Shown: piece by piece, positions 1-62,509 of the stretch
Position numbering within the stretch: the stretch's first letter is position 1
Layout of the letters: each line of letters begins with the position of its first letter
NCBI GenBank assembly: GCA_005889535.1
Contig: VBHC01000113.1
Coordinates: 1-62,509 of the forward strand
Length of the DNA: 62,509 nt
Origin: Chloroflexota bacterium
GTDB lineage: Bacteria; Chloroflexota; Dormibacteria; CF-121
Reading direction: 5' to 3'
Made by a program: the position numbers and the translations under genes
The notes under the pieces: generated by a model
What the model was told of the DNA's origin: nothing
The model's database searches: none
The model's input: only the letters and a program-made list of their open reading frames with translations

Positions 1-15
1 AACGCCCCTACAGCC

Positions 16-1050
16 TTACGAGCCTGCCCTATGAGATCCGGACGAGGCCGCCAATCGCTGAGCCTGGTCGTACCAGCTGAGCACGCGCGTAGCGCGGAGG
101 GTGTTCCACCGACTCGGTTTCCCCTCGCCCTCGTCCATTGCGAAGTGCAGCTGGCCGAGATGGGGATTCTCGAGGGGCCAGCGGCCGTCCGCATCGCGCT
201 TGGACTCGACCAGGTCGATCGCCTCGGCCACCCTCTCGTCCGGAGTGGCGCCGGCCGCGCGCAGGTACTCGAGACCTCGGAGCACGTCATAGTGCCAATA
301 AGTCGGGTAGGAGAACTGCGTCCAGGCCGCGGGGCGACGGGACCTGCGGTCCTCGATAACCTCACCGGTCGACAGCCGGCGAAGCATCCGCCGCTCGAGT
401 AGGTACTCCTGGCCGCGGAGGCGGGCAGTGGTCACACTCGGGACGCTCCCCACCGCTCGCTCGTACTCCAGCAGACCCTCCAGCACGTCGATCGTGGTGT
501 GGAACGACCCCCGCGTTGATCCGTTCTCCTGCTCGCAGTTCCATCCGCCGTCGCTCATCTGCTCGGCGAGAAGCCGGGCGACGATGGGCTCGACCTCCTC
601 CCCGAAGTAGGCCCCGATCGCCACGGTTCTGCCGTTGATGCACGGCTCGACCTCGCCCTCAAAGAAGGGCTCGCCGTCGTGCTCCCATCTGCAGTGCTCG
701 CGGACCAGGCGGACGGCCTGGTGCGCTCCCGCGCTGGCAGGATCAAGACCGAACGCCCGCAACAGCATCAAGCTCCAGGTGGTGGAGGTCCATTCGGGGA
801 AGAGGGTGCCTTGCCTCTCGGGCGGCAGTGATTGCCACCAGTTCGCCGCGGCGCTGGAGGTAAACGTGGGGATGGCTCCATCCCACTGGCCATCCTGTCG
901 CTGAAGGGCGAGTAACCGTGCGCCCCAGCCCTCGCTGGCGACGCGGGCACGCTCGGCCGCGACCTGCTCCTCGGGCGCATCAGTAAGATCTCGCATCACC
1001 TGCCAGCGGATCGCCGGGTCGGAGTCCAACAGCCACTCGATGACGTCCAT
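16..1050 (-). CDS. Prenyltransferase/squalene-cyclase-repeat (alpha-alpha barrel) protein
   Basis: 344 aa ORF with repeated QW-like motifs (QRQDGQW, QMSDGGWNC, RDADGRWP). Substrate unknown. Confidence 0.65.
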   Translation of the reverse strand: MDVIEWLLDSDPAIRWQVMRDLTDAPEEQVAAERARVASEGWGARLLALQRQDGQWDGAIPTFTSSAAANWWQSLPPERQGTLFPEWTSTTWSLMLLRAFGLDPASAGAHQAVRLVREHCRWEHDGEPFFEGEVEPCINGRTVAIGAYFGEEVEPIVARLLAEQMSDGGWNCEQENGSTRGSFHTTIDVLEGLLEYERAVGSVPSVTTARLRGQEYLLERRMLRRLSTGEVIEDRRSRRPAAWTQFSYPTYWHYDVLRGLEYLRAAGATPDERVAEAIDLVESKRDADGRWPLENPHLGQLHFAMDEGEGKPSRWNTLRATRVLSWYDQAQRLAASSGSHRAGS

Positions 1051-1147
1051 GGCGGTTCTATCTCCTCCAAGTGGAATGTGAGTAAGAGTAGCGCCGAAAA
1101 CGAGAGTCAGGCAGGTCGACTCGCTCGAGCAACGGCGCTCGTCATTG

Positions 1148-1174
1148 GTTCGAATAGTGTCCGCCAGGGGCTAC
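1148..1174 (+). repeat. att-like repeat, copy 1 (GTTCGAATAGTGTCCGCCAGGGGCTAC)
   Basis: Near-identical to the copies at 1911, 2397 and 3084; intergenic. Confidence 0.85.
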
Positions 1175-1256
1175 TCCACTGAACGCGCCCCTCATCGAAT
1201 TCTGGGATCTCGTCGAAGGCGTGCTCAGGCCCGATGGAACGCGCTGGTCCCGACGC

Positions 1257-1694
1257 CTACTGCGGCAGGTGAAGGTCGAGGTCGAGCGTAATGTCCGTCA
1301 TCCTGCCGGCCTGGACGGTAACCTTTGCAAACTCATCCGAAGCGTATACGGAGTTGTCTCGCTTCTCGGCTGCTATCCAGTAGGTTCCGGGGGCTAAGGC
1401 GATTTGAAAGTGTCCGCTGCTGGCAGTTACAAGGCGTTTATAGGGTTCCAGCGGAGGGCCGAAGGGATTGAAGACGACGCGATCGAGCATGACATAAACC
1501 ACGGCCGTGACCGGAGTAAGGCGGCAGCTGGTTACGTCAGCGGCACAACGAACGACACCTTTGATGCCCGATTCGTGGCGGGACGAGAGGCTGATGACCA
1601 GGCTGACGGCCGCAACCACGACAAGCAGGGACACGGCCATCTCCATCCACCAGCGGCGATAGAACACCTTGAGACGACCGCCGGAAGACACCAC
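1257..1694 (-). CDS. Membrane-anchored hypothetical protein with a carboxypeptidase-regulatory-like (transthyretin-like) beta domain
   Basis: N-terminal TM helix followed by the pattern T...G.F.I.L.PGTY.I.A; lies between repeats 1 and 2. Confidence 0.55.
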   Translation of the reverse strand: MVSSGGRLKVFYRRWWMEMAVSLLVVVAAVSLVISLSSRHESGIKGVVRCAADVTSCRLTPVTAVVYVMLDRVVFNPFGPPLEPYKRLVTASSGHFQIALAPGTYWIAAEKRDNSVYASDEFAKVTVQAGRMTDITLDLDLHLPQ

Positions 1695-1910
1695 GACGAT
1701 GTGACGCGATCAGGGAGTAGACATTTCGGCTCGGCTTCCTTCGATGCCGGCTGATGGTCGCCCTAAGCTGGCTTCGGCAAAACTGCCGATCCTGGCGTGT
1801 AACCAAGCTCCCTCGTGACCGCCTCTTAGATGTAGGGATCAGCGGTGCTTAGACCGAGTTAGGCTGAACCAGGCCGGTGTCGGCCGATACCGAGCTGTTG
1901 CAATTCGACT

Positions 1911-1939
1911 GTTCGAATAGTGTGTTCGCCACGGGCTAT
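1911..1939 (+). repeat. att-like repeat, copy 2 (GTTCGAATAGTGTGTTCGCCACGGGCTAT)
   Basis: Same motif with a 2-nt insertion. Confidence 0.8.
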
Positions 1940-1976
1940 GACTCGCCTCTCTGAGCGGGCGGGGTGGCGCGACTCG

Positions 1977-2363
1977 CTAACTTTCGACGGGCCCGTAAGC
2001 TTCCGGATGCCTGCGGAGGTGGGCCTCAAACGTTGCTGCCAAAAGGCTATCTGTCGGCACGGCTGCGGCGTACGCCGCGTCCAATCTGCCCTCTGCCTCC
2101 ACGGCGTCTTCAGGCGGCACCGAGCGCGCCTCCTCGATTATTTGGGCGGCGTCGTTCAGACCGAAGTAACGGTACCCGTGGAGGGCCGAGTCGAGCTCCT
2201 CAGCGGACAGGGCTTCAACACAATGGAGAACGCCACCGTTCATGGTGATGTTGTGAGCCAAAAGCATTGCCGAGAGCTCCGTGTCACCCGACTGCGGTCC
2301 CGGACGCCCCACCAACTCGCAGGCGCGGTTCCACACGCGGTTTGCCATCGAGAGCTCTGTCAT
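1977..2363 (-). CDS. DUF4375/DMP19-like small acidic protein
   Basis: 128 aa helical protein with MNGG and YRYFGL motifs resembling the DMP19/DUF4375 pattern; lies between repeats 2 and 3. Confidence 0.5.
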   Translation of the reverse strand: MTELSMANRVWNRACELVGRPGPQSGDTELSAMLLAHNITMNGGVLHCVEALSAEELDSALHGYRYFGLNDAAQIIEEARSVPPEDAVEAEGRLDAAYAAAVPTDSLLAATFEAHLRRHPEAYGPVES

Positions 2364-2396
2364 GAGGCTCCGAATATAGCCGCCGACGTCATCTTT

Positions 2397-2423
2397 GTTC
2401 GATTAGTGTCCGCCACGAGCTAT
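2397..2423 (+). repeat. att-like repeat, copy 3 (GTTCGATTAGTGTCCGCCACGAGCTAT)
   Basis: Same motif; intergenic. Confidence 0.85.
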
Positions 2424-2560
2424 GAACCTCCGCCAGCTCCCCTGGTTCCGCACGTCCTAATGCCAGATAGCTACACGGCTCCCCGACCGGACGAACCGTG
2501 GCAGGACAAAACTAAGGATCGTCCGCCTTGCTGCTGGGTCAGTGAGACTGCGACTCGAAG

Positions 2561-2992
2561 ATGACTGGAGAAACGGCGTTCCAGGTAGCGCTCTCAGTGA
2601 TCGTCTGGGTTTCCCTGGGCGTCTTTCTTGTCGGACTCGTCGTCGGCGCCACGCTGCTGCCCAGTTCCTACCGATTGGCGCTTGGCATCCTGTTCGTGGT
2701 GACCTTCAGCGGATTCGTATTCTCATTCCACACCGGCTTCTCGATTGGCCGATTCACGGTGGTTCTCCCTTTGGTTGCCACGGCGTTCGCCGTAACCTAC
2801 GCACGCTCGTGGCGCTTGCAGGTTTTGGCACACGCGGCTGCGCTCGTCACCTATGTGGTTCTGGCCTGGCTGATCATCGGCATCAGCTGGGGCATCCCGA
2901 TCGACTTGCCTATCTGCTTCCTCGCCTACGTCGTGGCTTTCCTATTGCCACCTCCGACTAGTCCTACCGTGGTAACAGGCGGGGGCGGCTAA
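2561..2992 (+). CDS. Hypothetical multi-pass membrane protein
   Basis: 143 aa with about 4-5 hydrophobic segments; lies between repeats 3 and 4. Confidence 0.6.
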   Translation: MTGETAFQVALSVIVWVSLGVFLVGLVVGATLLPSSYRLALGILFVVTFSGFVFSFHTGFSIGRFTVVLPLVATAFAVTYARSWRLQVLAHAAALVTYVVLAWLIIGISWGIPIDLPICFLAYVVAFLLPPPTSPTVVTGGGG

Positions 2993-3083
2993 GCCCTGCC
3001 GGTCCGATCAGGGGCTGGCAAGCTCGACATCACAGCAGGACTGGGGCGTTGGCGGACATCAAAGGGAGGCGCCCAATTCAATT

Positions 3084-3128
3084 GTTCGATTAGTGTCCGC
3101 CACGGGCTACAAGCCGAACACTAATCGA
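3084..3128 (+). repeat. att-like repeat, copy 4 (3084-3110) plus an inverted arm (3115-3128)
   Basis: GTTCGATTAGTGTCCGCCACGGGCTAC is followed by CGAACACTAATCGA, a 13/14 inverted match to 3086-3099. Confidence 0.85.
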
Positions 3129-3133
3129 CGCCA

Positions 3134-3334
3134 CTATCGGTCCCCTCGAAACCGCGCATTGAGCCCGCCTCGTCGGGTCGCGGTCAGAGTGCCAATCACG
3201 AGCAGGGCAATGGCTATAGCTCCGAGCGCGACGCCAGCGTCCGGAGAGCCATCAGCGATAACCCGTGCAGCGATCCCAACGAAAATGAAGCCAAAGAGGA
3301 CGACTTGCCAGGGTCGGATGAGTCCGGCGACCAC
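3134..3334 (-). CDS. Small two-TM hypothetical protein
   Basis: 66 aa with two hydrophobic helices and a basic C-terminal tail. Confidence 0.5.
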   Translation of the reverse strand: MVAGLIRPWQVVLFGFIFVGIAARVIADGSPDAGVALGAIAIALLVIGTLTATRRGGLNARFRGDR

Positions 3335-3534
3335 GCTCAGATCCTAACCTGCGTCCGTGAATTGCGTTCCGTTAGCCCTCGGGCTTACACCCTGGCGTTT
3401 TCAAATCACTGATCGTGCGCCTACAGTTTGCGCCGCCTCGCCCGCCCGATTATGACGAGCGCCGCACCCAGGGCTACGACTATGATCAGGACCCAGATAG
3501 GAAAGGAACTGGCTTCATTACAAGTGGCATTGGA

Positions 3535-3729
3535 TTAATGCCTCCTAATAACCGCGACGATAGCGATCAGCAAGGCTAGCCCAACGACCCCAGCTCCTAC
3601 CATCCCAGCTTGCGGACCTCCCGGTCCCTGACCAACTAGGCGGAGTCCAATCCCAGCAGCCAGGAGGACGAACACGAGAACGAGAAGTATTAATCTGCCG
3701 CCTAAGGACGACGGATTTCGCCGGAACAT
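3535..3729 (-). CDS. Small two-TM hypothetical protein
   Basis: 64 aa with two hydrophobic helices. Confidence 0.5.
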   Translation of the reverse strand: MFRRNPSSLGGRLILLVLVFVLLAAGIGLRLVGQGPGGPQAGMVGAGVVGLALLIAIVAVIRRH

Positions 3730-4119
3730 CGCTAACTCAGCCTTACGAAAAGGGTGGCCGGTCCAGGGCCCGGCCGACCCTCCCGATAGTGCCGCCTAAT
3801 ACCAGGCCCCAATGACATCGACAAGGAAGTTGCCGAAATCCGTGCGAAGTCATCGGCGTCAAGAATGTTCGCGAAGTTGGCATAGCCTTCGCTCCTAGCA
3901 TCTCATTCCGCCGCCAATGAGGCATCTTCCAAGCAGCTCGGCCAATGAAATCTTGAGTTGGCCATCGGTAGCTAAGACTCGTGTCATGTGTAGTCGCGAT
4001 GGCTTTCCTCACCAACCGCACCTAGGTGCTAGCCCGGCATGGTGGGACAACAAGGCGCTACTGCGTCGGCCCAAGTCGAAGTAGTCCCGACCATGATTAG
4101 TTGTTACGCCCTAAATTGG

Positions 4120-4196
4120 TGGTGTCCCCGACAGGATTTGAACCTGTGCACCCGGCTCCGGAGGCCGGTGCTCTATCCAGGCTGAGCTACGGGGAC
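4120..4196 (-). tRNA. tRNA-Arg (anticodon CCG)
   Basis: Cloverleaf: GTCCCCG acceptor stem, GCTC/GAGC D stem, CCGGC-CT CCG GA-GCCGG anticodon arm, GGTTCAAATCC T arm, encoded CCA. A TATAAT -10 lies at 4211-4216 (minus strand). Confidence 0.97.
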
Positions 4197-4360
4197 ACGG
4201 ACGGGACTCGATTATAAAGACGCCGCGAAGGGCTGGTCGGCGGTTCGCGACTTGCCTTACGGAATCCGTTACAGGCGTCACCCCGCTGATTGATCACGCT
4301 CCATAAGCTGGCTTTAGGACAGGCCGGTTGGAGCGAGCTGCCTGTTCTGGAGGTGGAACC

Positions 4361-4447
4361 GTGCGCCGCTTTCTGAACCCTTGGGTCCTGATCGTGATTG
4401 CCGCGGCCGTGCTTTCCTGCGCCGAAGTCTGGCCGAACCCGCTGTAG
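4361..4447 (+). CDS. Putative secreted signalling propeptide (28 aa, MRRFLNPWVLIVIAAAVLSCAEVWPNPL)
   Basis: GGAGGT SD at 4349-4354, GTG start, basic n-region, hydrophobic h-region and an S-C-A cleavage site. Directly upstream of the HTH-TPR gene. Below the ORF-track size cutoff. Confidence 0.75.
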   Translation: MRRFLNPWVLIVIAAAVLSCAEVWPNPL

Positions 4448-4472
4448 CCGGCCTGCACTGTCAAGTGCCGAT

Positions 4473-4481
4473 TGCTAGACT
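4473..4481 (+). promoter_or_regulatory. Extended -10 (TG-C-TAGACT), probable leaderless promoter of HTH-TPR gene 1
   Basis: Ends 7 nt before the ATG at 4489; no SD is visible. Confidence 0.5.
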
Positions 4482-4488
4482 GTAGGCC

Positions 4489-5850
4489 ATGCTTACCAAG
4501 CGGCGCCCGGGGCGTCCTTCTACGGACGACCCCGGGGCGCCGAGTTCTCTTGGCCAACGGATTCGGCAATCCCGGCAGGCACTCGGGCTGAGCCTCGCGG
4601 CCGTAGCCGGCGACGATTTCAGCCGAGCCTTTCTCAACCAGGTCGAGCTCGGCCGCGCCCAGCCATCCACCCAAACCCTGCGCATCATTGCCCGCCGGCT
4701 CCAGCAACCAATCGACTATTTCCTTGAAGAGCCCGGTGACTCGAGCGCGGCACTGGAACTCATCCTTACCGAAGCGGAGATGAGCCTGTACCATAGCGAC
4801 GCCGGGCGTGCCGAACGACTCGTCGGCCGCATGCTGCATCGGCCCCTTCCGCTCGAGCTTCGAACCCGGGCTCAGTTGGTCCTGGGCACGGCGTTCTTGA
4901 GGCAGGGAAAGCCGGAGGCCGCCAAACCCGTGCTCGAGGAGGCAATCGAGGTCGCCGAGCGGTCGCCGTGGCCACACCTGCTCGTCGACCTCTATGACCG
5001 GCTGGGCAGTGTCTACTACCTCCTTCGCCATGCCCATGCGGCTGGCCAGTGGTTCGAGCGTGCGATCGAGCGTTACCAGTCGGCGGGCCTGAAAGACCCG
5101 GGGTTGAAGGCCCGCGTCCTGGGTCACCGGGCCAACCTCCATTACGTGGCCGGCCAGCCCACCGAGGCGATCGCGGCCTATGAATCGGCAATCGCCGCCG
5201 CCGAAGAGGTCCTGGACATGTCGGCACTCGCCGGCATCTACGAGGGACTCGCCCTTTCGCTACGGCAGACCGGGCAATACCATCGAGCGCTCGCATACGC
5301 GCAAAAGGGTCTGCGCCTTTTCGAGACGCTAAACGACGTCCGGATGACGGCACAGCTGCGCCTCAACATGGGCGACATGCTGCTGCAGCAGGGTCGCGTC
5401 ACGGAGGCCGATCGGCTCTTTTCCGAGGGTGCCGAGCACCTTCGCCGGATCGGCGACCACGAGCTCCTCCCCCATCTGGTCGTGGGCATGGCTGAGTCCG
5501 CTCTCGAATTCAAGGACCTGGAACGCGCGCAGGACCTCGTCCAACAGGCGATTGACCTGGCGGCTCGCTCGAGCGATCCGCTGGCGGCGGTGGCCGTCCA
5601 TCGGGTAGCCGGACGAATCGCCCACGCCCGAGGTCAGCGGGAAATCTCGCATCGTCACTTCGAGCGCGCGCTGGAAGTGGCGGCGTCCGTCGACAACCCT
5701 GACCTTCGAGCCCGGGTCACCTACGATTTCGCACGGGCGCTCGAGGCCGAGGGCGACAGTGCCAATGCGGCGCTCCGCTTTCGGCAAGCCTACGAGGCGG
5801 GCCGGGGCCCGGCGCCAGCTGCCGGCATGTCAAGTCCACTTGGCGCATAG
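4489..5850 (+). CDS. XRE-HTH + TPR transcriptional regulator (RRNPP-like peptide receptor candidate 1)
   Basis: N-terminal HTH_3 (GQRIRQSRQALGLSLAAVAG...FLNQVELGRAQPS) followed by tandem TPR-like helices with Asn residues (RANLHY, RLNMGD). Confidence 0.9.
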   Translation: MLTKRRPGRPSTDDPGAPSSLGQRIRQSRQALGLSLAAVAGDDFSRAFLNQVELGRAQPSTQTLRIIARRLQQPIDYFLEEPGDSSAALELILTEAEMSLYHSDAGRAERLVGRMLHRPLPLELRTRAQLVLGTAFLRQGKPEAAKPVLEEAIEVAERSPWPHLLVDLYDRLGSVYYLLRHAHAAGQWFERAIERYQSAGLKDPGLKARVLGHRANLHYVAGQPTEAIAAYESAIAAAEEVLDMSALAGIYEGLALSLRQTGQYHRALAYAQKGLRLFETLNDVRMTAQLRLNMGDMLLQQGRVTEADRLFSEGAEHLRRIGDHELLPHLVVGMAESALEFKDLERAQDLVQQAIDLAARSSDPLAAVAVHRVAGRIAHARGQREISHRHFERALEVAASVDNPDLRARVTYDFARALEAEGDSANAALRFRQAYEAGRGPAPAAGMSSPLGA

Positions 5851-5861
5851 GTAGGCCCCAC

Positions 5862-5891
5862 TTGACACGGGTTGATGCGACCAGCCATAAT
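5862..5891 (+). promoter_or_regulatory. Sigma70-type promoter TTGACA-N18-CATAAT upstream of the bldD homolog
   Basis: Read directly from the sequence. Confidence 0.65.
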
Positions 5892-5995
5892 GACGACCAC
5901 GGAAGGTGGTTTCGTTCGCGGAGAACGATCCCCCCGCCACCCTCCGCTCCGAACACGCAAAAAGTTTGGTTAGCGTCGCACCGTGCGATAGACTG

Positions 5996-6010
5996 GTCAC
6001 ACACAGTCAA
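5996..6010 (+). promoter_or_regulatory. BldD-box-like site GTCACACACAGTCAA
   Basis: One mismatch to the Streptomyces consensus NTNACNCWGNGTNAN; ends 9 nt before the bldD ATG. Confidence 0.45.
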
Positions 6011-6019
6011 GGGGGACTA

Positions 6020-6553
6020 ATGGACGGGTACTCGCGAAAAGTGGGGGCCAGGCTGCGCAGCCTACGGAAGCAGCGTGGCTTGACGCTGCAGCAAGTAGAG
6101 GTCCTCTCGAACAAGCGGCTCAAGGGCTCGCTCCTCGCCGCCTACGAGCGCGGGGACCGCAATATCTCGGTGACCCGCCTGCACCAGATCGCCACCCTCT
6201 ACAGCGTCCCGGTGAACCAGCTGCTGCCCGAAGAGATCGAAGGCGTTGGGGAGCCGGCGCTTCCGCCAAAGCTGGCGATCGACCTCAGCCAGCTGCAGGG
6301 CCTCCCCGAGCGCCAGGGATCGATCCTGGCGCGACATGTGGCCCGGCTCCAGCAGCAGCGGCAGGACTTCAACACCCCGGTCGTAACCTTCCGCAGCGAC
6401 GACCTCGAGCAACTCGCGGCCGCTTACAAGACGACCCCGGAGATGCTGCGCCGGTCCCTGAATGAGTGGGGTGTCTTCCGTCCTGGCCAGGCGCCGGGCG
6501 AGCGTCCCGAAGTCGAACGCGACATCCCGCCGGAGCCGGCCGAGAACCCCTAG
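6020..6553 (+). CDS. bldD: BldD-family transcriptional regulator (XRE HTH + c-di-GMP-binding CTD)
   Basis: YSRKVGARLRSLR...AYERGDRNISVTRL...LYSVPVNQLLP HTH; the CTD carries RQD-FNTPVVTF-RSDD (RxD-X8-RxxD). Start moved to the ATG at 6020, after a GGGGA SD. Confidence 0.85.
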   Translation: MDGYSRKVGARLRSLRKQRGLTLQQVEVLSNKRLKGSLLAAYERGDRNISVTRLHQIATLYSVPVNQLLPEEIEGVGEPALPPKLAIDLSQLQGLPERQGSILARHVARLQQQRQDFNTPVVTFRSDDLEQLAAAYKTTPEMLRRSLNEWGVFRPGQAPGERPEVERDIPPEPAENP

Positions 6554-6560
6554 GCGGACC

Positions 6561-6860
6561 CTAGAAGGGGATTTCTCCCTGAGGCGTCGAGGGCGGCTGG
6601 CCGCGCTCCGCCCGGAGCTCCGCCACCGTCGCCGGATGCGGCGCCTGTTCGTCGGGCAGCGGTGCTTCCGTCACCGGAAGGCTCTCGATCCGCTGACGGG
6701 CCTCTTCGAGCTTTCGCTCGCAGAGCTCGAGGTATTCGCGGCCGCGCGCGACCGCGCCGATCGCCTCCTCCAGGCTGAGCTTGCCTTCCTCCAGCGACCG
6801 CAGCGTCGCGTCGAGCTGCGCAAGGGCTTGCTCATACGTGATCGACTGGTCCACGCTCAT
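6561..6860 (-). CDS. xseB: Exodeoxyribonuclease VII small subunit
   Basis: TYEQALAQLD...LEEGKLSLEEAI motif; directly after xseA. Confidence 0.9.
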   Translation of the reverse strand: MSVDQSITYEQALAQLDATLRSLEEGKLSLEEAIGAVARGREYLELCERKLEEARQRIESLPVTEAPLPDEQAPHPATVAELRAERGQPPSTPQGEIPF

Positions 6861-8212
6861 GGAACGACCTGATCGACAGTGGCTTCCAGCCGTCCAGCGG
6901 AAAGCAGAACGTTGACCGGCTGCCCCTGGCGCGCCTCGAGGGCCTCCCGGATGATGCCGCCAGTCTGGCCGTCGACGCAGATGCTGTAGCCGCGCTTGAG
7001 CGTCTGTTCGGGAGCGAGAGCCGTGAGCCGAGCCGCCCGGCCCTCCAGGTTCCCCCGCCGGTCGCGAATGCCACGCTCGCCGAGTCCGATGAGCCGATCG
7101 CGTAAGCCCCCGACCTGGAGCCGCGCGCTAGCCATGCGGTGCGCGGTGGCGTCGCGAGCGCCGGTCAGGCGCCGCCGGCACTCCTGGAGCGACCGTTCCC
7201 GCTGGCGCCAGACCTCGCGCGGTTCTCGCTGACGCAGCATGCTCGTGAGATGCGCCAGCCGCTCCCTACGGCGGCTGTAAAGCTCGCCGGCCAGTCGCGC
7301 AACCGTTTGACGCCGGAGCTGCACCTGGTGCACCGGCACGATCAGCGCCGTCAGCCCGGCGCGTTGGAGTCGCTGGCCGCGCTCGCCCAGCTGCCGGCGC
7401 AGGTCGGCTTTCTTCGGCACCACGATCTCAGCAGCCGCGGTCGGCGTCCGCGCCTCGCGGTCTGCCACAAGGTCGGCGAGCGTGCGGTCCGAGGTATGAC
7501 CCAGCGCCGTGATAACCGGGATCCGCATCGTCTGGATGGCGCGCACCACGGCTTCCTGGTTGAACGCCATCAGCTCTTCGAAGCTGCCCCCACCGCGGGC
7601 CACGATGACGACATCGGCCAGGCCGTCCTGGTCACACTGCCTCAGCGCGGCCACCAGGCTGCGCTGCGACGCCGTGCCCTGCACCAGCGCCGGATAGAGG
7701 GCGAGCCGCATGTTGGGAAAGCGTTCCCAGATCGTCTGCTGCAGATCGTGGATCACAGCGCCGCTGGGCGAGGTGATGAAGGCGATGCAGCGAGGCAGGA
7801 AGGGCAACGCCCGCTTGCGGTCGGGTGCGAAGGCGCCTTCGGCCTCCAGCCGGCGCTTCAGCTGCTCGATGGCGGCCCGCAGCTTGCCGGCGCCGTCGTA
7901 ATCGAGCCGGCTGACAACCAGATTGACCCGGCCGTATTGCGCGTGGTAGTCGACCTGGCAGGTGACGACCAGCTCCTGGCCGTTTTCCGGCAGAAACGGT
8001 AGCCGCCGGGCCGTGCCGCTGAAGATCACCGCGCCCACGCTGGCCGTGGCGTCTTTGAGCGTGAACCAGACGTGCCCATTCCGAAGCGAGACCCCGCTGA
8101 CCTCGCCTTTGACCACCACGGTTTGAAAGCGAGCGGCGAGCAGGTCGTGGATCCGCGTGTTCAGCTCCAGGACCGTGAGCGGCTTGATCGCCTCCTGCGG
8201 CTGGATCGCCAT
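6857..8212 (-). CDS. xseA: Exodeoxyribonuclease VII large subunit
   Basis: OB fold (GEVSG...GHVWFTLKD), ITSPSGAVIHD, RGGGSFEEL, LGHTSD and TPTAAAE. Confidence 0.95.
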   Translation of the reverse strand: MAIQPQEAIKPLTVLELNTRIHDLLAARFQTVVVKGEVSGVSLRNGHVWFTLKDATASVGAVIFSGTARRLPFLPENGQELVVTCQVDYHAQYGRVNLVVSRLDYDGAGKLRAAIEQLKRRLEAEGAFAPDRKRALPFLPRCIAFITSPSGAVIHDLQQTIWERFPNMRLALYPALVQGTASQRSLVAALRQCDQDGLADVVIVARGGGSFEELMAFNQEAVVRAIQTMRIPVITALGHTSDRTLADLVADREARTPTAAAEIVVPKKADLRRQLGERGQRLQRAGLTALIVPVHQVQLRRQTVARLAGELYSRRRERLAHLTSMLRQREPREVWRQRERSLQECRRRLTGARDATAHRMASARLQVGGLRDRLIGLGERGIRDRRGNLEGRAARLTALAPEQTLKRGYSICVDGQTGGIIREALEARQGQPVNVLLSAGRLEATVDQVVP

Positions 8213-9613
8213 TTAGGGGACCGCCTCGGCCAGGCTCGAGTCGCGCCGGTAGAGGGCCCGTTCCACCGCCCGCCGGAGCGCATCGGCCTGCGTGGTCTCG
8301 TCGGTAAACACCCGCACCAGCGTGGTCCGGATCGGGAGCCGGCGGAAGAGCTCCGCCACGGCGCTCCGCTCGACCGCGCGGCTCACCGGGTTGTAGATGT
8401 TGACCGGGAATGGATCGTTGAAGGGATTCTGCGGTCGGGGATCGACCGACGCCAGGTCGACCTCGAAGGAGGCCTGAGCCAGCGAGGCCGGGAGCCCCTC
8501 GCGGATGCGACGGACATAGTCGGCGGGCTCCGGGTAGAGCCACGCGTCCGGTACGTTGGAAAACTCGTAATAATCCTCGAAGATCAGCCGCCATTTGAGC
8601 TCGCGACGGACGATCCGGCCCCATTCACGCGACAGCTCGGCCGCTCGGCCGCCCTCGTGCTGCCACCGGTCCACGGTGTCGATCAGCGACCAATCGGTCA
8701 GCTCCCGATACCGGTCGAGCTGGTCCAGCGGGTTGCCCGTCAGGATTCGCTCGATGGTTTCCCGGAAGATTTCCCGCATGTGCAGGTCGATGCGGCGCAC
8801 GGTCCGGTGGTAATAGATGTTGTTGTAGAGATAGAGGCGGGCATTCAGGAAGAGCAGCAAGGCCTGGGCGCCGTGCTGATGAAGCAGCAGGCCCTGCCGA
8901 TCGAGGAACGAGTAGTGGAGCAACCGCTCCAGATCGATCGGCCCCACCTTGACGCCACACATGTAGGCATCGCGCGGCACGTAGTCCAGGTTGTCCGCGG
9001 TGTACATGCCGTTGAGGATTGGCTTGAGTGCCTTAACCCAGGCCGGGACGGCCGCGCCGCTCAGCTCGGGCTCGGCGATCAGCTCCGCGATCCAGCGCGG
9101 CTCGATCCGCTCGCCCGGGGCGAAGGGGCCGCCGGGACTCGCATTGAGAGCGGCGATGGTCGAAGCCAGTTCCCCTTCGATCAGGGCGCGCCCGATCACC
9201 TCATGGTCCACGGCGAAGCGATCCAGGTAATTCTGGTCAAAGAAATGCCCGAAGGGTCCGTGACCGACGTCGTGGAGCAGCCCGGCTACCCGTAAGGTCT
9301 CCTCGACGCAGGCGGACGAGGGAACGTCCGGCACCAGGGCCTTCAGGTTGGCGTAGAGCTGTCGAGCCCAGTTGCCGCTCAGATGCATTGCCCCCAGCGC
9401 ATGCTGGAAGCGGGAATGCTCGCCGCCGGGGAACACCCACCAGGCGGATTGCAGCTGATGGATCCGGCGCAGCCGCTGCAGCCAGGGATGGTCCAGCAGA
9501 TCCTGTTCTGCTGCTACGCTCTCACCGCGCACCCGCTTGGTGATCTTGATGTAGCCGTGCAGCGGATCGGCGACGAGATTGACCGCGTCGTATTGCCGGG
9601 CGAGATCGTTCAC
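8213..9613 (-). CDS. HD-domain phosphohydrolase (dNTP triphosphohydrolase/YdhJ-like)
   Basis: HSRFQHALG, LLHDVGHGPFGH and DNLDYVPRD motifs. Confidence 0.85.
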   Translation of the reverse strand: MNDLARQYDAVNLVADPLHGYIKITKRVRGESVAAEQDLLDHPWLQRLRRIHQLQSAWWVFPGGEHSRFQHALGAMHLSGNWARQLYANLKALVPDVPSSACVEETLRVAGLLHDVGHGPFGHFFDQNYLDRFAVDHEVIGRALIEGELASTIAALNASPGGPFAPGERIEPRWIAELIAEPELSGAAVPAWVKALKPILNGMYTADNLDYVPRDAYMCGVKVGPIDLERLLHYSFLDRQGLLLHQHGAQALLLFLNARLYLYNNIYYHRTVRRIDLHMREIFRETIERILTGNPLDQLDRYRELTDWSLIDTVDRWQHEGGRAAELSREWGRIVRRELKWRLIFEDYYEFSNVPDAWLYPEPADYVRRIREGLPASLAQASFEVDLASVDPRPQNPFNDPFPVNIYNPVSRAVERSAVAELFRRLPIRTTLVRVFTDETTQADALRRAVERALYRRDSSLAEAVP

Positions 9614-9641
9614 GAGTTCGGCAACATTTTAATGACGTAGC

Positions 9642-10844
9642 ATGAGTTCGATGGAGACGGCTGTCATTGTCGATGCGCTGCGCACGCCAATCGGCCGCTA
9701 CGGTGGTGCCCTGAAAGACGTCAGACCCGACGACCTCGCGGCACTCGTCGTGCTCGAAGCGGTTCAGCGCAACGCGCTCGATCCCGCCGGCATCGAGGAC
9801 GTCTACTTCGGTGATGCGAACCAGGCCGGGGAGGACAACCGGAATGTGGCGCGCATGGCCGTTCTCCTTGCCGGGCTGCCGGTTGAGATCCCGGCGGCCA
9901 CGATGAACCGGCTGTGCGGCTCAGGGATGCAAGCGGTGGTCGCGGCCACGCGCGAAATCGAAACGGGCAATGGCGATTGCTTCCTCGCGGGTGGGGTGGA
10001 GAGTATGACGCGCGCCCCCTACATCCTCGAGAAACCGCCGCGCGAGTTCTCGAGGGGCAGCCAGACGCTGCACGATAGCACCCTGGGCTGGCGAATGATC
10101 AATCCGCGGCTGGCGGAGAAATATCCGCCGATCAGCCTGGGCCAGACCGCTGAAGTGGTGGCCCGCCGCTACGGCATCACCCGGGAGGCTCAAGACCGAT
10201 GGGCGCTGGAGAGCCATCAAAAAGCGGTCGCGGCGCAGCAGGCGTGTCATTTCCGCGCCGAGCTCGTACCAGTCGCGGTGCCGGCGGGCGCCGCGTTCGA
10301 CAAGGACGAAGGTCCGCGGGCGGACACCAGCCTGGAAAAGCTGGCCGCGCTGAAGCCGGCCTTCGAAAAGGACGGAACGGTGACGGCCGGCAACTCATCC
10401 TCGCTCAATGATGGCGCGGCGTCCCTGGTGATGATGTCGGCGTCGCGGGCGCAGCGGCTCAATGCTCGGCCGATCGCCCGGATCCTGGCTGCAGCCAGCG
10501 CGGGCGTCGACCCATCCTGCATGGGCCTGGGGCCGATTCCGGCGTCGCGCAAAGCGCTGACACGAGCCGGACTGCGGGCGAGCGACATGGACGTCATCGA
10601 GCTGAACGAGGCGTTCGCCTCCCAGGTCATCGCCTGCGTTCGGGACCTCGAGCTCGACCCTCAGCGCGTCAATCCGAACGGCGGCGCGATCGCGCTGGGC
10701 CACCCGCTGGGCGCGAGCGGCGTGCGGATCATCGCCACCCTTGTCCACGAGCTCGCCCGGCGCAAGGCCCGCTACGGGCTGGCCACGATGTGCATTGGTG
10801 TCGGCCAGGGGATCGCCACCGTCGTCGAAAACCTCGCCCGCTGA
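9642..10844 (+). CDS. Acetyl-CoA C-acyltransferase (thiolase, PcaF/PaaJ-like)
   Basis: [18 protein letters not shown] and MCIGVGQG catalytic motifs. Confidence 0.93.
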
Positions 10845-10851
10845 TGGGTTT

Positions 10852-10882
10852 CCCTCCCCCTCTGGGGGAGGGTAGGGTGGGG
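10852..10882 (+). repeat. REP-like palindromic element, copy 1
   Basis: CCCTCCCCC-TCT-GGGGGAGGG-TAGGGTGGGG; 30/31 identical to 20082-20112. Confidence 0.8.
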
Positions 10883-10974
10883 ACGTCAACCCGGCGCGGC
10901 ACGCCTGTCAAGGGATTGCGACTCGCCTTTTCACCGTCTACTACGGGCCCTCCGGGATGATGTGAGCGAGACCG

Positions 10975-11754
10975 TTGAGGCTCCCAATGGGTGGTATCGG
11001 ACGACGCTTGCTCGCGGTCGCCATCGCATCCGCGATGGGGCTCGTGCCGTTGACTGCCGCCGCCTCGATCGACAACGCGCAGGCCGATGCCTTGTGGAAC
11101 CAGCCGCAGAGCGTCAGCGCCGATAGCGCGTTCTATATGGTCCAGGCGTGGTGGGATGGCATTGCTCGGGCTATGCAGGGCGACCCGACCCAGCGGGGCC
11201 TCGATGAGCTAGCCCAGGCGAATTCGGATCTGCTGAGTGTGCACGCCCTGCTTCTGCAGCAGCGCACCGACCCGGGACCGCACCCGGTCGCTGTCGTCGA
11301 CCCTTTGCTCGCCAGCATCTACAACGTCATCACCGGATCCAACGCGAAAGCACCGGTCGGGTCGGTCTTCAGCTGGATCAACCAGTCGTTGCTGAAACTG
11401 GAGGGCCGCGGATCGACGGATGACATCGTTCGGGTCTTACTCAAGGACTACCAGGCAAAACAGACGGCAGCCGAGCGGGATCTGCGTCCGACCTCGGGGC
11501 TCGATACCGACGCGCTCTTGACGGCGAACGCACAACGGGTGACTGCGTTCTTGCCGAAGATCAAGGCCCTCTCCAGCCCTGACGATGGGCTCGCTGACCT
11601 GCTCCACGACGTCGATCAATCGACCACCGCCGTTGCCGCCCGGCACCACGGCAATGGGGACGGCGGGGGCCAGGCCAATGGCAACGGCAATGCCAATGGA
11701 AACGCAAATGCCAATGGGAGCGGCAAGCACGTGACGCCAAAGCCGAAGAAATAG
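10975..11754 (+). CDS. Secreted hypothetical protein (DUF5667-like) with an Asn/Gly/Ala-rich tail
   Basis: Signal peptide (AAA|S), helical body and GNGNANGNANANG tail. The family call is tentative. Confidence 0.6.
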   Translation: MRLPMGGIGRRLLAVAIASAMGLVPLTAAASIDNAQADALWNQPQSVSADSAFYMVQAWWDGIARAMQGDPTQRGLDELAQANSDLLSVHALLLQQRTDPGPHPVAVVDPLLASIYNVITGSNAKAPVGSVFSWINQSLLKLEGRGSTDDIVRVLLKDYQAKQTAAERDLRPTSGLDTDALLTANAQRVTAFLPKIKALSSPDDGLADLLHDVDQSTTAVAARHHGNGDGGGQANGNGNANGNANANGSGKHVTPKPKK

Positions 11755-11771
11755 AGCCGGCGGGCTCTGGC

Positions 11772-12122
11772 TTAGGCTTCTTCCTCGTCCTGCACGCCGT
11801 CCAGGGTCAACATCAGACCGTCCTGGAGGTCGTACAGCGCATCCATCGAGTCCGCGATCGTCAGGTCCTCCGGGGCTCGATTGCCGAGCGGATGCTCCAT
11901 CTCCGCGGTCAGCCGCTGGACTCGGAGCGCCAGGTCGGCCGGCAGCTGCGTTTCCTCAGCGATGTTCAGCATCTCGAGCTCATCCAGAAGGCGGTCGATG
12001 TGCCGGATTCGGTTCCGGCGGGCATAGCGCAACTCACGCTCCGCGTGCCACCGCTCGCGAAGCGCTGAAATCTGGACCGAGGTCTGCTCGATCATGCGCC
12101 CGCTTCCGAGGGTCCGAGCCAT
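11772..12122 (-). CDS. Hypothetical helical protein (paralog of 58700-59005)
   Basis: Near-gapless alignment to the 58700 ORF; has its own promoter. Confidence 0.65.
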   Translation of the reverse strand: MARTLGSGRMIEQTSVQISALRERWHAERELRYARRNRIRHIDRLLDELEMLNIAEETQLPADLALRVQRLTAEMEHPLGNRAPEDLTIADSMDALYDLQDGLMLTLDGVQDEEEA

Positions 12123-12137
12123 GCTTCCCGAACGACT

Positions 12138-12166
12138 ACATTACTTTCAAAGTCCGAATTGGTCAA
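12138..12166 (-). promoter_or_regulatory. Sigma70-type promoter TTGACC-N17-TAATGT
   Basis: Read directly on the minus strand, upstream of the 12122 ORF. Confidence 0.6.
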
Positions 12167-12209
12167 GAACTCACGGCCCGGTTAGTACAGAAACGCCTCA
12201 AACGCTCGT

Positions 12210-13166
12210 ATGGCACTGAAGCGCCACTCGCGTGGGGCGACGCCCCGAGCGCCACTCGCGTCGGCCGGCGGGCCGGCCGGCTACGCGCTGATCCTTGTTT
12301 CCGCCTTCTTGTTCGCCGCTGGCGGCAACGTCGTCAAGGCCTTATTCAGGCTCGGGTACTCGCCGCTTGTGCTGGCGCAGTTGCGCATCTGGTCGGCCTT
12401 TCTCGGGCTCTTCCTTTCACTGTTGGTGATCCGGCCGTCCCTGCTTTTAGTGGCCCGAAGTGAACTTCCGTCCCTGGCCATCTTCGGCGGCGTTGGTCTG
12501 GCCGGGGTTCAGCTCAGCTATTACCTGACGATCTCCCGCATCAACATTGCGGTGGCGCTGCTCGTGCAGTACCTGGGGCTGGTCGCGGTGACCGCCTTTG
12601 AACGCTACCGCCGCCAGCAAGAGGTCGGCGTCCAGGTCTGGGCCGCGCTCGCGATGGTGCTGATCGGCGCCTTCTTCGCGGTCGGCGCCTACCAGCCGGC
12701 GCTCCTGCGCGTTAACCTGCCGGGTGTCATGCTGGGCCTGGTGTCAGCCGGGTTTTTTGCCTTCTACATCCTGCGAGCCTCGACCCTGGCGCGACGGCTC
12801 AACACCTGGACCATCCTGCTCTACGGCTTCGGCGCGGGCAGCGTGCTGTGGGCGGCCTTCGATGCTGCGAGCGGCACCGGACTGCCGGCGGACCTGCGCA
12901 TCTGGGTCGTAATGGCGCTGATCGGTCTTGTTGGCACGCTGCTGGCACACGGCCTCTTTGTGATGGCGCTGCGCACGGTCCGCCCGTCGACGGCTGGCAT
13001 CATCGCCACCGCCGAGCCCGTCTTCGCCGGCCTGATCGCCTACCTCGTGCTCGGCGATCGCCTGCAGCCGCTTCAGGTCCTGGGGGCGGCGGTCATCGTC
13101 GCTGGAATCATCGCCGTGCAAGCCGGCCATCGCACCGGTGCCGTCACCGCACCGCCCATCCAGTGA
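12210..13166 (+). CDS. EamA/DMT family transporter
   Basis: About 10 TMs in two EamA repeats; AGIIATAEPVFA motif. Confidence 0.9.
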   Translation: MALKRHSRGATPRAPLASAGGPAGYALILVSAFLFAAGGNVVKALFRLGYSPLVLAQLRIWSAFLGLFLSLLVIRPSLLLVARSELPSLAIFGGVGLAGVQLSYYLTISRINIAVALLVQYLGLVAVTAFERYRRQQEVGVQVWAALAMVLIGAFFAVGAYQPALLRVNLPGVMLGLVSAGFFAFYILRASTLARRLNTWTILLYGFGAGSVLWAAFDAASGTGLPADLRIWVVMALIGLVGTLLAHGLFVMALRTVRPSTAGIIATAEPVFAGLIAYLVLGDRLQPLQVLGAAVIVAGIIAVQAGHRTGAVTAPPIQ

Positions 13167-13927
13167 GCTTCGACCTCGAGCGGGTCACATCCCAATTGGT
13201 GACCGGAGAGATCAGTTGGTCGCTGCACTATGAGCCCGAATGCGAGAGCACCCAGGACCTGGCTCGAGAGGCGGTGGCCGGCGGGGCCGCGCCCGGATGG
13301 ACGGTGACGACCGACCTGCAGCGTCACGGCCGCGGCCGCCGGGGGCGGTCATGGACGGCGCCGGTGGGTCAGGCGCTCCTCTTCTCGACCGTACTGCAAC
13401 CCCCAGTCGATGTGCTTCCGCTGCTGCCGTTGCTCGCCGCGGTCACGGTGGCGGGCGGCGTCGAGCTATCCACGGGAGCGGCCCCGGAGTTGAAGTGGCC
13501 GAACGACGTGCTCCTGAACGGCAAGAAATTGGCCGGCATCTTGTTGGAGCGCCCGCCTGGTTCGCTGGTGGTCCTTGGCGTCGGCCTGAACGCTAACCAG
13601 TCCGCCCCCGAGCTTCTCGAAGGAGCGACTTCGCTGGCGGTCGAGGTCGGCCATCCGGTCAACCGTGAGGACGTATTGGCCGCGATCCTCAACGATCTCA
13701 GCAACGCCTATGAGCGCGCCGATCGGGAGGGCGTGGATTGGATCCTGCCCGGCTGGCGCAGCCGAACCTCCATGCTCGGGAAACCCGTCACCTTCCGCCG
13801 CGACGGCGTGCTGCAGCACGGCCTGGCCGAGGATGTCGGCATCGATGGCGCGCTACTCATGCGCACCGCGGATGGAAGCCGGCTCAGCGTCGTGGCGGGC
13901 GACGTGGATCTGGTCCGGCCGGATTAG
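13163..13927 (+). CDS. birA: Biotin--[acetyl-CoA carboxylase] ligase (no HTH domain)
   Basis: STQD, QRHGRGRRGRSW, KWPNDVLLNGKKLAGIL and GVGLN motifs. GTG start in a GTGA overlap with the EamA stop. Confidence 0.92.
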   Translation: MSFDLERVTSQLVTGEISWSLHYEPECESTQDLAREAVAGGAAPGWTVTTDLQRHGRGRRGRSWTAPVGQALLFSTVLQPPVDVLPLLPLLAAVTVAGGVELSTGAAPELKWPNDVLLNGKKLAGILLERPPGSLVVLGVGLNANQSAPELLEGATSLAVEVGHPVNREDVLAAILNDLSNAYERADREGVDWILPGWRSRTSMLGKPVTFRRDGVLQHGLAEDVGIDGALLMRTADGSRLSVVAGDVDLVRPD

Positions 13928-13948
13928 ACAGCCGTCGCGACGAATCCC

Positions 13949-14365
13949 TCAGTCATAGATCTTTCCGTTGTCCTCGATGTACCCACCCTCATGGGTGCCC
14001 TGGGGATCGTGATGGGTGAAGTGGATCAGTCCACCCTGCGCGTTCCAGATGTACTCGCCGTGGACGGTCACCTGGTCTCCGACCGCGACCGGTGCCCGCG
14101 CGCCAATGGAGACGTTGTGTTCGACCTCGACAGTGATCGCGCCGGATGACAGCTTGACGATGAACCGTTCGTGGGTGCCGGTTGCGCTGGTTTGATCGGC
14201 CAGCAGTCGCACCACGGTCCCATCCGCCGTCACCTCGACATTGGAATGGTGGCTCCGAAAATCGCTGACGACCGCGGAATTATCCGGCTGCGCCGCGCCG
14301 CCGCAGGCCGCCAGCAGCAGGCCCAGTCCGCAGGCCGTTGCGGCGGCCCTCCGGCCGCCGCGCAT
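13949..14365 (-). CDS. DUF3465 family lipoprotein
   Basis: LAAC lipobox; HERFIV, GEYIWN..GGLIHFTHHDP.G.HEGG motifs. Start moved to the ATG at 14365. Confidence 0.8.
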   Translation of the reverse strand: MRGGRRAAATACGLGLLLAACGGAAQPDNSAVVSDFRSHHSNVEVTADGTVVRLLADQTSATGTHERFIVKLSSGAITVEVEHNVSIGARAPVAVGDQVTVHGEYIWNAQGGLIHFTHHDPQGTHEGGYIEDNGKIYD

Positions 14366-14367
14366 GC

Positions 14368-14760
14368 TTAGCTGACCTTGACCTCGCCGAGCATCTGGGC
14401 GTGGATCTGGCAGTGGTACTTGTAGTCGCCCGCCTTGCTGAACGTCACCATGAATTTCGCCCCGGCATTTTGCAGGCATGAGTCGAACGTGGTGTTGTCA
14501 TCGGTAACGCTATGCTGCGCTGAGCTGTCCTGGAAGTCCCATTCGACCGTGTCACCGGTCTTGACGCTGACCATCGCCGGATCGAATTTGCCAATCGTGT
14601 TGGGATCCGCGACCACCTTCACGGTTTGCGTCGCCGTACCGCTGCTGCTACCGCCCGTCGGACTGCAGCTCTGACCACCATTGTCACCGCCCGAGCCGCC
14701 GCAGCTGGCGAGTAGTAGCGCGGCCGCGACCGACCCGATCGCCATCTTCCAAACAGTCAC
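14368..14760 (-). CDS. Blue-copper (plastocyanin/amicyanin-like) lipoprotein
   Basis: LASC lipobox; ligand set H(SVT)...C-Q-I-H-A-Q-M. Confidence 0.88.
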   Translation of the reverse strand: MTVWKMAIGSVAAALLLASCGGSGGDNGGQSCSPTGGSSSGTATQTVKVVADPNTIGKFDPAMVSVKTGDTVEWDFQDSSAQHSVTDDNTTFDSCLQNAGAKFMVTFSKAGDYKYHCQIHAQMLGEVKVS

Positions 14761-14865
14761 GCTTGCCTCCTTGATTCGAACGGTTACCCCTCGCCTGAGT
14801 TTACGAGTCGATTCCAGGGCACGGCACCGAAAACGCCGTCGCCCGCACAGAATCAGGTATGTACC

Positions 14866-15087
14866 TTACTCGGGGAGCTCGGCAAACTCCCGGCGCGCAT
14901 CGCGCACCCATAGAGCGATCGCCGCAACCATGATCACGGCACCGGCGATGCTGATCAGCAGGTTCAGGATGAGTCCGATCAGAAGCACCGCGACGCCGAC
15001 CGCCAGCACAGGTGGCCAGATGCTGGGCGGCGGCAGGTGAAAAGCCTCGTGGCTTTCGCTGTGAGGCTGCTGCTCAGGCTCTGCCAT
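14866..15087 (-). CDS. ctaF: Cytochrome c oxidase subunit 4 (actinobacterial CtaF-like)
   Basis: HLPPPSIWPPVLA motif and 2 TMs; ATG in a TGATG overlap. Confidence 0.7.
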   Translation of the reverse strand: MAEPEQQPHSESHEAFHLPPPSIWPPVLAVGVAVLLIGLILNLLISIAGAVIMVAAIALWVRDARREFAELPE

Positions 15088-15203
15088 CAGCCAAAGTTGT
15101 TGTAGATGAGCGCCCACGCCAGGGAGAGCCCCAGCATGATGAGCGCCGTCACAAACAGCAGCACCCCGAGTCGAACATTCTTGCGCGCTTCGTCTCTATG
15201 CAT
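15087..15203 (-). CDS. 38 aa single-TM protein, putative oxidase small subunit or assembly factor
   Basis: MHRDEARKNVRLGVLLFVTALIMLGLSLAWALIYNNFG; its stop overlaps the ctaF start. Confidence 0.65.
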   Translation of the reverse strand: MHRDEARKNVRLGVLLFVTALIMLGLSLAWALIYNNFG

Positions 15204-15216
15204 GGGCCAGAGGAAA

Positions 15217-17007
15217 CTATAACCTCCCCACCATTCGATCGGCCACCATCACCGCGAACAGCAACCCAAGATACGCGATCGAATAGTCGAAGAGCAGACG
15301 GGACCAGCGCTGGCGGCGGGCGCGCAGGTTGACAACGGCCAGCGCGATGAACAGGCCGCCAAGGAGGACGGCGCCGCCGAGGTAAAGAAGCCCGAGAGCG
15401 CCGGTCAGGACTACCGCCAGCGTGACGGCGACCAGGACCAGCGTGTAGAAGAGGATCTGCCGACGGGCGGCGGCATCGCCGCGAACCACCGGCAACATCG
15501 GCACGTGCGCCCGCGCGTAGTCACCCCTGAGCCGGAGGGCGAGCGCCCAGAAGTGGGGAGGCGTCCAGAGAAAGATGATGGCGAACAGGTAAACCGCGGT
15601 CAGGTCGAGCCGGTGGGCGACGGCCGCCCACCCGACCATGGGTGGCACCGCGCCCGCGGCGCCCCCGATCACGATGTTCTGCACCGTCGAGCGCTTCAGC
15701 CAGAGGGTGTAGACGAACACGTAGAAAAGCAGGCCGCTGATCGCCAGGGTCGCGGCCAGTACGTTGACCCAGAAGGCAAGGATGAGGAACGCCGCCAATC
15801 CGAGCCCGATGCCAAAGATCAGCGCGTGGCTGGGCGCGATCCGTCCGTCCGGAAGGGGACGCCGCCGGGTGCGCAGCATCTCGCGGTCCAGGTCGCGGTC
15901 GATCCAGCAATTGATGGCGCCGGCACCGGCCGCCGCCAGCGCGCCCCCCAGCAGGGTGAGCACGACGAGTCCCGTCGACGGCCAGCCGCGCTCCGCCATC
16001 ATCATCCCGCCCAGGGCGGTGATCAGCAGTAGCGGGATGATTCGTGGTTTGGCCAGGCTGACGTAATCCATGACGACGTCGCGGACGGAAGACCTGGCTG
16101 ATCGCCTCCCAGTTCGGACGTCCATCGGCTCCTCAGCTGGAGGCAGGCGGCTGGCGATCACGGCGAGGACCACAGTCCCGGTCCAGACGGCGCTCGCCAG
16201 GGCAAGGTGGAGGCCGCGCAGCACCGTGGGCAGATGCAGCGTCACGACAGCGGCGCCGACGGCAACCTGAAACGCCAGGGCCGCCAGCGTCAGCGCGACC
16301 GTCGCCCGGACGGCCGGCTCGCGCCGGTGCCGGGCGAGCACCGACAGCAGGCCGATGACCACCAGCAGACCGACGACCGCGGCAACCCCCCGGTGCATCA
16401 GCTGGATGGCGGGGGAGCCGTCGAAGGCAAGGCGGAAGCCGCCGCCACAGAGCGGCCAGGCATCGCAGGCGCTACTCGCGCCGCTGCCGACCACCAACGA
16501 TCCGCTCAGGACCAACAGATACGTGCCGGCGGCGGCGCCGCGGGCGCGTCCCGCCGACTGCGCGTCAACCTGCCCCGGTGGGATGGGCATCAGCGCGGCG
16601 ACCGCGGTGACGCATACGGCTCCCAGCAGCGCCATCGCGGTGGCGAGGTGGACGAGGACGATCATCGGTGGGAGCTCCAAGCGGACGGTGATCGCACCCA
16701 GCGCCACCTGGACGGCGAGCAGAGCCACGGCAAGCGTGGCCGGAATCACCAGGTCGCGCCGGTTACGCCAGGCGATCCACGCCACCAGGGCAGTCAGCAC
16801 GACGAGGACGCTCGTCAGCGAGGCCGTGGTCCGATGCGAGTACTCGATGATGGCATGCAGGTCGAGGGGCGGCAGCAGCCGGCCGTGACACAGCGGCCAG
16901 TCCGGGCAACCGAGCCCGGATCCCGAGACTCGCACCACCCCGCCGAGGACGACCAGCGCGTAGGTCACCACCGCGGTGGCGACGCTCAACGCGCGGAAGC
17001 CCTTCAC
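15217..17007 (-). CDS. ctaA-ctaB: Fused heme A synthase (CtaA) + heme O synthase (CtaB)
   Basis: N half: GSGLGCPDWPLCHG, EYSHR and H motifs. C half: KPRII, DRDLD..M.RTRRRPLP and WTPPHFWALA. Confidence 0.9.
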   Translation of the reverse strand: MKGFRALSVATAVVTYALVVLGGVVRVSGSGLGCPDWPLCHGRLLPPLDLHAIIEYSHRTTASLTSVLVVLTALVAWIAWRNRRDLVIPATLAVALLAVQVALGAITVRLELPPMIVLVHLATAMALLGAVCVTAVAALMPIPPGQVDAQSAGRARGAAAGTYLLVLSGSLVVGSGASSACDAWPLCGGGFRLAFDGSPAIQLMHRGVAAVVGLLVVIGLLSVLARHRREPAVRATVALTLAALAFQVAVGAAVVTLHLPTVLRGLHLALASAVWTGTVVLAVIASRLPPAEEPMDVRTGRRSARSSVRDVVMDYVSLAKPRIIPLLLITALGGMMMAERGWPSTGLVVLTLLGGALAAAGAGAINCWIDRDLDREMLRTRRRPLPDGRIAPSHALIFGIGLGLAAFLILAFWVNVLAATLAISGLLFYVFVYTLWLKRSTVQNIVIGGAAGAVPPMVGWAAVAHRLDLTAVYLFAIIFLWTPPHFWALALRLRGDYARAHVPMLPVVRGDAAARRQILFYTLVLVAVTLAVVLTGALGLLYLGGAVLLGGLFIALAVVNLRARRQRWSRLLFDYSIAYLGLLFAVMVADRMVGRL

Positions 17008-18642
17008 TCAGGCGTGTTCGGTCGCGGCCGTGACGCCGCGTCGCAGGTCGCGCAACGGCCGACCACTGCGCACCGGCGGGACGCTATCGAAGTTGTAGGC
17101 CGGCGGCGGCGAGGTGGTCGCCCACTCGAGGGTGTTGGCCTCCCATGGGTCGGCCGACGCCCGGCGGCCGCCACGCACGCTGATCGCGACGTTGATCAAG
17201 AAGATCAGGATCGCGGTCGCGATCATGAAGGCGCCGATGGTCGCGATTAAATTCCAGGGCGCCCAGTCAACCCGATTGGCGTTCCAGATCGCGATCCGCC
17301 GCGGCATCCCCTCGAGGCCGAGAAAGTGCATTGGCATGAATGTGACATTGAAGCCGAGCAGCTGGATCCAGAACTGGATCTTGCCCAGCGTCTCGTTGAG
17401 ATAGCGGCCGGTCATCTTCGGAAACCAGTAGAAGAAGCCGGCAAAGACGCCGAACACACTCCCGCCAAACAGGACGTAATGGATATGGGACACCACCCAG
17501 TAGGTGGCGTGGATCTGGTAGTCCACCGCCAGCGACGCCATGAAGACGCCGTCGACGCCACCCATCAAAAACATGAGGACGAAGGCCACGGAAAACAGCA
17601 TTGCTGTCGTGTACTTGATCGACCCGCCCCACAGCGTCGCCATCCAGTTCAGCACCTTCACCCCCGAGGGGACGGCGATCATCGCGGTGGTCGCCATGAA
17701 GAATTCCTGCAGGGCCAGCGGTAGGCCGGTGGTGAACATGTGGTGGGCGAAAACCATGAAGCCCAGTACGCCGATGGCAGCCATGGAGAAGGCCATCGCC
17801 CGGTAGCCGAAGATCGGTTTTCGGCTGAAAACCGGGATGACCTCGGAAACGATACCGAACGCCGGCAAGATCATGATGTAGACCGCGGGGTGTGAGTAGA
17901 ACCAGAAGATGAACTGGTAGAGCAGCGGGTCTGACCCATGGATGAAGAAGTGGGTGCCCAACTGCCGATCCATCAGTACCATCGCCAGCACGCCCGCGAG
18001 GAAGGGGCTGGCGAGCAAGACCAGGCCGGCGGTGATCTCCATCGACCAGACGAACAGCGGCAGGCGGAACCAGGTCATCCCGGGGGCCCGCATGTTGTGG
18101 ATCGTCACCAGGAAGTTGATCGCGCCCATGATCGAGGAGATGCCCAGGATGTGCAGCCCCAGGATCCATAGGTCCTGGCCGAGCCCGGCGGCGTAGGCTT
18201 TTTCGGTCAGCGGCACATAGCCGGTCCAGCCGGCCGCGGCCGCCCCGGTCTTCGTGAGGAGGCCGCTGTACATCGTCAGGCCGCCGAGCGGGATCAGCCA
18301 GAAGGAGAAGGCGTTGATCCGGGGGAATGCCATGTCGCGAGCGCCGATCATCAATGGCACGAAGTAGTTCCCGAAACCGGAAAAGACCGGGATGATCCAG
18401 AGGAAGATCATGGTCGTCCCGTGCAACGTCATGATCTCGTTGTAGGTCTGTGCCGCGAGGAAGTGGTTGTTGCCCACCGCCAGCTGAGTCCGCATCAGGA
18501 GGGCCATGATGCCGCCCACCAGGAAGAAGAAGAAGGTCGTGTAGAGGTAGAGAATGCCGATCTTCTTGTGGTCGACCGTGGTCAGCCACTCAACGAGAAC
18601 GCTTCTCCGGGCAGCCTGCCGTGGCAGGGCGATGCTAGCCAT
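17008..18642 (-). CDS. coxA: Heme-copper oxidase subunit I, A2 type
   Basis: HGTTM, GWTGY.PL, YSHPAVY (A2 YS motif), AHHMF and HIH ligands. Confidence 0.96.
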   Translation of the reverse strand: MASIALPRQAARRSVLVEWLTTVDHKKIGILYLYTTFFFFLVGGIMALLMRTQLAVGNNHFLAAQTYNEIMTLHGTTMIFLWIIPVFSGFGNYFVPLMIGARDMAFPRINAFSFWLIPLGGLTMYSGLLTKTGAAAAGWTGYVPLTEKAYAAGLGQDLWILGLHILGISSIMGAINFLVTIHNMRAPGMTWFRLPLFVWSMEITAGLVLLASPFLAGVLAMVLMDRQLGTHFFIHGSDPLLYQFIFWFYSHPAVYIMILPAFGIVSEVIPVFSRKPIFGYRAMAFSMAAIGVLGFMVFAHHMFTTGLPLALQEFFMATTAMIAVPSGVKVLNWMATLWGGSIKYTTAMLFSVAFVLMFLMGGVDGVFMASLAVDYQIHATYWVVSHIHYVLFGGSVFGVFAGFFYWFPKMTGRYLNETLGKIQFWIQLLGFNVTFMPMHFLGLEGMPRRIAIWNANRVDWAPWNLIATIGAFMIATAILIFLINVAISVRGGRRASADPWEANTLEWATTSPPPAYNFDSVPPVRSGRPLRDLRRGVTAATEHA

Positions 18643-18657
18643 TGCTTTGTGTCACCT

Positions 18658-19677
18658 TCATCCTCCGGTCACGGTGATCGTGCCGCGCATCCCGGCGGCC
18701 TCGTGGAACGTACACAGGTAGCTATAGGTACCAGGCTTTGAGAACTTGAGCTCGAACTTGTCCCCGCCGTTCTGAGTGTCCGAGCTGGGCACCTGCTGAT
18801 TGCTAAAGGTGACATTGTGTAGGGCCGTGCCGGCATTCGTCCACTGAATCACGTCGCCGACCTTCGCTGTGGAGCTGGCCGGTTCGAATTTGAGAGCGTC
18901 GGTCTCGTTGACGTGGACGACCGCAGTCACCCCGCTCACCTTGTCGGCAACCGGCTGCCCGCCGCCCGGCAGCCCTTTCCCACTGAGGTAAGCCTGATAG
19001 TCGGCGCTCGACACCGCATCGACTTCGAGCGACATGGCGTAGTGGCCCAGGCCGCACAACTCATTGCACTGACCGAGATATGTGCCCGGCTGGCTGGCCT
19101 CGATCCAGCCGTGATTCATCTGGCCGGGAATGGCATAGACCTGGCCACCGAGACGGGGTACCCAGAATGAGTGCAGGACATCTTTGCTGGTGACGTGCAG
19201 TTGCACAACCTGGCGCACCGGGATGACGAGCCTCGAGTTGCCCGTCTTGCCGTTGGGATACTTGAACGACCACGCCCACTGAATGCCGGTTACCTGGATG
19301 GTCTGCTGCGGTGGTGGCCCATTGCGGACGTAGTCCATTCGCAACGTGGTCCGTAAAAACAGGAACGACACGATCAGCAGCGGCACCGCCGTCCACACAA
19401 TCTCCAGCCGGGTATTGCCATGAATCTGCGACGGTTCGCGATCGTCCCGGCGGCGGAATCGCAGCGCGGCAAAGACGATCAGGCCGCCCACGATGACGAG
19501 CACGGCCATCGCGACCCAGAAGATCGTCGTATAGACGCTGACGATGTCGCAGGCGTTGGGGCCGGCGCAATTGAGGGGACTGACGTTGACCGCGGCGGCG
19601 GTGATGGGGGTTAACCCGGCAGCGACGCCGAGCGCGAGAAGCATGCCGAGCAGCAGTCGACGTTGATTCACGCTCAC
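18658..19677 (-). CDS. coxB: Cytochrome c oxidase subunit II with a C-terminal type-1 copper domain
   Basis: CuA motifs HSFW and CNELCGLGHYAM, plus an extra cupredoxin domain (HNVTF...CTFHEAAGM). Confidence 0.93.
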   Translation of the reverse strand: MSVNQRRLLLGMLLALGVAAGLTPITAAAVNVSPLNCAGPNACDIVSVYTTIFWVAMAVLVIVGGLIVFAALRFRRRDDREPSQIHGNTRLEIVWTAVPLLIVSFLFLRTTLRMDYVRNGPPPQQTIQVTGIQWAWSFKYPNGKTGNSRLVIPVRQVVQLHVTSKDVLHSFWVPRLGGQVYAIPGQMNHGWIEASQPGTYLGQCNELCGLGHYAMSLEVDAVSSADYQAYLSGKGLPGGGQPVADKVSGVTAVVHVNETDALKFEPASSTAKVGDVIQWTNAGTALHNVTFSNQQVPSSDTQNGGDKFELKFSKPGTYSYLCTFHEAAGMRGTITVTGG

Positions 19678-19702
19678 GACAGTGTAGCGACCGCCATCCA
19701 GG

Positions 19703-20137
19703 TCACCGGTGAAACAGCCACCATCGGCCTCCGGGTGCGCGGTCGCCGTTGATCTCCTGCGCCGTCCGGCGCGCGTCGTGCATCGCGTCGTACCAGGCGG
19801 TCAGCGCCAGGAAGAAGGTGGCCATGAACAGCAGCAGCGACAGAATCTGGAGGAGGAGGGAGAGCACGACCATGGCGCTGCCCCGCGGGCGCCAGAGCGC
19901 CAACAGCTCGCCGGTCGCGCCCGGAATGTTTAGGGTGACGACGAACAGGCCGACGACCCCGAGCAGAAAGATGGCCGCTTTCCGAGGTTGACGGTTGTAC
20001 AGCTGTCCCAGGCCCGGAATCGCGGACAGCCAGGTCGCCAGCCGGACGCTTGCCCGCCGCCCCGCGAGGGCCACCGCTTTGCCCTCCCCCTCAGGGGGAG
20101 GGTAGGGTGGGGGCGGCTTCAGATGCAGTTCGACCAC
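19703..20137 (-). CDS. Hypothetical membrane protein (IPGLGQLYN motif family)
   Basis: 3 TMs. The start is uncertain (GTG at 20137 or 20074); the REP element lies in frame at the N-terminus. Confidence 0.6.
   Translation of the reverse strand: MVELHLKPPPPYPPPEGEGKAVALAGRRASVRLATWLSAIPGLGQLYNRQPRKAAIFLLGVVGLFVVTLNIPGATGELLALWRPRGSAMVVLSLLLQILSLLLFMATFFLALTAWYDAMHDARRTAQEINGDRAPGGRWWLFHR
20082..20112 (+). repeat. REP-like palindromic element, copy 2
   Basis: CCCTCCCCC-TCA-GGGGGAGGG-TAGGGTGGGG. Confidence 0.8.
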
Positions 20138-20150
20138 GGCCAGCTGGGGA

Positions 20151-20285
20151 TTAACGCTGGAACATCCGGAAACAGTAGTAGGCGACGAGCAGCAGGCTGC
20201 AGACCGCCCACACCAATACGAAAAAGAAGTCGCCGGCGCCCGGGTCCCGGCCAAGGTTGAGCAAGTAGACGACCAGCGGAAGCAT
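20151..20285 (-). CDS. 44 aa single-TM protein in the bc operon
   Basis: MLPLVVYLLNLGRDPGAGDFFFVLVWAVCSLLLVAYYCFRMFQR; TGATG coupling to the upstream small ORF. Confidence 0.6.
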   Translation of the reverse strand: MLPLVVYLLNLGRDPGAGDFFFVLVWAVCSLLLVAYYCFRMFQR

Positions 20286-20416
20286 CAGCCGCCTGCCTTG
20301 TGAGCCTTGGTGACGTCGAGCAGGTTCTCGGACACGATCACGAGGGCGGTCAGGCCGACGAGCAGGACGAAGGCGATCGCGGTGCCGATCAGGTTCTTTA
20401 ACTGCTGACGTCTCAC
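20285..20416 (-). CDS. 43 aa single-TM protein in the bc operon
   Basis: MRRQQLKNLIGTAIAFVLLVGLTALVIVSENLLDVTKAHKAGG; GTGA overlap with the cytochrome c stop. Confidence 0.65.
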   Translation of the reverse strand: MRRQQLKNLIGTAIAFVLLVGLTALVIVSENLLDVTKAHKAGG

Positions 20417-21432
20417 GGCAAGCTCGTGTACTGCTGCCACATCCGGATCCAGTGGACCAGCAGGTTGACGTTGTCATTGATTGGCTGCGGCAGCAACTTC
20501 TTGAGCCCCCAGGCAGGCATGATCGTTCCCAGGTGGTCTTCGCCCTGGTTACCCAGGTAGATGCAACGGTAGTAGTAGTCGTCACTGAAGAAGCCGAGCC
20601 GGTTCTGATCGTTGAGCGGCGGCCCCTTCCCTCCCTCTCCCAGGGCGCCGTGGCACTGGGCGCAGTTGTTCTCGTAAAGCTGCGGCGCCTTGTCGTACAC
20701 GCCGAATGGGCTCGGCACCAGGTCCGCGTGGGCACCCGCCTCAGTGGTTGCCTGCCGGTTGCCGTTGTGGCAGATGATGCAGCCGCTTTCATCGATCCCC
20801 AAACCCTTGTACTGGCTTGGGATGAAGCCGGTCAGCTGGGCCACCACCGGCTTGTTCGTGCTGGGGTCGTTCACGACTTTGCCGTTCGCGTCCAGCAGGT
20901 AGTACGCCTGCGCCTTCGGGTCGAGGCAGCTGGCCGCGGCGGCGGCGGCCGGCGAGGCGGATGGTGTCGGCGAGGCCGCCGGCGCGGGCGAGGTCGCCGC
21001 CCCGGGCGCAGCCGATGATGATGGCCTGGCGGATGCGGACGGCTTCGGCGAGGCGCTCGCCGATGGGCTGGCACTGGCGGACGGGCTGGCGGCGGCCACC
21101 GGCCGGCAGACCAACGTGTCCTGTCCGTACTTGGCGAAGACCGCGTCATTGATGACGGCCGGATGATTCGGGCCCAGCCGCTTGGCGGCTTCCTGCGGAC
21201 CGATCTTTTGGATATCGGGGACGTGACAGGTAATGCAGCGTTCGACGACGAACTGGTTGTTGACCTGGACCCTGGGGAACAGCTGCTGCACCTGGATCGG
21301 GAAGTCGGCGCCATACTGCTTCGCATACTTCTGCTGGATCGGAACCCACGGCCGGTTCAGGTCCTGGTAGAAAGCGAAGGCCAGCAAGACCAGAAACAGA
21401 CCGCTCGCCACCAGGAAGGCTCGACCTAACAC
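20413..21432 (-). CDS. Membrane-anchored triheme cytochrome c of the Rieske/cyt b complex
   Basis: Three CxxCH motifs (CITCH, CIICH, CAQCH), an N-terminal TM and an Ala/Ser/Pro insert. Confidence 0.88.
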   Translation of the reverse strand: MLGRAFLVASGLFLVLLAFAFYQDLNRPWVPIQQKYAKQYGADFPIQVQQLFPRVQVNNQFVVERCITCHVPDIQKIGPQEAAKRLGPNHPAVINDAVFAKYGQDTLVCRPVAAASPSASASPSASASPKPSASARPSSSAAPGAATSPAPAASPTPSASPAAAAAASCLDPKAQAYYLLDANGKVVNDPSTNKPVVAQLTGFIPSQYKGLGIDESGCIICHNGNRQATTEAGAHADLVPSPFGVYDKAPQLYENNCAQCHGALGEGGKGPPLNDQNRLGFFSDDYYYRCIYLGNQGEDHLGTIMPAWGLKKLLPQPINDNVNLLVHWIRMWQQYTSLP

Positions 21433-21968
21433 GACCTGCCTCCGCAGGTCTGCGGGTTACCCAGCACCCAGCCCCAATCCCAGATGAACTCATGGCCGCG
21501 GAAGAAGGTCCCGATGATGACCAGGGCGACCACGATCGCCATGTAGAGCCCGAAGAGAATGATGGCAACCTTCCGTTCCGACGGTCGACGGCTCGGATTG
21601 CGATCCAGGAAGGGCACCAGGATCATCAGCACGATGACGAAGGTCGGAAAGGCAACCCCCGCCATGAGCGGCGGGAATCGGGACAGCAGCTCCTGCAAAC
21701 CCAGGAAGTACCAGGGAGCTTTGGAAGGGTTGGGCGTGACGCCGGGATTTGCCTGCCCGAGCAGGGGCGCTTGCAGGAAGATCGAAACCAGGATCAAAAA
21801 GACGGTCATCGCCACCGAGGCGATGAACTCTTTGAAAATGAACTCGGGGAAGGAGACGATCATCTCGTCTTCGCTGTCGTCCCGCACCGTGGTGGGCGCC
21901 TCCATCTGACGCCGGCGCGCCTCCACGCGCTGGCGGGCGGCGATCCGATCCGTTGCCTCGGTGGCCAT
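21426..21968 (-). CDS. Cytochrome b C-terminal part / subunit IV (PetD/QcrC-like)
   Basis: TPNPSKAPWYFLGLQELL (PEWY-equivalent) and LVPFLDR motifs. Confidence 0.88.
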   Translation of the reverse strand: MATEATDRIAARQRVEARRRQMEAPTTVRDDSEDEMIVSFPEFIFKEFIASVAMTVFLILVSIFLQAPLLGQANPGVTPNPSKAPWYFLGLQELLSRFPPLMAGVAFPTFVIVLMILVPFLDRNPSRRPSERKVAIILFGLYMAIVVALVIIGTFFRGHEFIWDWGWVLGNPQTCGGRSC

Positions 21969-21974
21969 GCCTAG

Positions 21975-22706
21975 CTAGAGGCCTCCGCTGAACCCATCTT
22001 TTCGAACCCGCCAGAAATGGACGACCATCAGGAGAAATCCGACGAGCGGCAGCCCGACGACGTGCATCACATAGAAACGAAGCAGCGTGGCATCACCGAC
22101 CGCGTGACCGCCCAGCATCAGGTAACGAGTGTAGGGGCCGGCGATCGGCGCGTATTTCGCCATGTTCGTCCCCACCGTCACGGCCCAGATGGAGAGCTGG
22201 TCCCAGGGCAGCAGGTAGCCGGTGAAGCTGAGCAGCAGTGTGACCAGCAGCAGCACGGTCCCGATGCCCCAGTTGAACTCGCGAGGTTTCTTGTAGGCAC
22301 CAGTCAGGAAGACGCGCGCCATGTGCAGCCAGACCGTGATCACCATGGCATGCGCCGCCCAGCGATGCATGTTCCGGATCAGGCCGCCGAAGGTCACGAC
22401 GAACTGCAGGTCACGCATGTCTTGATAAGCGTGGTTGATCGACGGGACGTAATAAAACATCAGGTAGAGGCCGGTGACAGTGAGGACGATGAAGAGGAAG
22501 AACGAGAGTCCACCGAGGCAGAGGGTGTAGGACATTCGGATCCAGGAGCGACGGACCCGAACCGGGTGAATGTGCAGCACGAAGTTGGTCAGCGCCGTGC
22601 GCGCCGCGATCTTGTCGGTCAGCGGGAGGCCATGGCGAAAGACGGCCGAGGTCATTTGCCCAACCATCGACCACATCTCATCGACCGCGGCGCGGATGAC
22701 CCTCAT
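21975..22706 (-). CDS. Cytochrome b6-like N-terminal subunit (PetB/QcrB-like)
   Basis: HRWAAH...[13 protein letters not shown] and MHV...VHF heme His ligands. The Cys in YTLCLGG is at the heme ci position. Confidence 0.92.
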
Positions 22707-22724
22707 GAACCCTCCTGTCCCTCG

Positions 22725-23309
22725 CTAAACCTTGAGGCGAAACTTGTGATCGACGACGATCGAGCGGTCGATGAAAAGACGGCCGTCCTTGGCCAGCTCC
22801 ATGTGTACCCGATCCATCGGTCGCGGTGCCGGACCGAAGAAATTGTCGGCGTCCCGAAAGTAGCGGCTGCCGTGGCAGGGGCACTTGAAGCCCGGTAAGG
22901 TCGGATTGGCCTTGGTCGCCAGCTGGCCCGTGTCTGGATCCCTCGAGATCTGGGTGCCGGCCAAGACCAGGTCACTGGTCACATCCGGAAAATACCTCGG
23001 CGTGCAGCCGAGGTGAGTGCAGATGAGGCTGATGGCGTAAAAGCCGTCCTGGTCACGATTGATCACGACCCGTTTGTCGATCAGGACGGTGGTCGACCCC
23101 ACGGCGTAGCTGGTCGGGAAGGCCAGCTCACCCACTGGCTTGAACGCCGGCGGATCCTCATAGGTGGCGTTCGGTTGGATGAATTTGACGCTCTGGAAGA
23201 GTGCGATCGCCGAGGCCACCGTGAAGCCGACCCAGCCGACGATCGCCAGGAAGCTGCGACGTGTCATCTCGCGGCTGTCCTCGACCAGGCGCTTGAAATC
23301 GGCAGCCAT
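22725..23309 (-). CDS. Rieske iron-sulfur subunit
   Basis: TRRSFL Tat motif; CTHLGC and CPCHG boxes, with a long insertion between them. Confidence 0.93.
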   Translation of the reverse strand: MAADFKRLVEDSREMTRRSFLAIVGWVGFTVASAIALFQSVKFIQPNATYEDPPAFKPVGELAFPTSYAVGSTTVLIDKRVVINRDQDGFYAISLICTHLGCTPRYFPDVTSDLVLAGTQISRDPDTGQLATKANPTLPGFKCPCHGSRYFRDADNFFGPAPRPMDRVHMELAKDGRLFIDRSIVVDHKFRLKV

Positions 23310-23443
23310 TACACGAAGGCGTTGTGGGCTGGCGGGGTAAAGATCGTCGCGAAGACGATCGTCGACGCCATGATGATGACGAAGAGGGTGGCTACGAGCA
23401 GACAGCCGAAGTCAGCCTTGATCGCCGCGATGGCGCCGCGCAC
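23309..23443 (-). CDS. 44 aa single-TM protein heading the bc operon
   Basis: MRGAIAAIKADFGCLLVATLFVIIMASTIVFATIFTPPAHNAFV; TAATG overlap with the Rieske start. TGC-TATCCT lies 7 nt upstream, suggesting a leaderless start. Confidence 0.65.
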   Translation of the reverse strand: MRGAIAAIKADFGCLLVATLFVIIMASTIVFATIFTPPAHNAFV

Positions 23444-23502
23444 GAAATCGAGGATAGCAAAGGGACCCTCCGCGAAACATCGGGTCTCCGCCCGAGGTCA
23501 GC

Positions 23503-25506
23503 TCAGGTCAGGCGCGCCGCCGGCACTGACGCCGGCGCCGATGCCAGGGCCATCCGCTTGCGCACGTACTCGTGCACGAGGGAGACCAGGGTGGCCTGGC
23601 TCCAGGTCAAGGGTGACACGGAGAGTGGCGCTTTGGTGTAGGGATCGAGCTGCTCGGCCAGCACGCCGCTGGGCAGGGCGGCACCGGCCACCCATTCGAG
23701 GATATCGTGCGCCGGCCGCAGATCCTCGAGCGAAGCGGCTCGGCTGACCAGCCACTGCCCGTACCACATGGTGCAGATGAACCAGGGATTGCCAGGCACG
23801 TTGGCGATATCCTGGCTCACCTGGTAGTACCAGTCGTTCTCATAGCGGGCGATGCCGCCCACCTCGGTCTTGCACCACAGCCGGTCGTAGACCGCCTTCA
23901 TGGTGCTGACGATTTGCGGGTCGTCGGCGGGGAGCATGCCAAAGTACCAGAGTCCGTAAACGCTGGAGTCGATGGTGAGGTCGCGCGCGGTGGTTCCATC
24001 CGGTCGCCGATAGATGCGGCGGACGAACCGGTTCAGCTCGGCATCGAACAGATAGCGCCGGGTCCCTTGCTTGATCCCCTCTGCCGTTTGCCGGTAGCGG
24101 TCGGCCAGCTTGGTTTCGCCGTAGAGCTGGGCGAAGTTCGCCGCGGCCTGCAACCCGGCCCACACGGCCGCCACCGTAAAGCTCATCACGCCGCGACGTT
24201 CCTCCCAGAGGTCGTAGCTGGGTTCAGGCAGGCCGGTCAGCGGATCGATGTAACTGGCAAGGAAATCGCCCGTCAGGAGGATGAGTGGCCGGTAGTAGCT
24301 CTTGAAGAATTCGAAGTCGCGGTGGCGGTCGTAGTGCTGCCACAGCGCGAAGAGGACCAGTCCCGTCTCGTCCTCCTGGATCGGGTACTGCGGTTTGCCG
24401 GTTGGATCCACCCACGGATGCCAGCTGCTGCCCGGATCGCCAGCCGGCGTGTACTTGTGCCGAAAGTATCCCTCCCTGGTGACGATCCGGGCGCAGAGCT
24501 CGAAGAAGCGCCGAGGCAGGTCGACGTAGCCGGCCTGGTCCATGGCATAAACGGCGAGGGCGGCGTCGCGCGGCCACATGTAGCTATAGGTGTCACGGGC
24601 GAACTTGATGATGTCGGCGTCATTCGCGGCGAGAACGGCGCCTCCGCCGTCCACCTGGGTTCGAACGACCAGCAGGCAGCGGCGATACAGCTCCGCAACC
24701 CGTGGCGAGAGATCGGCGAACTCGCGATTTTCCTTGTTCACCCATGCGATCCAGTAGGAGCGGGTCCGCTCCAGGAAGGCTTCCGGTCCGCGCAGGCTGA
24801 CCACGTCGGCGACGGTCTGTAGCTCGGCGAAATTGCGCGCCGCGATCAGCCATTGGTAGGCGGTGCCGGTCTGCCCCTGCGGGACCCGGCCCAGGTTCAG
24901 AGCCAGCGTCATGTCCACCGAGCCCTGCTCAATCGGGTTGTTGCCGAGCTCGCCATCCTCCGCATCTCGCCAGGTTCCCTGGGCGCCACCAACGTCTTTC
25001 TTGCCGCAGGCATAGCCGTCCAGTCCGATGCGATCGCCGACCTGGCCGCAGGCCGCAAAGCACCGCTGGCCCTTGTAGGCCACCAGCCCTTTCACGGCCG
25101 GGTAGTACATGACGGTGTCGCCGACCTCGGTGCCATAGATGTGCCAGTCGAAGTGGAAGAAGAGCCGAATTTCGCGCTCGGGCCCCTCGTTGACGACGCG
25201 GACCCGCCTGATCAGGACGTCGCGGCCCAGATCGACGGCGTCGTTGAAGGTCAGCGAGAGCGCGAGATCCGGGTGGCGGAGGGTCACATTGGTAACCAGG
25301 GTGTCCGGGAGGTACACGAGATCCCTCGACCAGGCGTGGTCGTCGAGCCAGGCGAACCGTCCGTCCGCCCAGACGCCAAACCGGTTGAGCTCTCCGCTGG
25401 TGTGGTTTTCCTGGCCGACCCGCGGGTAATAGATGTCGCGCAGCTGGTAGTTGCGATCGAAGTTGATGAGCAAGGCGCCGTTCCCCACCGGCAGGTCGCG
25501 AGACAC
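23503..25506 (-). CDS. Glycoside hydrolase family 15 (glucoamylase/trehalase-like)
   Basis: RDLPVGNG start, YSYMWPRDAA, PIQEDETG, DLWEERRG and LAEQ...PLTWSQA motifs. Start is GTG 25506 or ATG 25515. Confidence 0.92.
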   Translation of the reverse strand: MSRDLPVGNGALLINFDRNYQLRDIYYPRVGQENHTSGELNRFGVWADGRFAWLDDHAWSRDLVYLPDTLVTNVTLRHPDLALSLTFNDAVDLGRDVLIRRVRVVNEGPEREIRLFFHFDWHIYGTEVGDTVMYYPAVKGLVAYKGQRCFAACGQVGDRIGLDGYACGKKDVGGAQGTWRDAEDGELGNNPIEQGSVDMTLALNLGRVPQGQTGTAYQWLIAARNFAELQTVADVVSLRGPEAFLERTRSYWIAWVNKENREFADLSPRVAELYRRCLLVVRTQVDGGGAVLAANDADIIKFARDTYSYMWPRDAALAVYAMDQAGYVDLPRRFFELCARIVTREGYFRHKYTPAGDPGSSWHPWVDPTGKPQYPIQEDETGLVLFALWQHYDRHRDFEFFKSYYRPLILLTGDFLASYIDPLTGLPEPSYDLWEERRGVMSFTVAAVWAGLQAAANFAQLYGETKLADRYRQTAEGIKQGTRRYLFDAELNRFVRRIYRRPDGTTARDLTIDSSVYGLWYFGMLPADDPQIVSTMKAVYDRLWCKTEVGGIARYENDWYYQVSQDIANVPGNPWFICTMWYGQWLVSRAASLEDLRPAHDILEWVAGAALPSGVLAEQLDPYTKAPLSVSPLTWSQATLVSLVHEYVRKRMALASAPASVPAARLT

Positions 25507-25525
25507 GTCGGCCATTATGGAGGGT

Positions 25526-25918
25526 ATGGCCACGCTGACCGTTCGGTCCAAGCACAAGGCGGACGTGATCGATGTCACCGATCGCGTCCAGCAGCTGGTG
25601 AACGAGAGCGGCGTGGAGGCGGGTCTGTGCCATGTCTACGTCGCGCACACGACCGCCGGCGTCTTCATCAATGAGAACGCCGACCCGGATGTGATGACGG
25701 ATGTCCTGACCACGCTCGACGCACTCGTACCGTGGGAGAACGGCTACCGGCACGCCGAGGGCAACGCGGCCGCGCACATCAAGGCGACGCTGATCGGGAC
25801 ATCGCAAACCATACCGGTGCGCGACGGCCGCCTGGCACTGGGGCGCTGGCAGGGAATTTACTTCGCGGAGTTCGATGGCCCGCGTGAGCGGCAGGTCCAG
25901 GTCACGATTCTGGGCTGA
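25526..25918 (+). CDS. yjbQ: YjbQ/UPF0047 family protein
   Basis: HTTAG...NENADP, H.EGNAAAHIK, LGRWQGIYFAEFDGPR motifs. Confidence 0.92.
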   Translation: MATLTVRSKHKADVIDVTDRVQQLVNESGVEAGLCHVYVAHTTAGVFINENADPDVMTDVLTTLDALVPWENGYRHAEGNAAAHIKATLIGTSQTIPVRDGRLALGRWQGIYFAEFDGPRERQVQVTILG

Positions 25919-25926
25919 CAATATGA

Positions 25927-25947
25927 AGCCGCCCCGGAGGGGCGGCT
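25927..25947. terminator. GC-rich hairpin between the convergent yjbQ and hsp20 genes
   Basis: Perfect 9-bp stem, AGCCGCCCC-GGA-GGGGCGGCT. Confidence 0.6.
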
Positions 25948-25971
25948 GTTACGACGCCGATGGTGACGAAC

Positions 25972-26493
25972 CTATTTCTTCTGGCCTGCTGGTACCGTGC
26001 TGCCGATCTGCTTCTGCTCGCCGTTTCCGCTGGCCGTTCCGCCGCTGATCGGGATCTTCACGGACTTCGGCTTGGCCGGCTGGGCCTTCGGCACGGTCAG
26101 GATCAACATGCCATTCACGAACTGCGCGCGGGCCTGTTCGCCGACGGCGTCCTCGGGTAGGGTGACCTGCCGGCTGAACTTCCCGTAGAAGTTTTCGCGC
26201 AGCCAGTAGCTCTCGGGCTGAATGCCGGCCGGCGGCATGATCTCGCCCTTGATATTGATCTGCCCGCCATCGAAGGTGACATCGACAGTGCTCGGGTCCA
26301 CCCCCGGGACGGCGGCCCGGACCACCCATTCCCTGTCGGTCTGGTAGACGTCCAGGGGCAGGTAACCCTCACCGACCGCGCCGACTGTTCTCGAGTGGCC
26401 GGGAACGCCGAAAGTATCGCCGAACAGGCGGTCCATGGCGCTGTGCAGCGACATCAGATCCGTGATTGGTGACCAACGAATCACGTTGCTCAT
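25972..26493 (-). CDS. Hsp20/alpha-crystallin small heat shock protein
   Basis: PLDVYQT...AAVPGV...RE..YGKFSRQVTLP...NGMLILTVPK. Confidence 0.93.
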   Translation of the reverse strand: MSNVIRWSPITDLMSLHSAMDRLFGDTFGVPGHSRTVGAVGEGYLPLDVYQTDREWVVRAAVPGVDPSTVDVTFDGGQINIKGEIMPPAGIQPESYWLRENFYGKFSRQVTLPEDAVGEQARAQFVNGMLILTVPKAQPAKPKSVKIPISGGTASGNGEQKQIGSTVPAGQKK

Positions 26494-26662
26494 GGCTGAC
26501 CTCCTTCGTTGAGTTGTTTTCGTTCGCCCATATACCCCCTGACGGGGACGTGTTAAACGCTCGCGGGATGGTCGAAACGGGCCTGTTTACACTCGGTGAA
26601 GATGCGTAACCAGGGCCGCAATGCCGGTATATACTGGTCAGATTCTTTAGCCGGGGAGACGC

Positions 26663-27646
26663 ATGCTTACCAGCATCAAGTCGGTCGGCAGCTACGTTCC
26701 GTCCGGCATCTTGACGAACGCCGACCTCGAAAAGATGGTCGAGACGTCGGATACATGGATTCGCGACCGCACCGGCATCGTTGAGCGCCGGATCGCCGCC
26801 GTCAACGAGACCGCCACCGACCTCGCCGCGGAAGCGGCGAAGGACGCGCTGGCCGCGGCGGGACTGCGCCCCCAGGATACGGACCTGATCGTTTCGAGCA
26901 CATCCACCCCGGACTCGATGTTCCCCTCGGTCGCATCGCGGGTGCAGGAGCGGCTGGGGGCCCACGGCCCGGCCTTCGACGTGCAGGCAGCCTGCACCGG
27001 CTTCCTCTACGCGATGAGTGTGGCCGACCGTTTCGTCAGCGGCGGCGAGGCGAAGCAGGCGATCGTGATCGGCAGCGAGACGCTCACCAAGATCATCAAC
27101 TTCAAGGACCGCGGCACCTGTGTCGTCTTCGGTGACGGCGCGGGCGCGGTGGTGCTGGGGCCGGGCGTCAATGGCGCCGGCATCAAGTCCTGCGTGCTCG
27201 GATCCGACGGCTCCGGCGGTGACCTTATCTATGTCGCGCCCGGCGCCGATGGCCCCGAGGGCCCGGGCCGTCCGGAGATCCGGATGGACGGGCGAAAAGT
27301 CTTCCGCTTCGCCACGGAGATCCTGGCCCAGGCGACACTCCAGGCGTTGGAGAAGGCCAACGTCCGGCTGGAGGACGTCAAGCTGATCGTCCCCCACCAG
27401 GCCAACGCCCGCATCATCGAAGCGGCCGGCAAGCGGCTTGGCGTTGGCGGGGACGTCATGGTCAACGGGATTGCGTCCTACGGCAACACGTCGACGGCGT
27501 CGATACCGCTGGCGCTCAAGGATGCACTGGCCGCGGGCCGGCTGAAAACTGGTGACCACCTGGTGCTCGTCGGGTTCGGCGCCGGACTGACCTGGGGGGC
27601 TTGCGTGATCGAGTGGGAAGGCGCGCCCGTAAGGGTCGCGGCCTAA
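26663..27646 (+). CDS. fabH: 3-oxoacyl-ACP synthase III
   Basis: AACTGF, FGDGAGA, PHQAN, GNTSTASIP and GFGAGLTWG motifs. Confidence 0.95.
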   Translation: MLTSIKSVGSYVPSGILTNADLEKMVETSDTWIRDRTGIVERRIAAVNETATDLAAEAAKDALAAAGLRPQDTDLIVSSTSTPDSMFPSVASRVQERLGAHGPAFDVQAACTGFLYAMSVADRFVSGGEAKQAIVIGSETLTKIINFKDRGTCVVFGDGAGAVVLGPGVNGAGIKSCVLGSDGSGGDLIYVAPGADGPEGPGRPEIRMDGRKVFRFATEILAQATLQALEKANVRLEDVKLIVPHQANARIIEAAGKRLGVGGDVMVNGIASYGNTSTASIPLALKDALAAGRLKTGDHLVLVGFGAGLTWGACVIEWEGAPVRVAA

Positions 27647-27649
27647 CCC

Positions 27650-28561
27650 ATGTTTCGTCCCAAGACCCGCTATGTGGCTCTGCCGTCGCCGCGTGCCGGC
27701 GTTGGCGAGGAGATCGACCGGCTCAAATGCCCCAAGTGCGACACCTCCCTCGAACCGGCCCGCCTGACAACCGCCCTGGGGGTTTGCTATCGATGCGGAT
27801 ACCACTTCAGGCTGCGCGCCCCGGAGCGGATCGCGATGCTGGTCGAACCGGGTTCCTTTCATGAAGAGGACCAGCAGATCACCGCGACCGATGCGCTCGG
27901 CTTCAAGGATTCGCAGCCGTACAGCAAGCGCATCGAGCAAAGCCGGGCCAGCACCGGAGTGAACGAGGCGGTGACCTGGGGCGAGGCCACCCTGGCCGGC
28001 CATCCGCTCGTGATCGTCTGCCTCGACTTCGCCTTCATGGGCGGGAGCATGGGCGCCGCCACCGGGGAAAAGATCACGAATGGCATCGAGCGGGCGCTGC
28101 ACAACCGCGTGCCGCTACTGATCATCTCGGCGTCCGGAGGGGCCCGCATGCAGGAAGGCATGCTATCCCTGATGCAGATGGCGAAGACGGCCGCGGCGCT
28201 GGGGCGGCTGGGTGCCGCCGGGGTTCCCTACATCTCGCTGCTGACAGACCCGACCATGGGAGGCGTCACCGCCAGCTTCGCCTCGCTCGCCGACGTTATT
28301 CTCGCCGAGCCCGGCGCGATGATCGGGTTTGCCGGGGCTCGCGTCATCCAGCAAGCCACCTACGAGACGCTCCCCGAGGGTTTCCAGACGGCGGAGTTCC
28401 TCTGGCAGCACGGCATGATTGACCTCGTGGTGCCGCGGCCGGAGCTGCCCGCCGTCCTCCGTCAGTTGCTTGACCTCTACATCAAGAACGGGGTGGCCAA
28501 AGACTTCGAATTGCAGCCCCGGGCGAACGCATCGGCGCCCACGCCGGCCGTCCGCGGGTGA
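27650..28561 (+). CDS. accD: Acetyl-CoA carboxylase carboxyltransferase beta subunit
   Basis: C4 zinc finger; FMGGSMG, SGGARMQEG, PTMGGVTASFA and IGFAG motifs. Confidence 0.95.
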   Translation: MFRPKTRYVALPSPRAGVGEEIDRLKCPKCDTSLEPARLTTALGVCYRCGYHFRLRAPERIAMLVEPGSFHEEDQQITATDALGFKDSQPYSKRIEQSRASTGVNEAVTWGEATLAGHPLVIVCLDFAFMGGSMGAATGEKITNGIERALHNRVPLLIISASGGARMQEGMLSLMQMAKTAAALGRLGAAGVPYISLLTDPTMGGVTASFASLADVILAEPGAMIGFAGARVIQQATYETLPEGFQTAEFLWQHGMIDLVVPRPELPAVLRQLLDLYIKNGVAKDFELQPRANASAPTPAVRG

Positions 28562-29370
28562 CCGACAACGGATCGATCGCGGCTGCGACCTGGGAGCAAG
28601 TCGAGCTCGCCCGCCATCCCGACCGCCCCTATGCCCTCGATTACATCCACGCGATCTTCGGCAACTTCTTCGAGTTGCACGGCGACCGGCTCTTCGGTGA
28701 CGACCATGCCATCATCGGCGGCCCGGCCGCCCTCGATCATCGGACGGTCATGGTCATCGCTCAGCAGAAGGGGCGGACGACAGCCGAACGGGCGATGCGC
28801 AATTTCGGCATGGCGAACCCCGAGGGCTACCGAAAGGCGCTTCGACTGATCCGACAGGCGGAGCGCTTCCAGTTTCCGATCGTTGCCTTCGTTGATACCT
28901 CCGGTGCATTTCCCGGCGCCGGGGCGGAGGAGCGGGGCATCGCGTGGGCGATCGCGGAAAACCTGGTGGCGCTGGCGCAGGCTCGGATTCCAATCGTGAC
29001 TCTGGTCCTGGGCGAGGGGGGCAGCGGAGGCGCCCTCGGGATCGGCGTTGGCGACCGGCTGCTGATGATGGAGCACTCGATCTACAGCGTCGCCATGCCG
29101 GAGGCGTGCGCCTCGATTCTCTGGCGGGACATCGCCCGCAAGGTGGAGGCGGCGCAGGCTTTGAAGCTGACCGCTGCCGACCTGAAGCGGATGGGCCTGG
29201 CTGATGAGATCGTGCCCGAACCCCCGGGCGGGGCCCAGCATGATTACGGCATGGCCGCCGACGCCGCCGGTGCGGCGCTGCGCCGGCAGCTGGCCACCCT
29301 CGAAGCGGTGGCCGTCGATCGGCTGCTGGAGAACCGTTACCAGCGATACCGGCGGATCGGCGCGACCTAA
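28558..29370 (+). CDS. accA: Acetyl-CoA carboxylase carboxyltransferase alpha subunit
   Basis: ARHPDRP, GDRLFGDD, NFGMANPEGYRKA and GEGGSGGALG motifs. Confidence 0.95.
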   Translation: MTDNGSIAAATWEQVELARHPDRPYALDYIHAIFGNFFELHGDRLFGDDHAIIGGPAALDHRTVMVIAQQKGRTTAERAMRNFGMANPEGYRKALRLIRQAERFQFPIVAFVDTSGAFPGAGAEERGIAWAIAENLVALAQARIPIVTLVLGEGGSGGALGIGVGDRLLMMEHSIYSVAMPEACASILWRDIARKVEAAQALKLTAADLKRMGLADEIVPEPPGGAQHDYGMAADAAGAALRRQLATLEAVAVDRLLENRYQRYRRIGAT

Positions 29371-29436
29371 ACCGCGCAGGGGCGCTCATTCGGCCGAAAG
29401 GCCGGCTCGCCCTGCCGGGCTCGCTAACATCAGGCC

Positions 29437-30525
29437 GTGGCTACGGGCGCGGTAACCGCGTCGCCGGTGCGGCGCCGGGAACGACTCGATCCCTCCGTCT
29501 TCCGGCTCAACGTGGAACGGATCCGCGAGGGGTATTACAGCGATGTCTACTTCAATCGCACAGTCGATGTGCTCCGTGCTGACCGCCGACATCCACAGGT
29601 GCTGATGCAGGTCTTCCAGAAACAGCACGCCATCATCGGCGGCATGGACGAGGCCATCGCCATCGTCAAGCTCTGTTCCGAGGATTTCTCGCAGCTTCGG
29701 GTGCACGCCCTCTATGACGGCGACGAGGTCGCGCCGTGGGAAACGGCGATGACGATCGAGGGCGACTACTCGCTCTTCGCCCGCCTGGAGACGGTGTACC
29801 TCGGCGTCCTGTCGCGGCGCACGAAGGTCGCCACCAATGTCCGGCGAGTGGTCGAGGCCGCGCAAGGCAAGCAGATCATTTTCTTCCCGGCGCGTCATGA
29901 CCATCACCTGGTGCAGACAGGCGACGGCTATGCCGCGCACGTCTCGGGCGCGATCGGCGTTTCAACCGATGCCCAGGCGTCCTGGTGGGGCGGCAAGGGC
30001 ACCGGCACCGTCCCCCATTCGCTGATCGCCGCGTACAACGGCGACACCGTCCTGGCCGCCCAGAAGTATGCAGAGTTCGTGGATCCCAGCGTGAACCTCG
30101 TTGTCCTCGTCGACTGGGACAACGATTGCGTTCGGACGTCGCTGGCGCTGGCGCGAGCCTTGGGTGACCGGCTCTGGGGAGTCCGCCTCGACACCTCGGA
30201 AACGATGGTCGACGTCAGCATCCAGAAGCTGATGGGCGACTTTGACCCGCGCGGTGTCAACCCGCAACTCTGCACCCTGGTACGCCGCGCCCTCGACCGG
30301 GAAGGGTTCGAGCACGTGAAGATCGTGGCCAGCGGCGGCTTCAACGTCGAGAAGATCGAGCGGTTCGAGCGCGAGCAGGTGCCGGTCGACGCATACGGCG
30401 TGGGCAGTGCCTTCTTCAAGGGTGTCTACGACTTCACCGCGGATGTCGTCATGCTCGAAGGCCGCCCCTGCGCGAAGGCCGGCCGGCGCTACCGGCCGAA
30501 CCCACGCCTCGAGCCCGTCAGCTGA
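29437..30525 (+). CDS. pncB: Nicotinate phosphoribosyltransferase (QAPRTase-like type)
   Basis: GYYSDVYF, GTVPHSLI, GVRLDTS, ASGGF and DAYGVGS motifs; adjacent to pncA. Confidence 0.82.
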   Translation: MATGAVTASPVRRRERLDPSVFRLNVERIREGYYSDVYFNRTVDVLRADRRHPQVLMQVFQKQHAIIGGMDEAIAIVKLCSEDFSQLRVHALYDGDEVAPWETAMTIEGDYSLFARLETVYLGVLSRRTKVATNVRRVVEAAQGKQIIFFPARHDHHLVQTGDGYAAHVSGAIGVSTDAQASWWGGKGTGTVPHSLIAAYNGDTVLAAQKYAEFVDPSVNLVVLVDWDNDCVRTSLALARALGDRLWGVRLDTSETMVDVSIQKLMGDFDPRGVNPQLCTLVRRALDREGFEHVKIVASGGFNVEKIERFEREQVPVDAYGVGSAFFKGVYDFTADVVMLEGRPCAKAGRRYRPNPRLEPVS

Positions 30526-30527
30526 GC

Positions 30528-31067
30528 ATGGCGAACGTCACGATCGTGGTCGACGTCCTCAACGGTTTTTGCAAGGCGGGTAACCTGGCGTCCCCTCGGT
30601 GCGACGCGGCGATCCCCCGGATCCGCGACGCGATCGAGGCCCGTCAGCGGGCCGGCGACCAGCTGGTCTTTCTGGCCGATACCCATGATCCAAACGACCG
30701 GGAGTTCGAAGTCTTCCCGGTGCATTGCGTGCGCGGAACTAAGGAAGCGGATGTGGTCGAAGAGCTCCAACCATTTCTGAACGACGCGACCCTGATCCGC
30801 AAGCGCCGCTACTCCGGCTTCTTTGAGACCAACCTCGACGCGCTGCTGGAGGCCGCCCGGCCGGAGCAGGTGACTGTCATCGGTGTCTGCACCGATATCT
30901 GTGTTCTGCACACCGTGGCGGATCTGCGCAACCGCGATTACCAGGTGGTGGTGCCGGCGTCGGCGGTCGCGACCTTCGATGCGCCCGGGCATCCCGGGGA
31001 CGAGGTCCAGAAGTGGGCACTGGCGCATCTCGCCGGTGTGCTCGGCGCCCGAGTCATCCCGGCATAG
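30528..31067 (+). CDS. pncA: Nicotinamidase/isochorismatase family cysteine hydrolase
   Basis: VVDVLNGF, DTH, FPVHC, KRRYSGF and GVCTDICV motifs. Confidence 0.85.
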   Translation: MANVTIVVDVLNGFCKAGNLASPRCDAAIPRIRDAIEARQRAGDQLVFLADTHDPNDREFEVFPVHCVRGTKEADVVEELQPFLNDATLIRKRRYSGFFETNLDALLEAARPEQVTVIGVCTDICVLHTVADLRNRDYQVVVPASAVATFDAPGHPGDEVQKWALAHLAGVLGARVIPA

Positions 31068-31076
31068 AAGTCCCGG

Positions 31077-31098
31077 CCCCCCTTGCGGGAGGGCAGGG
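31077..31098 (+). repeat. Degenerate REP-like element
   Basis: CCCCCC-TTGC-GGGAGGG-CAGGG just after the pncA stop. Confidence 0.4.
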
Positions 31099-31190
31099 AC
31101 CCATGTGACTATCAGCCTATAATCTAATCTGCTAGTGAAAACTGGCTATCCCCAGACATCAATGCTACCCGTTTGCGTTTGAACTTATAT

Positions 31191-33299
31191 ATGGAACCTG
31201 CCGAATCCCGTTGCCCGGCGTGTCGATATCGACTCAAGCCCGACAGTCGATATTGCTCCGCGTGTGGCCGTCGGGTCGTGGCAGGCCCCCGCCGGCTCCA
31301 GTTCCGATCCTGGATGGTGCCGCCCGCGATCTTTCTGGCGGTCCTGCTCGTGGTTCTCCCGGGGATGCTCTACGTCTGGGCCGGCCTCCCCTCGACCTCC
31401 AACCTGAGCACAGCCCGCCTGCCACTTTCGACTCGCATCTATGACCGAACCGGGACCATCCTGCTGGCGGAGATCCACCAAGGTTCCGAGCGGCGGCACA
31501 TCGTGCCGCTGAGCCAGGTCGCCCCCTCGATGCGAGAGGCCACGATCGCCGTGGAAGACCGCACCTTCTACCAGCATGGCGGTCTGAACCTGCTGCGCAC
31601 CGGGCAGGCGGGCCTCGACGATCTGATCCATCTCCGGCTGAACCAGGGCGGCAGCACCATCACCCAGCAGCTGGTGAAAAACATCTACCTGTCGGGGGAT
31701 CGGGCCGTGCTGCGCAAGTTGGACGAGGCGATTCTGGCGGTCGAGATCGAGCACCAGTACTCGAAGTCGCAGATCCTGGAGGCCTACCTGAACCGGATTT
31801 ACTACGGGAACCAGTCCTATGGCGTCGAGGCAGCAGCCCAGACCTACTTCGGGAAAACCGCCCATCAGCTGTCTCTATCGGAGGCGGCACTGCTCGCCGG
31901 ACTCCCCCAGGCACCAACGGCGCTGGATCCGTTCAGCAACCTCAACGGCGCGAAGGCGCGGCAGCGAGTCGTGCTGGACGCCATGGTCAAGGCAGGAGAA
32001 ATCACAACCGCCCAGGCACAGTCCGCCTTCGCCCAGCCGCTCACGCTGCAAAAACCAACCTCGGCGGACGACGTCAAGGCGCCCGGATTCGTCCACTGGG
32101 TGGCCGCCCAGGTGGAAAAGACCTATGGGGAGGAACTCCTCAAGAACGGCGGCCTGACCGTGATCACCTCGCTCGACTGGAACCTTCAATCGATCGCAGA
32201 ACAGCAGGTGCGGGAAAAAGTGGCGGCCCTGCAGCGGCAGCACGTCACCGATGGTGCGCTGGTTGCGGTCGACCCGAAGTCGGGTGCCGTGCTGGCCATG
32301 GTCGGGTCAGCCGGGCCGGACGTGCCGGGCGGCCAGTACAACATGGCCATCATTCCGCGCCAGCCGGGTTCCGCCTTCAAGATGTTTACCTACACCGCCG
32401 CGATCGAGTCCGGCAAATTCACGATGGGCTCCTGGATCGACGACTCGCCGGTGCAGATTCGCCTCGCGGATGGCAGCACCTACACGCCGCGCAACTATGA
32501 CGGCAGTTTCCACGGCTGGCAGCCGATTCCCTTCGCCCTCGGGAATTCGCTCAACGTCCCCGCCGTCAAGGTGGAGATGGGAACCGGCGTCGACCGGGTC
32601 GTCGACGTCGCTCGCCGGATGGGCGTGGAAACCCTGACGCAGCCCGCCAGCGCCTACCAGCCCAGCCTGACGCTCGGCGGCTACGAGGTGCCGCTGATCG
32701 ATATGGCGGCCGGGGCCAGCACCCTGGCGGCGCAGGGGACCTACCGCCATCCGCAAGCGATCCTGAAGATCATGGCGCACGATGGCACCACGCTCTATCG
32801 GTACGCCGAGGGCAAGGGCAAGGCGGCCCTGACCCCGCAGGTCAGTTTCATCATGGCGGATATGTTGTCCAATGACCGCAATCGATCCCTCGAGTTCGGC
32901 CGCAACAGCGACCTCGTCATCCCCGGACATCACGTCGCGGCCAAGACGGGGACCACCAACGACTTCCGCGACAACCTGACGGTCGGGTTTACACCGAATC
33001 TGGCCGTGGCGGTCTGGGTCGGCAATGCCGATCACACGCCGATGCGCAACGTGAGCGGCATCGTGGGCGCGGCCCCGATCTTCCACGGCTTCATGACGCA
33101 GGTGCTCAACGGCCAGCCGGACAGCTGGTACGCCGTGCCCGACGGGCTGCATGCCGTCGGCATGAATGGCTACACCGCCTACCTGCTCCCCGGGACCGAG
33201 CAACTGGCGCAGTCGCAGCAGCCGCCACCCTCACGGTGTGAAGAGGGTTGCGGGGGTGGAGGCGACAACGGGGGCGGCCGCCACAAAAAGCACGGCTAG
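31191..33299 (+). CDS. Class A penicillin-binding protein with an N-terminal zinc ribbon
   Basis: CPAC...CSACG; TM; glycosyltransferase motifs (EDRTFYQH, GGSTITQQLVKN, RKLDE); transpeptidase motifs (SAFK, SLN, KTGT). Confidence 0.93.
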   Translation: MEPAESRCPACRYRLKPDSRYCSACGRRVVAGPRRLQFRSWMVPPAIFLAVLLVVLPGMLYVWAGLPSTSNLSTARLPLSTRIYDRTGTILLAEIHQGSERRHIVPLSQVAPSMREATIAVEDRTFYQHGGLNLLRTGQAGLDDLIHLRLNQGGSTITQQLVKNIYLSGDRAVLRKLDEAILAVEIEHQYSKSQILEAYLNRIYYGNQSYGVEAAAQTYFGKTAHQLSLSEAALLAGLPQAPTALDPFSNLNGAKARQRVVLDAMVKAGEITTAQAQSAFAQPLTLQKPTSADDVKAPGFVHWVAAQVEKTYGEELLKNGGLTVITSLDWNLQSIAEQQVREKVAALQRQHVTDGALVAVDPKSGAVLAMVGSAGPDVPGGQYNMAIIPRQPGSAFKMFTYTAAIESGKFTMGSWIDDSPVQIRLADGSTYTPRNYDGSFHGWQPIPFALGNSLNVPAVKVEMGTGVDRVVDVARRMGVETLTQPASAYQPSLTLGGYEVPLIDMAAGASTLAAQGTYRHPQAILKIMAHDGTTLYRYAEGKGKAALTPQVSFIMADMLSNDRNRSLEFGRNSDLVIPGHHVAAKTGTTNDFRDNLTVGFTPNLAVAVWVGNADHTPMRNVSGIVGAAPIFHGFMTQVLNGQPDSWYAVPDGLHAVGMNGYTAYLLPGTEQLAQSQQPPPSRCEEGCGGGGDNGGGRHKKHG

Positions 33300-33330
33300 C
33301 GATCGGCCGTGGGAAAACGCGCCGGCCCGG

Positions 33331-33753
33331 TTACGTCTGCCCGCGACCTCGTCCCGGCGGATTCGCCGGTGAGCTCTCGGAAGAACCACGCATGCCTTCG
33401 AGCTGGCGACTGAGTTCCGCAACCTGGCGCTCCAGGTTCTCGACCTGCTCCCGGGTCGCGAGCGGCATCCTGGCGCTCCGCACCCCCTCCTGGACGCGCC
33501 GACCCAGGTCTTCCCCAGCGCGCCGCGTCCGAGAGGCAAAGTCGTCGAAACGCCGGCGGCTCTCATCGCCGCTCGTCCGTCCCTGGTGCAGCCAGTTATG
33601 GGCCATCTCATCGGTCTTTTCGAACGCCCAACTGGCAGCCCCCAGCATCGTGTAGAAGCCGTCGCGGATCACCTCGCGGACACGCTCGGTTCCTTCCGAC
33701 TCGCGGTTCTCCGACGTCCCTGCCGGTTTCTGCGTCGAGTGTTGGTCTGCCAT
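33331..33753 (-). CDS. Phasin-like (PhaF/PhaI-type) coiled-coil protein
   Basis: LGAA...E....W..QG.. pattern and ATREQVENLERQVAEL tail. Confidence 0.6.
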   Translation of the reverse strand: MADQHSTQKPAGTSENRESEGTERVREVIRDGFYTMLGAASWAFEKTDEMAHNWLHQGRTSGDESRRRFDDFASRTRRAGEDLGRRVQEGVRSARMPLATREQVENLERQVAELSRQLEGMRGSSESSPANPPGRGRGQT

Positions 33754-33773
33754 GCGCTAAGTTTAGGGCGCCG

Positions 33774-38243
<4,470 letters not shown>

Positions 38244-38248
38244 GGAGC

Positions 38249-38280
38249 AAAAAAAAAGGCGCTTGCCCATTGCAAGCGCC
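38249..38280 (-). terminator. Intrinsic terminator of propeptide gene 2
   Basis: On the minus strand, GGCGCTTGC-AATGG-GCAAGCGCC followed by T9, 20 nt after the peptide stop. Confidence 0.85.
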
Positions 38281-38300
38281 CTCCAAGCCCCGGAACCGAT

Positions 38301-38381
38301 TTAGCGAGGACCAGGCAAGCTGTCGGCCACGGCGAGCACAGCGGCGACGACGGTGGCGATAATCGCGAACATCCGGTACAT
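38301..38381 (-). CDS. Putative secreted signalling propeptide (26 aa, MYRMFAIIATVVAAVLAVADSLPGPR)
   Basis: AAGGAGGG SD, ATG start, signal-peptide pattern with an A-V-A site, its own terminator, and a TTGACA upstream. Divergent from the HTH-TPR gene. Confidence 0.85.
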   Translation of the reverse strand: MYRMFAIIATVVAAVLAVADSLPGPR

Positions 38382-38432
38382 GGGCACCCTCCTTCTGGGT
38401 GGACCGGGTGCCCCGACCAGCTCAGCCGGTAT

Positions 38433-38459
38433 TTAACACCCGGTTCAATTTGGTGTCAA
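38433..38459. promoter_or_regulatory. Inverted repeat TTAACACC-N11-GGTGTCAA, candidate operator overlapping the -35 of the peptide gene
   Basis: 7/8 inverted match in the divergent intergenic region. The right arm reads TTGACA on the minus strand. Confidence 0.55.
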
Positions 38460-38507
38460 TATACTTTCCGCGACCTGGTTTAGCCAAGCTATACTCGGAG
38501 GCAGCTG

Positions 38508-39800
38508 ATGAACTCGGTGGGAGAGCGTCTTCGCGAGGCGCGCCTGGCCAGGGGCCTCACTCAGGAACAGCTCGCCCGGGGACTAGCAACCAAGGGATTC
38601 ATCAGCCAGGTGGAGCGCAACCACGCGACCCCGTCTCTCCCCAAACTTCGCGTGATCGCCGAGCGATTGGGGCAGCCGCTTTCCTTCTTCGTGACCGATC
38701 GTCCTCCGCAACTCTTGACCCTCCTTCGCAAAAGCGCCCAACTGGCGGTTCGCGCGGAAGATCCCGCTCACGCGCTGGACATCCTGGCGGAGGCGACCGA
38801 CCTGCCGGCGACGGCGAATGAGCGCGCCGATCTTCAACGGATTCGGGGCATTGCCCTTTCTGAGTTACGCCGAAATCCAGAGGCCCTTTCGACATTGCAG
38901 GACGCCGCCGCGACGGCTCCGATCGACGATGCGGAGCTGAACGCCGCGATCTATTCGGAAATCGGCACGGTCCTGCAGATCGAGGAGCGATTCAACGCCG
39001 CCATCGAAGCCAACCGACGGGCGCTCGATTGGCTCGACCGCTGCCGCCACGCCGATCCCGCGCTGCGCGCCCGGGTCCTGACCAACCTGGGAAGCAGTAG
39101 CTTCCGGCTGGGCCAGCACGCCGAAGCGATGGCCTACTTCGTCCGCGCCCTGGACGCCGCGACCGACGCCGAGAGCCTGCTACGGATCGCCAACGCCCAC
39201 ATGGCGCTGGGGGTGGCGGCCCGGGCGGTCGGTGAGCTCGACCGGGCCATCGAACATTGCAATCGGGCCCTGGAGCTCCACTCTCGGATCCATCACGAGC
39301 GGACCGCCAACCGGATCCTCAACAACCTGGGCGACGTCCATTACGCGGCCGGACGCAAGCGACAAGCGGCCGCGTTCCAGCGACGCTGCCTGGAGCGCGC
39401 GCGCGAACTCCACGACGACTTCGAGATCGGGGTCGCCGCTGGGGCGCTGGCTCGCTATGCCCTCGAGGACGGCAAGTTCGGGGACGCCCTGGTCCTGGCC
39501 CGCGAAAGTCAGCAGGCGGCCGGTCGATCCGGCGACCACCTCCATCAGGCCATCGCGGCGGCAGTGGAAGGCGCAGCCGCGGACCGCCTTGGCCGGCGCC
39601 GGCTGGCGAACCAACGCTTCACCCAAGCCCTGCAGATCCTTTTCGAGCGCAGCGCCGCCGGCGAGCTCGCCGAGGTTTGCACGATGTACGCCGATGTCCT
39701 GCGCCGACGTGGCCAGGACGACCGCGCCTTCGCCTTCATGCGAATGGCGGCCGAGCGCGATTTTCGCAAACTGGCCGCCCTCCTCAAGACGGGCAGGTAA
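38508..39800 (+). CDS. XRE-HTH + TPR transcriptional regulator (RRNPP-like peptide receptor candidate 2)
   Basis: GERLREARLARGLTQEQLA...FISQVERNHATPS HTH; TPRs with Asn residues (LTNLG, IANAH, LNNLG); paralog of 4489-5850. Confidence 0.9.
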   Translation: MNSVGERLREARLARGLTQEQLARGLATKGFISQVERNHATPSLPKLRVIAERLGQPLSFFVTDRPPQLLTLLRKSAQLAVRAEDPAHALDILAEATDLPATANERADLQRIRGIALSELRRNPEALSTLQDAAATAPIDDAELNAAIYSEIGTVLQIEERFNAAIEANRRALDWLDRCRHADPALRARVLTNLGSSSFRLGQHAEAMAYFVRALDAATDAESLLRIANAHMALGVAARAVGELDRAIEHCNRALELHSRIHHERTANRILNNLGDVHYAAGRKRQAAAFQRRCLERARELHDDFEIGVAAGALARYALEDGKFGDALVLARESQQAAGRSGDHLHQAIAAAVEGAAADRLGRRRLANQRFTQALQILFERSAAGELAEVCTMYADVLRRRGQDDRAFAFMRMAAERDFRKLAALLKTGR

Positions 39801-39802
39801 TC

Positions 39803-40810
39803 ATGCCGTCCGCCAGAGGGATCAACGACTCGGCCACTGCCGTGCTGGTCGCCGTCGACGACCAGTCCGACGAGCGCGAGGTGCGCGCCATCCTGGAGAG
39901 CGCCGGCCACCGGGTGCTCACCGCCGCCGACGGCGCGGCCGCCCTGCGCATACTCTCGGCGCATCAGTGCGACCTCGTTCTCTGCGAAGCCGTGCTATCC
40001 GACATGGATGGCTTCGAAGTTTGCCGGGCGATCAAGCAGGCGCCCGCGACCCGCCAGATTCCGGTGCTGCTCTTGCTGGCCAGCGACGATGACGTCCAGC
40101 GCGAGCGGGCCCTTCAGGCGGGCGCGGACGATGTTGTCATCAAGCCGGTGGAGCGCACCCTGCTGCTGACGCTGGTGCGCGGCCAGCTACGGCTCGCCCG
40201 ATTGGACGACCAGGTCCACGACCTCGAGGGTCTTGTCATGACGCTCGCCCGCGCCGTCGAGGATCGCGAGCAGAGTAGTGCGGGGCTGGCGGAGAAAGTT
40301 GCCCACTGGGCGACCCAGCTCGGCAGCGCCATTCAACTGCAGGATGATCAGCTGACGCTGCTCTACAAGGCCGCCTTGCTTCACGACGTCGGCACGCTGA
40401 GCGTCCCGGTCGATGTGCTCTCAAAGGGAGGTCGCCTGGACCCCGCAGAGTTCAGCCAGGTGAAGCGACACCCGGTTGTCGGCGAGCAGATCCTTGGCGC
40501 ATTGCCGCGCTCGGATCAACTGCTGCCGGCCGTTCGTCACCATCACGAGCGAGTAGACGGCGCGGGCTACCCGGACGGGCTCGGCGGTGATGACATTCCC
40601 ATGTTTGCTCGGATCATCGCCATCGCGGATGCCTTCGTCGCGATGACGAGCGATCGCCCGTATCGCGGCAGGCTTTCACGCGCGGAGGCGGTCGGCATCC
40701 TGCGGCAGGGCGCCGGGAAGCAATGGGATGCCGCCCTGGTCGAGCGATTCTTACCGCTCATCGAGAAGACGGACGTCGAGAGCGCCTCCCAGGCTCAAAC
40801 CGCCGGGTAG
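39803..40810 (+). CDS. RpfG-like REC + HD-GYP cyclic-di-GMP phosphodiesterase (atypical receiver)
   Basis: REC fold (DLVLCEAVLSDMDG...KPV); LLHDVG, HHHERVDGAGYPDGL, ADAF and DRPYR motifs. Starts 2 nt after the TPR gene stop. Confidence 0.9.
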   Translation: MPSARGINDSATAVLVAVDDQSDEREVRAILESAGHRVLTAADGAAALRILSAHQCDLVLCEAVLSDMDGFEVCRAIKQAPATRQIPVLLLLASDDDVQRERALQAGADDVVIKPVERTLLLTLVRGQLRLARLDDQVHDLEGLVMTLARAVEDREQSSAGLAEKVAHWATQLGSAIQLQDDQLTLLYKAALLHDVGTLSVPVDVLSKGGRLDPAEFSQVKRHPVVGEQILGALPRSDQLLPAVRHHHERVDGAGYPDGLGGDDIPMFARIIAIADAFVAMTSDRPYRGRLSRAEAVGILRQGAGKQWDAALVERFLPLIEKTDVESASQAQTAG

Positions 40811-41364
40811 GGCCAGTCGTCGGGTCGATCGATATCCGTCCCCATCGACGCCGGAAGCTCTACCTCGATGACCGCCTCAGGATGTGCGGTCACGACAACC
40901 TGGCCACCGCGGTCCGCCTCGACCAGGCGCATCAATTCCGAAAAGAATCGTCGATCGAAGATCACGGGATTGCCACGGTGGTCGCCATATCGGGGCACGA
41001 CGATCGTGCCGGGCACAAAGGCGCTGACCAGCTGCGCGATGGCCTCGGCACTCAGGTAGGGCTGGTCGGCCACACCGATCAGAGCCGCCGGATGAGCACC
41101 GGGCAGCGCATGAACCCCCATGGCAATCGAGCTGTCGATGCCACGCTCCGGCTGCGGGTTGCGCGCGAGCGTCAGCGGCAGGCCGGCCAGGGCCTCCGCG
41201 AGCCGCGGATCATCAGAAACCACCGCGATCACGGGAGTCAGCCCCGCCTCGAGGAAACTGCGGGCGGCGCGTCGCAGCATCGGTTCGCCGTGCCAGGGCT
41301 CGAGCAGCTTCTGACGGCCAAACCGGCTGGAGAGGCCGGCGGCGAGCAGAATTCCCGCAATCAG
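40795..41364 (-). CDS. MocA/MobA-like nucleotidyltransferase
   Basis: IAGILLAAGLSSRFG..KLL, GIDSSI, DQP, GNPV.F and DIDRP motifs. Proposed CTG start; the alternative is TTG 41403. Confidence 0.88.
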   Translation of the reverse strand: MIAGILLAAGLSSRFGRQKLLEPWHGEPMLRRAARSFLEAGLTPVIAVVSDDPRLAEALAGLPLTLARNPQPERGIDSSIAMGVHALPGAHPAALIGVADQPYLSAEAIAQLVSAFVPGTIVVPRYGDHRGNPVIFDRRFFSELMRLVEADRGGQVVVTAHPEAVIEVELPASMGTDIDRPDDWPYPAV

Positions 41365-41825
41365 CCGGCCGCGGTCGCGGCCTTCAGCTCCTGGTCGACG
41401 CAACTGGCAAACCGTTGGGCCATCCGCTGGGCCACCTCTTGCATGATGCCGCTCCGCCCAAACTGGGCGACCACGCCGCTGACTGACAGATCGGTGTTCA
41501 TCACGACGCTGGTCCCCTTTTCGGTGGTTGTGAGCTGGGCGGTCACGACGGCCGAGGCGCCCCCGCGTCCGCGCGTCTCCGCGCCCTCGGCCTTGATCCG
41601 GACGGTGTGCTCCCCGGGGTCGATGCTCTCGATCACGATCCGTCCCTTATAGGAGACGCCAATCGGACCGAGCTTGACCTCGACCTTGCCGGAGTAGGTT
41701 CTGTCGTCGACCACCTCGGTGAGGGATGCACCCGGCACGCAGTGCGCGATCTTCTGGACATCGAGCAGATAGGCCCAGGCCGCATCGACCGGCGCGCCCA
41801 ACTCGAAGCGCGTCGTGATAACCAC
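41361..41825 (-). CDS. coxG: CoxG/SRPBCC family protein
   Basis: AW.YLLD...IAHCVPGA, KLGPI...Y.G and G.VAQFGR motifs. Confidence 0.85.
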   Translation of the reverse strand: MVITTRFELGAPVDAAWAYLLDVQKIAHCVPGASLTEVVDDRTYSGKVEVKLGPIGVSYKGRIVIESIDPGEHTVRIKAEGAETRGRGGASAVVTAQLTTTEKGTSVVMNTDLSVSGVVAQFGRSGIMQEVAQRMAQRFASCVDQELKAATAAG

Positions 41826-41900
41826 TTGCCAACATTAGCCGAAAAAGTGGCCGGCACCTCACGGTAGCCGGCCTCGAGCGCCTGTTAGGGCGAGTTTAGA

Positions 41901-42866
41901 TCAGGAGACGGTGATCGGGGTACCCGGGTCGACCAGGTGGATCCAGGTCAGGCCGCTCGGCAGGTGCATCAGCTTGCCGTCAGCGCCCACGATCTTCAGC
42001 GGCAGCTCCGCGTTGCTCAGGTCCCAGGTAGCCGAGTAGCGATGGCCCTTGCTGAAGACATCCGCCGGTCCGGTCCCCTGCAGGTCGAAATCGACGGCCG
42101 GCGCCCCGAGCACGTCCGTGAACCCAGCGTTGTGGTGCGCGACCTGGATCAGGATGACGTTGACCGGCTTGATGGGCTGGCCGGTGTCGTGATCGACGAG
42201 CGGCCCGACGTCGGTGCCGTACGCGTAAGCCCCCTCGGTCGCCGAGTAGGTATAGGTCACCCGGTACGACGGCGTCTGATTGAAGACGAGGTGGTTGGCC
42301 GCGACCGGCGCCGGGCTGGCGGCCGGCTGGCCGGCTGACGGCAACTGGTAGGTGATCTTGGGCGCGTATTTTCCGAGCCCCTGGGCCAGCCGGTCTCCGT
42401 CGGTGAAGAGGTTGTGCGGCGCCCGGCGGCTCGGGTCGCGGGCAAAGTAGGCGCCCCCGTCCGTGCTCTCGCTCAGGGCGGGGATGTTCTGCTCCTTGAT
42501 GGCCTGCAGCACCTTGGCGTTGGCACCGGAGAAGAAGATGACGCCGTGGTACGCGTGCCAGAGCTTGATCGTGATCGGCCGGGCGCTCCGAACCGGCTCG
42601 ATCCGCTGGCTCCCGGAAGGCTGGAAGTAGATGACGGTCATACGCGAGATGCCACCCTCGGCAAGGTACTCATACACGATGTTGGCCTGCTGGAGGCCCG
42701 CCTGCGGCCGGGCCAGGATGGAATTTTCGATCTGCACCATCGCCGGACCAGGCCGGCTCGGGGTTGGCGTGGGTGTGGCCACCCCTGGGCTGCCGCATCC
42801 CGCGAGAGCAACGAGCGCGACGCTCATGGCGAGCATCGCCAGCTCGCGCTTCCCGGCCGTCAACAT
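41901..42866 (-). CDS. DUF3048 family lipoprotein
   Basis: LAGC lipobox; ARPQAGL..A.IVYE..AEGGISR, PVRSAR and RRAPHNL motifs. Confidence 0.88.
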   Translation of the reverse strand: MLTAGKRELAMLAMSVALVALAGCGSPGVATPTPTPSRPGPAMVQIENSILARPQAGLQQANIVYEYLAEGGISRMTVIYFQPSGSQRIEPVRSARPITIKLWHAYHGVIFFSGANAKVLQAIKEQNIPALSESTDGGAYFARDPSRRAPHNLFTDGDRLAQGLGKYAPKITYQLPSAGQPAASPAPVAANHLVFNQTPSYRVTYTYSATEGAYAYGTDVGPLVDHDTGQPIKPVNVILIQVAHHNAGFTDVLGAPAVDFDLQGTGPADVFSKGHRYSATWDLSNAELPLKIVGADGKLMHLPSGLTWIHLVDPGTPITVS

Positions 42867-42921
42867 GTGATGCTGAGTATAAGGAAAAGCGATAGCGGCA
42901 GCGTGTGCCTGCGCCCTGGCG

Positions 42922-43212
42922 TTAGGCCGCGATTCCGATCTTGCGAAGGGCGGGACCAAGCTCGCGCAGGTTGCGCTTGTTCCGCTCGCGCCAATCGAGG
43001 ATGAGGTCGGCGAAGGCCGATTTGGAGAGCCGCTCGCGGCGAACGGCGTTCGTTTTCGTATCCGTGATCTCGATCTCGACCCAGACGACCCCAGCCTCGA
43101 TCAGGCGTGCCGGGTAGTCGTTGTCTTCGATCAACCGAATCAGCTCAAGTTCTCCGAGCACTGCTACACCCCTGGCGAAAAGCGTTTGCCGACTGCTCTT
43201 AATCATCCCCAA
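42922..43212 (-). CDS. Hypothetical protein
   Basis: Non-shadow ORF with protein-like composition; the start may be further downstream. Confidence 0.55.
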   Translation of the reverse strand: MGMIKSSRQTLFARGVAVLGELELIRLIEDNDYPARLIEAGVVWVEIEITDTKTNAVRRERLSKSAFADLILDWRERNKRNLRELGPALRKIGIAA

Positions 43213-43270
43213 CGGGGAATCCCAAAAAATCCGTCACTTTTGAAACCAGGTGCGGCCGGGGTCTGGAAAG

Positions 43271-44125
43271 ATGGCCGGTAGACTTAGCCTCGTGCTGGCC
43301 GACCTCCACATGCATTCGACAGTCAGCGACGGCTGGCGCGACCCCGACGAGGTGGCTCATCTGGCCGCCGACCGTGGGGTGCGGGTGATGGCGCTGACCG
43401 ACCACGACACCTTCCACGGCGTCAACCGCGCCCGCGCGGTCGCCCACCGCCGGGGCCTCGGCTACGTGCGCGCCCTCGAGGTCACCACCTACCCGCCCAA
43501 TCAGATGCGCCACATCCTCGGCCACGGGGTGGACGTCGACCATCCTCGCCTCCTCGCCCTGCTCCACCGGACCCAGGGGGTCTTCCGCCGGCAGACGGAG
43601 GCGTGGATCAGGGTCCTCCACGAGCAGGGCATCGGTGAAGGCCTCGATCTGGGCGCCTTTGCCTTCAAGCCGACAGTGATGCCGGGCGCTGTGCTCAAAC
43701 TCATCCTGCAACACGGCCTGATGACCGAAGGGGACGCCTGGGCGAGCGTGCGCAGGGCAGTCGATTTCATGCCGCCCGATTTCTATTCGCCCATCCCGTC
43801 TCCGAAAGAAGCGGTCGACGCCATCCACGCGGCGGGTGGGCTGGCGGTGCACGCACATCCGGGATCGGTGCCGGACCAGGACCTGATGAAGGAAGTCCTG
43901 CCGTTGATCGATGGGCTCGAGGTCTACACCCGGCGGCACAAACCCGAACAGATCCCGGTCTATGAGGAGCTTGCCGCCCGGCACGGCTTGTTGATGACGG
44001 TCGGCTCCGATTACCACGGATTCAACGGCGACGACTACGAGGCGCCTCGAAAGCTGATCGACATCCGTTACCTGGAAAAACTCGGGTCGCGGGTCGAGTG
44101 GCCGGCCCTCGAGAAGGCCGGATGA
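43271..44125 (+). CDS. PHP domain metal-dependent phosphoesterase
   Basis: DLHMHSTVSDG, LTDHDT, HILG, AHP and GSDYHG motifs. Confidence 0.92.
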   Translation: MAGRLSLVLADLHMHSTVSDGWRDPDEVAHLAADRGVRVMALTDHDTFHGVNRARAVAHRRGLGYVRALEVTTYPPNQMRHILGHGVDVDHPRLLALLHRTQGVFRRQTEAWIRVLHEQGIGEGLDLGAFAFKPTVMPGAVLKLILQHGLMTEGDAWASVRRAVDFMPPDFYSPIPSPKEAVDAIHAAGGLAVHAHPGSVPDQDLMKEVLPLIDGLEVYTRRHKPEQIPVYEELAARHGLLMTVGSDYHGFNGDDYEAPRKLIDIRYLEKLGSRVEWPALEKAG

Positions 44126-44847
44126 CCCCGGCGCTGGTCACCCCGCTAGTCGCCGATGCCCGGGCCGCGCTCCTCGAGGTCGGCGGCCGCGAATCCACGG
44201 TCATCGCCGCGGCAATCGAAACCCTGCCGTCTCAGCCCCCCTTCCAGGTGATGGTCACCGCCTCCCAGGCGGCGCGGCCGCAGTGGGCCGGCCTGGTCGA
44301 CGATCTCTTCGAGCGCCCCCTCCTGAAGAACGCGAAGGCGGGCCTGCGCAACGCGCTGCTGTCGACCGTGACCGGGGATACGCTCTATCGCAACGTCTTC
44401 TTCTCCTTTGCCGATGCTGTCGTTCTCTGGCACTACGGCTATACGCAGGAGCGAACCGGCTCGGCGCGGCTGGACGCCGCCTACGATGCGATGCGCCGGC
44501 TGCTTGCCGGGGCCGAGCACTTCATGGAGACCCGCCCGCCGGCGGAGCCGGATGTCCGATACTTCCACCGGCTGCGCCGGGTCCGGCTCACCCGGGATAA
44601 CGCCTACCCGATGCTTCGCCGCGCCGGACGGCTGCTGGGCGCGGTCGAGGCGGAGTTGACGCGGGAAAAGCCGCACACGATCCGGGGCACCATCCTGACG
44701 AGCTACCTGACCTTCAGTGCCCAGGTGATCGCGATGGCTCGCGCCCTCCGCTCCGACCGCGACGCGATCGACCGCACCGACGTCCTGAAGGCGCTCGACG
44801 CCATCACGACCCTGCTGCGGACGGCGCCGGCTGCGCTTGCCGCCTGA
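44122..44847 (+). CDS. Hypothetical helical protein coupled to the PHP gene
   Basis: ATGA overlap with the PHP stop. Confidence 0.6.
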   Translation: MTPALVTPLVADARAALLEVGGRESTVIAAAIETLPSQPPFQVMVTASQAARPQWAGLVDDLFERPLLKNAKAGLRNALLSTVTGDTLYRNVFFSFADAVVLWHYGYTQERTGSARLDAAYDAMRRLLAGAEHFMETRPPAEPDVRYFHRLRRVRLTRDNAYPMLRRAGRLLGAVEAELTREKPHTIRGTILTSYLTFSAQVIAMARALRSDRDAIDRTDVLKALDAITTLLRTAPAALAA

Positions 44848-45955
44848 CCCCGGGCAAGGTCGCCCCGAAGGCGAGCATGGCGAAGGCCCCGACCAGCATC
44901 GGAAGCAGGGCAAATCGAAAGTGGCCGCTCCAGTCCCAGGCAAAGCCTCCCAGCGCCGGGCCGAAGAAGGCTGCTCCATAGCCGACGGTGAACATGAACC
45001 CGCTGGTCCGCGCCACCTCCGACGGCGAGAGCAGGGCGGGAAGTCCGAGGTTGAGGATGAAGGCGAGACTGCTGGCGGCCCCCGCCATCCCGGCCCAGAA
45101 GGGGGCGGTCGAGGCGGGAGCCAGGGCATAGCCGGCCACCGCCAGCGTTGATCCAATCCCAGCGACGACGTACGGCCAGCGGCGCCCCAGCATGGTATCC
45201 CCGCGGAAGCTCAGCCACAAGCTGATGGGGAGCTGCATCGCGTTCAGGGCGCCGAGGGTGAGCGGGATCGAGTCATGCGCCTGCCGCGCATCGAGGGTGT
45301 CCGGAATCCAACTATTCATGCCGAAATAGACCAGGCTCGCGCCGCCCATCAGCAAGCCAACCCGGAGCATCCGCCCGCTTCCCCAGTCGGGTAGCCAGGC
45401 GCCGGCCGTGGGCGCGGTGCCCTCGGATGTCGGAGTGACGATCAGCCAGAGGGCGAGCACGATCGCAGCCGGCGCAGCCCATGCCGCCAGCGCGACCTGC
45501 CAGCCGAACGGCGCCAGCAGGAGGGGCAGCGTGATGCTGGCCGCGATCACCTCGCCCACCAGCAGTCCGTTGGAGTAGACCGCAATCGCGCGTCCGACTC
45601 TCGTAGGGAACCAGGCCTGCGCCAGGCTGGGCATCGCCGGCTGCGCCACCGCGATCCCGAGGGCGAGCACGACAGTCAATCCGAAGAGCATCAGCGGACT
45701 GGGGAGCGCACCCCGCAATGCTGCACCGAGCGCGACCAGGGCCAGGCCGACGGCGACGGCTCGCCGCGCCCCGACGCGGCTGACCAGGTAGGCGCCGGGG
45801 ATCGCGCCCGCCGCCATCAAAAAGACGGGCAGCGAGGTCAGCAAGCCGGCAGCGCTGTAGGAAAGCCCCAGCGCCTGGTGCAAGGCCGGCAAGGTCGGGG
45901 GAACGCCGAGGATGACGGTGCGCAGGTTGACGCCAACCAGCCACAGCAGGACCAG
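44804..45955 (-). CDS. CynX/NimT family MFS transporter
   Basis: VNLR...GVPP first helix and about 12 TMs. No canonical start precedes TM1; the first TTG is at 45892. Confidence 0.8.
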   Translation of the reverse strand: MVLLWLVGVNLRTVILGVPPTLPALHQALGLSYSAAGLLTSLPVFLMAAGAIPGAYLVSRVGARRAVAVGLALVALGAALRGALPSPLMLFGLTVVLALGIAVAQPAMPSLAQAWFPTRVGRAIAVYSNGLLVGEVIAASITLPLLLAPFGWQVALAAWAAPAAIVLALWLIVTPTSEGTAPTAGAWLPDWGSGRMLRVGLLMGGASLVYFGMNSWIPDTLDARQAHDSIPLTLGALNAMQLPISLWLSFRGDTMLGRRWPYVVAGIGSTLAVAGYALAPASTAPFWAGMAGAASSLAFILNLGLPALLSPSEVARTSGFMFTVGYGAAFFGPALGGFAWDWSGHFRFALLPMLVGAFAMLAFGATLPGVRRQAQPAPSAAGS

Positions 45956-45986
45956 GGTGAGCGCCGGATGCCCGCCTCCCGCCGAT

Positions 45987-47324
45987 TTAGAGACCGCCGA
46001 CGGGCAGCTCCTCGATCAGCACCGTCGGGCTGCCGCAGAAGCCGCCCGCGAACATGAAGCGCAGGTCACTCGCAACCGCGACCACCTTCTTCAGCAGGGC
46101 GATGACGTTGCCGGCGACGGTGAGCTCCTTGACCGGCGTCGTGAGCCGCCCATGCTCGATCCAGTGACCGGTCAGCCCGAGCGAAAACTCGCCGGACACC
46201 GGATTCACCGTGTTCAGGCCAGACAGCTGTGAGACATGAAGGCCGTTCTCGACCCGCGCCAGGAGGGCGTCTCGGCTGATATCACCTGGTTTCAGGACGA
46301 GATTTGACACGCCGACCTCGGGGACGCTCTTGTACGAGCGCACCGCGCTGCCGGTCGATTGGCCGTTCGTGCGTGCCGCGGTGTACGTGTTATGCAGGTA
46401 GCCCTTCAGGACGCCGTCCGCAATCAGCTCATTGGATCGTGAGGGCACCCCCTCGCCGTCGAAGGGCCGGCTGGCCAGCCCTTCCGGCAACCGGGCGTCG
46501 TCGGTGATGGTGACGATCCCGGCGGCGACCTGCTCACCGAGCTTGCCGGCCAGCAGCGACCGCCGCTTGATAACGGCATCCGCGCTGAACGAGTTGGCCA
46601 GCACGCCCAGGATCATCGCCGCGGCATGTGGGTGGAGCACCACCGGCACGGTCGCCGTCTTCACCGGGCGAGCCCCCAAGAGTCCGGCCGCATTCTCGAC
46701 CGCCTCCTGCACGACCCCGGCCAGGTCCAGCTCTTCCATATCGCGCCCATGCGTGAAGGCAAACCCGGACTGCATCTCGGAGTCCTGCTCCGCGATGGTC
46801 TCCAGCACGCCGTACGCGACAGTCCGCGCGAACGATGCCTGCAGGCCCCGGCTGTTCACGATCTCGACCTCTCCGGTGCCGTCGCTGTAGACCGCATTGC
46901 TGACCCGCCGAACCCGCGGATCGAGCGACGTCGCCCGCCGCTCCATTTCCAGCGCAAACTCGATCTTCCGCTGTGGCTCGACCCGGCTCAGCGCCGGCGA
47001 CGCGAGCCCGGCCAGGGGATCGGCTGCCTGGGTCACCGGCAGCACGTTCGCCGCGTCGGCATGGTTGTACCGTCCATTGAGGAGCGCGTCATCCACCAGG
47101 CCGTCGAGCGCGTCGGCCTCGGTCTCCGAGGTATAGGAGAACCCGACACGGTGCTCACGGAACGTGCGAAGGCCGATGCCGCGGCTTTCCGCCGATACGA
47201 GGGATTCGATCGCGCCGTTGTAAACGCGAACGGTAAATTCCGTTCCGCGCGACAGGTAGACCTCGGCGTCCTCCGAGCCGAGCCGCTTGCAGCGTTCGAG
47301 GACACGTTCGCCGATCGGATTCAT
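45987..47324 (-). CDS. pmbA: PmbA/TldE family protein
   Basis: RPFDGEGVP...GVLKGYLH, STGSA and GEFS motifs; ATGA overlap with tldD. Confidence 0.92.
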   Translation of the reverse strand: MNPIGERVLERCKRLGSEDAEVYLSRGTEFTVRVYNGAIESLVSAESRGIGLRTFREHRVGFSYTSETEADALDGLVDDALLNGRYNHADAANVLPVTQAADPLAGLASPALSRVEPQRKIEFALEMERRATSLDPRVRRVSNAVYSDGTGEVEIVNSRGLQASFARTVAYGVLETIAEQDSEMQSGFAFTHGRDMEELDLAGVVQEAVENAAGLLGARPVKTATVPVVLHPHAAAMILGVLANSFSADAVIKRRSLLAGKLGEQVAAGIVTITDDARLPEGLASRPFDGEGVPSRSNELIADGVLKGYLHNTYTAARTNGQSTGSAVRSYKSVPEVGVSNLVLKPGDISRDALLARVENGLHVSQLSGLNTVNPVSGEFSLGLTGHWIEHGRLTTPVKELTVAGNVIALLKKVVAVASDLRFMFAGGFCGSPTVLIEELPVGGL

Positions 47325-48736
47325 TGCCGCATCGCGCCGGCCGGCATCACGCCGGTACCTCCAACCGTGAGCTCGCTGATGCGAATGGTCGGCTGACCAA
47401 CGGAGACCGGAACCCCCTGGCCTTCCTTGCCACATGTCCCGGGCGCGAGCTTCAAGTCGTTGGCGATCATGTCGATCTTGTGCAGGGCGCGCGGGCCGTT
47501 GCCCACGATGGTGGCGCCCCGCACCGGACGGCCAATTTTTCCGCCCTCGACGAGATATCCTTCGGTGACGGCGAAGACAAAGTCGCCGGTGGTGACGTCG
47601 ACTTGCCCGGCGCCGAGCTTCTTGGCGTACAGCCCGCGCGGGGTGGCGGCGATGATGTCCTCAACCGAGTGTGCTCCGGCCGCGATGAAGGTGTTGGTCA
47701 TCCGCGGGATCGGAAGGTGCTGATACGACTGACGGCGACCATTTCCCGTGACCACGTGGTTCTGCTGTCCGGCGCGCAGCCGATCGTACATGTAGCTGAT
47801 GAGGACGCCATCCTGGATCAACACGTTGCGGCGAGTCGGCACGCCCTCATCGTCCACCGCCAGCGTGCCCCAGCGGCTCGGCAAGGTGCCGTCGTCGATG
47901 GCGGTCACGATCGGGCTGGCGACCGCCTGTCCGATCTTCCCGGTGAAGACCGTCGAGCCCTTGCCGACGAAATCGGCCTCGAGCCCGTGACCGCACGCTT
48001 CGTGGAACAGGACGCCGCCAAACTCGTTGCCAACGATCACGGCCATCGGACCGGCTGGAGATGGCGCCGCATCGAGCAGGCTGACCGCGCGCTCAGCGGC
48101 GGCGCGAGCATACTCCGCCGCCGACGTGTCGTCGAAGAACTCGAAGCCCCGTTGCATACCGGGCGCCTCCATGGCGGTCTGGATCTCGCCGTTGCGCTCG
48201 GCCACCGCGTGAATCATCAGGCGCACCCGGGTTCGGGAATCTGAATGATGGATGCCCTCGGAGGTCGCGACCAGAACCTCCTGGGCGCTGTGGCCGTAGC
48301 CGACCGCAACCTGCTTGATGGCGCTGCTCACGTCGCGTGCGGCCTGGTCCGCTTCCAGCAGCAACTCGATCTTGGCCTCCGGCCCAACCGTATGCGGCGG
48401 CACCTCGATGGGCTGCGGCGCCCTTGGTGCTCCGGTGAGATCGCCGAAGGCGAAGCGCCCGCCACCGTGCCGTCCCACCTGCGCCGCCAGGTCGGCCGTC
48501 TTGAGGAGGCCGGCTTCGGAGAGGTCTTCGGTGTACACATAGCTGACGGTCCCCTGGTGGATGATGCGAAGCCCGGCCCCAAGATCGTTGCCGGAACTGA
48601 CACGCTGAACTTTGCTCTCTTCAACGCTGATGGATTGGTTGCGCTTCCGCTCGACGAACAGCTCAACGAAATCAGCGCCGGATCGCGATGCGCGCTTGAT
48701 CACGCCATCCACGAGCGACGGGTCGAGCAGCGGCAT
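47321..48736 (-). CDS. tldD: TldD family metalloprotease
   Basis: HEACGHGLEAD, DDEG, RMTNTFI and CGK.GQ.VPV motifs. Confidence 0.94.
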   Translation of the reverse strand: MPLLDPSLVDGVIKRASRSGADFVELFVERKRNQSISVEESKVQRVSSGNDLGAGLRIIHQGTVSYVYTEDLSEAGLLKTADLAAQVGRHGGGRFAFGDLTGAPRAPQPIEVPPHTVGPEAKIELLLEADQAARDVSSAIKQVAVGYGHSAQEVLVATSEGIHHSDSRTRVRLMIHAVAERNGEIQTAMEAPGMQRGFEFFDDTSAAEYARAAAERAVSLLDAAPSPAGPMAVIVGNEFGGVLFHEACGHGLEADFVGKGSTVFTGKIGQAVASPIVTAIDDGTLPSRWGTLAVDDEGVPTRRNVLIQDGVLISYMYDRLRAGQQNHVVTGNGRRQSYQHLPIPRMTNTFIAAGAHSVEDIIAATPRGLYAKKLGAGQVDVTTGDFVFAVTEGYLVEGGKIGRPVRGATIVGNGPRALHKIDMIANDLKLAPGTCGKEGQGVPVSVGQPTIRISELTVGGTGVMPAGAMRQ

Positions 48737-48754
48737 CCTATGGAGTGTAGAGGG

Positions 48755-50002
48755 TCAGGGTGGAGAGTTCACCGGTTCCCGGACCAGGGTGATCACCCAG
48801 ACCCCAAGCAGCGCGAGCACCGCCGAGGTGGCGATGAAGACGGAGGGAAACCCGAAGGTCGCTGCCAGCGTCGATCCCAGCAGTGGACCTACCGCGTTCC
48901 CAACCGCCGTCGCGCCGCTGGTCAGTCCGTACGCCGATCCGCGCAGCTCCGGCGGCGTCGACAACCCGACGATGGCGTTGGTTGCCGGGATCAGGACACC
49001 GAAGAAGATGCCGAGTCCGGCACGAAGCAGCAGGAATTGACCGGCGTTCTGTGCGAATGCCTGCGGGAGAAACAGGAGTGCAGCCCCAAAGCAGGCGAAG
49101 ATCAGGATTCGCCGATATCCGCTGCGGTCCACGAGGCGGCTGTAGGTCAACGCGGCCACGGCGCTGAATACAGCGGTGAGCCCGAACGCCAGTCCGGCAT
49201 AGAGTTTGACGGGATCGCCGGCGCTGGCAATGCGCTCGACAAAGAGGGGAAGGATCGGGAAGACGATCGCGGTGCTCAGCTGGACCAGCAGCAAGGTCAC
49301 CATGAGCGGCATCAAGGTGCGCGAGCGGAGGCCCAGCCGCAACGATTCGGAGAAACTCAGCGGTCGCGTGGTCGACGGCGGGGTGAAGTGCTCGTGGACG
49401 AACTGCCAGACGAAGATGCCCCCGGCGGCGAGCATGGCGCCGGCGACGAAGAACGTCCCACGGATACCGATGACCTGGGCGATCACGCCGCCCATGACGG
49501 GACCGGCCGCAATGCCGACGTAGACGCTGGTCTGCAGCTGGCCCATGCTGGCGGCGAGGCGCTCCCGCGGGACGATGCTGGCCACCAGCGCGGTGGCAGC
49601 CGCGATCGTTCCGGTGAACATGCCCTGCAGGATGCGGAGGATGAGGAACTGACCGACGTTTTGCACCAGCCCCATGAGGGCGATGATCAGTCCGCCAATC
49701 AGCATCGCCCGCAGCACCATGACTTTCCGGCCATGACGGTCGGCCAGCGCGCCCCAGATGGGGCTGAAGATGGCCAGCGAAACGCCGGTGCTCGTCACCA
49801 GCGCCCCCGACCAGAAGACCACGGCGCTCTCCGGGGTCACCCCGATCTCTTTGAGGTAGAGGGGCAGGAAAGGAAGCACGAAGCCGAAGGCAAGCATCGC
49901 CGTGGCCTGTGCGAAGCAGGTGACGTAGAGACTCGTCCGCCAACTCGGGCTGACCTCCCCTGAGACGTGACTCGGCAGGGCTGGCCGGGGCTTGAACCTC
50001 AC
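48755..50002 (-). CDS. MFS transporter (DHA1/MdtG-like)
   Basis: WGALADRHGRK motif A, RILQG, 12 TMs. Confidence 0.9.
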   Translation of the reverse strand: MRFKPRPALPSHVSGEVSPSWRTSLYVTCFAQATAMLAFGFVLPFLPLYLKEIGVTPESAVVFWSGALVTSTGVSLAIFSPIWGALADRHGRKVMVLRAMLIGGLIIALMGLVQNVGQFLILRILQGMFTGTIAAATALVASIVPRERLAASMGQLQTSVYVGIAAGPVMGGVIAQVIGIRGTFFVAGAMLAAGGIFVWQFVHEHFTPPSTTRPLSFSESLRLGLRSRTLMPLMVTLLLVQLSTAIVFPILPLFVERIASAGDPVKLYAGLAFGLTAVFSAVAALTYSRLVDRSGYRRILIFACFGAALLFLPQAFAQNAGQFLLLRAGLGIFFGVLIPATNAIVGLSTPPELRGSAYGLTSGATAVGNAVGPLLGSTLAATFGFPSVFIATSAVLALLGVWVITLVREPVNSPP

Positions 50003-50042
50003 GCCGGCGCCCTAGGCGCCGGCGTGTCGCCTCGCGATCCCG

Positions 50043-51050
50043 CTAACCGGCGCCCTTCGCATACGAGTGCAGGCCGACGATCCAGAGGTTGACGGCGTAC
50101 AGCGTGATCATGATGGACACGAATCCCGCCGTAGCGATCAGCGCCGTGCGCCGGCCGCGCCAGAGCCGAAGCGTGTGGGCATGAAGGTAGATGGCGTAGA
50201 CGATCCAGGTGATCGCCGCCCATGTCTCCTTCGGGTCCCATCCCCACCACCGGCCCCAGGCATGCTCGCCCCAGATGGCCCCCGCCATCGTCCCGAAGGT
50301 CCAGATGGGGAAGCCGAGCAGGATGGCACGAAAGGTCAGGCGATCCAGCGTCTCGAGCGATGGGAGCCGGGCCGCGATCGCTGAGCCGTGCAACCACGAC
50401 TTGATATAGGCGCTTCGGTCTTTGAGCAGGTACAGTCCGGCGAACACGAAGCTCGACACCAGGATCCCGGACGACGCCATCATGCTCGTCACATGGATCT
50501 TCAGCCAGTAACTCTGCAGGGCGGGCACGAGCGGCTCGGGCGACTGATACAGGCCGTAGCCAATCCCCATCAGGGCCACCACCACGAAGAGCGCCACCCC
50601 GCCGCCCAGCGACGCCACCGGCCAGCGGAGAGTCATCAGCAGGAAGACCGTCACCGCTACCAGCGCGAGCATGGAACTGTACTCGTACATGTTGGCCAGC
50701 GGGTAATGCGAATCGGCGATGCCTCGAGTCACGATGGCGCCGAGATGAATCAGCGCGCCCGGGGCGACGAGCGATACGCCCAGCCAGCGCAAGGCCTCCT
50801 GACGGTAGGCGAAGAAGGCGAAATAAAAGAACATGCCGCCGACGTACAACACCATCGCGGCGAAATAGAGGTGAAGCGAAAGATCGGTGACCGCGCCGGG
50901 CAGCCGGGTGAGGTCGCCGCGGATCAGCGCGAAAGCCAGCCCGTAGAACGCGAGCGGAACGACCCGCCAGAGCGGCGGGAGGCGGCGTCCGGCAACGGCA
51001 ACCGCGCTGGTGACCGGCTCGCGGACGGTGACCCGCGCCATCTCAGACAC
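50043..51050 (-). CDS. ccsA: Cytochrome c biogenesis protein CcsA/ResC (System II)
   Basis: PL.NMYE, LQSYWLKIHV, GAIWGEHAWGRWWGWDPKETW (WWD domain) and GLHSY motifs. Confidence 0.92.
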   Translation of the reverse strand: MSEMARVTVREPVTSAVAVAGRRLPPLWRVVPLAFYGLAFALIRGDLTRLPGAVTDLSLHLYFAAMVLYVGGMFFYFAFFAYRQEALRWLGVSLVAPGALIHLGAIVTRGIADSHYPLANMYEYSSMLALVAVTVFLLMTLRWPVASLGGGVALFVVVALMGIGYGLYQSPEPLVPALQSYWLKIHVTSMMASSGILVSSFVFAGLYLLKDRSAYIKSWLHGSAIAARLPSLETLDRLTFRAILLGFPIWTFGTMAGAIWGEHAWGRWWGWDPKETWAAITWIVYAIYLHAHTLRLWRGRRTALIATAGFVSIMITLYAVNLWIVGLHSYAKGAG

Positions 51051-53262
51051 CGGCTTTGGCCGGGACCTGCCGGCCGGCGGCGACCGGCGTCAAGGGGATC
51101 ATTTGCATCGCGTCATCACGGAAGCGGACCCGCTGGAAGGTGATGCAGTTGACGGGGCAATGGTCCTCGCAGATCCGGCAGTTGGTACAGCGATCGTAGT
51201 TGACGAGGATCTTACCGGCCTTGCCACCAAACTCTTCACCCAGCACGGTATTGCAAATTTCGACGAATCCGCCGCTCGAGGTGTCACGGTTCTCCCCGTA
51301 GACCACCACGTCGAGCGCCTTCTCGGGACAGACGTCGTCACAGGCGCCGCACAGGATGCAGGTCGACTCGTCGACATGGTGCACGGTGTCGCACTGGAAG
51401 CAGCGCAGCGCTGCAGTGATCGCCTGTTCGTCGTTCCAGGGTAGCTCGACCGGCGTCATGTCCATCCGCTTCGCAGCGGGAAGAATGGGCGGCTCCTCCC
51501 GGTTGTAGTAGTCGGCCTCCCGGTGATCGTCGGTCGACTCGATGACTGTCAGCGGCTTGGCGTCTCGCGGGACCGCGGCGCCCAGCAACTCGTTGATCGA
51601 ACGCGCGGTCCGGTGGCCCCAGGCCACCGCATCGACGATGAACGACGGTCCCTGAACGCAGTCCCCGCCGGCAAACAGCTTCGCCAGCTTGGTATGGCCG
51701 CCGGTATCCGCCTCCATCAGCTTCCGCGGCGTGAGCGGCACCCCCTGGTCCTGGGCAAAGTCCATGATCTGGCCCGACGCGAAAATCGCGTAGCGGCAGG
51801 GGATCACGTGCTCCGTTCCCGGCAGTTTCTGGACGGTGTTGATCAGCAGTTTGCCGCTCTCCGGATCGAATTCGAGCTTCGTCTCATCAACCCGAATGAA
51901 CTCCACACCATTGACGTGGCCGCCCGCGTCGGCCTTGATCCCGTTGACGATGACGCCGGTGTGAAGCTGGAGCCCGATCTCGCGGGCCTCGACCAGCTCG
52001 TTACCGAAGGCGGGCAACCGGTCGGCCGGCTCGATCGATACCATCCAGACTTTCCGGGCGCCGGTCTTGATCGAGGTCTGGGCGGCGTCGGTGGCGACGG
52101 CACCACCACCGATGACGACCACGTCGCCGCCGCGTGGGAAGTTGTCGGGAACGATGTCGTAGGAGCGCACCCGAAGGAATTCCATCGCCGAGATCACCTC
52201 GGGGAGATCCGATCCCGGCACCGGCAGAATCCGACCCGTCATCATTCCCACCGAGAGGAAGACGGCATCGTAGTCGTTGAGCAATTGCTCCAGCTTCGGA
52301 TCCTTGCCGACATTCTTGTTCAACAAGACGTTGACGCCCATGTCGACGATCATCTGGATCTCCCAGTTGAGCTGGTCGAGGTCGAATCGGAAGTGCGGGA
52401 TGCTGGCGGACAGCAGGCCACCGAGCTTGGCCTCGCGCTCGTAGAGGTCGACCTGATAGCCCATCAGCCGAAGGTCCTGGGCCGCCGTCATGCCCGCCGG
52501 ACCGGAGCCCACGATCGCGACCCGCCTCCCGTTCTCCGGCGCGCGCTGCCAGTCGATTTTCACCCGGCGGGCCCAGGCGTAGTCGGTGGCAAACCGTTTC
52601 AGGGATTTGATCGACACCGCGTTTTCCGGTCCCTGGACCCAGCCGCGCTTGCAGTCGGTCTCACACGGATGGTTGCAGAGACGGCCCAGCATCGAGGGAA
52701 ACGGATTGGTCTCGTGGATGACAAGCCAGGAATCCAGATAACGTCCCTGCGAGACGTAATCGACGTAGGCCGCGATGTCCTGGTGGATCGGGCAGGCACG
52801 CTGGCAGGGTGAGACTGGCACGTTGAGGCTGAGATCCTTGCGGCCCGAAAACACTTTGTTCGAGGCTGTATCGGTGGTGGTCTTTCCGATCTCCATCAGC
52901 ACCTCGCGGGCGCTGACGACACCCACCGTCCTCGAGGTCTTCCTGAAGAGGGGGCCCTCGTCCTCCGTCATGAGGACCACGGGGGTGTCTTCCCGATACA
53001 TGATGTCCGCTCCCGACTCCAGGGAATCGGCGACGTTGCGTCCGGGCAATGGCCGGCGCATGTAGGTCTCTACCCTGGCGCTGCCATCCGCGAAGGCCGC
53101 GATCGCCTCGCGATGACCGAACAGGCCGATGATCCCACCCTCTCTCTCGACGAGGAGCCCGTCCGCCGCGGAGATGTTGAGGCGCTGCACCGCCTCAGCG
53201 ACGCTGAGGTCAGCGGGACAGGTTTCGCCGATCGGCTGCAGGACCTTGCTCAGGGCCGGCAT
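51043..53262 (-). CDS. CBS-domain + GltD/NfnB-like FAD-dependent oxidoreductase + C-terminal ferredoxin
   Basis: N-terminal CBS pair; CQRACP...LC.HPCE..C Fe-S domain; GSGPAG; IGGGAVA.D; CILCGAC..VCP and CTNCRIC..HCP. Confidence 0.85.
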   Translation of the reverse strand: MPALSKVLQPIGETCPADLSVAEAVQRLNISAADGLLVEREGGIIGLFGHREAIAAFADGSARVETYMRRPLPGRNVADSLESGADIMYREDTPVVLMTEDEGPLFRKTSRTVGVVSAREVLMEIGKTTTDTASNKVFSGRKDLSLNVPVSPCQRACPIHQDIAAYVDYVSQGRYLDSWLVIHETNPFPSMLGRLCNHPCETDCKRGWVQGPENAVSIKSLKRFATDYAWARRVKIDWQRAPENGRRVAIVGSGPAGMTAAQDLRLMGYQVDLYEREAKLGGLLSASIPHFRFDLDQLNWEIQMIVDMGVNVLLNKNVGKDPKLEQLLNDYDAVFLSVGMMTGRILPVPGSDLPEVISAMEFLRVRSYDIVPDNFPRGGDVVVIGGGAVATDAAQTSIKTGARKVWMVSIEPADRLPAFGNELVEAREIGLQLHTGVIVNGIKADAGGHVNGVEFIRVDETKLEFDPESGKLLINTVQKLPGTEHVIPCRYAIFASGQIMDFAQDQGVPLTPRKLMEADTGGHTKLAKLFAGGDCVQGPSFIVDAVAWGHRTARSINELLGAAVPRDAKPLTVIESTDDHREADYYNREEPPILPAAKRMDMTPVELPWNDEQAITAALRCFQCDTVHHVDESTCILCGACDDVCPEKALDVVVYGENRDTSSGGFVEICNTVLGEEFGGKAGKILVNYDRCTNCRICEDHCPVNCITFQRVRFRDDAMQMIPLTPVAAGRQVPAKAGV

Positions 53263-53657
53263 CAGGCAGCCGCCGCCATGGCACGGCTGACATCGCGCAC
53301 CGTGAGCGCGCCGAGCGGCATCCCGGCCGAGGTGGTGACGAGAACCAGCTGTCGTCCGCTCTCGCGCAGCAGCGCCACCCCGTCCGCCAGGGGCAAGTCG
53401 GGCCGGACTTCCGGGAGCGGCGTGCGAACGAGATCGGCTGCTCGGGCGTCCAGCTGCGCCTTGACGTACCGCTGCAGGATGTCGAGGTAAGACACGTAGC
53501 CCAGGCAGCGCTGATCGACGATCACCGGGAGTTCGATCACCCGGTTCTGGGCCATCATCCGGGCCGCCTGGGCCAGGCCGGTACTGGGGAAGCAGAACGC
53601 GAACTGGCCGGACATCACCTGCTCGACCGTACGCGTGTCTCGAACGACAGCGGGCAT
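53262..53657 (-). CDS. CBS domain protein
   Basis: Two CBS repeats (LPVIVD, VM...); TGATG coupling to the oxidoreductase. Confidence 0.82.
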   Translation of the reverse strand: MPAVVRDTRTVEQVMSGQFAFCFPSTGLAQAARMMAQNRVIELPVIVDQRCLGYVSYLDILQRYVKAQLDARAADLVRTPLPEVRPDLPLADGVALLRESGRQLVLVTTSAGMPLGALTVRDVSRAMAAAA

Positions 53658-53762
53658 CGTTCGAAATTATAGGGAGCGCCCGCTCCCTGTCATGCTCCCG
53701 GCAGCCGACTGTAACGGTCGCGTGACGGCTTAGCTCGCCGCGGCTCGTTATATCAGACGGAG

Positions 53763-54038
53763 TTGGCCAAGAACCTCGCCCAATCGCCGAGCCCTGACCT
53801 CGAATTGCCCCGCGACCTGGGCGGCTTTCGCGCCCGGATCCATCTCCCCTACCGCAGCGGGTTCAACCGGCTGGTCCGGGTGGTCGGCATGCTGACCTTG
53901 CTCGCCTCATCCCTGGGACTGCTGGCCGCCGTGGCCGGCCTTCCCCTCAACTGGCTCAGCATGCTGCTCGGCCTGCTCGTGAGCCTGATCCTGATCGGAT
54001 TCAGTCTCCGGCCCAGTCTGCGCCGGCCGAAATTCTAG
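53763..54038 (+). CDS. Small two-TM hypothetical protein
   Basis: Two hydrophobic helices; TTG start. Confidence 0.55.
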   Translation: MAKNLAQSPSPDLELPRDLGGFRARIHLPYRSGFNRLVRVVGMLTLLASSLGLLAAVAGLPLNWLSMLLGLLVSLILIGFSLRPSLRRPKF

Positions 54039-55216
54039 CCGTCCTCCAACAGCCGCAGCACGGCAGCGGACATCACCCGAAAGCCGACGGACAGGCATCG
54101 CTCATCGATCCGAAACTCCGCGGTGTGGTGGCCGACTCGCGGCCCCTCCGGCGCTCCACCGAGTAAGAAGAAGCAACCGGGACGCGCCTGCAGGAAGTAG
54201 GCGAAATCTTCGCCGACCATCAGCGGCTCGAACGCCACCACGGCGTCGTCCCCCACCACCCCGCGGGCCGCGTCGGCAACCATCGCCGCGACCCGGCCGT
54301 CGTTGATGACCGGAGGGGCGGCCGACTCGAGCTTGAACTCGCAGTGGCCCCGCATCGCGGTCGCGATCCCCTCAGCGAGCTCAGCAATTCGTCGCAACAT
54401 GTTGGTGCGCAGCCCGGGATCCAGGCTCCGCAGAGTGCCCTGGATGACCACCTCGCCAGCCACGATGTTGGCCGCCGTGCCGCCGTGGATGCTACCCAGC
54501 GTAATGACCATCGGCGCGGCGGGTGCCGTCTCGCGACTGGCCAGTGTTTGGAGTGCACTCACAACCTGGGCCGCGATCACCACGGCGTCGACCGCAAACT
54601 GTGGCTGGGCGCCATGGCCGCCCAATCCCCGGATCGTCAGCGTGAACATGTCGGCCCCCGCCATCATGGCGCCGGCGCGCACGGAAACTTGTCCCACCGG
54701 TAGTTCCGACCATACGTGGAGGCCGATCACCCGGTCGATCCCGTCGAGCACCCCCGCCTCGATCATGGGCGCGGCGCCCCCGGCGCGTTCCTCGGCGGGT
54801 TGGAACACGAACCGAACCATTCCGGACAGCCGAGCGCGGCGCTGCGCCATCGCCCGCGCCACCTCCAGGGCGATCGCCATGTGCACGTCGTGGCCGCAGG
54901 CGTGCATCACACCCCGGTGGCTCGAGCGAAACGCCAGCTCACCCGCCTCCTGGATCGGCAGAGCATCGATGTCCGCCCGCACTAACACCGCTCGCCCGGG
55001 TCGGGTGCCTTTCAGGTCGGCGACAACGCCGGTTCCGGCGACGCCAGCCTCCAACCGGTCCGGTGACAGGGCATCGAGACGCTCCACAAGGTAACGCGAG
55101 GTTTCGAACTCTTTGAAAGACAGTTCCGGCAGGGCGTGCAGCTCGCGACGGTGGGTCAGCAGATGCTCAGCCGTGGCGGCATCGACCTCCGTCGACGTAC
55201 CAACCTCTGATGCCAT
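54035..55216 (-). CDS. M20D family amidohydrolase
   Basis: HALPELS..E, RADIDALP, MHACGHD, FQPAEE and GEDF motifs. Confidence 0.93.
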   Translation of the reverse strand: MASEVGTSTEVDAATAEHLLTHRRELHALPELSFKEFETSRYLVERLDALSPDRLEAGVAGTGVVADLKGTRPGRAVLVRADIDALPIQEAGELAFRSSHRGVMHACGHDVHMAIALEVARAMAQRRARLSGMVRFVFQPAEERAGGAAPMIEAGVLDGIDRVIGLHVWSELPVGQVSVRAGAMMAGADMFTLTIRGLGGHGAQPQFAVDAVVIAAQVVSALQTLASRETAPAAPMVITLGSIHGGTAANIVAGEVVIQGTLRSLDPGLRTNMLRRIAELAEGIATAMRGHCEFKLESAAPPVINDGRVAAMVADAARGVVGDDAVVAFEPLMVGEDFAYFLQARPGCFFLLGGAPEGPRVGHHTAEFRIDERCLSVGFRVMSAAVLRLLEDG

Positions 55217-55242
55217 CGAATCATTCTGTCAAACTGAATTTG

Positions 55243-57969
55243 ATGCCGGGTTCGCTTACCGAGTACCAGCGAAAACGCGATTTCAGCAAGACGCCGGAGC
55301 CGAAAGGTGCACCCGATCCCAGCGGTGGAAACCGATTCGTTGTGCAGAAGCACTGGGCAACCCGCTTGCACTACGACTTCCGCCTCGAGATGGAGGGCGT
55401 GCTCGTCAGCTGGGCGATCCCAAAAGGGCCGACCTTGAATCCCGCCGATCGTCGGCTGGCGGCGCACGTCGAAGACCACCCGGTGAGCTACTACGACTTC
55501 GAGGGCACCATCCCCAAAGGGGAGTACGGCGGCGGGACGGTGATGGTCTGGGATTGGGGGACATTCGAACTCGAGGAGTCATCGCCCGCCGAGTCCCTGC
55601 GCCGGGGCGAGGTGAAGTTCCGGCTCAATGGCGTCCGGCTGGGTGGGCGCTACGCCCTGGTTCGCACTCGTTCGGATAAGGATTGGCTGCTGATCAAGAA
55701 GAAGGACGAGGCCGCCGATCCCAACTTTGACATCGAGCGATTCGACACGTCAGTAAAGACCGGCCGCACCAAGGAAGAAATCGAGCGAGGGCAGGATGCG
55801 GTCTGGTCGAGCCGTCGCGACGCGGGTGAGGGCGGCCTGATCAACCTCGCCAATGCCGAGAAGGGAACGATGCCGAGGACCCTCGAGCCGATGAAGGCGC
55901 AGCTCGTCGATGCGCCCTTCGACGACGATCGCTGGCTGTTCGAGGTGAAATGGGATGGGATCCGGCTGGTCAGCTTCATCGATGGCGGAAAGGTCAGCCT
56001 GCAAACGCGCGCCGGCCGCATCGTAGACGACGAGTATCCGCAACTCCAGGCCATCAGCCGGCTGGTTAACGCCAAACAAGCCGTGCTCGACGGCGAGATC
56101 GTCGCGCTGGACGAGGAGGGCCGCCCCTCATTCCAGTTGCTGCAAAACCGGGGGAAAGAACCGCATCCGATGCAGTACGTCGTGTTCGACATCGTCTACC
56201 TGGACGGCCAGCGGCTCTTCCGTGTTCCGCTGGAGGACCGCAAGCGACTGCTGCGCGACATCGTCCACGATTCAGCCCTGCTCAAGTACTCGGACCACGT
56301 CCCTGGCCAGGGCAAGGCTTTCTTCAAGGCGGCGCAGCAGAAACGCTTGGAAGGGATCGTCGCCAAGCTGCGCGACAGCCCCTATCAACCGGGGGTGCGG
56401 AGTAGCGCCTGGCTCAAGGTCAAGGCGGTCCTTCAGCAGGAGGTCGTCATCGGCGGCTTTACCGCGCCCCGTGCCAGCCGGAAGTATTTCGGCGCCCTGA
56501 TTGTCGGCGTCCATGACGACGGCAAACTGGTCTACACCGGCCATACGGGCGGCGGGTTCGACGAAAGGACGCTCGCTCAGGTGGCCACCCTGATGAAGCC
56601 GCTGATCGTCAAGGAATCGCCATTCAGCGGGCCACCGCCGCACACCAATGAGAAACCGACCTGGGTTCGGCCCAAGCTGGTGGCCGAAGTCAAGTTTGCG
56701 GAGTGGACGCGCGATGGTGTGATGCGGCAGCCGATCTTCCTCGGCTTACGTGACGACGTCGAGCCGCGCGAGGTGCGTCGTGAGCAACCCCGCGATGCGG
56801 ATCGCGAAATGGCGCAGGCTAAGCGCACCGCGACCGCCTCGGCGAAGGCCGTGACGCCGGCGACGGCGAAGCGCGCGTCCGGCTCGGGCCCCAGGCGCCC
56901 GCAGGTCGCCCGCAAAACATCGACGCAGGTTGCGCCTTCCCGCGTGTCCGCGCCGCGCAAGGCAGCGGCCGCGGACACCCCCGACACACCGCTCAGCCGG
57001 GCGGCGGCGCAGATTGCGAAAAAACTAGGCACGAATATCCGGGGCGCCACCGCCAGCGAACTCGAGGCGCTCACCGCCATCAAGAAGGAAGGAAATTGGG
57101 AGATCGGCGGGCGCAGCGTGCATCTCACCAACCTGGACAAACTGCTCTTCCCGGAAGACCGCTACTCCAAGCGCGACCTGATCCGCTACTACGTCCAGGT
57201 CGCGCCCATCATGATCCCCCATTACAACCGCCGGCCGCTCTCCATGAACCCGCACCCGGACGGGATCCACGGCAAGAGCTACTGGGTCAAGGACAAGCCG
57301 GATTACGCCCCCGACTGGATCCCCACCTTCCGCTACCGGGATCAGAAGAGCCTCAAAGATTGGATCCTGATCGAGGAGGTGGCCACCCTGGCCTGGCTCG
57401 CCAACCATGCCGTGATCGACATGCATCCCTGGTACTCGCGGGTGGACAAACCGGAGTACCCGGACTGGTCCGTCGTGGACCTCGATCCCGCCGAGGGAGC
57501 CACCTTCAAAGACGTGATCGCCGTGGCGAAGGTGGTCAAGAGTGCGCTCGACCACCTGAAACTCACCGCCCTGCTGAAGACAACCGGTCAGAGTGGCCTG
57601 CACGTCTACATCCCGATTGAGCGCCGCTATACGCTGGAGGAAAGCCGCGGCTTCGTCGCCAAGCTGGCGCACATGATCGCCGAGCTGATGCCCGACAAGG
57701 TCACCGAAGTCTGGGAGGTCAAGCGGCGTACCGGCAAAATCCGGATCGACTACACCCAAAACGTCATCAACAAGACGCTGGCTGGGCCCTACTCGGTCCG
57801 GCCGGCGCTACGGGCCCCGGTCTCAGCCCCGATTGCGTGGCGCGAGCTCGACGATCCCCGGCTGCGACCCGATCAATGGACGATTAAAAGCCTCGGCGAC
57901 CGCTTGCTGGAGGTCGGTGATCTCTTCCACGATGCGCTGACACTGCATCAGCGATTGCCGGCGCTCTGA
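55243..57969 (+). CDS. ligD: NHEJ DNA ligase D (phosphoesterase-ligase-polymerase order)
   Basis: FVVQKHWATRLHYDFRLE (PE); EVKWDG, DGEIV and EGIVAK (ligase); TNLDK, DLDP and KTTGQSGLHV (polymerase). Confidence 0.95.
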   Translation: MPGSLTEYQRKRDFSKTPEPKGAPDPSGGNRFVVQKHWATRLHYDFRLEMEGVLVSWAIPKGPTLNPADRRLAAHVEDHPVSYYDFEGTIPKGEYGGGTVMVWDWGTFELEESSPAESLRRGEVKFRLNGVRLGGRYALVRTRSDKDWLLIKKKDEAADPNFDIERFDTSVKTGRTKEEIERGQDAVWSSRRDAGEGGLINLANAEKGTMPRTLEPMKAQLVDAPFDDDRWLFEVKWDGIRLVSFIDGGKVSLQTRAGRIVDDEYPQLQAISRLVNAKQAVLDGEIVALDEEGRPSFQLLQNRGKEPHPMQYVVFDIVYLDGQRLFRVPLEDRKRLLRDIVHDSALLKYSDHVPGQGKAFFKAAQQKRLEGIVAKLRDSPYQPGVRSSAWLKVKAVLQQEVVIGGFTAPRASRKYFGALIVGVHDDGKLVYTGHTGGGFDERTLAQVATLMKPLIVKESPFSGPPPHTNEKPTWVRPKLVAEVKFAEWTRDGVMRQPIFLGLRDDVEPREVRREQPRDADREMAQAKRTATASAKAVTPATAKRASGSGPRRPQVARKTSTQVAPSRVSAPRKAAAADTPDTPLSRAAAQIAKKLGTNIRGATASELEALTAIKKEGNWEIGGRSVHLTNLDKLLFPEDRYSKRDLIRYYVQVAPIMIPHYNRRPLSMNPHPDGIHGKSYWVKDKPDYAPDWIPTFRYRDQKSLKDWILIEEVATLAWLANHAVIDMHPWYSRVDKPEYPDWSVVDLDPAEGATFKDVIAVAKVVKSALDHLKLTALLKTTGQSGLHVYIPIERRYTLEESRGFVAKLAHMIAELMPDKVTEVWEVKRRTGKIRIDYTQNVINKTLAGPYSVRPALRAPVSAPIAWRELDDPRLRPDQWTIKSLGDRLLEVGDLFHDALTLHQRLPAL

Positions 57970-57972
57970 GCC

Positions 57973-58287
57973 GTGACCGATAGCGCCCCGTTGCCGTCCG
58001 AGCTCCCCGCCATCCAGGCCCGGATCGATGACTGGCTCAAGCAGCGTGGCCGTTACTGGTCGCCATTGTCACAGTACGCCCGCTTAGCCGAGGAAGTCGG
58101 CGAGCTTGGGCGGGAGCTGAATTTTCGATTCGGCGACAAACCGCGCGCGGCGAAGGATCCGTCCGGTTCGGTCACTGATGAGCTCGGTGACGTGCTGTTC
58201 ATCGTGGTGTTGCTCGCCAATGATCTCGGCATCGACCTGGTAACCGCCCTGTCGGCGACGCTGCGAAAGTACGAACACCGGGTTTGA
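57973..58287 (+). CDS. MazG-like nucleotide pyrophosphohydrolase (YpjD-like)
   Basis: LAEEVGEL and DELGDVLF motifs. Confidence 0.88.
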   Translation: MTDSAPLPSELPAIQARIDDWLKQRGRYWSPLSQYARLAEEVGELGRELNFRFGDKPRAAKDPSGSVTDELGDVLFIVVLLANDLGIDLVTALSATLRKYEHRV

Positions 58288-58510
58288 TCCGGCCTCCTTA
58301 CACCGCTTTTCCACAGGATTTTTGCACGTCTCGTTGCGAGCTGGTGGAGAAAGACCCGCAACAAATGTTCCGTCTGGACGGGTGCATCGGCCGGTCGTAT
58401 TCTCATGTCCCCGCTCGCGAGAACTGGCTTCCGCGGGAAGGGGAATCGTCAGGGAGAGGAGTCGGAAAGGCCGGTTGGTAGTCGCTGCAATCGCTTGCGG
58501 CGCAGCGGCC

Positions 58511-58540
58511 TTGACATTGCCCGAACCCGGGCGGTAGAAT
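58511..58540 (+). promoter_or_regulatory. Sigma70-type promoter TTGACA-N18-TAGAAT
   Basis: Read directly from the sequence; implies a leader of about 150 nt before 58700. Confidence 0.65.
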
Positions 58541-58699
58541 GCGGCGAACCTATATATGGTGTTGGACCTGATCATCAGCCCCCACATTTAGGGGAGGTAG
58601 CGTACCAAGGCTCATGCGGAAATGGGGATCTACCGGCGGCGGCAGACGCCGGACGGCGCGCAGTGTGCCGGCGCTCGTCATGTGAGCTAGGGGGAGACC

Positions 58700-59005
58700 A
58701 TGCTCAGGAACACGCTCAGGATGATCAACCAGCAGGACCAGTGGTTCAACCAATTGCGGCGGGAGGAGTCGGCCCGCCGAACCCTTCGATACTCGCTCTA
58801 TCAGGCGCTCGAACAGGTGGAACGATTGCTCGAGAGCGACATGATGGAAGTCCCCCTCGAGATGCAGGCGCGCCTGCGCCAGATCGTCGAAGCGGTCGAT
58901 TCCCAACTCGCCTACCGGATGGATCAGTCGGGCCCCAGCGCCCTCGATATTCAAGACATCATCTTCGAAGCCCAGGACCGCCTCATCAAGCAGGTCCGTA
59001 CCTGA
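58700..59005 (+). CDS. Hypothetical helical protein (paralog of 11772-12122)
   Basis: GGGGGAG SD; aligns to the 11772 ORF. Confidence 0.7.
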   Translation: MLRNTLRMINQQDQWFNQLRREESARRTLRYSLYQALEQVERLLESDMMEVPLEMQARLRQIVEAVDSQLAYRMDQSGPSALDIQDIIFEAQDRLIKQVRT

Positions 59006-59096
59006 CGCGCACGTAACCTCGAACGCCTCGCCTCCTGCAGTGACGCCCGGGAGAGATCCCGGGTGTCATTGCGTCTGGGGATGCTAAAACATCTCC

Positions 59097-59492
59097 ATGC
59101 CTGATTCCCTCGAAACCTGGGACCTCTGGTTTCCCGGGCCGGGGGCCTCCGGGCTGCCGTTTGCCCGGTCTCGCGTGAACGCCAATGACGTACGCGACCG
59201 GGTGCTGGTCCACGCCGCCCCACAGAAACTCCAGGTCAGGGTCCTCGACGCCGCCGGGAATCTCGTCGCCCGGGGCGATGGGCTCGAGCGCCATCAACCG
59301 GGACCGATGAGTTACCTCGTTCGTCGCGGAAACATCATCACGCTGGAAGACGGCTGGCCGACTGAGCAGGACATCGGCCGGGTCGTCATCCTGCCCGGGG
59401 GAGAGGCGGGCATCCTCAAGAGCTGGTGGAATGCCGACGATCGGAGAGAGTGGCGCTGGCAGGTGGAGTTCTATAACCAGAATCGGGGCTAG
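59097..59492 (+). CDS. Hypothetical protein
   Basis: Trp-rich beta-type ORF with no recognised family. Confidence 0.6.
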   Translation: MPDSLETWDLWFPGPGASGLPFARSRVNANDVRDRVLVHAAPQKLQVRVLDAAGNLVARGDGLERHQPGPMSYLVRRGNIITLEDGWPTEQDIGRVVILPGGEAGILKSWWNADDRREWRWQVEFYNQNRG

Positions 59493-60100
59493 CCCGCCCC
59501 TGCCTCGGTCAGCGGCGTGCCCTGCGCGCACAGGGGGCATTCGGCCGGCGTCCATATCGCTGTCGGCACCTCGGTCAATCGCTCCAGGGGGATGCCCTTT
59601 TCCGCGGCGAAGGCAACCGCCCCGGGCCCCATCACCAGCAAGGCGCCGATCGCCACCGGCACGCCTCCCAGCTCGATGACATTCGCGTAGGTGGCCCGCA
59701 CCGCGGATCCGGCGCTGATCGCATCATCGACGATCGCAATCCGCCGCCCTTTCACCTGTCCGCGGAGAGACGTGGCGATCCGGTAGTCCACCGGAAATAG
59801 ACCAGCCCGCTCGCTGACTCGCCGCTCGGCAAACAGGAACTGCAGTTCCAGCCGGTCGGCGAGCATCGCCGCCAGCAACGCGCCGCCGGTCAGGGGCCCG
59901 CAGACTGCGTCGACCCCGTAGCCCGAGATCCGGTTCGCCAGCTCGCCGGCGAACGGCCTCAACAATGCCGGCCGGCGGAATAGTTGGTCTAGCTCGAGCC
60001 AGGACTCGCTGTGATGCCCCGACTCGAGGCGGAAATGCCCGCTCTTGGCGGCGGCCAGCCCGAGCAGCTCGGTGGTTGACGCGCGATCCGTGCCCGTCAG
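59489..60100 (-). CDS. pyrE: Orotate phosphoribosyltransferase-like PRTase
   Basis: GHFRLESGHHS N-terminal motif (upstream of the track start) and VDDAISAGSA PRPP loop; proposed CTG start at 60100. Confidence 0.8.
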   Translation of the reverse strand: MTGTDRASTTELLGLAAAKSGHFRLESGHHSESWLELDQLFRRPALLRPFAGELANRISGYGVDAVCGPLTGGALLAAMLADRLELQFLFAERRVSERAGLFPVDYRIATSLRGQVKGRRIAIVDDAISAGSAVRATYANVIELGGVPVAIGALLVMGPGAVAFAAEKGIPLERLTEVPTAIWTPAECPLCAQGTPLTEAGAG

Positions 60101-60101
60101 C

Positions 60102-61400
60102 CTACGCTTGCACGAAGTACGACCGGCAGGCGAGGTCGATCAGGTCGGGTTCCAGTCGCGGAGGACGTCCCAGGAAGTAGGCGACCTCGTCTAACTGGTT
60201 GAGGATATCGCGCGGCTGGCAGCCGCGGTAAGGTCGCTTGAAGGGCTTGTAATAACGGTCCAGCACGTAGTTATAGCCGGCCTCGTTGAAGACGATCTCG
60301 AACTCCTTGCAGGCCCGCTCGAAGATCTGCCGGAATTCCACCGCGGTCGGGTCCGGGACGTGGATCTTGTAGCGGACGCGCCGCAGGAACGCCTCATCCA
60401 CCAGCGATCCCGGCTCCAGGTTGGTGCTGAACACCACCATCGCCTCGAACGGGGCCCCCACCGCCATGCCGGCGCCCGCCAGGGTCAGGTAATCGATACG
60501 CCGTTCCAGGGCCACGATCAGGCGGTTCAGCAGGGCGCGCGGCGAGGAGTCCTGCCGGCCGAAGTCGTCCAGCAGGAAGATACCGCCGTTGGCCTTCAGC
60601 TGGATTGGGGCTTCGTAGTAGCGCATCAGCGGGTCGAACGACGGGGACAGCTGGGCGGTGGTCAGCTCGCCGCCTGCCTTGACGAAGGGGCGCTTGATGA
60701 GGACCCAGCGGGCGTCGAAGTTCATCGGCAGCTGCCGTTGAACGCGCTGGTGATGGAGCGGATCGTAGAGACGCATCACCTGGCCTTCGATGTCGATCGC
60801 GTAGGGGATGTAGATGGGCTCGCCCAGCAGCTCCGCGCACGCCTCGGCGATGGTGGTCTTGCCGTTTCCGGGCGCGCCGTAAAGGAAGAGCGGTGCTCGG
60901 GCGTTGACCGGCGGCCCGAGCTGCACCAGCAGGTCGTTGCTCAGGGTCAGGTGCTGCAGGGCCCGCGTCAACCAAGCGGCGGTGACGTCCGCCTGGCTGA
61001 CCTGGGCGCGGACCGACGCCTCGTATTGCAGAAACGGAACCGGGGCCGGCCCAACATAGTGGTCGCGTGCCAGCACGTCGCGGGCTCGGAGCCGGCCGGG
61101 GTCGGTGATCAGGTAGCCGAGCGACTCGCCGAAATCGTGGCTCATCGCCGGCCCCGCCATTCGGCCGATGGTCTGGCACCAACCTTGCTCAACCAGGCTC
61201 TGAATGGCCGGCGTCACTGTCGTGTAGGGCAGGCAGAGTGCCGCCGCCCAATCCTTGGCCGACAGCGGCGACTTGAAGTAAATGTGCTTCAGCAGAAGGT
61301 CGGCGAGCCGGGCCACCGGCAGTCCACTATCTTCGGTCCGCGCCGGCGCCATAGGGAAGAATTCCGGGGTGGTGGCTTGGAGCGGTGGCTGAATGGCCAT
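60102..61400 (-). CDS. AAA+ family ATPase of unknown function with an N-terminal winged-helix-like region
   Basis: GAPGNGKT Walker A, FLLDDFGRQ Walker B, FSTNL sensor and DEAFLRR arginine finger. Confidence 0.85.
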   Translation of the reverse strand: MAIQPPLQATTPEFFPMAPARTEDSGLPVARLADLLLKHIYFKSPLSAKDWAAALCLPYTTVTPAIQSLVEQGWCQTIGRMAGPAMSHDFGESLGYLITDPGRLRARDVLARDHYVGPAPVPFLQYEASVRAQVSQADVTAAWLTRALQHLTLSNDLLVQLGPPVNARAPLFLYGAPGNGKTTIAEACAELLGEPIYIPYAIDIEGQVMRLYDPLHHQRVQRQLPMNFDARWVLIKRPFVKAGGELTTAQLSPSFDPLMRYYEAPIQLKANGGIFLLDDFGRQDSSPRALLNRLIVALERRIDYLTLAGAGMAVGAPFEAMVVFSTNLEPGSLVDEAFLRRVRYKIHVPDPTAVEFRQIFERACKEFEIVFNEAGYNYVLDRYYKPFKRPYRGCQPRDILNQLDEVAYFLGRPPRLEPDLIDLACRSYFVQA

Positions 61401-61468
61401 GGCAAGAAGTCCGCCGAGGCGGCTCTCCAGAGCAACCTGCGCCAAGCGGAGTTTCTTGCTCGGGCGGG

Positions 61469-62125
61469 TCAGGCCTCCAGCGCCGGGCGGGCCCCGAAAT
61501 AGCGTTCCACGGTGAGGCCGTGGCGCTCCAGCTCCGCCCGGGCCAGCGGTTCGAACCGCCGCAGGTACCAGTCCTCGGCCGGGTTCCTCGAGTAAGCCAG
61601 CAGGCGCTGGTACGGCAGGGTGTAGATCGCCCGTCCAGCCAGGATCTCGAGCATCTGGGGGGTGAGTTCCGGCCGGGCCAGGGCGCGCCGGAGCGTGACA
61701 TGGACACCCTGCATGTCGTAGATCAGCCGCACCCGCCGGGGCACGAAGATCAGCAGGGCGAACAGGAGGGGGATCGAAGTGACGATGATGGCGAGGATCA
61801 GCGCCAGCAGGTGGATGCCACGCGAGCCCGCCATCCCGGCGGAGATCAGGGGATCGCCCGAATGCGTCTTGAGGGCTTCGGCCGTCCGGTGCAGGAAGTC
61901 TGACAGATAGGGCACCCCGTTTGGGATCCCCTGGTTGAACGACAGGATCCAGCTGTCGAACGTCTTGCCGGCACTGATGACGCCCTGGGCGAGCGCATCG
62001 AGCTGCAGGACCAGGTTGTTGACCCAGAGTCCGGCCTGAACACACAAATAGATCCAGCCGACCATCAGGAGGTCGGCGAGCATCCAGGCAAAGCGGCGGC
62101 TGTAGAGGTCGGGGTATAGGCGCAT
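61469..62125 (-). CDS. Hypothetical membrane protein
   Basis: Two TM regions and a helical linker; upstream of the ATPase. Confidence 0.7.
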   Translation of the reverse strand: MRLYPDLYSRRFAWMLADLLMVGWIYLCVQAGLWVNNLVLQLDALAQGVISAGKTFDSWILSFNQGIPNGVPYLSDFLHRTAEALKTHSGDPLISAGMAGSRGIHLLALILAIIVTSIPLLFALLIFVPRRVRLIYDMQGVHVTLRRALARPELTPQMLEILAGRAIYTLPYQRLLAYSRNPAEDWYLRRFEPLARAELERHGLTVERYFGARPALEA

Positions 62126-62189
62126 GTGTTCACCCCTTGAGGTACTGGAGCTAAAACGTCAGCGACCGGCGCAGTCTAGCGCGGTTTGG

Positions 62190-62509
62190 CTAAAGAGCCT
62201 CGAGGAGCTCGATGACCTCACGGGTTAACTGGGTTGGCGTCGACGCCCCGGATGTGACGCCGACACGCTGCTTCCCTTGCAACCACTCGGGCTTGACGTC
62301 CTTTGCCGTGTCGACCAGGTAGGCCGGCTTGTGCGCGAGCTCGCGCACCACCTGCACCAGCCGCTTGGAGTTGGAGCTGCGCTCACTGCCCACGACAATT
62401 ACGACGTCACATTCCTTTGCCGCCTCCACCGCCGCCTCCTGTCGGTCCTGGGTGGCCCGACAGATCTCGTTGTAGGCCTCGGTTTGCGGGTACTTGTCGC
62501 GGACCCGCT
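62190..62509 (-). CDS. ispH: 4-hydroxy-3-methylbut-2-enyl diphosphate reductase (3' part, truncated by the window edge)
   Basis: ICRATQDRQ, VGSERSSNSKRL and GVTSGASTP motifs. Confidence 0.92.
   Translation of the reverse strand, partial: RVRDKYPQTEAYNEICRATQDRQEAAVEAAKECDVVIVVGSERSSNSKRLVQVVRELAHKPAYLVDTAKDVKPEWLQGKQRVGVTSGASTPTQLTREVIELLEAL

Follow-up and report, generated by a model that had tools for sequence, protein, structure and literature searches.

Does the very short open reading frame in front of an HTH-TPR regulator gene of a Dormibacterota genome encode a secreted peptide signal, and is the adjacent regulator the receptor of that signal? Both genes lie in a window of 62,509 nucleotides (the whole stretch of DNA that was analysed; the features of the locus are collected in Table 1), and the first-pass annotation had taken them for a second, independent and co-directional peptide-receptor pair. 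We found good support for that view, as the two genes have been conserved together throughout a family of Dormibacterota genomes. The locus is in our judgement probably a two-gene cassette of the RRNPP type outside the Bacillota, in which a secreted oligopeptide is sensed by a cytoplasmic HTH-TPR receptor.

Table 1. Features of the putative peptide-receptor locus (positions in the window)
Feature	Position	Strand	Details
tRNA-Arg(CCG)	4120-4196	-	ARAGORN; Rfam tRNA 66.7 bits; upstream neighbour in all orthologous loci
-10 TATAAT of tRNA-Arg(CCG)	4211-4216	-	sequence
Palindrome TTACGGAATCCGTTA	4257-4271	.	core ACGGA-A-TCCGT (4259-4269); between tRNA and peptide genes
-10-like TAAGCT in conserved cATAAGCTG	4304-4309	+	putative peptide-gene promoter; conserved in alignment
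5'-UTR hairpin GGACAGGC ... GCCTGTTC	4317-4347	+	MFE -23.1 kcal/mol, z = -2.6; MFE stem reaches into the Shine-Dalgarno sequence
Shine-Dalgarno GGAGGT	4349-4354	+	6 nt 5' of GTG at 4361; same in 21/21 aligned orthologues
Propeptide gene	4361-4447	+	GTG start, 28 codons + stop TAG (4445-4447); encodes MRRFLNPWVLIVIAAAVLSCAEVWPNPL
Predicted signal peptide	4361-4423	+	residues 1-21: n-region MRR, h-region FLNPWVLIVIAAAVL, c-region S-C-A; read from sequence
Predicted mature peptide EVWPNPL	4424-4444	+	conserved core E-V-(x)-W-P-N
Box TGTCAAG	4459-4465	+	between peptide stop and receptor start; conserved in orthologues
Extended -10-like TGcTAGACT	4473-4481	+	7 nt 5' of receptor ATG; TAGACTGTAGG kept in all orthologues
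Putative receptor (regulator) gene	4489-5850	+	453 aa; XRE-type HTH + nine TPR-like helix pairs
XRE-type HTH	4546-4722	+	residues ~20-78; HTH_3/HTH_31 at residues 21-78 (Pfam)
Nine TPR-like helix pairs	4744-5802	+	residues 86-438; Pfam + AF2 model
Near-consensus sigma-70 promoter TTGACA-18-CATAAT	5862-5891	+	promoter scan 11/12 matches; conserved over 30 orthologous loci
BldD-like regulator gene	6020-6553	+	HTH + BldD C-terminal domain; Pfam BldD-like_C 1e-19; NCBIfam BldD 1.5e-42, below its cut-off

A conserved gene of 28 codons

A GGAGGT-N6-GTG start, a 28-codon ORF, a 41-nt gap and a 453-aa HTH-TPR gene had been described before, and every one of these coordinates proved exact, the gap (4448-4488) separating the propeptide stop from the receptor ATG. 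A length of 28 codons is by itself uninformative in DNA of 65% GC, and it is because of its conservation that the ORF stands above chance. The ORF was present at every orthologous locus with sequence upstream of the receptor gene, 66 loci that represent 37 distinct DNA versions and receptor identities of 57-100%. A check of its conservation by dN/dS in related genomes, which the first-pass annotation had called for, came out in favour of a coding sequence: dN/dS is 0.33 in frame versus 1.15 and 2.26 in the shifted frames, and the minimum numbers of substitutions at codon positions 1, 2 and 3 are 38, 28 and 63. All indels among the orthologues are in frame, the start codon is ATG, GTG or TTG at a constant position, and the spacing between the Shine-Dalgarno sequence and the start is unvarying among the aligned orthologues. 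The 28-codon gene of this Dormibacterota locus is a real, conserved and unannotated gene. Its product, MRRFLNPWVLIVIAAAVLSCAEVWPNPL, had no match in a collection of 15 billion proteins and no match to a Pfam family.

The adjacent HTH-TPR regulator

Besides the HTH (Table 1), Pfam recognised several TPR families at residues ~125-430 of the regulator (TPR_12, 7e-30), and the AF2 model (pLDDT 87) has 5 HTH helices and 18 further helices that form the nine pairs. No signal peptide or transmembrane segment was found in the protein, and orthologues are present in 48 of 61 related genomes. The best TM-scores against PDB structures (Foldseek) were those of RapI apo (0.65/0.80), NprR apo (0.60/0.75), PlcR-PapR-DNA and phage Rap-pheromone complexes. 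A profile search against the PDB returned NprR (7e-5), Rap (6e-4) and the HTH of PlcR (2e-5), all ranked behind kinesin light chain, and the HTH matches of this search comprised PlcR, SinR, ComR and ClgR. Since generic TPR proteins give better E-values than RRNPP receptors (LGN/Pins in Foldseek, kinesin light chain in the profile search), these scores do not establish that the protein is specifically homologous to the characterised RRNPP families. The protein matched no RRNPP-specific Pfam or NCBIfam model, and several orthologues carry the label 'quorum sensing regulator NprR' from the JGI pipeline.

The receptor ATG follows an in-frame stop at a distance of 3 nt and is the first start behind it; the same holds for all orthologues except one (L027/L078), in which 24 nt separate the preceding in-frame stop from the start. 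No Shine-Dalgarno sequence precedes the start in the orthologues examined. The extended -10 that had been assigned to the receptor gene in a leaderless position was recovered just before the ATG, consistent with a leaderless or near-leaderless start of the receptor mRNA.

Predicted export and maturation of the peptide

The product of the small gene looks like a signal peptide followed by a short tail, A↓E-V-(x)-W-P-N-P-x (the arrow marks the predicted cut), and is probably a secreted peptide of 7 residues. All subfamilies have a basic n-region, a hydrophobic core of 12-15 residues, small residues at -3 and -1 and D, E or G at +1, and in all orthologues a signal peptidase I (SPase I) site of the A-x-A type is found, with S, A or G at -3 and A at -1. 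Genes for export and uptake in the genome include those for six SBP_bac_5 (Opp/Dpp) binding proteins, SPase I, two LspA and one Lgt. A Tat signal, for which (S/T)-R-R-x-F-L-K with invariant RR was required, was rejected: the sequence here is M-R-R-F-L-N, without the x between RR and FL, and orthologues have HR, RQ or RK.

From these features we infer the following sequence of events, from export, cleavage and re-import to binding and regulatory targets. The 28-aa pre-peptide would be made from its own promoter and Shine-Dalgarno sequence, exported via the Sec pathway and cut by SPase I after Ala21 (S-C-A↓E) to give EVWPNPL, possibly trimmed to an EVWPN-type core. The peptide would build up outside the cell, be taken up again through an Opp/Dpp-type ABC importer and dock in the groove on the concave face of the adjacent regulator's nine-repeat TPR domain, and its binding would alter DNA binding by the N-terminal XRE HTH. 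The candidate target of the HTH is the palindrome that precedes the peptide gene, for autoregulation, with the adjoining BldD-like gene as a further possibility.

The signal EVWPNPL, as proposed in the first-pass annotation, is plausible, but conservation is confined to a shorter core, (A)E-V-(x)-W-P(-N), and the C-terminal residues are variable or missing among the orthologues (WPNPL/T/S/M/F, WPNP, WPNA, WP). Most orthologues fit a lipobox as well, which leaves the cleavage site ambiguous; a cut by SPase I after Ala21 is the predicted one of the two. The lipobox that had been put forward as an alternative is indeed found as (V/I/L)(L/V/M)(S/A/G)C in most orthologues, but it is not universal, the Cys being replaced or missing elsewhere. 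Lipobox fit was tested against [LVI][ASTVI][GAS]-C with its invariant Cys; V-L-S-C was counted as fitting at this locus, and among 32 distinct peptides of the orthologues 27 carry (V/I/L/F)(L/V/M)(S/A/G)-C, suitably spaced from a short h-region. With Lgt and two LspA genes in the genome, the same cassette could encode a lipoprotein precursor, processed by Lgt and LspA at V-L-S-C into a membrane-tethered diacylglyceryl-CAEVWPNPL nonapeptide that acts locally or is freed by a second cut. We regard this as improbable, as Phe takes the place of the Cys in two distinct versions of the peptide (L055/L007 and L015), and Thr does so in all three from genus g2, while the receptors are intact, and the position is without Cys in the other subfamilies (multi-repeat, divergent and class-level). 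Moreover, the A-(D/E)-I-W-P-N unit of the multi-repeat precursors stands without any lipobox, and the SPase I site is common to all orthologues. We know of no lipidated RRNPP signal.

Repeat precursors and other peptide types

The reading of the locus as a peptide-receptor pair was further strengthened by the precursors of related receptors, in which the tail motif recurs or is replaced by another type of peptide. A paralogous receptor clade (53-55% identical) follows exported precursors of 60-96 aa with 2-4 copies of an (A)(D/E)IWPN core, and we counted 34 units of (A/D/G)(D/E/V)-I-W-P-N-(G/A) over 13 multi-repeat precursors. This repetition of the tail motif E-V-W-P-N, 2-4 times in tandem, points to the core of the mature signal; tandemly duplicated pheromones are a known feature of RRNPPA systems (PMC11343458). 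No multi-repeat precursor was found in the present genome, which is 81% complete and in which the paralogous receptor is represented by a truncated end only (contig C82:2-130). More distant receptor clades have short exported-type peptides of their own, and the peptide types track the receptor clades, which is compatible with binding and is not proof of it. Using a heuristic detector (genome-wide background 0.018 hits per kb per strand, ~0.009 per search window), we found a Shine-Dalgarno sequence with a signal-peptide-like short ORF beside 83 of 94 distinct XRE-TPR loci (59 co-directional and 24 divergent), many of these loci being orthologues and hence not independent observations. Homologues in other Chloroflexota classes provide a negative contrast, 13 of 20 being without a short-peptide neighbour.

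The same data bear on other roles of the small protein. Most of it is one hydrophobic helix, and small membrane proteins commonly adjoin regulators, so it might stay uncleaved as a micro-protein that spans the membrane once and has the WPNP tail on the outer side, either regulated by the XRE-TPR protein or acting on it as a membrane-anchored partner. Yet conservation resides in the short C-terminal tail and not in the helix, the small residue at -1 and the acidic residue or Gly at +1 are kept in all subfamilies, and beside paralogous receptors longer exported precursors have 2-4 copies of the tail motif in their hydrophilic parts; such tandem repeats fit released peptides and argue against a membrane anchor, which makes this reading quite improbable. 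We consider it still less probable that the exported peptide has another role (bacteriocin-like or RiPP-like) and that the XRE-TPR protein is its regulator only and not its sensor. Multi-core precursors are known from RiPP pathways too, and the Cys-Cys ends of some sister subfamilies could be a modification site, but the pair is flanked by the tRNA gene and the BldD-like gene, with no gene for a modifying enzyme, protease or dedicated transporter conserved beside it; an unmodified peptide of 5-7 residues is improbable as an antimicrobial, and the ligand-type TPR domain of the receptor would be left without a ligand. The notion that the ORF is spurious and that the conservation stems from a regulatory element of the receptor gene at the DNA or RNA level (promoter, 5' UTR), for which the strong conservation of flanking non-coding DNA and the abundance of chance ORFs in high-GC DNA would speak, has a negligible probability and was rejected on the prevalence of third-position substitutions, a low dN/dS in this frame only, the in-frame indels and the unvarying Shine-Dalgarno spacing, the same protein-level design being found, moreover, in unrelated sequences of other subfamilies, the opposite strand included.

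Non-coding elements and the BldD-like neighbour

Returning to the pair as a peptide-receptor cassette, the palindrome TTACGGAATCCGTTA is a candidate operator, at least 90% conserved over 32 orthologous upstream regions. Allowing at most 1 mismatch, we found no second copy in the genome beyond one partial match, and no copy in the intergenic region between the receptor and BldD-like genes; the box TGTCAAG combined with TAGACTGT is likewise unique in the genome. Because neither the palindrome nor TGTCAAG...TAGACTGT has further genome copies, no regulon can be proposed from them. The putative promoter of the peptide gene has no consensus -35, and its TAAGCT was not called by a consensus sigma-70 scan. 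In the alignment of the 5'-UTR hairpin 84.5% of the cells are paired versus ~45% with the partner slid; RNAalifold did not recover the helix, and since the covariation is no higher than in shuffles we claim no conserved RNA structure. A scan gave no terminator between the peptide and receptor genes, and most orthologues have a hairpin of 3-5 bp with a T-run after the peptide stop, too short for the terminator scan. The tRNA was the sole Rfam match over 4000-6100.

The BldD-like gene has a near-consensus promoter of its own, which faces it directly 3' of the receptor stop. At every orthologous locus with enough sequence this gene follows the receptor gene on the same strand after ~175-320 nt, and it is missing beside the paralogous receptors. 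It is possible, and unproven, that the BldD-like gene is an output of the peptide-receptor system, the link between them being one of synteny only.

Proposed placement in the RRNPP(A) family

Several traits of RRNPP(A) systems are found here: the putative sensor is a TPR-type superhelix, which in the family has 5-9 repeats, an XRE-type HTH forms the N-terminal part, and the adjacent small gene encodes a predicted exported pro-peptide. An XRE-type HTH is present in all RRNPP(A) subfamilies except Rap. Published accounts place the family in Bacillota, together with phages and plasmids of that phylum (PMC10075063, PMC12700828), and know this gene layout from peptide quorum sensing in Firmicutes only; the host phylum of the present locus falls in Bacillati, outside Bacillota (NCBI), a limit that is descriptive and not mechanistic. 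A search of one literature library yielded no paper on quorum sensing in Dormibacterota.

If the pair works as proposed, an uncultured and globally common soil lineage would have several genetically encoded peptide signals per genome, their genes hidden from standard annotation, and EVWPNPL and its relatives would be synthesisable ligands with which to probe the behaviour of organisms that have not yet been grown. There would also be a link of peptide sensing to a BldD-like regulator, with conserved synteny as its sole basis, and the receptors would offer an outgroup for deciding between nine and five TPRs in the ancestral RRNPPA receptor, an open question (PMC12700828). A more far-reaching and tentative idea, which we think somewhat doubtful, is that the peptide/HTH-TPR pairs of Dormibacterota (and some Chloroflexota) are true homologues of Bacillota RRNPPA, so that peptide quorum sensing by cytoplasmic TPR proteins would predate the Bacillota and be an old Terrabacteria trait. 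In that case the nine-repeat receptors would provide the outgroup that has been missing to root the RRNPPA tree, the paralogous 'dialects' within a genome (WPN single-copy, WPN multi-copy, xLPGxx and others) would amount to multi-channel signalling, and the system would here be wired beside a BldD-like, c-di-GMP-type developmental regulator.

Comparison with known systems

NprR of the Bacillus cereus group (the HTH + 9 TPR branch) is, like the receptor here, cytoplasmic and of similar size, with an N-terminal XRE-type HTH and ~nine TPR-like repeats, and in both cases a small gene of the same orientation lies next to the receptor gene and encodes an exported pro-peptide (export here being predicted) with a presumed ligand of 5-8 residues. 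Differences are the gene order, which here is peptide then receptor, the host, which is Candidatus Dormibacterota and not Bacillota, and the absence of an RRNPP-specific model match for the receptor. NprX has 43 aa and an internal active peptide, whereas the pre-peptide here has 28 aa and no pro-region, so that signal peptidase alone could release the signal.

The Rap-Phr systems have the TPR superhelix fold in common with the regulator, RapI apo having the best TM-score and the phi3T Rap-pheromone complexes being in the top 50, and the duplicated Phr, including that of phage phi3T, resemble the 2-4 tandem core copies beside paralogous receptors (PMC11343458). However, Rap has no HTH and acts on proteins, extracellular proteases are required to free the C-terminal pentapeptide from Phr pro-peptides, and the peptide of this locus is single-copy.

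PrgX-PrgQ (iCF10) and Rgg-SHP (enterococci, streptococci) have precursors of ~22-30 aa, of which the C-terminal 7-8 residues are the mature signal. There, as here, a very short precursor gene adjoins an HTH + TPR-like receptor (reviewed in PMC10075063). Those receptors have 5 TPR-like repeats, and their peptides are hydrophobic, have no classical signal-peptidase site and use Eep and PptAB, whereas the tail here is polar/aromatic (EVWPNPL) and stands behind an A-x-A-type site.

An Acetoanaerobium homologue has no small-peptide neighbour. The closest relative in a plasmid collection was the HTH-TPR regulator WP_243495750.1 of Priestia aryabhattai pB2.1 (tblastn E = 4e-13), which aligned with the receptor over HTH and TPR in 376 columns (hhalign, 99.6%, E = 1e-24), so that homology to this Bacillaceae regulator is strong. 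Its HTH is almost identical in motif (…LGLS…AG…R..…E.G…PS..TL.IIA.RL..PI.YFL), but overall identity is ~22-25% only and the pair is uncharacterised. The propeptide gene differs as well, being convergent and downstream with another repeat: WP_243495751.1, a 95-aa ORF, has a signal peptide and a 5x tandem repeat of NPIVSIDK joined by VALNDP linkers.

Conservation of the small ORF

The sequence bears out the layout proposed in the first-pass annotation, in which a GGAGGT motif, six bases ahead of a GTG, opens a 28-codon ORF that ends 41 nt before the ATG of a 453-aa HTH-TPR gene. Since such an ORF alone is no evidence in high-GC DNA (the source MAG is 2.77 Mb in 221 contigs with 65% GC, the window being contig C181), relatives were compared. 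We found the small ORF in every orthologous locus with upstream sequence, at the same distance, with an identical Shine-Dalgarno sequence (SD) and with an ATG, GTG or TTG start at an unchanged position. Over 66 loci (37 distinct DNA versions, 32 distinct peptides) the minimum numbers of substitutions at the three codon positions were 38, 28 and 63, and all indels were in frame (e.g. EVWPNPL, EVVWPNP, EGAWPNPL and EVLWP; RRFLNPW versus RRFFPW). The dN/dS check that had been suggested gave a pooled value of 0.33 in frame; shifting the frame, by either offset, raised it to 1.15 and 2.26. Judged on sequence, the differences among relatives are those of a coding sequence, and with these substitutions, indels and ratios a spurious ORF was rejected. 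The exact 28-aa sequence was not found in a collection of 15 billion proteins, indicating that the peptide gene is systematically unannotated. Many of the near-identical loci come from older 'Chloroflexi bacterium CF_xx' soil MAGs; the NCBI taxonomy places Candidatus Dormibacterota in Bacillati.

A heuristic detector (SD, basic n-region, hydrophobic stretch of 12 or more residues, -3 and -1 both small, tail of 4-80 aa) returned 101 ORFs on both strands of the whole genome (0.018 per kb per strand, ~0.009 per search window). Among 94 distinct loci of XRE-TPR genes it was positive at 59 in co-directional and at a further 24 in divergent arrangement; many of these loci are orthologues, the independent units being about five subfamilies, and the contrast with the background is nevertheless still very large. 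The detector found no peptide neighbour for 13 of 20 XRE-TPR homologues from other classes of Chloroflexota, and at 24 control loci with unrelated short XRE genes it found nothing similar, so its hits are not just a response to the receptor gene or to regional composition.

The receptor and its relatives

Of 61 related genomes, 48 encode an orthologue of the receptor (57-95% identity). In Pfam searches residues 21-78 match an XRE-type HTH and residues ~125-430 a large number of TPR models. An AlphaFold2 model (20-sequence alignment, pLDDT 87) shows five HTH helices (20-78) and then 18 further helices (86-438), so modelled as nine TPR-like helix pairs in an NprR/AimR-type architecture. When the model was compared with the PDB by Foldseek, generic TPR proteins (LGN/Pins) came first by E-value and the top TM-scores were those of RapI apo (0.65/0.80) and NprR apo (0.60/0.75), with the PlcR-PapR-DNA and phage phi3T Rap-pheromone complexes within the top 50. 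In a profile search of PDB sequences, kinesin light chain ranked ahead of weak matches to the PlcR HTH, NprR and Rap; no RRNPP-specific Pfam or NCBIfam model matches the receptor. Several orthologues (e.g. P0002, P0024, P0077 and P0085) carry the automatic JGI/IMG label 'HTH-type transcriptional regulator, quorum sensing regulator NprR', the NCBI name being 'tetratricopeptide repeat protein'; the peptide gene is missing from both annotations.

The top match in a plasmid collection was an HTH-TPR regulator of Priestia aryabhattai pB2.1 (E = 4e-13), and profile comparison extended this to 376 columns covering both HTH and TPR (99.6% probability, E = 1e-24). It is adjoined by a convergent 95-aa ORF of no annotated function that combines a signal peptide with five tandem NPIVSIDK repeats separated by VALNDP linkers, and its sequence suggests that the pair is an uncharacterised system of the RRNPP type whose pheromone precursor is multi-copy. 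At the sequence level, the match thus connects our receptor with one from Bacillota that has an RRNPP-like partner, a system itself uncharacterised.

Two recent surveys (PMC10075063, PMC12700828) present RRNPP(A) systems as belonging to Bacillota and the mobile elements of that phylum, the second survey naming the search for an RRNPPA outgroup as an open problem, and our full-text literature search retrieved no publication that connects RRNPP(A) with Actinomycetota, Chloroflexota or Dormibacterota. The pair described here resembles RRNPP in logic and architecture but differs in its new phylum, its minimal pre-peptide and a WPN 'dialect' common to multi-copy paralogues; homology of the receptor to characterised RRNPP families is unproven.

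Proposed peptide processing and multi-repeat paralogues

The peptide consensus begins with M-R-R-F-L-N-P-W and continues with 12-14 hydrophobic residues, (S/A/G)-C-A and finally E-V-(x)-W-P-N-P-x. Ahead of the acidic residue, positions -3 and -1 are always occupied by small residues, a pattern that fits signal peptidase I; cleavage there would set EVWPNPL free. The motif spacing is wrong for a Tat signal and the RR is not invariant, which makes such a signal unlikely.

What we regard as the strongest new evidence for a peptide-receptor pair comes from a second receptor clade (53-55% identical) that occurs in many relatives and of which the incomplete source genome holds only a truncated gene end (C82:2-130). 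These receptors are preceded by ORFs of 60-96 aa in which a signal peptide is joined to 2-4 copies of (A/D/G)(D/E/V)-I-W-P-N-(G/A), together 34 units in 13 precursors, annotated merely as 'hypothetical protein' (e.g. TMF89514.1). The tail A-E-V-W-P-N-P of our peptide equals one such unit, which identifies the putative functional core. Tandemly duplicated pheromones are documented among RRNPPA pro-peptides (PMC11343458).

A secreted-peptide mechanism is the probable one for this pair. The pre-peptide would be exported via Sec and cut after Ala21, possibly with C-terminal trimming, as the last 1-3 residues are variable or missing in relatives; EVWPNPL would then build up extracellularly, be taken up through one of the Opp/Dpp-type importers (the genome has six SBP_bac_5 genes) and bind the TPR groove, altering DNA binding by the HTH, probably with feedback on the peptide gene. 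A lipidated variant of the same system, proposed earlier from a near-lipobox, is rather unlikely: the motif stands in most orthologues (V-L-S-C, V-V-S-C, I-L-G-C, V-L-A-C and similar) but is not universal, two distinct peptide versions (L055/L007 and L015) having S-F-A-G and the three of genus g2 G-T-A-G beside intact receptors, and no other subfamily has a Cys at this position. Enzymes for both routes are encoded (signal peptidase I, two LspA, one Lgt). Smaller weight goes to an exported peptide that serves some other function, and likewise to an uncleaved membrane micro-protein, as the repeat units of the paralogues argue for release rather than anchoring of the tail.

Putative regulatory elements and gene order

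Phylogenetic footprinting of 32 upstream regions delineated several conserved elements with putative functions (table). The hairpin ahead of the peptide gene has an MFE of -23.1 kcal/mol (z = -2.6) and is 84.5% paired versus about 45% when slid, with covariation no higher than in shuffles. The palindrome occurs just once in the genome and therefore gives no lead to a regulon. In all orthologues but one (L027/L078) an in-frame stop lies 3 nt ahead of the receptor start, which is the first start codon after that stop; the receptor start lacks an SD, consistent with the leaderless mRNA proposed in the first-pass annotation.

Gene order (tRNA-Arg, peptide, receptor, BldD-like) is kept in all orthologous loci with enough sequence and is not conserved at the loci of the paralogues. 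Because a near-consensus promoter of its own precedes the BldD-like gene, a regulatory link to the pair is only a guess. Across 30 loci the region between receptor and BldD-like gene hardly varies; it has a -10-like TAGACTG in common with the putative receptor promoter. Most orthologues (e.g. L053, L058, L075 and L078) have a mini-terminator-like hairpin of 3-5 bp followed by TTTC or TTTTC right after the peptide stop, degenerate in the window.

Features of the peptide-receptor locus and of related loci (window positions unless another source is named)
Feature	Position	Strand	Remarks
tRNA-Arg(CCG)	4120-4196	opposite to peptide gene	upstream neighbour
TATAAT	4211-4216	minus	conserved; putative tRNA promoter
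Palindrome TTACGGAATCCGTTA	4257-4271		conserved; putative role
cATAAGCTG	4304-4309 (TAAGCT)		conserved; putative -10-like, without consensus -35
Hairpin GGACAGGC...GCCTGTTC	4317-4347		footprinted, putative; extends into SD
SD GGAGGT	4349-4354
Peptide ORF, GTG start	4361-4447		MRRFLNPWVLIVIAAAVLSCAEVWPNPL
Degenerate hairpin CCGGCCTGCAC	4448-4458		no T-run
TGTCAAG	4459-4465		conserved; 3' of peptide stop
TGcTAGACTGTAGG	4473-4486		conserved; receptor start codon 2 nt further on
Receptor gene, ATG start	4489-5850
Receptor-BldD intergenic region	5851-6019
TTGACA-18-CATAAT	5862-5891		putative near-consensus promoter
Small hairpin CCAC-GGAAG-GTGG, C-rich block	within 5851-6019
-10-like TGCGATAGACTG, then SD AAGGGGGA	within 5851-6019		second -10-like element; followed by ATG at 6020
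BldD-like regulator	6020-6553		downstream neighbour
Locus 2, short ORF	38301-38381	minus	divergent; ends ...AVADSLPGPR
Locus 2, XRE-TPR gene	38508-39800	plus
Multi-repeat precursors	L031-L042, L083, L103		e.g. L033:1274-1498, L037:1238-1471, L039 (reverse strand)
Priestia HTH-TPR regulator	L188:1504-3108		NZ_CP064098.1 63572-65176, plasmid pB2.1

Other peptide subfamilies

Each of the more distant receptor clades (25-33% identity), to one of which the window's second XRE-TPR regulator belongs, has a short exported-type peptide of its own (e.g. ...AVA|DSLPGPR (divergent), ...FA|DGIPSGW and ...AA|DGVGPCCS), and peptide types track clades on the receptor tree. The short ORF of locus 2 is retained in orthologous loci (L130, L132, L136, L145 and others), with tails such as DSLPGPR, DTLPGPR, DSFPSPR and EIWPGWK. 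In one class-level subfamily (L046, L048, L134, L138 and L144) the peptides end in Cys-Cys or Cys-Cys-x (tails DGVGPCCS, EGSAGCCL, DGPGWCC, DGIAGCC and DGHGGGCC), which may be a modification or metal-binding site. Three loci of other Chloroflexota classes (L169, L170 and L173) have a longer candidate peptide gene (51-65 aa) downstream of the XRE-TPR gene, with the common motif ...AGD(A/L)MPP(I/V)P... or ...AGSTWPPPP...

What the first reader, a model, noticed from the sequence alone, without database searches (positions are those of the whole stretch)
4489..40810. Both peptide-sensing loci are followed by cyclic-di-GMP modules (a BldD effector and an HD-GYP phosphodiesterase)
Seen: receptor 1 is followed by a BldD homolog with an intact c-di-GMP signature. 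Receptor 2 is followed, 2 nt after its stop, by a REC-HD-GYP gene. Established: BldD is a c-di-GMP-activated master repressor of development in Streptomyces, and HD-GYP proteins degrade c-di-GMP. Inference: a population-density peptide signal could gate a c-di-GMP/BldD developmental or dormancy switch. I know of no description of this combination.
Basis: inference. Interest (0 to 1): 0.8.

Follow-up and report, generated by a model that had tools for sequence, protein, structure and literature searches.

The report
Peptide-receptor genes paired with c-di-GMP genes
In a family of uncultured soil bacteria (Candidatus Dormibacterota), two regulator genes that each sit beside a tiny conserved peptide gene are always followed by a cyclic-di-GMP gene (a BldD-type repressor or an HD-GYP degrading enzyme), so cell-to-cell peptide signals may feed into cyclic-di-GMP control, though no experiment shows this yet.

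Summary
R1 (4489-5850) and R2 (38508-39800) are XRE-HTH/TPR proteins. R1 is followed by a BldD homologue (6020-6553) with an intact RxD-x8-RxxD motif. R2 is followed, 2 nt after its stop, by a REC-HD-GYP gene (39803-40810). Each receptor has a conserved 26-28 aa hydrophobic peptide ORF beside it.

- R1->bldD holds in all five genera of the family.
- R2->HD-GYP holds in all 36 orthologous loci with flank, in four genera. In 26 of them the stop and start codons overlap by 4 nt.
- More distant receptor paralogues are followed by REC-HD-GYP (another family, two genera) or by PAS-GGDEF-EAL.
- In one genus the order is receptor-BldD2-HD-GYP.

The R2/HD-GYP pair is almost certainly one operon. Its REC domain has lost the phospho-acceptor Asp in many orthologues, which points to control by expression level.

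Direct control of bldD by R1 is not supported. bldD has its own near-consensus promoter, a structured leader and a BldD box, and the candidate R1 operator is absent there.

Peptide sensing and c-di-GMP hydrolysis remain inferred. Overall this is a new variant of known kinds (quorum sensing to c-di-GMP; BldD; RRNPP-like receptors).

The parts
4123..4196 (-). tRNA gene that borders the pep1-R1 cassette
   Evidence: Rfam tRNA, 66.7 bits. In genus g218 the same tRNA lies directly upstream of BldD copy 1 with no cassette between them.
4257..4272 (+). Conserved palindrome TTACGGAATCCGTTAC upstream of the pep1 promoter; candidate receptor operator
   Evidence: Conserved across the genus. It is unique in the genome at up to 2 mismatches and is absent from the bldD promoter.
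4361..4447 (+). pep1: 28-aa ORF VRRFLNPWVLIVIAAAVLSCAEVWPNPL with a GGAGGT Shine-Dalgarno
   Evidence: Conserved in all 19 genus loci examined and in genera g15, g16 and g17. Genus g218 has MRKWLITIAFLGVSLLVGTAGIWPAPF.
4489..5850 (+). R1: XRE-HTH / TPR regulator, the putative peptide receptor
   Evidence: Pfam HTH_3/HTH_31, TPR_12, TPR_MalT. Orthologues of 57-95% identity lie upstream of bldD in five genera.
5862..5891 (+). bldD promoter P1: TTGACA-18-CATAAT
   Evidence: Matches 11 of 12 consensus positions. Conserved in genera g1, g15, g16 and g17.
5900..5946 (+). Conserved two-tier hairpin in the bldD 5' leader, with a C-rich bulge complementary to the bldD Shine-Dalgarno
   Evidence: RNAalifold gives 17 pairs, 4 of them with compensatory double changes, over 11 sequences. 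No Rfam match at E<=1.
5997..6009 (+). BldD-box match TCACACACAGTCA (TNAC-N5-GTNA), 10 nt before the bldD ATG
   Evidence: Pattern scan. The consensus is from PMC4151990. The site is conserved in the alignment.
6020..6553 (+). BldD homologue: XRE HTH plus BldD-like C-terminal domain with RQD-x8-RSDD
   Evidence: The motif is present in 43 of 44 distinct Dormibacterota BldD sequences.
38254..38284 (-). Intrinsic terminator of pep2
   Evidence: 13-bp stem followed by a T run.
38301..38381 (-). pep2: 26-aa ORF MYRMFAIIATVVAAVLAVADSLPGPR, divergent from R2
   Evidence: Read from the sequence. Present in 20 of 23 genus loci (two of the three loci without it have truncated flanks) and in genera g15, g16 and g17.
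38382..38507 (.). pep2-R2 intergenic control region, with pep2 promoter TTGACA-17-TTAAAT on the minus strand and an R2 -10 element TATACT
   Evidence: Strongly conserved blocks in a 20-sequence alignment.
38508..39800 (+). R2: XRE-HTH / TPR regulator, the putative peptide receptor
   Evidence: Pfam. AlphaFold2 model with pLDDT 89.8. Foldseek finds LGN/Pins first, then Rap and PlcR.
39803..40810 (+). REC-HD-GYP gene in one operon with R2; the REC phospho-acceptor position is Glu
40795..41403 (-). Convergent MobA-like gene that marks the end of the R2/HD-GYP operon
   Evidence: Pfam NTP_transf_3.

Best explanation
The window comes from a Candidatus Dormibacterota genome. It carries two paralogous cassettes, each made of a small hydrophobic propeptide gene and a cytoplasmic XRE-HTH/TPR regulator.

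Cassette 2 (pep2 / R2). R2 and a REC-HD-GYP c-di-GMP phosphodiesterase form a two-gene, translationally coupled operon. Whatever signal R2 senses, most likely the processed C-terminal part of pep2 bound in the TPR groove, would set the amount of phosphodiesterase through R2's control of the divergent pep2/R2 promoter region. The REC domain has lost its phospho-acceptor in many orthologues. The enzyme is therefore probably governed by dosage rather than by a histidine kinase.

Cassette 1 (pep1 / R1). It lies immediately upstream of a BldD homologue that keeps every residue known to hold tetrameric c-di-GMP. BldD would read the c-di-GMP pool that the 14 GGDEF and 12 or more HD-GYP proteins set, and it probably represses its own gene through a BldD box.

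Proposed overall logic: peptide level -> R2 -> HD-GYP dosage -> c-di-GMP falls -> BldD leaves DNA. R1 adds a second, still undefined input at bldD. This could be read-through transcription, since no terminator lies between R1 and bldD, or a shared regulon.

Shown here: gene content, motifs, operon structure, and conserved, recurrent synteny. Inferred: peptide export and sensing, phosphodiesterase activity, c-di-GMP binding by BldD, the direction of regulation, and the physiological output.
For: Domains and motifs.

Operon structure. The gap is 2 nt in the window. In 26 of 36 orthologous loci the stop and start codons overlap by 4 nt. A convergent gene closes the operon.

Synteny of R2 with HD-GYP. 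It holds in every R2 orthologue with downstream flank, in genera g1, g15, g16 and g17. Protein identities fall to 55-57%.

Synteny of R1 with bldD. It holds in 22 of 22 genus loci and in genera g15, g16, g17 and g218. In g218 a second BldD copy travels with an R1-like gene and is followed by an HD-GYP gene and a PilT-type ATPase gene (T2SSE).

Recurrence with distant paralogues (about 26% identity).
- pep -> HTH-TPR -> REC-HD_5 in two genera of another family (L222, L224).
- pep -> HTH-TPR -> PAS-GGDEF-EAL in L089.
- That is 3 of 23 surveyed loci against about 1% expected.

Peptide genes. They are conserved next to every receptor group. A paralogue (R3) has a 74-aa Sec-type precursor that repeats the same (E/D)(V/I)IWPN motif twice.

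Receptor fold. A TPR superhelix that resembles peptide-binding LGN, Rap and PlcR. JGI labels some orthologues NprR.

Preconditions. 14 GGDEF domains and 6 Opp-type solute-binding proteins.

BldD and c-di-GMP turnover elsewhere. BldD homologues of Nitriliruptoria have an HD-GYP gene about 2.5 kb downstream in 13 of 21 loci with enough flank.
Against:
- bldD has its own near-consensus promoter and a long conserved leader.
- The only clear palindrome at the pep1 promoter is unique in the genome and absent from bldD.
- BldD copy 1 of g218 and the 59-60%-identical metagenomic homologues lack a receptor neighbour.
- Other receptor paralogues are followed by a BTAD regulator or by unrelated genes, so c-di-GMP is not the only output.
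- Sequence similarity of R1 and R2 to known RRNPP receptors is limited to the HTH, and the best fold hits are eukaryotic LGN/Pins.
- The best PDB sequence hit of the HD-GYP domain is a cGAMP-specific enzyme (5z7c), so substrate specificity is open.
Confidence: 0.5

Rival explanations
1. The R1-bldD adjacency is inherited synteny without regulatory coupling. On this view the pep1-R1 cassette inserted at a tRNA-proximal spot that happens to lie upstream of bldD and has simply stayed there. Only the R2/HD-GYP operon would be a true functional unit.
For: - bldD has its own strong promoter, leader and BldD box.
- The candidate R1 operator is not at bldD.
- In g218 and in the metagenomic contigs, the site flanked by tRNA or UDG on one side and xseBA on the other holds bldD with no receptor.
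- The BldD tree is unresolved, so one ancestral event could explain all the pairs.
Against: - The pair survives in five genera while R1 diverges to 57% identity.
- In g218 an R1-like gene and a second BldD copy sit together in a different genomic context, followed by an HD-GYP gene.
- No terminator separates R1 from bldD.
- The receptor family is repeatedly found beside c-di-GMP genes.
Confidence: 0.3
2. The small ORFs are not secreted pheromones. They would be small membrane proteins or membrane anchors, and the HTH-TPR proteins would be ordinary regulators responding to another cue. The link to c-di-GMP would still exist but would not report population density.
For: - The ORFs are essentially one transmembrane helix with a short tail.
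- No processing protease or exporter lies in the loci.
- There is no homology to known pheromone precursors.
- RRNPP systems are described only in Bacillota and their mobile elements (PMC10075063 and PMC9765709).
Against: - The peptides have a conserved charged N-terminus, a hydrophobic core and a [D/E]-x-x-P tail, and the tail varies between lineages.
- The same WPN motif occurs as tandem repeats behind a Sec-type signal peptide in the R3 paralogue's precursor.
- The TPR fold resembles peptide-binding Rap and PlcR.
- Opp-type binding proteins are present.
Confidence: 0.25
3. The REC-HD-GYP protein does not act on c-di-GMP. It would be, for example, a 3'3'-cGAMP phosphodiesterase or a non-catalytic adaptor, so locus 2 would not belong to the same second-messenger circuit as BldD.
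For: The best PDB sequence match of the HD-GYP domain is the V. cholerae cGAMP-specific phosphodiesterase 5z7c (E 6e-32). HD-GYP enzymes are known to differ in substrate.
Against: - The next hits are c-di-GMP phosphodiesterases 4r8z and 4mcw.
- The best NCBIfam hit is 'response regulator c-di-GMP phosphodiesterase, NosR family'.
- All catalytic residues are invariant.
- The genome has 14 GGDEF domains.
Confidence: 0.1

Closest known systems
BldD-(c-di-GMP)4 master repressor of Streptomyces development (PMC4151990)
   Same: It has the same two-domain build. The N-terminal domain matches the BldD DNA-binding domain 2ewt, and the C-terminal domain matches 4oay/5khd with RxD-x8-RxxD and the Lys intact. 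A TNAC-N5-GTNA box lies in front of its own gene.
   Different: - It is found in Dormibacterota, not Actinomycetota.
- It scores below the NCBIfam equivalog cut-off (145 against 250 bits).
- It carries an acidic, Pro-rich C-terminal tail.
- It is preceded by a peptide/HTH-TPR cassette and a structured leader.
- Its regulon and any developmental role are unknown.
RpfC/RpfG DSF quorum sensing of Xanthomonas (REC-HD-GYP response regulator; from my own knowledge, with Ryan et al. 2006 cited within PMC4151990)
   Same: A cell-to-cell signal is converted into c-di-GMP degradation by a REC-HD-GYP protein.
   Different: - There the signal is a fatty acid sensed by a membrane histidine kinase that phosphorylates the REC domain.
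- Here the partner is a cytoplasmic HTH-TPR regulator co-transcribed with the enzyme.
- Here the REC phospho-acceptor is Glu, Gln or Ala in many orthologues.
- Control here would therefore be transcriptional or by dosage.
RRNPP(A) peptide quorum sensing of Bacillota (NprR-NprX, PlcR-PapR, Rgg-SHP, Rap-Phr; PMC10075063, PMC9765709)
   Same: - A cytoplasmic HTH plus TPR receptor sits next to a small propeptide gene.
- The layout is divergent or co-directional, as in Rgg/SHP.
- The peptides are short and hydrophobic with a conserved acidic residue before a variable tail.
- Fold similarity to Rap and PlcR is seen.
   Different: - The phylum is different.
- There is no detectable sequence homology beyond the HTH.
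- The TPRs are canonical (TPR_12 type).
- Export and maturation routes are unknown.
- The neighbouring output genes are c-di-GMP genes, which neither RRNPP survey mentions.
Quorum-sensing control of c-di-GMP enzymes in Vibrio cholerae (HapR/LuxO regulon; from my own knowledge)
   Same: A density-dependent transcription factor changes the expression of HD-GYP and GGDEF genes and so alters the c-di-GMP pool.
   Different: There the autoinducers are small molecules sensed at the membrane, the regulated genes are dispersed, and the c-di-GMP effectors are VpsT and VpsR rather than BldD.

Membership tests
BldD | N-terminal XRE-type DNA-binding domain like the BldD DNA-binding domain | tested here: met
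   Residues 3-70 align to 2ewt/4ob4 (57 bits, E 2e-14). Pfam HTH_31 and HTH_3.
BldD | BldD-like C-terminal domain | tested here: met
   PF21179, 70.4 bits against a cut-off of 27. Aligns to 5khd, 4oay and 4oaz.
BldD | Bipartite RxD-x8-RxxD c-di-GMP signature | tested here: met
   RQD-FNTPVVTF-RSDD aligns to RGD-x8-RQDD. Present in 43 of 44 distinct Dormibacterota sequences. Definition from PMC4151990.
BldD | Reaches the curated equivalog score (NCBIfam NF050110) | tested here: not met
   145 bits against a cut-off of 250. It is a homologue, not an annotated equivalog.
BldD | Binds tetrameric c-di-GMP and then binds BldD boxes | not testable with these tools
   The only indirect sign is one conserved TNAC-N5-GTNA site at 5997-6009. 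Genome-wide enrichment of the box was inconclusive.
HD-GYP c-di-GMP phosphodiesterase | HD_5 domain with the HD and HHExxDGxGYP metal-binding motifs | tested here: met
   HD_5, 137 bits. LLHDVG, HHERVDGAGYP and DRPYR are invariant in 35 orthologues.
HD-GYP c-di-GMP phosphodiesterase | Hydrolyses c-di-GMP rather than another cyclic dinucleotide | not testable with these tools
   PDB neighbours include both a cGAMP-specific and c-di-GMP-specific enzymes.
RpfG-type two-component REC-HD-GYP regulator | Phosphorylatable receiver domain (conserved Asp acceptor and Thr/Ser) | tested here: not met
   Glu aligns with PleD D53 and Leu with the conserved Thr. The acceptor position is D, E, Q or A among orthologues. 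The REC domains of the other family's arrays keep the Asp.
RRNPP-type peptide quorum sensing | Cytoplasmic receptor with a TPR-type peptide-binding domain (plus an HTH in the regulator branch) | tested here: met
   Pfam. The AlphaFold2 model has 18 paired helices after the HTH.
RRNPP-type peptide quorum sensing | Adjacent small gene for a secreted propeptide | tested here: met
   pep1 and pep2 are conserved beside every orthologue. Secretion itself was not tested.
RRNPP-type peptide quorum sensing | Homology or structural membership in the RRNPP(A) receptor clade | tested here: inconclusive
   Rap (4gyo, 4i1a, 8rsv, 6t3h) and PlcR (3u3w) appear among the Foldseek hits (E about 1e-7, query TM-score 0.45-0.68) but rank below LGN/Pins. 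Sequence hits to PlcR and ComR cover only the HTH.
RRNPP-type peptide quorum sensing | Oligopeptide permease available for re-import | tested here: met
   Six SBP_bac_5 (OppA-type) genes in the genome. This is a precondition only.
RRNPP-type peptide quorum sensing | Mature peptide binds the receptor and changes its activity | not testable with these tools
   Needs peptide-binding assays and reporter assays.

The most novel reading that the evidence does not exclude
Dormibacterota may use genetically encoded peptide pheromones, sensed by RRNPP-like HTH-TPR receptors, to set c-di-GMP levels. One route is a receptor-coupled HD-GYP enzyme or, in some lineages, a GGDEF-EAL enzyme. That would in turn switch a BldD-type repressor. 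If so, this would be a density-gated developmental or dormancy switch outside both Bacillota and Actinomycetota. Similar unverified notes from this scan in Burkholderiales, Chloroflexota and Bipolaricaulota raise the possibility that 'small peptide -> TPR sensor -> c-di-GMP enzyme' is a widespread, undescribed signalling logic.
Probability: 0.35. Interest if true: 0.85.

Novelty: new variant of a known kind. Interest (0 to 1): 0.68.

Why it matters
Peptide quorum sensing of the receptor-plus-propeptide type is described only in Bacillota. BldD/c-di-GMP control is described only in actinomycetes. Candidatus Dormibacterota are abundant, uncultured soil bacteria whose regulation is essentially unknown.

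A conserved physical coupling of peptide/receptor cassettes to c-di-GMP genes gives a concrete, testable circuit. All four proteins and both peptides are small enough to reconstitute in E. coli. If confirmed, it would extend three well-studied signalling paradigms to a new phylum and connect them. It also gives a handle on how these organisms might decide between growth and persistence.

Tried and rejected
1. Shared operator. I looked for the conserved pep1-promoter palindrome TTACGGAATCCGTTAC and for the conserved blocks of the pep2/R2 region elsewhere. Each occurs only once in the genome and none lies at bldD. There is therefore no sequence support for direct R1 control of bldD.

2. BldD-box enrichment. 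The window has 5 boxes against 5.5 expected. Genome-wide, intergenic counts for spacing N5 (30) are no higher than for control spacings N3, N4, N6 and N7 (33-54). This is inconclusive; only the conserved site before bldD is used.

3. BldD tail as a pheromone mimic. The window's tail contains DIPPEPA, which fits [D/E]xxPxP, but orthologues do not keep it. Only (E)RPE(V/I)E is conserved. Rejected.

4. bldD leader as a known riboswitch. No Rfam hit at gathering threshold or at E<=1.

5. BldD phylogeny, to decide whether the R1-BldD pairing arose once or twice. The Dormibacterota clade is a polytomy, so the question is unresolved.

6. ORF 40723-41652 (+) as a third operon gene. It is a shadow of the convergent MobA-like gene. 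Rejected.

8. My first taxon call, Chloroflexota, came from protein-source names. I replaced it with Dormibacterota after reading the contig titles.

Full report
**What is in the window**

The window is 65% G+C and is contig C181 of a 2.77-Mb, 81%-complete assembly. Contig titles for the same and sister loci read 'Candidatus Dormiibacterota bacterium', 'Candidatus Dormibacter sp.' or the older 'Chloroflexi bacterium CF_xx'. I therefore treat the organism as a member of Candidatus Dormibacterota. An earlier agent of this scan reached the same assignment.

- R1 (4489-5850) and R2 (38508-39800) are XRE-HTH plus TPR proteins. They are 26% identical to each other.
- The gene after R1 is a BldD homologue. 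Its best start is ATG 6020, preceded by AAGGGGGA. It matches PF21179 (70 bits) and the NCBIfam BldD model (145 bits, below the equivalog cut-off of 250).
- Its RQD-x8-RSDD aligns exactly with the RGD-x8-RQDD c-di-GMP signature in the Streptomyces C-terminal-domain structures, and the phosphate-contacting Lys is kept. The motif definition and the Lys84 contact are from PMC4151990.
- R2 ends with TAA at 39798-39800. The REC-HD-GYP gene starts at ATG 39803, has Response_reg plus HD_5, and ends against a convergent MobA-like gene.

**The 'peptide-sensing' premise**

- A 28-codon ORF (4361-4447, VRRFLNPWVLIVIAAAVLSCAEVWPNPL) lies 41 nt upstream of R1.
- A 26-codon ORF (38381-38301, MYRMFAIIATVVAAVLAVADSLPGPR) is divergent from R2. 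It has its own Shine-Dalgarno and an intrinsic terminator.
- Both are conserved next to their receptors across the genus and in genera g15, g16 and g17. Genus g218 has a variant that ends in GIWPAPF.
- All share a basic N-terminus, a hydrophobic core and an acidic residue followed by a Pro-containing tail that varies between lineages.
- A third receptor paralogue (R3) has a 74-aa precursor with a Sec-type signal peptide and two copies of (E/D)(V/I)IWPN. This argues that the C-terminal motif is the functional part.
- The AlphaFold2 model of R2 (pLDDT 89.8) is an HTH followed by a TPR superhelix. Foldseek ranks LGN/Pins first, then several Rap proteins and PlcR-PapR.
- Sequence searches find only generic TPRs and HTH-level hits to PlcR and ComR.
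- JGI's pipeline names some orthologues 'quorum sensing regulator NprR'.
- Six Opp-type binding proteins are encoded.

The loci therefore look and are organised like RRNPP cassettes. Homology to that family and actual peptide sensing are not shown.

**Is the adjacency more than chance?**

The genome has 14 GGDEF domains, at least 12 HD-GYP domains and one BldD among about 2,730 ORFs. That is roughly 1% of genes. Only three receptors of this type are present. Both full receptors having a c-di-GMP gene as downstream neighbour is unlikely by chance, on the order of 1e-4. That figure is post hoc, so conservation is the better test.

**Synteny**

*R1 -> bldD*
- It holds in 22 of 22 genus loci with enough flank.
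- It also holds in the four other genera of the family, with R1 at 57-66% identity.
- BldD_C is confined to this family in a 401-genome sample of the phylum (8 genomes, all in family f1).
- Genus g218 has two BldD copies. Copy 1 sits at the ancestral site (tRNA or UDG on one side, xseB-xseA-HD on the other) with no receptor. Two metagenomic homologues of 59-60% identity have the same arrangement. The window shares the xseBA-HD flank.
- Copy 2 of g218 sits elsewhere, directly behind an R1-like gene with its peptide. It is followed by a stand-alone HD-GYP gene and a PilT-type ATPase gene (T2SSE).

*R2 -> REC-HD-GYP*
- It holds in every R2 orthologue with flank in four genera.
- In 26 of 36 loci the stop and start codons overlap by 4 nt. 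This is a translationally coupled operon.
- Genus g218 lacks R2.

*Beyond the family*
- Receptors only about 26% identical to R2 show the array pep -> HTH-TPR -> REC-HD_5 in two genera of another family (L222 with a 15-nt gap, and L224).
- One receptor in the window's own genus is followed by a membrane PAS-GGDEF-EAL protein (L089).
- That is 3 of 23 surveyed 'other' loci with a c-di-GMP enzyme immediately downstream. A fourth has one 3.7 kb away (L216).
- Not every paralogue follows the pattern. R2 paralogues of about 52% identity are followed by a BTAD/SARP-type regulator, and R3 paralogues by unrelated genes.

The proposed refutation ('neighbourhoods are not conserved') therefore fails. The receptor family has a real, recurrent association with c-di-GMP genes.

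**How locus 2 probably works**

The HD-GYP catalytic motifs are invariant in 35 orthologues. The REC phospho-acceptor is Glu in the window, aligned to PleD D53, and the conserved Thr is Leu. Across orthologues the acceptor is Asp, Glu, Gln or Ala. In the other family's arrays it is a normal Asp.

In this family the receiver is therefore drifting towards a pseudo-receiver. That makes histidine-kinase control unlikely and fits control of the enzyme by the amount made. Because the gene is translationally coupled to R2, any autoregulation of the pep2/R2 region by R2 would change phosphodiesterase dosage.

The 126-nt intergenic region is highly conserved. It contains a consensus-like pep2 promoter (TTGACA-17-TTAAAT on the minus strand) and an R2 -10 element. 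I could not separate operator sequence from promoter sequence.

**How locus 1 probably works**

bldD has a near-consensus promoter immediately after the R1 stop (TTGACA-18-CATAAT at 5862-5891, 11 of 12 matches). No terminator lies between R1 and bldD.

The leader is about 125 nt long and contains a conserved hairpin at 5900-5946. The hairpin has 17 pairs, four of them with compensatory changes. Its C-rich bulge is complementary to the bldD Shine-Dalgarno. Nothing in Rfam matches it.

A TNAC-N5-GTNA BldD box (TCACACACAGTCA, 5997-6009) sits 10 nt before the start codon and is conserved. This suggests autoregulation as in Streptomyces.

The best candidate receptor operator, a conserved palindrome at 4257-4272 upstream of the pep1 promoter, is unique in the genome and absent from bldD. 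A direct R1 -> bldD transcriptional link therefore has no sequence support. Read-through from R1 or an indirect link remains possible.

**Wider context for BldD**

The RxD-x8-RxxD motif is present in 43 of 44 distinct Dormibacterota BldD sequences and in all 42 Nitriliruptoria/Actinomycetota homologues fetched. In those actinobacterial loci an HD-GYP gene lies about 2.1-2.8 kb downstream of bldD in 13 of 21 loci with sufficient flank. BldD-type genes are thus linked to c-di-GMP turnover genes in two phyla.

**Literature**

- The held library has no paper with both BldD and Dormibacterota. A search combining BldD with Chloroflexi, Chloroflexota or AD3 listed no BldD-containing paper among its top results.
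- None of the 14 listed papers that mention both RRNPP and c-di-GMP describes a receptor/c-di-GMP-gene cassette.
- The two large RRNPP surveys do not mention c-di-GMP, and neither reports RRNPP systems in these phyla.
- PMC4151990 places BldD in sporulating actinomycetes.
- Quorum-sensing input to c-di-GMP through a REC-HD-GYP protein is classical for RpfC/RpfG (my own knowledge). The principle is therefore known, and the parts and their combination here are new.
- Other notes of this scan report small peptide genes beside TPR/HD-GYP genes in other phyla, and the same R2-type module in another Dormibacterota genome. These are unverified leads. I re-derived the Dormibacterota module independently.

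**Verdict**

- The coupling of R2 to the HD-GYP enzyme is strong. It is operonic, conserved and recurrent.
- The coupling of R1 to bldD is conserved, but its mechanism is undefined.
- The peptide-to-c-di-GMP-to-BldD switch is a plausible but untested model.

I rate it a new variant of known kinds, with interest about 0.68.

Noticed in passing
window 5900-5946: A conserved two-tier RNA hairpin lies in the bldD 5' leader. It has compensatory changes across four genera and a C-rich bulge complementary to the bldD Shine-Dalgarno. Nothing in Rfam matches it. It is present only in the R1-linked bldD of g1, g15, g16 and g17.
   Followed up: partly
L172-L214 (Nitriliruptoria / Actinomycetota BldD loci): A membrane HD-GYP gene lies about 2.1-2.8 kb downstream of bldD, with one opposite-strand gene between them. 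This holds in 13 of 21 loci with enough flank. No HTH-TPR receptor is present there.
   Followed up: partly
L121 919-4898; L132 1-2055 (genus g218): Genus g218 has two BldD copies. Copy 2 forms the array pep -> R1-like -> BldD2 -> stand-alone HD-GYP -> PilT-type ATPase (T2SSE). Copy 1 stays at the site flanked by tRNA or UDG on one side and xseBA on the other.
   Followed up: partly
L082 about 3775-4000 (R3 paralogue locus): A 74-aa Sec-type precursor lies upstream of an R1-like paralogue. It carries two repeats of (E/D)(V/I)IWPN, the same motif as the pep1 tail, and looks like a multi-copy pheromone precursor.
   Followed up: no
L078 2750-3511; L079 3162-3983: R2 paralogues of about 52% identity, each with its own 25-30-aa peptide ORF, are followed by a BTAD/SARP-type regulator instead of an HD-GYP gene.
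   Followed up: partly
window 12417-12429 and 26587-26599: Two further TNAC-N5-GTNA matches fall in intergenic DNA. One lies in the gap between the ORFs 11772-12122(-) and 12848-13927(+) (overlapping the small ORF 12281-12481), the other between 25972-26493(-) and 26663-27646(+). The window total of 5 is what chance gives.
   Followed up: no
L136-L171 record titles: Near-identical loci from one family carry discordant NCBI organism labels: Chloroflexi, Dormiibacterota, Acidoferrum, Binatus, Eisenbacteria, Limnocylindria and Actinomycetes. Source names for these MAGs are therefore unreliable.
   Followed up: no
window 4123-4447: The pep1-R1 cassette sits between a tRNA gene and bldD. The region 2-4 kb upstream has lower G+C (0.595) and small unrelated ORFs, which hints at an insertion hotspot.
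   Followed up: no

Follow-up and report, generated by a model that had tools for sequence, protein, structure and literature searches.

BldD, the master repressor of Streptomyces development, is controlled by c-di-GMP, a tetramer of which serves as its 'glue'. It has been described as present 'throughout the sporulating actinomycetes' (PMC4151990) and is regarded as an actinobacterial gene of great age whose synteny is always conserved (PMC4255298). The question raised by the locus analysed here is whether a BldD of the same kind can be native to a bacterium outside that phylum, and whether it might work in the same way. The reference system is the BldD of Streptomyces (S. coelicolor and S. 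venezuelae; PDB 2ewt, 4ob4, 4oay, 4oaz, 5khd and 5tzd; Tschowri et al. 2014, PMC4151990; Schumacher et al. 2017, PMC5499655), and a deep actinobacterial orthologue has been described in Acidimicrobium (Chandra & Chater 2014, PMC4255298). In the full-text literature, no report placing BldD in Chloroflexi/Chloroflexota or Dormibacterota was found beyond incidental mentions.

The window, i.e. the whole stretch of 62,509 nucleotides that was analysed, is one contig (C181) of a metagenome-assembled genome (MAG) from soil that totals 2.77 Mb in 221 contigs, with 81% completeness and 2.8% contamination. An earlier note, made from the letters of the window alone, had pointed to a BldD homologue with a complete c-di-GMP motif in an apparently non-actinomycete genome, and had suggested that BldD-type control may extend beyond Actinomycetota. 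As far as sequence can tell, BldD is not confined to one phylum, since a complete copy is present in an uncultured, non-actinobacterial soil bacterium. We consider it probable that this is a true, if divergent, BldD-family protein from outside Actinomycetota, working by a mechanism like that of Streptomyces BldD, and that its gene was acquired by an old transfer.

Domains, motif and predicted fold

The bldD homologue lies at positions 6020-6553 of the forward strand, exactly where the earlier note had placed it, and encodes a protein of 177 residues (P0001) recognized by Pfam (HTH_31 and BldD-like_C), by PDB matches to both BldD domains and by AlphaFold2/Foldseek. Its ATG start codon is preceded by a Shine-Dalgarno sequence, AGGGGGA, at 6010-6016. 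An XRE-type helix-turn-helix (HTH) DNA-binding domain (DBD; residues 9-66, positions 6044-6217, forward strand; Pfam HTH_31/HTH_3) is followed by a BldD-like C-terminal domain (CTD; PF21179, residues 84-152, positions 6269-6475, forward strand) that scores 71 bits in Pfam against a cut-off of 27. Searches of PDB sequences matched residues 3-70 to the S. coelicolor BldD DBD 2ewt (E 2e-14), and residues 82-153 to the BldD CTD-c-di-GMP entries 5khd, 4oay and 4oaz (E 2e-13 to 6e-13). Within the CTD, the bipartite c-di-GMP signature RQD-FNTPVVTF-RSDD (residues 114-128, positions 6359-6403, forward strand) aligns with RGD-YNGKVLSI-RQDD of BldD, that is RGD-X8-RQDD, which puts R114, D116, R125 and D128 in register in the PDB sequence alignment, and K84 falls in a PPKL stretch that aligns with PPKL of BldD.

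When the homologue is aligned with 37 diverse members of the family, 12 columns are invariant across the 38 proteins, and it has the conserved residue in every one of them (R16, S30, Y42, E43, R44, G45, R47, R114, D116, N118, R125 and D128). Together with the Pfam and PDB matches, this bears out what the earlier note had read from the translation, namely the signature in the CTD and a BldD-like HTH, and on this alignment evidence the signature reflects homology to BldD and is not a chance motif. The NCBIfam BldD equivalog model NF050110, which was trained on actinobacterial BldD, gives 145.6 bits over residues 3-157, below its 250-bit cut-off, so by that measure the protein is a divergent homologue and no equivalog.

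The AlphaFold2 model has a mean pLDDT of 76 that is low only in the linker (residues 73-80) and in the tail (157-176). Its top Foldseek matches are BldD CTD-c-di-GMP crystal structures (4oaz and 5khd; TM 0.87-0.90, rmsd 1.2-1.4 Å, ~40% identity), while the HTH domain matches the BldD DBD structures 2ewt and 4ob4 with TM 0.80-0.82 and 46-48% identity. The N-terminal HTH fold is also shared with SinR of B. subtilis, Deinococcus DdrO and C.AhdI (Foldseek ranks 19-48), but SinR and the XRE-family repressors differ from the protein of the window in having unrelated CTDs that are devoid of a c-di-GMP motif.

Putative mode of action

By analogy with the Streptomyces protein, at high c-di-GMP a tetramer of the nucleotide would bridge two CTDs via motif 1 (R114/D116) and motif 2 (R125/D128), its phosphates being contacted by K84, and the N-terminal HTH domains would be paired on a pseudo-palindromic TNAC-N5-GTNA operator, leading to repression of transcription. 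In the window's clade, 101 of 118 cluster representatives have a motif of the form RxDxxxxxxTxRxxD, with free variation at the x positions, and most of the remaining 17 off-pattern representatives are truncated or frameshifted fragments.

The same fold and motif could nevertheless be put to another use, the protein binding only a dimer of c-di-GMP or another nucleotide, or being a constitutive dimer independent of c-di-GMP. [quoted passage not shown] Yet R114, D116, R125, D128 and K/R84 are fixed in the clade to which the homologue itself belongs while neighbouring positions vary, the predicted CTD superposes on ligand-bound structures at 1.2-1.4 Å, and GGDEF genes are abundant in the genome, all of which makes such a departure unlikely. 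A Streptomyces-like mode of action thus appears preferable, and the operator footprints described below make c-di-GMP binding and BldD-type repression by the homologue likely.

Host lineage and nativeness of the gene

A protein identical to the BldD homologue is found on soil-metagenome contigs and in GCA_005881255.1, and near-identical ones carry the labels 'Chloroflexi/Chloroflexota bacterium' and 'Candidatus Limnocylindrales bacterium'. Among relatives of the CoxA encoded in the window, at 83-91% identity, 'Candidatus Dormibacteraeota/Dormibacteria bacterium' is the prevailing label, and 'Chloroflexi' and 'Limnocylindrales' also occur. The host lineage is the soil group AD3/Dormibacterota, placed within or beside Chloroflexota in some schemes. 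A placement in the Chloroflexota class Limnocylindria, suggested by a single NCBI label, was given up in view of these CoxA labels. The gene content of the window also agrees with the contention of the earlier note that its surroundings do not resemble Streptomyces, since there are a split, b6-like cytochrome b of 242 residues and an unusual CoxB fused to a cupredoxin.

The host genome is non-actinobacterial according to two independent tests. The first is the distribution of the BldD-like_C domain in the GTDB phylum of the host, where nine genomes of an even sample of 401, drawn from 217 genera, gave a match. Eight of them belong to the window's own family, and the ninth has a weak 21.9-bit match below the cut-off; the domain is missing in the other 392 of these 401 genomes, including those of every other same-class family listed. 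The second is a search for WhiB-like proteins, which occur in nearly all Actinomycetota. None was found in 21 genomes of the family, while a Corynebacterium control was positive, which argues that the host is not an actinobacterium. The labels of the relatives and these two tests thus uphold the non-actinomycete assignment made in the earlier note, and a host of this kind lends support to the idea that BldD-type control, of which ligand binding and repression are predicted steps, reaches beyond Actinomycetota.

Inside the family, the gene is native and part of the core of one family-level lineage. The BldD-like_C domain is carried by 40 of 43 family genomes, in five of five genera and in 12 of 13 high-quality genomes, with one genus having two bldD paralogues. 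The gene resides on contigs of up to 311 kb and in one genome of just four contigs, and its GC3 (0.81) is like that of its neighbours. The fragmented state of the MAG, with its 221 contigs, incompleteness and residual contamination, could have suggested that the contig is an actinobacterial contaminant placed in the wrong bin. Mis-binning is excluded by the number of family genomes with the gene, by the long contigs and by the conserved neighbours: the same neighbourhood recurs across these genomes, including the one of four contigs and contigs of 188-311 kb, the nearest relatives of the CoxA on the same 62-kb contig come from Dormibacteraeota/Chloroflexota MAGs, and the closest actinobacterial BldD is just 42-48% identical. 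This explanation can be regarded as refuted for practical purposes.

Origin of the gene

How did a gene of an otherwise actinobacterial family become part of this lineage? A homology search covered 1.84 billion cluster representatives exhaustively and returned 715 representatives with E values of 1e-10 or better, the RxD-X8-RxxD motif being present in 117 of the top 143. The window's clade makes up a single 50%-identity cluster, from which the next matches down are separated at 42-48% identity. Among the best 80 loci listed on one-genome-per-species contigs, labels were those of Actinomycetota with one exception, 'Bacillus sp. AZ43', an UNVERIFIED_ORG record that is taken to be mislabelled. 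Low-GC and divergent BldD-like representatives lie on short contigs, and their named relatives are all 'Actinomycetota bacterium'; no second non-actinobacterial phylum with BldD was found among the divergent BldD-like branches.

A phylogeny of BldD, one of the checks proposed in the earlier note, sets the clade on a long branch of its own within a family that is otherwise actinobacterial. In the maximum-likelihood tree, the clade is monophyletic (100/99) with a stem of 0.96 and stands apart from the Acidimicrobiia-type and the Actinomycetes BldDs. It groups with divergent proteins, namely P0159 and three from MAGs labelled 'Actinomycetota bacterium' (95/93); the tree is unrooted, and long-branch attraction may have shifted the point at which the clade attaches. 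Measured by distance, its nearest named relatives are 'RQDFNG' proteins of the Acidimicrobiia type.

Two histories could account for this. BldD could be older than the split between Actinomycetota and Dormibacterota/Chloroflexota and have been inherited vertically, being lost nearly everywhere else in the phylum. This would fit a clade on a deep branch that is not nested within crown Actinomycetes, a codon composition of the gene that is fully native, and a stable locus beside xseB-xseA-HD that extends to the sister lineage (see below). It is difficult to reconcile, however, with the 392 of 401 phylum genomes that lack the domain, which would demand very many independent losses, and with the supported grouping of the clade with actinobacterial MAG proteins, so that vertical descent seems improbable. 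Given its absence elsewhere in the phylum, the gene is explained with the fewest events by a single old transfer out of a deep actinobacterial lineage, and an old horizontal transfer is also the most likely scenario in view of the long and separate branch formed by the clade among actinobacterial relatives. Most probably, then, the gene passed from a deep-branching actinobacterium into an ancestor of the family and later became a core gene; the direction and age of the transfer are inferred.

Conserved neighbourhood and own promoter

The upstream neighbour of the bldD homologue (positions 4489-5850, forward strand) encodes a 453-residue XRE-HTH regulator with TPR repeats (Pfam HTH_31/HTH_3 and TPR_12/TPR_MalT). 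This adjacency holds in 13 of 13 orthologous upstream regions that are long enough, from four genera (a 14th locus is too short), and also at copy A of the fifth genus. Downstream of the bldD homologue there is a conserved xseB-xseA-HD arrangement, and a sister lineage (57-67% identity) retains this side of the locus.

In Streptomyces, the BldD box is 5'-TNAC(N)5GTNA-3' (PMC4151990). A candidate autoregulatory operator that matches this consensus exactly, TCAC-ACACA-GTCA, is found at positions 5997-6009, with no strand assigned, 10 nt upstream of the ATG of the bldD homologue and 2 nt past TAGACT (5989-5994, forward strand). The latter is a putative -10 element of a proximal promoter, P2, and TAGACTG is the same in all 14 bldD orthologues from four genera. 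Farther upstream is a strong distal sigma-70-type promoter, P1 (TTGACA-18-CATAAT, 5862-5891, forward strand), which has 11 of 12 consensus matches, for which 0.1 are expected in shuffles, and which is kept in the orthologues. At the bldD orthologues of the same four genera, the box is exact in 11 of 14 upstream regions, while two others depart from the consensus at one position and one at two positions; bldD lacks it in g17 and g218, the genera that diverge most, and in the sister lineage. Genome-wide, TNAC-N5-GTNA occurs 134 times in 2.77 Mb, and at that rate the chance of a box within the 60 bp before the bldD homologue is ~0.003-0.005. The motif is degenerate and not enriched in the window (five found against 5.5 expected), and because this count is at chance level the argument for an operator rests on position and conservation. 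The homologue's own proximal promoter, with a box starting 2 nt after a -10-like element, would be its first target.

c-di-GMP turnover and a second predicted target

[quoted passage not shown] One of these genes encodes a MASE3-PAS-GAF-PAS-GGDEF-EAL protein, assigned from its Pfam domains, with intact GGDEF and EAL motifs (G000:C107:4510-7917, reverse strand). Upstream of it there are two exact BldD boxes 29 bp apart, and this double box is among the 66 of the 134 genomic boxes that are non-coding or near a gene start. Orthologues of the gene are present in two genera (30 of 30 and seven of seven genomes), and both boxes are kept in register at 32 of 36 orthologous loci.

The conserved promoter pattern reads ATAAC-GCTnn-GTGA ... 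CAGAAT-TTG-TAAC-GAnnn-GTGA, in which 11 of the 12 specified positions of the boxes are invariant and the least conserved columns are inside the N5 spacers. The excess of variability in the spacers (five of 10 against 11 of 55 variable columns; Fisher p = 0.10) was not used as evidence. The promoter block is conserved as a whole, and the flanking intergenic DNA is not alignable. From genomic rates, the probability that a double box arises by chance at one of ~20 c-di-GMP genes is estimated at ~0.001-0.003. No other GGDEF gene of the genome has an exact box.

Such a target would have a precedent in Streptomyces, where BldD represses the diguanylate cyclase genes cdgA, cdgB, cdgC and cdgE (PMC8325347). 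The promoter of the GGDEF-EAL gene, with its two boxes bracketing the -10-like CAGAAT, is thus the second predicted target of the homologue, whose control would feed back on the turnover of c-di-GMP. Elsewhere in the genome, a second double box (C174:3994/4027) falls within a small zinc-ribbon gene and was put down to chance, and single boxes, which are not claimed as targets, are found near argR, a hybrid kinase gene, a galactokinase gene and others.

The DBD is only ~46-48% identical to that of Streptomyces BldD, so that the DNA specificity of the homologue could differ. The TNAC-N5-GTNA sites might be operators of some other factor, such as the adjacent XRE-HTH-TPR protein, while the targets of the BldD homologue lie elsewhere. 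That the HTH-TPR gene is always adjacent in four genera, that whole promoter blocks rather than the boxes alone are conserved and that the DBD has diverged would all be in accord with this possibility. Three independent sites, however, fit a consensus that was set beforehand for BldD, and they are found where Streptomyces biology predicts, at the homologue's own promoter and at a c-di-GMP turnover gene, each with a chance probability of ~0.003-0.005. Assignment of the sites to another factor is therefore viewed as distinctly unlikely, and the BldD homologue is predicted, very probably, to repress its own promoter and to exert feedback on the GGDEF-EAL gene.

A structured leader RNA

Between P1 and the box, the bldD homologue has a conserved, structured leader of 60 nt (positions 5892-5951, forward strand), for which RNAalifold gives a hairpin whose internal loop is rich in C (UCCCCC). 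A covariance model of this leader (R1) scores 75 bits at this locus; in 21 of 26 family genomes it has a single match, which in every case precedes bldD. Among 21 distinct leader sequences, 97% of the cells are paired and four pairs change on both sides; the covariation score was reached by none of 500 shuffles, and controls slid along the sequence scored far lower. A search of positions 5750-6100 against Rfam, with E values up to 10, gave two chance-level matches only, and the leader belongs to no described Rfam family. The C-run of the leader and the GGGGG within the Shine-Dalgarno sequence are complementary, which makes translational control one possibility.

Dormibacterota are an uncultured phylum whose name refers to dormancy. 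A more ambitious reading joins the elements of the locus: BldD-(c-di-GMP) would serve as the master switch by which Dormibacterota pass through a dormancy or life-cycle transition, with a Streptomyces-like wiring of autorepression and GGDEF-EAL feedback, a lineage-specific leader RNA sensing a second input, possibly a nucleotide, and a pairing with the HTH-TPR protein as an RRNPP-like peptide receptor. This is put forward as a long shot.

Comparison with known systems and perspectives

The protein of the window resembles Streptomyces BldD in its architecture (XRE HTH, flexible linker and BldD-like_C), in having the complete RXD-X8-RXXD signature and K84, and in predicted folds that match. The likeness extends to sequence matches to TNAC-N5-GTNA at its own promoter and at a c-di-GMP turnover gene, in a GGDEF-rich genome. 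It differs in its non-actinobacterial host devoid of WhiB-like genes, in an identity of 40-48% and a score below the equivalog level, in a synteny with HTH-TPR upstream and xseB-xseA-HD downstream, in a 20-residue acidic, proline-rich C-terminal tail and in a gene preceded by a structured leader RNA. The locus shows neither the conserved bldD synteny of Chandra & Chater (PMC4255298) nor an actinobacterial host, neither of which is taken here to bear on the mechanism. With Acidimicrobiia-type BldD it shares an RQDF-type motif 1, VPV(D/N)QLLP and YSRKVG features and a similar length, whereas identity is ~40-46%, the clade of the window forms its separate long branch and those organisms are Actinomycetota. 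We know of no sporulation biology in the host.

Several prospects follow from this locus. A divergent natural variant, with 40% identity in the CTD, is at hand for testing which residues are sufficient for binding the c-di-GMP tetramer, and the sister sequences with natural RxA and RxE variants of motif 1 are ready-made controls. The two predicted operators represent a testable handle on c-di-GMP-controlled physiology in Dormibacterota. If the improbable dormancy switch outlined above turned out to be true, it would amount to a second, independently elaborated BldD developmental circuit outside Actinomycetota. A conserved core BldD with intact ligand residues in another phylum also indicates that the effector is transferable and can be retained in the absence of a surrounding Wbl/Whi/Bld network.

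Promoter and leader elements

Upstream of the bldD homologue (6020-6553, forward strand) lies a conserved, structured leader of 60 nt (5892-5951, forward strand), which folds as a hairpin in which covariation is seen and whose internal loop, UCCCCC, has complementarity to the GGGGG of the Shine-Dalgarno sequence. The leader matches no Rfam family, occurs as a single copy per genome and is always located at bldD. A small conserved inverted repeat, TCGCA-N3-TGCGA, is found at 5976-5988, immediately 5' of an invariant TAGACT; it may act either as a hairpin in the RNA or as an additional operator.

Outside the window, on another contig of the same genome (G000:C107:7935-8000), the promoter of a gene encoding a MASE3-PAS-GAF-PAS-GGDEF-EAL protein has two boxes of the Streptomyces BldD consensus (TNAC-N5-GTNA) with a spacing of 29 bp, and this double box is kept in 32 of the 36 orthologous loci, from two genera (L118-L153). 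Within the window, a second XRE-HTH-TPR gene is directly followed by a gene for a REC-HD-GYP protein of the c-di-GMP phosphodiesterase type (38508-40807, forward strand), an arrangement like that of the HTH-TPR/BldD pair (4489-6553). Other genes of the window encode a CoxB with a C-terminal cupredoxin domain of the plastocyanin/azurin type (18658-19674, reverse strand) and a cytochrome b corresponding to a b6-like N-terminal half of 242 aa (21975-22703, reverse strand).

BldD paralogues and natural variants

BldD is a core gene of the family, yet WhiB-like (PF02467) genes are absent from all 21 family genomes examined. In the divergent genus g218, each genome has two BldD paralogues (L166-L171), neither of which is preceded by an exact BldD box. 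One (177 aa, motif RSDFNxDVITFRADD) adjoins the HTH-TPR gene and has a short leader without the hairpin, and the other (168 aa) adjoins a tRNA gene.

Four further BldD-like proteins (P0171, P0197, P0227 and P0232), lysine/asparagine-rich and low-GC-looking in composition, carry variant motifs (e.g. RNDTGTEVITIREDD); they come from short metagenome contigs, and those of their relatives that have a name belong to 'Actinomycetota bacterium' MAGs.

In a sister lineage, the BldD homologues display 57-67% identity, and the downstream synteny xseB-xseA-HD is likewise present (L172-L175). The RxD half of the c-di-GMP signature varies in P0095, P0098, P0103 and P0105, which have RKE or RQA/RHA, the equivalents of D116E and D116A, respectively, and RRD is retained in their relatives P0097, P0100 and P0101. 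These variants would be usable as natural controls for tetramer versus dimer binding.

What the first reader, a model, noticed from the sequence alone, without database searches (positions are those of the whole stretch)
18658..19000. CoxB fused to a type-1 blue-copper domain instead of cytochrome c, plus a separate cupredoxin lipoprotein
Seen: after the CuA domain comes HNVTF...CTFHEAAGM. The same operon encodes a lipoprotein with an amicyanin-like short loop, CQIHAQM (14368-14760). Established: A2 caa3 oxidases normally fuse a cytochrome c at this position. Inference: electrons pass from complex III to complex IV through a copper relay.
Basis: partly seen in the sequence, partly recalled or inferred. 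Interest (0 to 1): 0.55.

Follow-up and report, generated by a model that had tools for sequence, protein, structure and literature searches.

The report
Oxidase subunit II with blue-copper domain
An uncultured soil bacterium (Dormibacteria) has a respiratory oxidase whose electron-receiving subunit carries an extra, intact blue-copper domain, plus a second lipid-anchored blue-copper protein in the same gene cluster, so copper proteins probably do the job that cytochrome c does in related oxidases; I found no paper on it and its function is untested.

Summary
ORF 18658-19677 (-) is a true CoxB (two TM helices, complete CuA site) followed by a short linker and a plastocyanin-like type-1 copper domain (His287, Cys322, His325, Met330, invariant in 25 homologues). 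ORF 14368-14760 (-) is a lipoprotein cupredoxin with a C-x2-H-x2-M loop. Both lie in one same-strand cluster: Rieske, cytochrome b6, subunit IV, three-haem cytochrome c, membrane protein, CoxB-Cu, CoxA (A2 type, YSHP), CtaA-CtaB, small subunit, cupredoxin lipoprotein, DUF3465.

New here: among 151 sampled Dormibacteria genomes the fusion occurs only in two genera of one family. Sister genera and families keep the same cluster with a plain CoxB and one free lipoprotein cupredoxin. The fused domain groups with the free lipoproteins of another family (55% identity), not with its own neighbour (41%). So a free carrier became tethered; a cytochrome c domain was not swapped out. Distant fusions in other Chloroflexota and in Thermoplasmatota look independent.

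The most likely function is a built-in electron entry, T1 Cu to CuA. This is inferred, not shown. This scan has already reported the same architecture on other DNA (Dormibacterota, Limnocylindria, Acidimicrobiia). I found no paper describing it. The closest precedents are caa3 oxidases, sulfocyanin in SoxM and halocyanin-CbaD fusions.

The parts
18658..19677 (-). coxB: oxidase subunit II (339 aa) with a C-terminal type-1 copper domain
   Evidence: COX2_TM, COX2 and PF00127 all above their cut-offs, TIGR02866 192.6 bits. AF2 model: pLDDT 90.3, pTM 0.72. Best structural matches are oxidase subunits II, including 2yev.
18982..19320 (-). CuA domain (about residues 120-232; H169, C204, E206, C208, H212, M215)
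   Evidence: Motifs HSFW and CNELCGLGHYAM, invariant in 25 homologues.
18949..18981 (-). Gly/Pro-rich linker (about residues 233-243)
   Evidence: No regular secondary structure. It holds the lowest pLDDT block of the extramembrane part (78) and is variable in the alignment.
18661..18948 (-). Plastocyanin-like type-1 copper domain (residues 244-339). Ligand codons: H287 18817-18819, C322 18712-18714, H325 18703-18705, M330 18688-18690
   Evidence: PF00127 at 54.4 bits. Nearest solved sequence is plastocyanin 1bxu, E 3e-14, with the ligands aligned. Fold matches: amicyanin 1aac Z 14.3 / 1.7 A / 93 residues, plastocyanin 7zqe_M Z 13.3 / 1.3 A / 85 residues. Ligands are invariant.
14368..14760 (-). 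Free cupredoxin lipoprotein ('type B'): lipobox LASC, Gly/Ser tether, H83, C117-x2-H120-x2-M123
   Evidence: It sits at the same position in the cluster in families f1, f2 and f4. Lipobox and ligands are intact in both fused and unfused genera.
17008..18642 (-). coxA: oxidase subunit I, A2 subtype (YSHPAVY)
   Evidence: PF00115 at 541.7 bits, TIGR02891 at 691.9 bits.
15217..17007 (-). Fused haem A synthase / haem O synthase (CtaA-CtaB)
   Evidence: PF02628 at 7-276 and PF01040 at 327-570 in one 596-aa ORF.
14866..15117 (-). Small membrane protein, weakly similar to oxidase subunit IV
   Evidence: PF12270 at 25.3 bits, just under its cut-off of 26.9. Syntenic in all Dormibacteria clusters examined.
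13949..14365 (-). DUF3465 lipoprotein; its start lies 2 nt after the cupredoxin stop codon
   Evidence: PF11948 at 94 bits. Follows the cupredoxin lipoprotein in family f1 clusters.
20413..21432 (-). Membrane-anchored cytochrome c of the bc complex: CxxCH at residues 66, 218 and 257, with an Ala/Ser/Pro-rich linker of about 60 aa between haem 1 and haems 2-3
   Evidence: [quoted passage not shown]
21426..23309 (-). Rieske protein (22725-23309), cytochrome b6 (21975-22706), subunit IV (21426-21968)
   Evidence: PF00355, PF00033 and PF00032.
19703..20074 (-). DUF6677/DUF5683-like membrane protein between the bc and cox genes
   Evidence: Weak Pfam matches. Syntenic across families.

Best explanation
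The gene encodes subunit II of an A2-type haem-copper oxidase. Its outward-facing CuA domain is followed, after a linker of about 12 residues, by a complete plastocyanin-like type-1 (T1) copper domain. I read this domain as a built-in electron-entry station, the copper counterpart of the cytochrome c domain of caa3 oxidases. In this reading, electrons leave the Rieske/cytochrome b6 complex encoded upstream through its membrane-anchored three-haem cytochrome c. They reach the tethered T1 copper either directly or through the lipid-anchored cupredoxin encoded at the end of the cluster. They then pass T1 Cu -> CuA -> haem a -> haem a3/CuB. The lipoprotein cupredoxin is the older, mobile carrier. 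It was probably kept because it also serves the second, carrier-less CuA oxidase on another contig. Shown: the domain architecture, conservation of the ligands, the fold, the synteny, and the relation of the fused domain to free lipoprotein cupredoxins. Inferred: copper binding, and the direction and order of electron transfer.
For: Complete CuA and T1 ligand sets are invariant in 25 homologues. PF00127 and TIGR02866 score above their cut-offs. The AF2 model has pLDDT 90.3, and its C-terminal domain superposes on amicyanin, plastocyanin and an N. maritimus cupredoxin at 1.1-1.7 A. The domain lies after TM2 and CuA, so on the outer face. The short linker keeps it close to CuA. The bc-cox cluster is conserved in families f1, f2 and f4, and every one has a lipoprotein cupredoxin at its end, which ties cupredoxins to this oxidase independently of the fusion. 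The fused domain is 55% identical to the free lipoprotein of G083 (f2) and groups with f2 free lipoproteins in the tree, a Rosetta-stone type link. In the own genome the only c-type cytochrome domains detected are the complex III subunit and an SCO1-cytochrome c fusion; no small soluble cytochrome c was found. The nearest CoxB clusters mostly carry a cytochrome c at this position (71 of 150), which shows that the C-terminus of subunit II is a usual place for a tethered donor. The best Foldseek match with a tethered carrier is Thermus caa3 subunit II, 2yev_B, at 37% identity.
Against: There are no biochemical data. The organisms are uncultured. Sister genera (g82-g84) and other families run the same cluster without the fused domain, so it is not essential to the design. 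I could not read model coordinates, so no T1-CuA distance or interface was measured. The free type B cupredoxin is retained intact in the fused genera, so the tethered domain may not be the only or main entry. The genome is 81% complete, so the lack of a soluble cytochrome c is 'not found', not 'absent'. Operon status is inferred from same-strand contiguity and synteny only; the promoter and terminator scans were uninformative.
Confidence: 0.6

Rival explanations
1. The tethered domain is a side port rather than the main entry. The free lipoprotein cupredoxin (or the three-haem cytochrome c) reduces CuA directly, as it must in the unfused sister genera. The fused T1 domain would then collect electrons from another donor, or pass them to another acceptor such as the second oxidase, acting as a branch point.
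For: Unfused relatives work with one free cupredoxin and a plain CoxB. The free type B protein stays intact after the fusion. The genome has a second CuA oxidase with no carrier domain of its own.
Against: A linker of about 12 residues holds the domain next to CuA, which favours intramolecular transfer. No other candidate partner is encoded nearby. Every other tethered carrier known at this position (the caa3 cytochrome c domain) feeds CuA.
Confidence: 0.2
2. The domain handles copper rather than electrons. It would act as a copper store or chaperone that helps load CuA or CuB, as PCuAC and Sco proteins do.
For: Some copper chaperones have cupredoxin-like folds (CupA 4f2e appears at Z 8.8, though against the CuA domain). 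The genome encodes an SCO1-cytochrome c fusion elsewhere, so copper-site assembly factors with redox domains do occur here.
Against: The ligand set His, Cys, His, Met with C-x2-H-x4-M spacing and the His-Asn motif is that of redox T1 sites, not the Met/His-rich sites of PCuAC. The closest sequences and folds are plastocyanin and amicyanin. The free relatives are typical lipid-anchored carriers.
Confidence: 0.07
3. The fusion is a neutral or decaying read-through product with no function.
For: It is confined to two genera in the sample.
Against: It is present with all ligands intact in 24 genomes of genus g1 and 6 of g81, and in more than 100 metagenomic clusters at 63-82% domain identity. Divergence of that size with invariant ligands implies selection.
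Confidence: 0.03

Closest known systems
caa3-type (A2) cytochrome c oxidase, e.g. Thermus thermophilus (PDB 2yev)
   Same: Subunit I is the A2 subtype (YSHP motif). An electron-carrier domain is tethered to the C-terminus of subunit II after CuA. 2yev_B is among the best structural matches (37% identity, 2.3 A over 201 columns). In Thermus a separate mobile carrier, c552, feeds the tethered one (from memory), which parallels free cupredoxin -> tethered cupredoxin.
   Different: The tethered carrier is a type-1 copper cupredoxin, not a haem c domain; there is no CxxCH in the protein. Subunit I is not fused to subunit III, and no COX3 was found in the genome or in 37 of 41 genomes of the family.
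SoxM supercomplex of Sulfolobus acidocaldarius with sulfocyanin (SoxE); sulfocyanin in Ferroplasma
   Same: A blue-copper protein sits between a Rieske/cytochrome b module and a CuA subunit II within one terminal-oxidase assembly (my knowledge of Komorowski and Schafer; sulfocyanin's association with subunit II is mentioned in PMC10654088).
   Different: Sulfocyanin is a separate membrane-anchored subunit in archaea. Here the cupredoxin is covalently fused to subunit II in a bacterium, and a c-type cytochrome is still present in complex III.
Halocyanin, and the halocyanin-CbaD (subunit IIa) fusion of Halobacterium/Haloarcula ba3 oxidases
   Same: A lipid-anchored type-1 copper carrier is thought to donate to a terminal oxidase. 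In some species it is fused to an oxidase subunit, which has been read as evidence of partnership (PMC3128077; PMC8305020).
   Different: There the fusion is to the single-helix subunit IIa of a B-type oxidase, with the cupredoxin N-terminal. It is archaeal and is listed as uncharacterised. Here the fusion is to the CuA subunit of an A-type oxidase.
Auracyanins of Chloroflexus/Roseiflexus
   Same: Same phylum in GTDB. They are membrane- or lipid-anchored free cupredoxins that carry electrons from the quinol oxidoreductase to the oxidase or reaction centre. The fold matches (1ov8 Z 9.1).
   Different: They work with Alternative Complex III rather than a Rieske/b complex, are never fused to CoxB, and are only distantly related in sequence (E 2e-4).
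Three-domain copper nitrite reductases with tethered cupredoxin (Hyphomicrobium 2dv6/6tfd, Thermus scotoductus 6hbe), and the N. maritimus multicopper oxidase with a C-terminal cupredoxin (9cck)
   Same: The principle is the same: the enzyme's own cupredoxin donor is fused to it. 9cck's C-terminal domain is the nearest solved relative of the free lipoprotein (E 5e-11).
   Different: These are different enzymes, not haem-copper oxidases.

Membership tests
[quoted passage not shown] | Model score above the curated cut-off | tested here: met
   TIGR02866 scores 192.6 against 147.7. PF00116 scores 80.1 and PF02790 scores 39.6.
[quoted passage not shown] | Binuclear CuA ligands: H, C-x-E-x-C-x3-H-x2-M | tested here: met
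   H169 and C204-N-E-L-C208-G-L-G-H212-Y-A-M215, invariant in homologues.
[quoted passage not shown] | Two N-terminal TM helices, and a gene adjacent to subunit I | tested here: met
   AF2 helices at 40-73 and 89-119. coxA starts 15 nt after the coxB stop codon.
Type-1 blue copper proteins (PF00127, plastocyanin/azurin family) | Pfam score above the gathering threshold | tested here: met
   The fused domain scores 54.4 and the lipoprotein 34.5, against a cut-off of 21.2.
Type-1 blue copper proteins (PF00127, plastocyanin/azurin family) | Four ligands: His ... Cys-x(2)-His-x(2-4)-Met | tested here: met
   H287, C322, H325, M330 in the fused domain; H83, C117, H120, M123 in the lipoprotein.
Type-1 blue copper proteins (PF00127, plastocyanin/azurin family) | Greek-key beta-sandwich cupredoxin fold | tested here: met
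   Model residues 242-337 against 1aac: Z 14.3, 1.7 A, 93 residues. Against 5fc9: Z 13.7, 1.1 A. Against 7zqe_M: Z 13.3, 1.3 A. This is a predicted, not a solved, structure.
Type-1 blue copper proteins (PF00127, plastocyanin/azurin family) | Binds one Cu with the ~600 nm charge-transfer band, narrow A-parallel EPR and reversible redox | not testable with these tools
   Needs expression and spectroscopy.
Plastocyanin proper (TIGR02656) / amicyanin (TIGR02657) / halocyanin (TIGR03102) | Equivalog model score above the cut-off | tested here: not met
   Fused domain: plastocyanin 58.8 against 87.85. Lipoprotein: halocyanin 44.4 against 93.8, amicyanin 27.4 against 110.2. Both resemble these proteins but are not members of those named families.
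caa3-type (A2) oxidase | Tyr-Ser (YSHP) motif in subunit I helix VI in place of the GHPEV glutamate | tested here: met
   FWFYSHPAVY in CoxA. The second oxidase on C212 has FFGHPEVY, i.e. A1. That this motif defines the subtype is from my knowledge of Pereira et al. 2001.
caa3-type (A2) oxidase | Cytochrome c domain (CxxCH) fused to the C-terminus of subunit II | tested here: not met
   No CxxCH and no PF00034/PF13442 match in the 339-aa protein. It works like a caa3 oxidase but is not one.

The most novel reading that the evidence does not exclude
The cluster encodes a hard-wired complex III-IV assembly with a three-station relay that needs no diffusible carrier. A three-haem cytochrome c whose distal haems hang on a flexible linker of about 60 residues hands electrons to a lipid-tethered cupredoxin and/or the CoxB-tethered cupredoxin, which feeds CuA of an oxidase that lacks subunit III. 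The recent tethering in two abundant soil genera would be an adaptation that speeds or secures electron delivery in a monoderm living on trace substrates. The sister genera would serve as natural before-and-after controls.
Probability: 0.3. Interest if true: 0.65.

Novelty: new variant of a known kind. Interest (0 to 1): 0.5.

Why it matters
Tethered electron donors on oxidase subunit II are known only as cytochrome c domains (caa3). A copper version would show that this design was reached with a different cofactor. It would also extend copper-based carriers, known from haloarchaea, Sulfolobales, ammonia-oxidising archaea and Chloroflexus, to an abundant group of uncultured soil bacteria. The Dormibacteria offer an unusually clean comparison. 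The same gene cluster exists with and without the fusion in neighbouring genera, and the free relatives of the fused domain are identifiable. The effect of tethering on electron-transfer rate and copper or iron economy can therefore be tested with recombinant soluble fragments, without culturing the organisms.

Tried and rejected
I used the genome search and the fetch from genomes instead.
2. Measuring the T1-CuA distance in the AF2 model: coordinates are not exposed (one search shows only FASTA files), so no distance or interface is claimed. The VIA alignment to 2yev_E extends into the C-terminal domain (252 aligned, 4.4 A), but I do not treat that as evidence of equivalent placement.
3. Literature: nine full-text searches and eight papers read found no description of a CoxB-cupredoxin fusion. 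They did find the halocyanin-CbaD fusion and sulfocyanin. Subscription journals are not covered, so this means 'not found', not 'never published'.
4. The cupredoxin-domain-only search with the search for homologous proteins reached only close Dormibacteria relatives, because of its word-index limit.
5. The promoter and terminator scan gave counts no different from shuffles.
6. Lipobox for CoxB itself: the conserved N-terminal LNCAG...C is not a canonical lipobox, so I rejected that reading.
7. The idea that the fused domain is a duplicate of the neighbouring lipoprotein: rejected. They share 41% identity, against 55% to the f2 free proteins, and they fall in different clades, with the type B clade supported 100/100.
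8. I looked for a close free type A relative in the unfused genera of the same family and found none (best 40%, which is type B). Whether type A was inherited or transferred stays open.

Full report
OBSERVATION. The minus-strand ORF 18658-19677 translates to 339 residues containing the quoted HNVTF and CTFHEAAGM. Pfam finds COX2_TM (37-106), COX2 (147-222) and Copper-bind PF00127 (254-336; 54.4 bits, cut-off 21.2). NCBIfam's CoxB equivalog TIGR02866 scores 192.6 against a cut-off of 147.7. The CuA ligands are H169, C204, E206, C208, H212 and M215. The type-1 ligands are H287, C322, H325 and M330, with plastocyanin spacing C-x2-H-x4-M and the His-Asn motif. ORF 14368-14760 gives a 130-aa protein with lipobox LASC, a Gly/Ser-rich tether, H83 and CQIHAQM (C-x2-H-x2-M, the amicyanin spacing), and PF00127 at 34.5 bits. 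These are the only two PF00127 matches in the genome.

CONTEXT. The minus-strand cluster reads as follows:
- Rieske protein (22725-23309)
- cytochrome b6 (21975-22706)
- subunit IV (21426-21968)
- a membrane-anchored cytochrome c with three CxxCH motifs and an Ala/Ser/Pro-rich linker of about 60 residues (20413-21432)
- a DUF6677-like membrane protein
- CoxB-cupredoxin
- CoxA (17008-18642, motif YSHPAVY, i.e. A2 subtype)
- a CtaA-CtaB fusion (15217-17007)
- a small subunit-IV-like protein (14866-15117)
- the cupredoxin lipoprotein
- a DUF3465 lipoprotein
Promoter and terminator scans were uninformative, so 'operon' rests on contiguity and synteny. The genome is a 2.77-Mb, 221-contig assembly, 81% complete. 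Database names of close homologues say Candidatus Dormibacteraeota. In the genome collection it sits in a class within a large phylum that also holds Limnocylindrales-like families.

THE REST OF THE GENOME. A second oxidase lies on contig C212. It is A1 type (GHPEVY), and its CoxB has a CuA site but no carrier domain. No COX3 was found. COX3 was also not found in 37 of 41 genomes of the family; G208 and G229, two of the four with a match, are unpublished genomes. Besides the complex III subunit, the only cytochrome c domain detected is an SCO1-cytochrome c fusion on C77. A small soluble cytochrome c was not found, but the genome is incomplete.

HOW WIDESPREAD. All 120 best homologues in the 5.8-billion-protein collection share the architecture PF02790+PF00116+PF00127 at 69-83% identity. 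A few are named 'cytochrome c oxidase subunit II/plastocyanin' by JGI. In 25 of them every CuA and T1 ligand is invariant.

Among 151 sampled genomes of the class, full-length matches occur in 24 genomes of the window's genus g1, plus one split at contig ends, and in 6 of genus g81. These counts include the unpublished G187 and G229; without them they are 23 and 5. Genera g82, g83 and g84 of the same family, and families f2, f3, f4 and f40, match only over residues of about 10-240. Other unpublished genomes in that call (G137, G153, G171, G197, G198, G208, G209, G230, G246, G255) count only towards the unfused tallies. G038 likewise counts only as unfused.

Among the 150 best 50%-identity cluster representatives, 71 have CuA followed by CxxCH, 38 have CuA only, 5-6 have CuA plus a cupredoxin, and 22 are proteins made of 4-10 tandem cupredoxin domains. 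The other CoxB-cupredoxin lineages include a Chloroflexota family (f12; a partial relative is named Limnocylindrales) and a group named Candidatus Thermoplasmatota that ends in a PGF-like C-terminal anchor. Their cupredoxin domains form a separate, distant group in the tree, so these look like independent fusions.

ORIGIN OF THE FUSED DOMAIN. tblastn synteny maps of 18 related loci show the same bc-cox cluster in families f1, f2 and f4. Each has one free cupredoxin at the end of the cluster. All those read are lipoproteins with a Gly/Ser tether and full ligand sets. Genera g1 and g81 have that protein and, in addition, the fused domain.

In a maximum-likelihood tree, the free lipoproteins of f1 and f4, including the window's own, form a clade with 100/100 support ('type B'). 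The fused domains group with the free lipoproteins of f2 ('type A'), though that part of the tree is unresolved. Pairwise, the fused domain is 55% identical to the G083 free protein and 41% to its own neighbour. The unfused genera of f1 have no close type A relative (best 40%, which is type B). So a free, lipid-anchored carrier of a kind already associated with this oxidase cluster became tethered to CoxB in the ancestor of g1 and g81. Whether type A was inherited or acquired is open. The nearest relatives do not have a cytochrome c domain that could have been replaced.

STRUCTURE. AlphaFold2 with a 53-row alignment gives pLDDT 90.3 and pTM 0.72. It predicts a signal-like helix, two TM helices, the CuA barrel, a loop at about 233-243 and a second beta-sandwich. 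Foldseek and VIA-align place the N-terminal two-thirds on oxidase subunits II, including Thermus caa3 2yev (37% identity). Residues 242-337 superpose on amicyanin 1aac (Z 14.3, 1.7 A, 93 residues), the N. maritimus cupredoxin 5fc9 (Z 13.7, 1.1 A) and plastocyanin 7zqe_M (Z 13.3, 1.3 A). By sequence, the nearest solved protein is plastocyanin 1bxu (E 3e-14) for the fused domain. For the lipoprotein it is the C-terminal cupredoxin of the N. maritimus multicopper oxidase 9cck (E 5e-11).

MECHANISM. The best reading (about 0.6) is that the tethered T1 copper is a built-in electron entry to CuA, analogous to the haem c domain of caa3. It would be fed by the complex III cytochrome c directly or through the lipoprotein cupredoxin. 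The lipoprotein would persist because it is the ancestral mobile carrier and probably also serves the second oxidase.

Architecture, conservation, fold, topology, synteny and evolutionary origin are shown. Copper binding and the order and direction of transfer are inferred. Rival readings are a side port or branch point (0.2), copper handling or assembly (0.07), and a functionless relic (0.03; contradicted by conservation).

COMPARISON WITH THE KNOWN. It works like a caa3 oxidase but fails that family's defining haem c domain. It is a CoxB and a type-1 cupredoxin by every sequence and fold test available. It is not a plastocyanin, amicyanin or halocyanin by their equivalog models. Functional precedents:
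- sulfocyanin in the SoxM complex (my knowledge; mentioned in PMC10654088)
- halocyanin and the uncharacterised halocyanin-CbaD fusion (PMC3128077, PMC8305020)
- auracyanin
- cupredoxin-tethered nitrite reductases
- the proposal that plastocyanin-like proteins replace cytochrome c between complexes III and IV in Nitrososphaerales and Angelarchaeales (PMC9038741)
Genome papers on Dormibacteraeota that I could read mention only 'cytochrome c terminal oxidases'.

EARLIER NOTES OF THIS SCAN. The same architecture was already reported on other DNA: Dormibacterota (e1-936146, e1-4539393), Limnocylindria (e1-1159901, e1-1261587), other Chloroflexota (e1-1476759, e1-5066476), Acidimicrobiia (e1-1898591), and an N-terminal version in an Omnitrophota-like genome (e1-792265). 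My results agree with them. They add the genus-level boundary of the fusion, the two cupredoxin paralogue types, and the unfused natural controls.

VERDICT. The feature is real and conserved, and I found no paper on it. It is a new variant of a known design, a tethered donor on oxidase subunit II, not a new kind of system. Interest is moderate (0.5).

Noticed in passing
window 20082-20107 and 10852-10877 (minus strand): A 26-nt GC-rich hairpin element (CCCTACCCTCCCCC-N-GAGGGGGAGGG) occurs twice in the window against 0 expected. One copy lies inside the respiratory cluster, between the small ORFs after the cytochrome c gene and the DUF6677-like gene. About 7 near-copies of its 21-nt core occur on other contigs. 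It looks like a REP-like repeat or an attenuator. In spurious ORFs it reads as PPYPPPEGEG.
   Followed up: partly
window 20413-21432 (-): The complex III cytochrome c has three CxxCH motifs (residues 66, 218, 257). Haem 1 sits near the N-terminal anchor, and haems 2-3 lie beyond an Ala/Ser/Pro-rich linker of about 60 residues whose length varies between families. This suggests a swinging distal domain. There are only weak sequence matches to solved cytochromes (best E 0.003).
   Followed up: partly
window 15217-17007 (-): Haem A synthase (CtaA) and haem O synthase (CtaB) are fused in one 596-aa ORF directly after coxA.
   Followed up: no
window 14866-18642; whole genome: The A2 oxidase cluster has no subunit III gene. 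PF00510 was not found in this genome (81% complete) or in 37 of 41 genomes of the family. A small protein that is weakly subunit-IV-like follows ctaAB instead.
   Followed up: partly
L001 (G000 contig C212) 2841-8490: A second, A1-type oxidase (CoxB with CuA but no carrier domain; CoxA with a 100-residue N-terminal extension) is followed by two ORFs with no Pfam match and by a 565-aa ORF that joins a partial UbiA prenyltransferase match to an AhpC/TSA-redoxin (TlpA-like) domain.
   Followed up: no
L002 (G000 contig C77) 184-1215 (-): An SCO1/SenC copper chaperone fused to a C-terminal cytochrome c domain, next to a galactose-oxidase-like Kelch protein. Outside complex III, it is the only c-type cytochrome domain found in the genome.
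   Followed up: no
proteins P0144-P0265: Twenty-two cluster representatives of 277-1166 aa consist of 2-10 (mostly 5-7) tandem cupredoxin domains related to the fused domain (34-41% identity). They could be 'copper wire' proteins. Their origin and context were not examined.
   Followed up: no
window 13949-14365 (-): A DUF3465 lipoprotein starts 2 nt after the cupredoxin lipoprotein stop codon and accompanies it in all family f1 clusters examined. It was not seen in the f2 or f4 clusters. Its function is unknown.
   Followed up: partly
proteins P0189, P0262, P0309: CoxB-cupredoxin fusions named Candidatus Thermoplasmatota have a longer ligand loop (C-x3-H-x4-M) and end in a PGF-like motif plus a hydrophobic helix and Arg-rich tail, like an archaeal PGF-CTERM anchor.
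   Followed up: no
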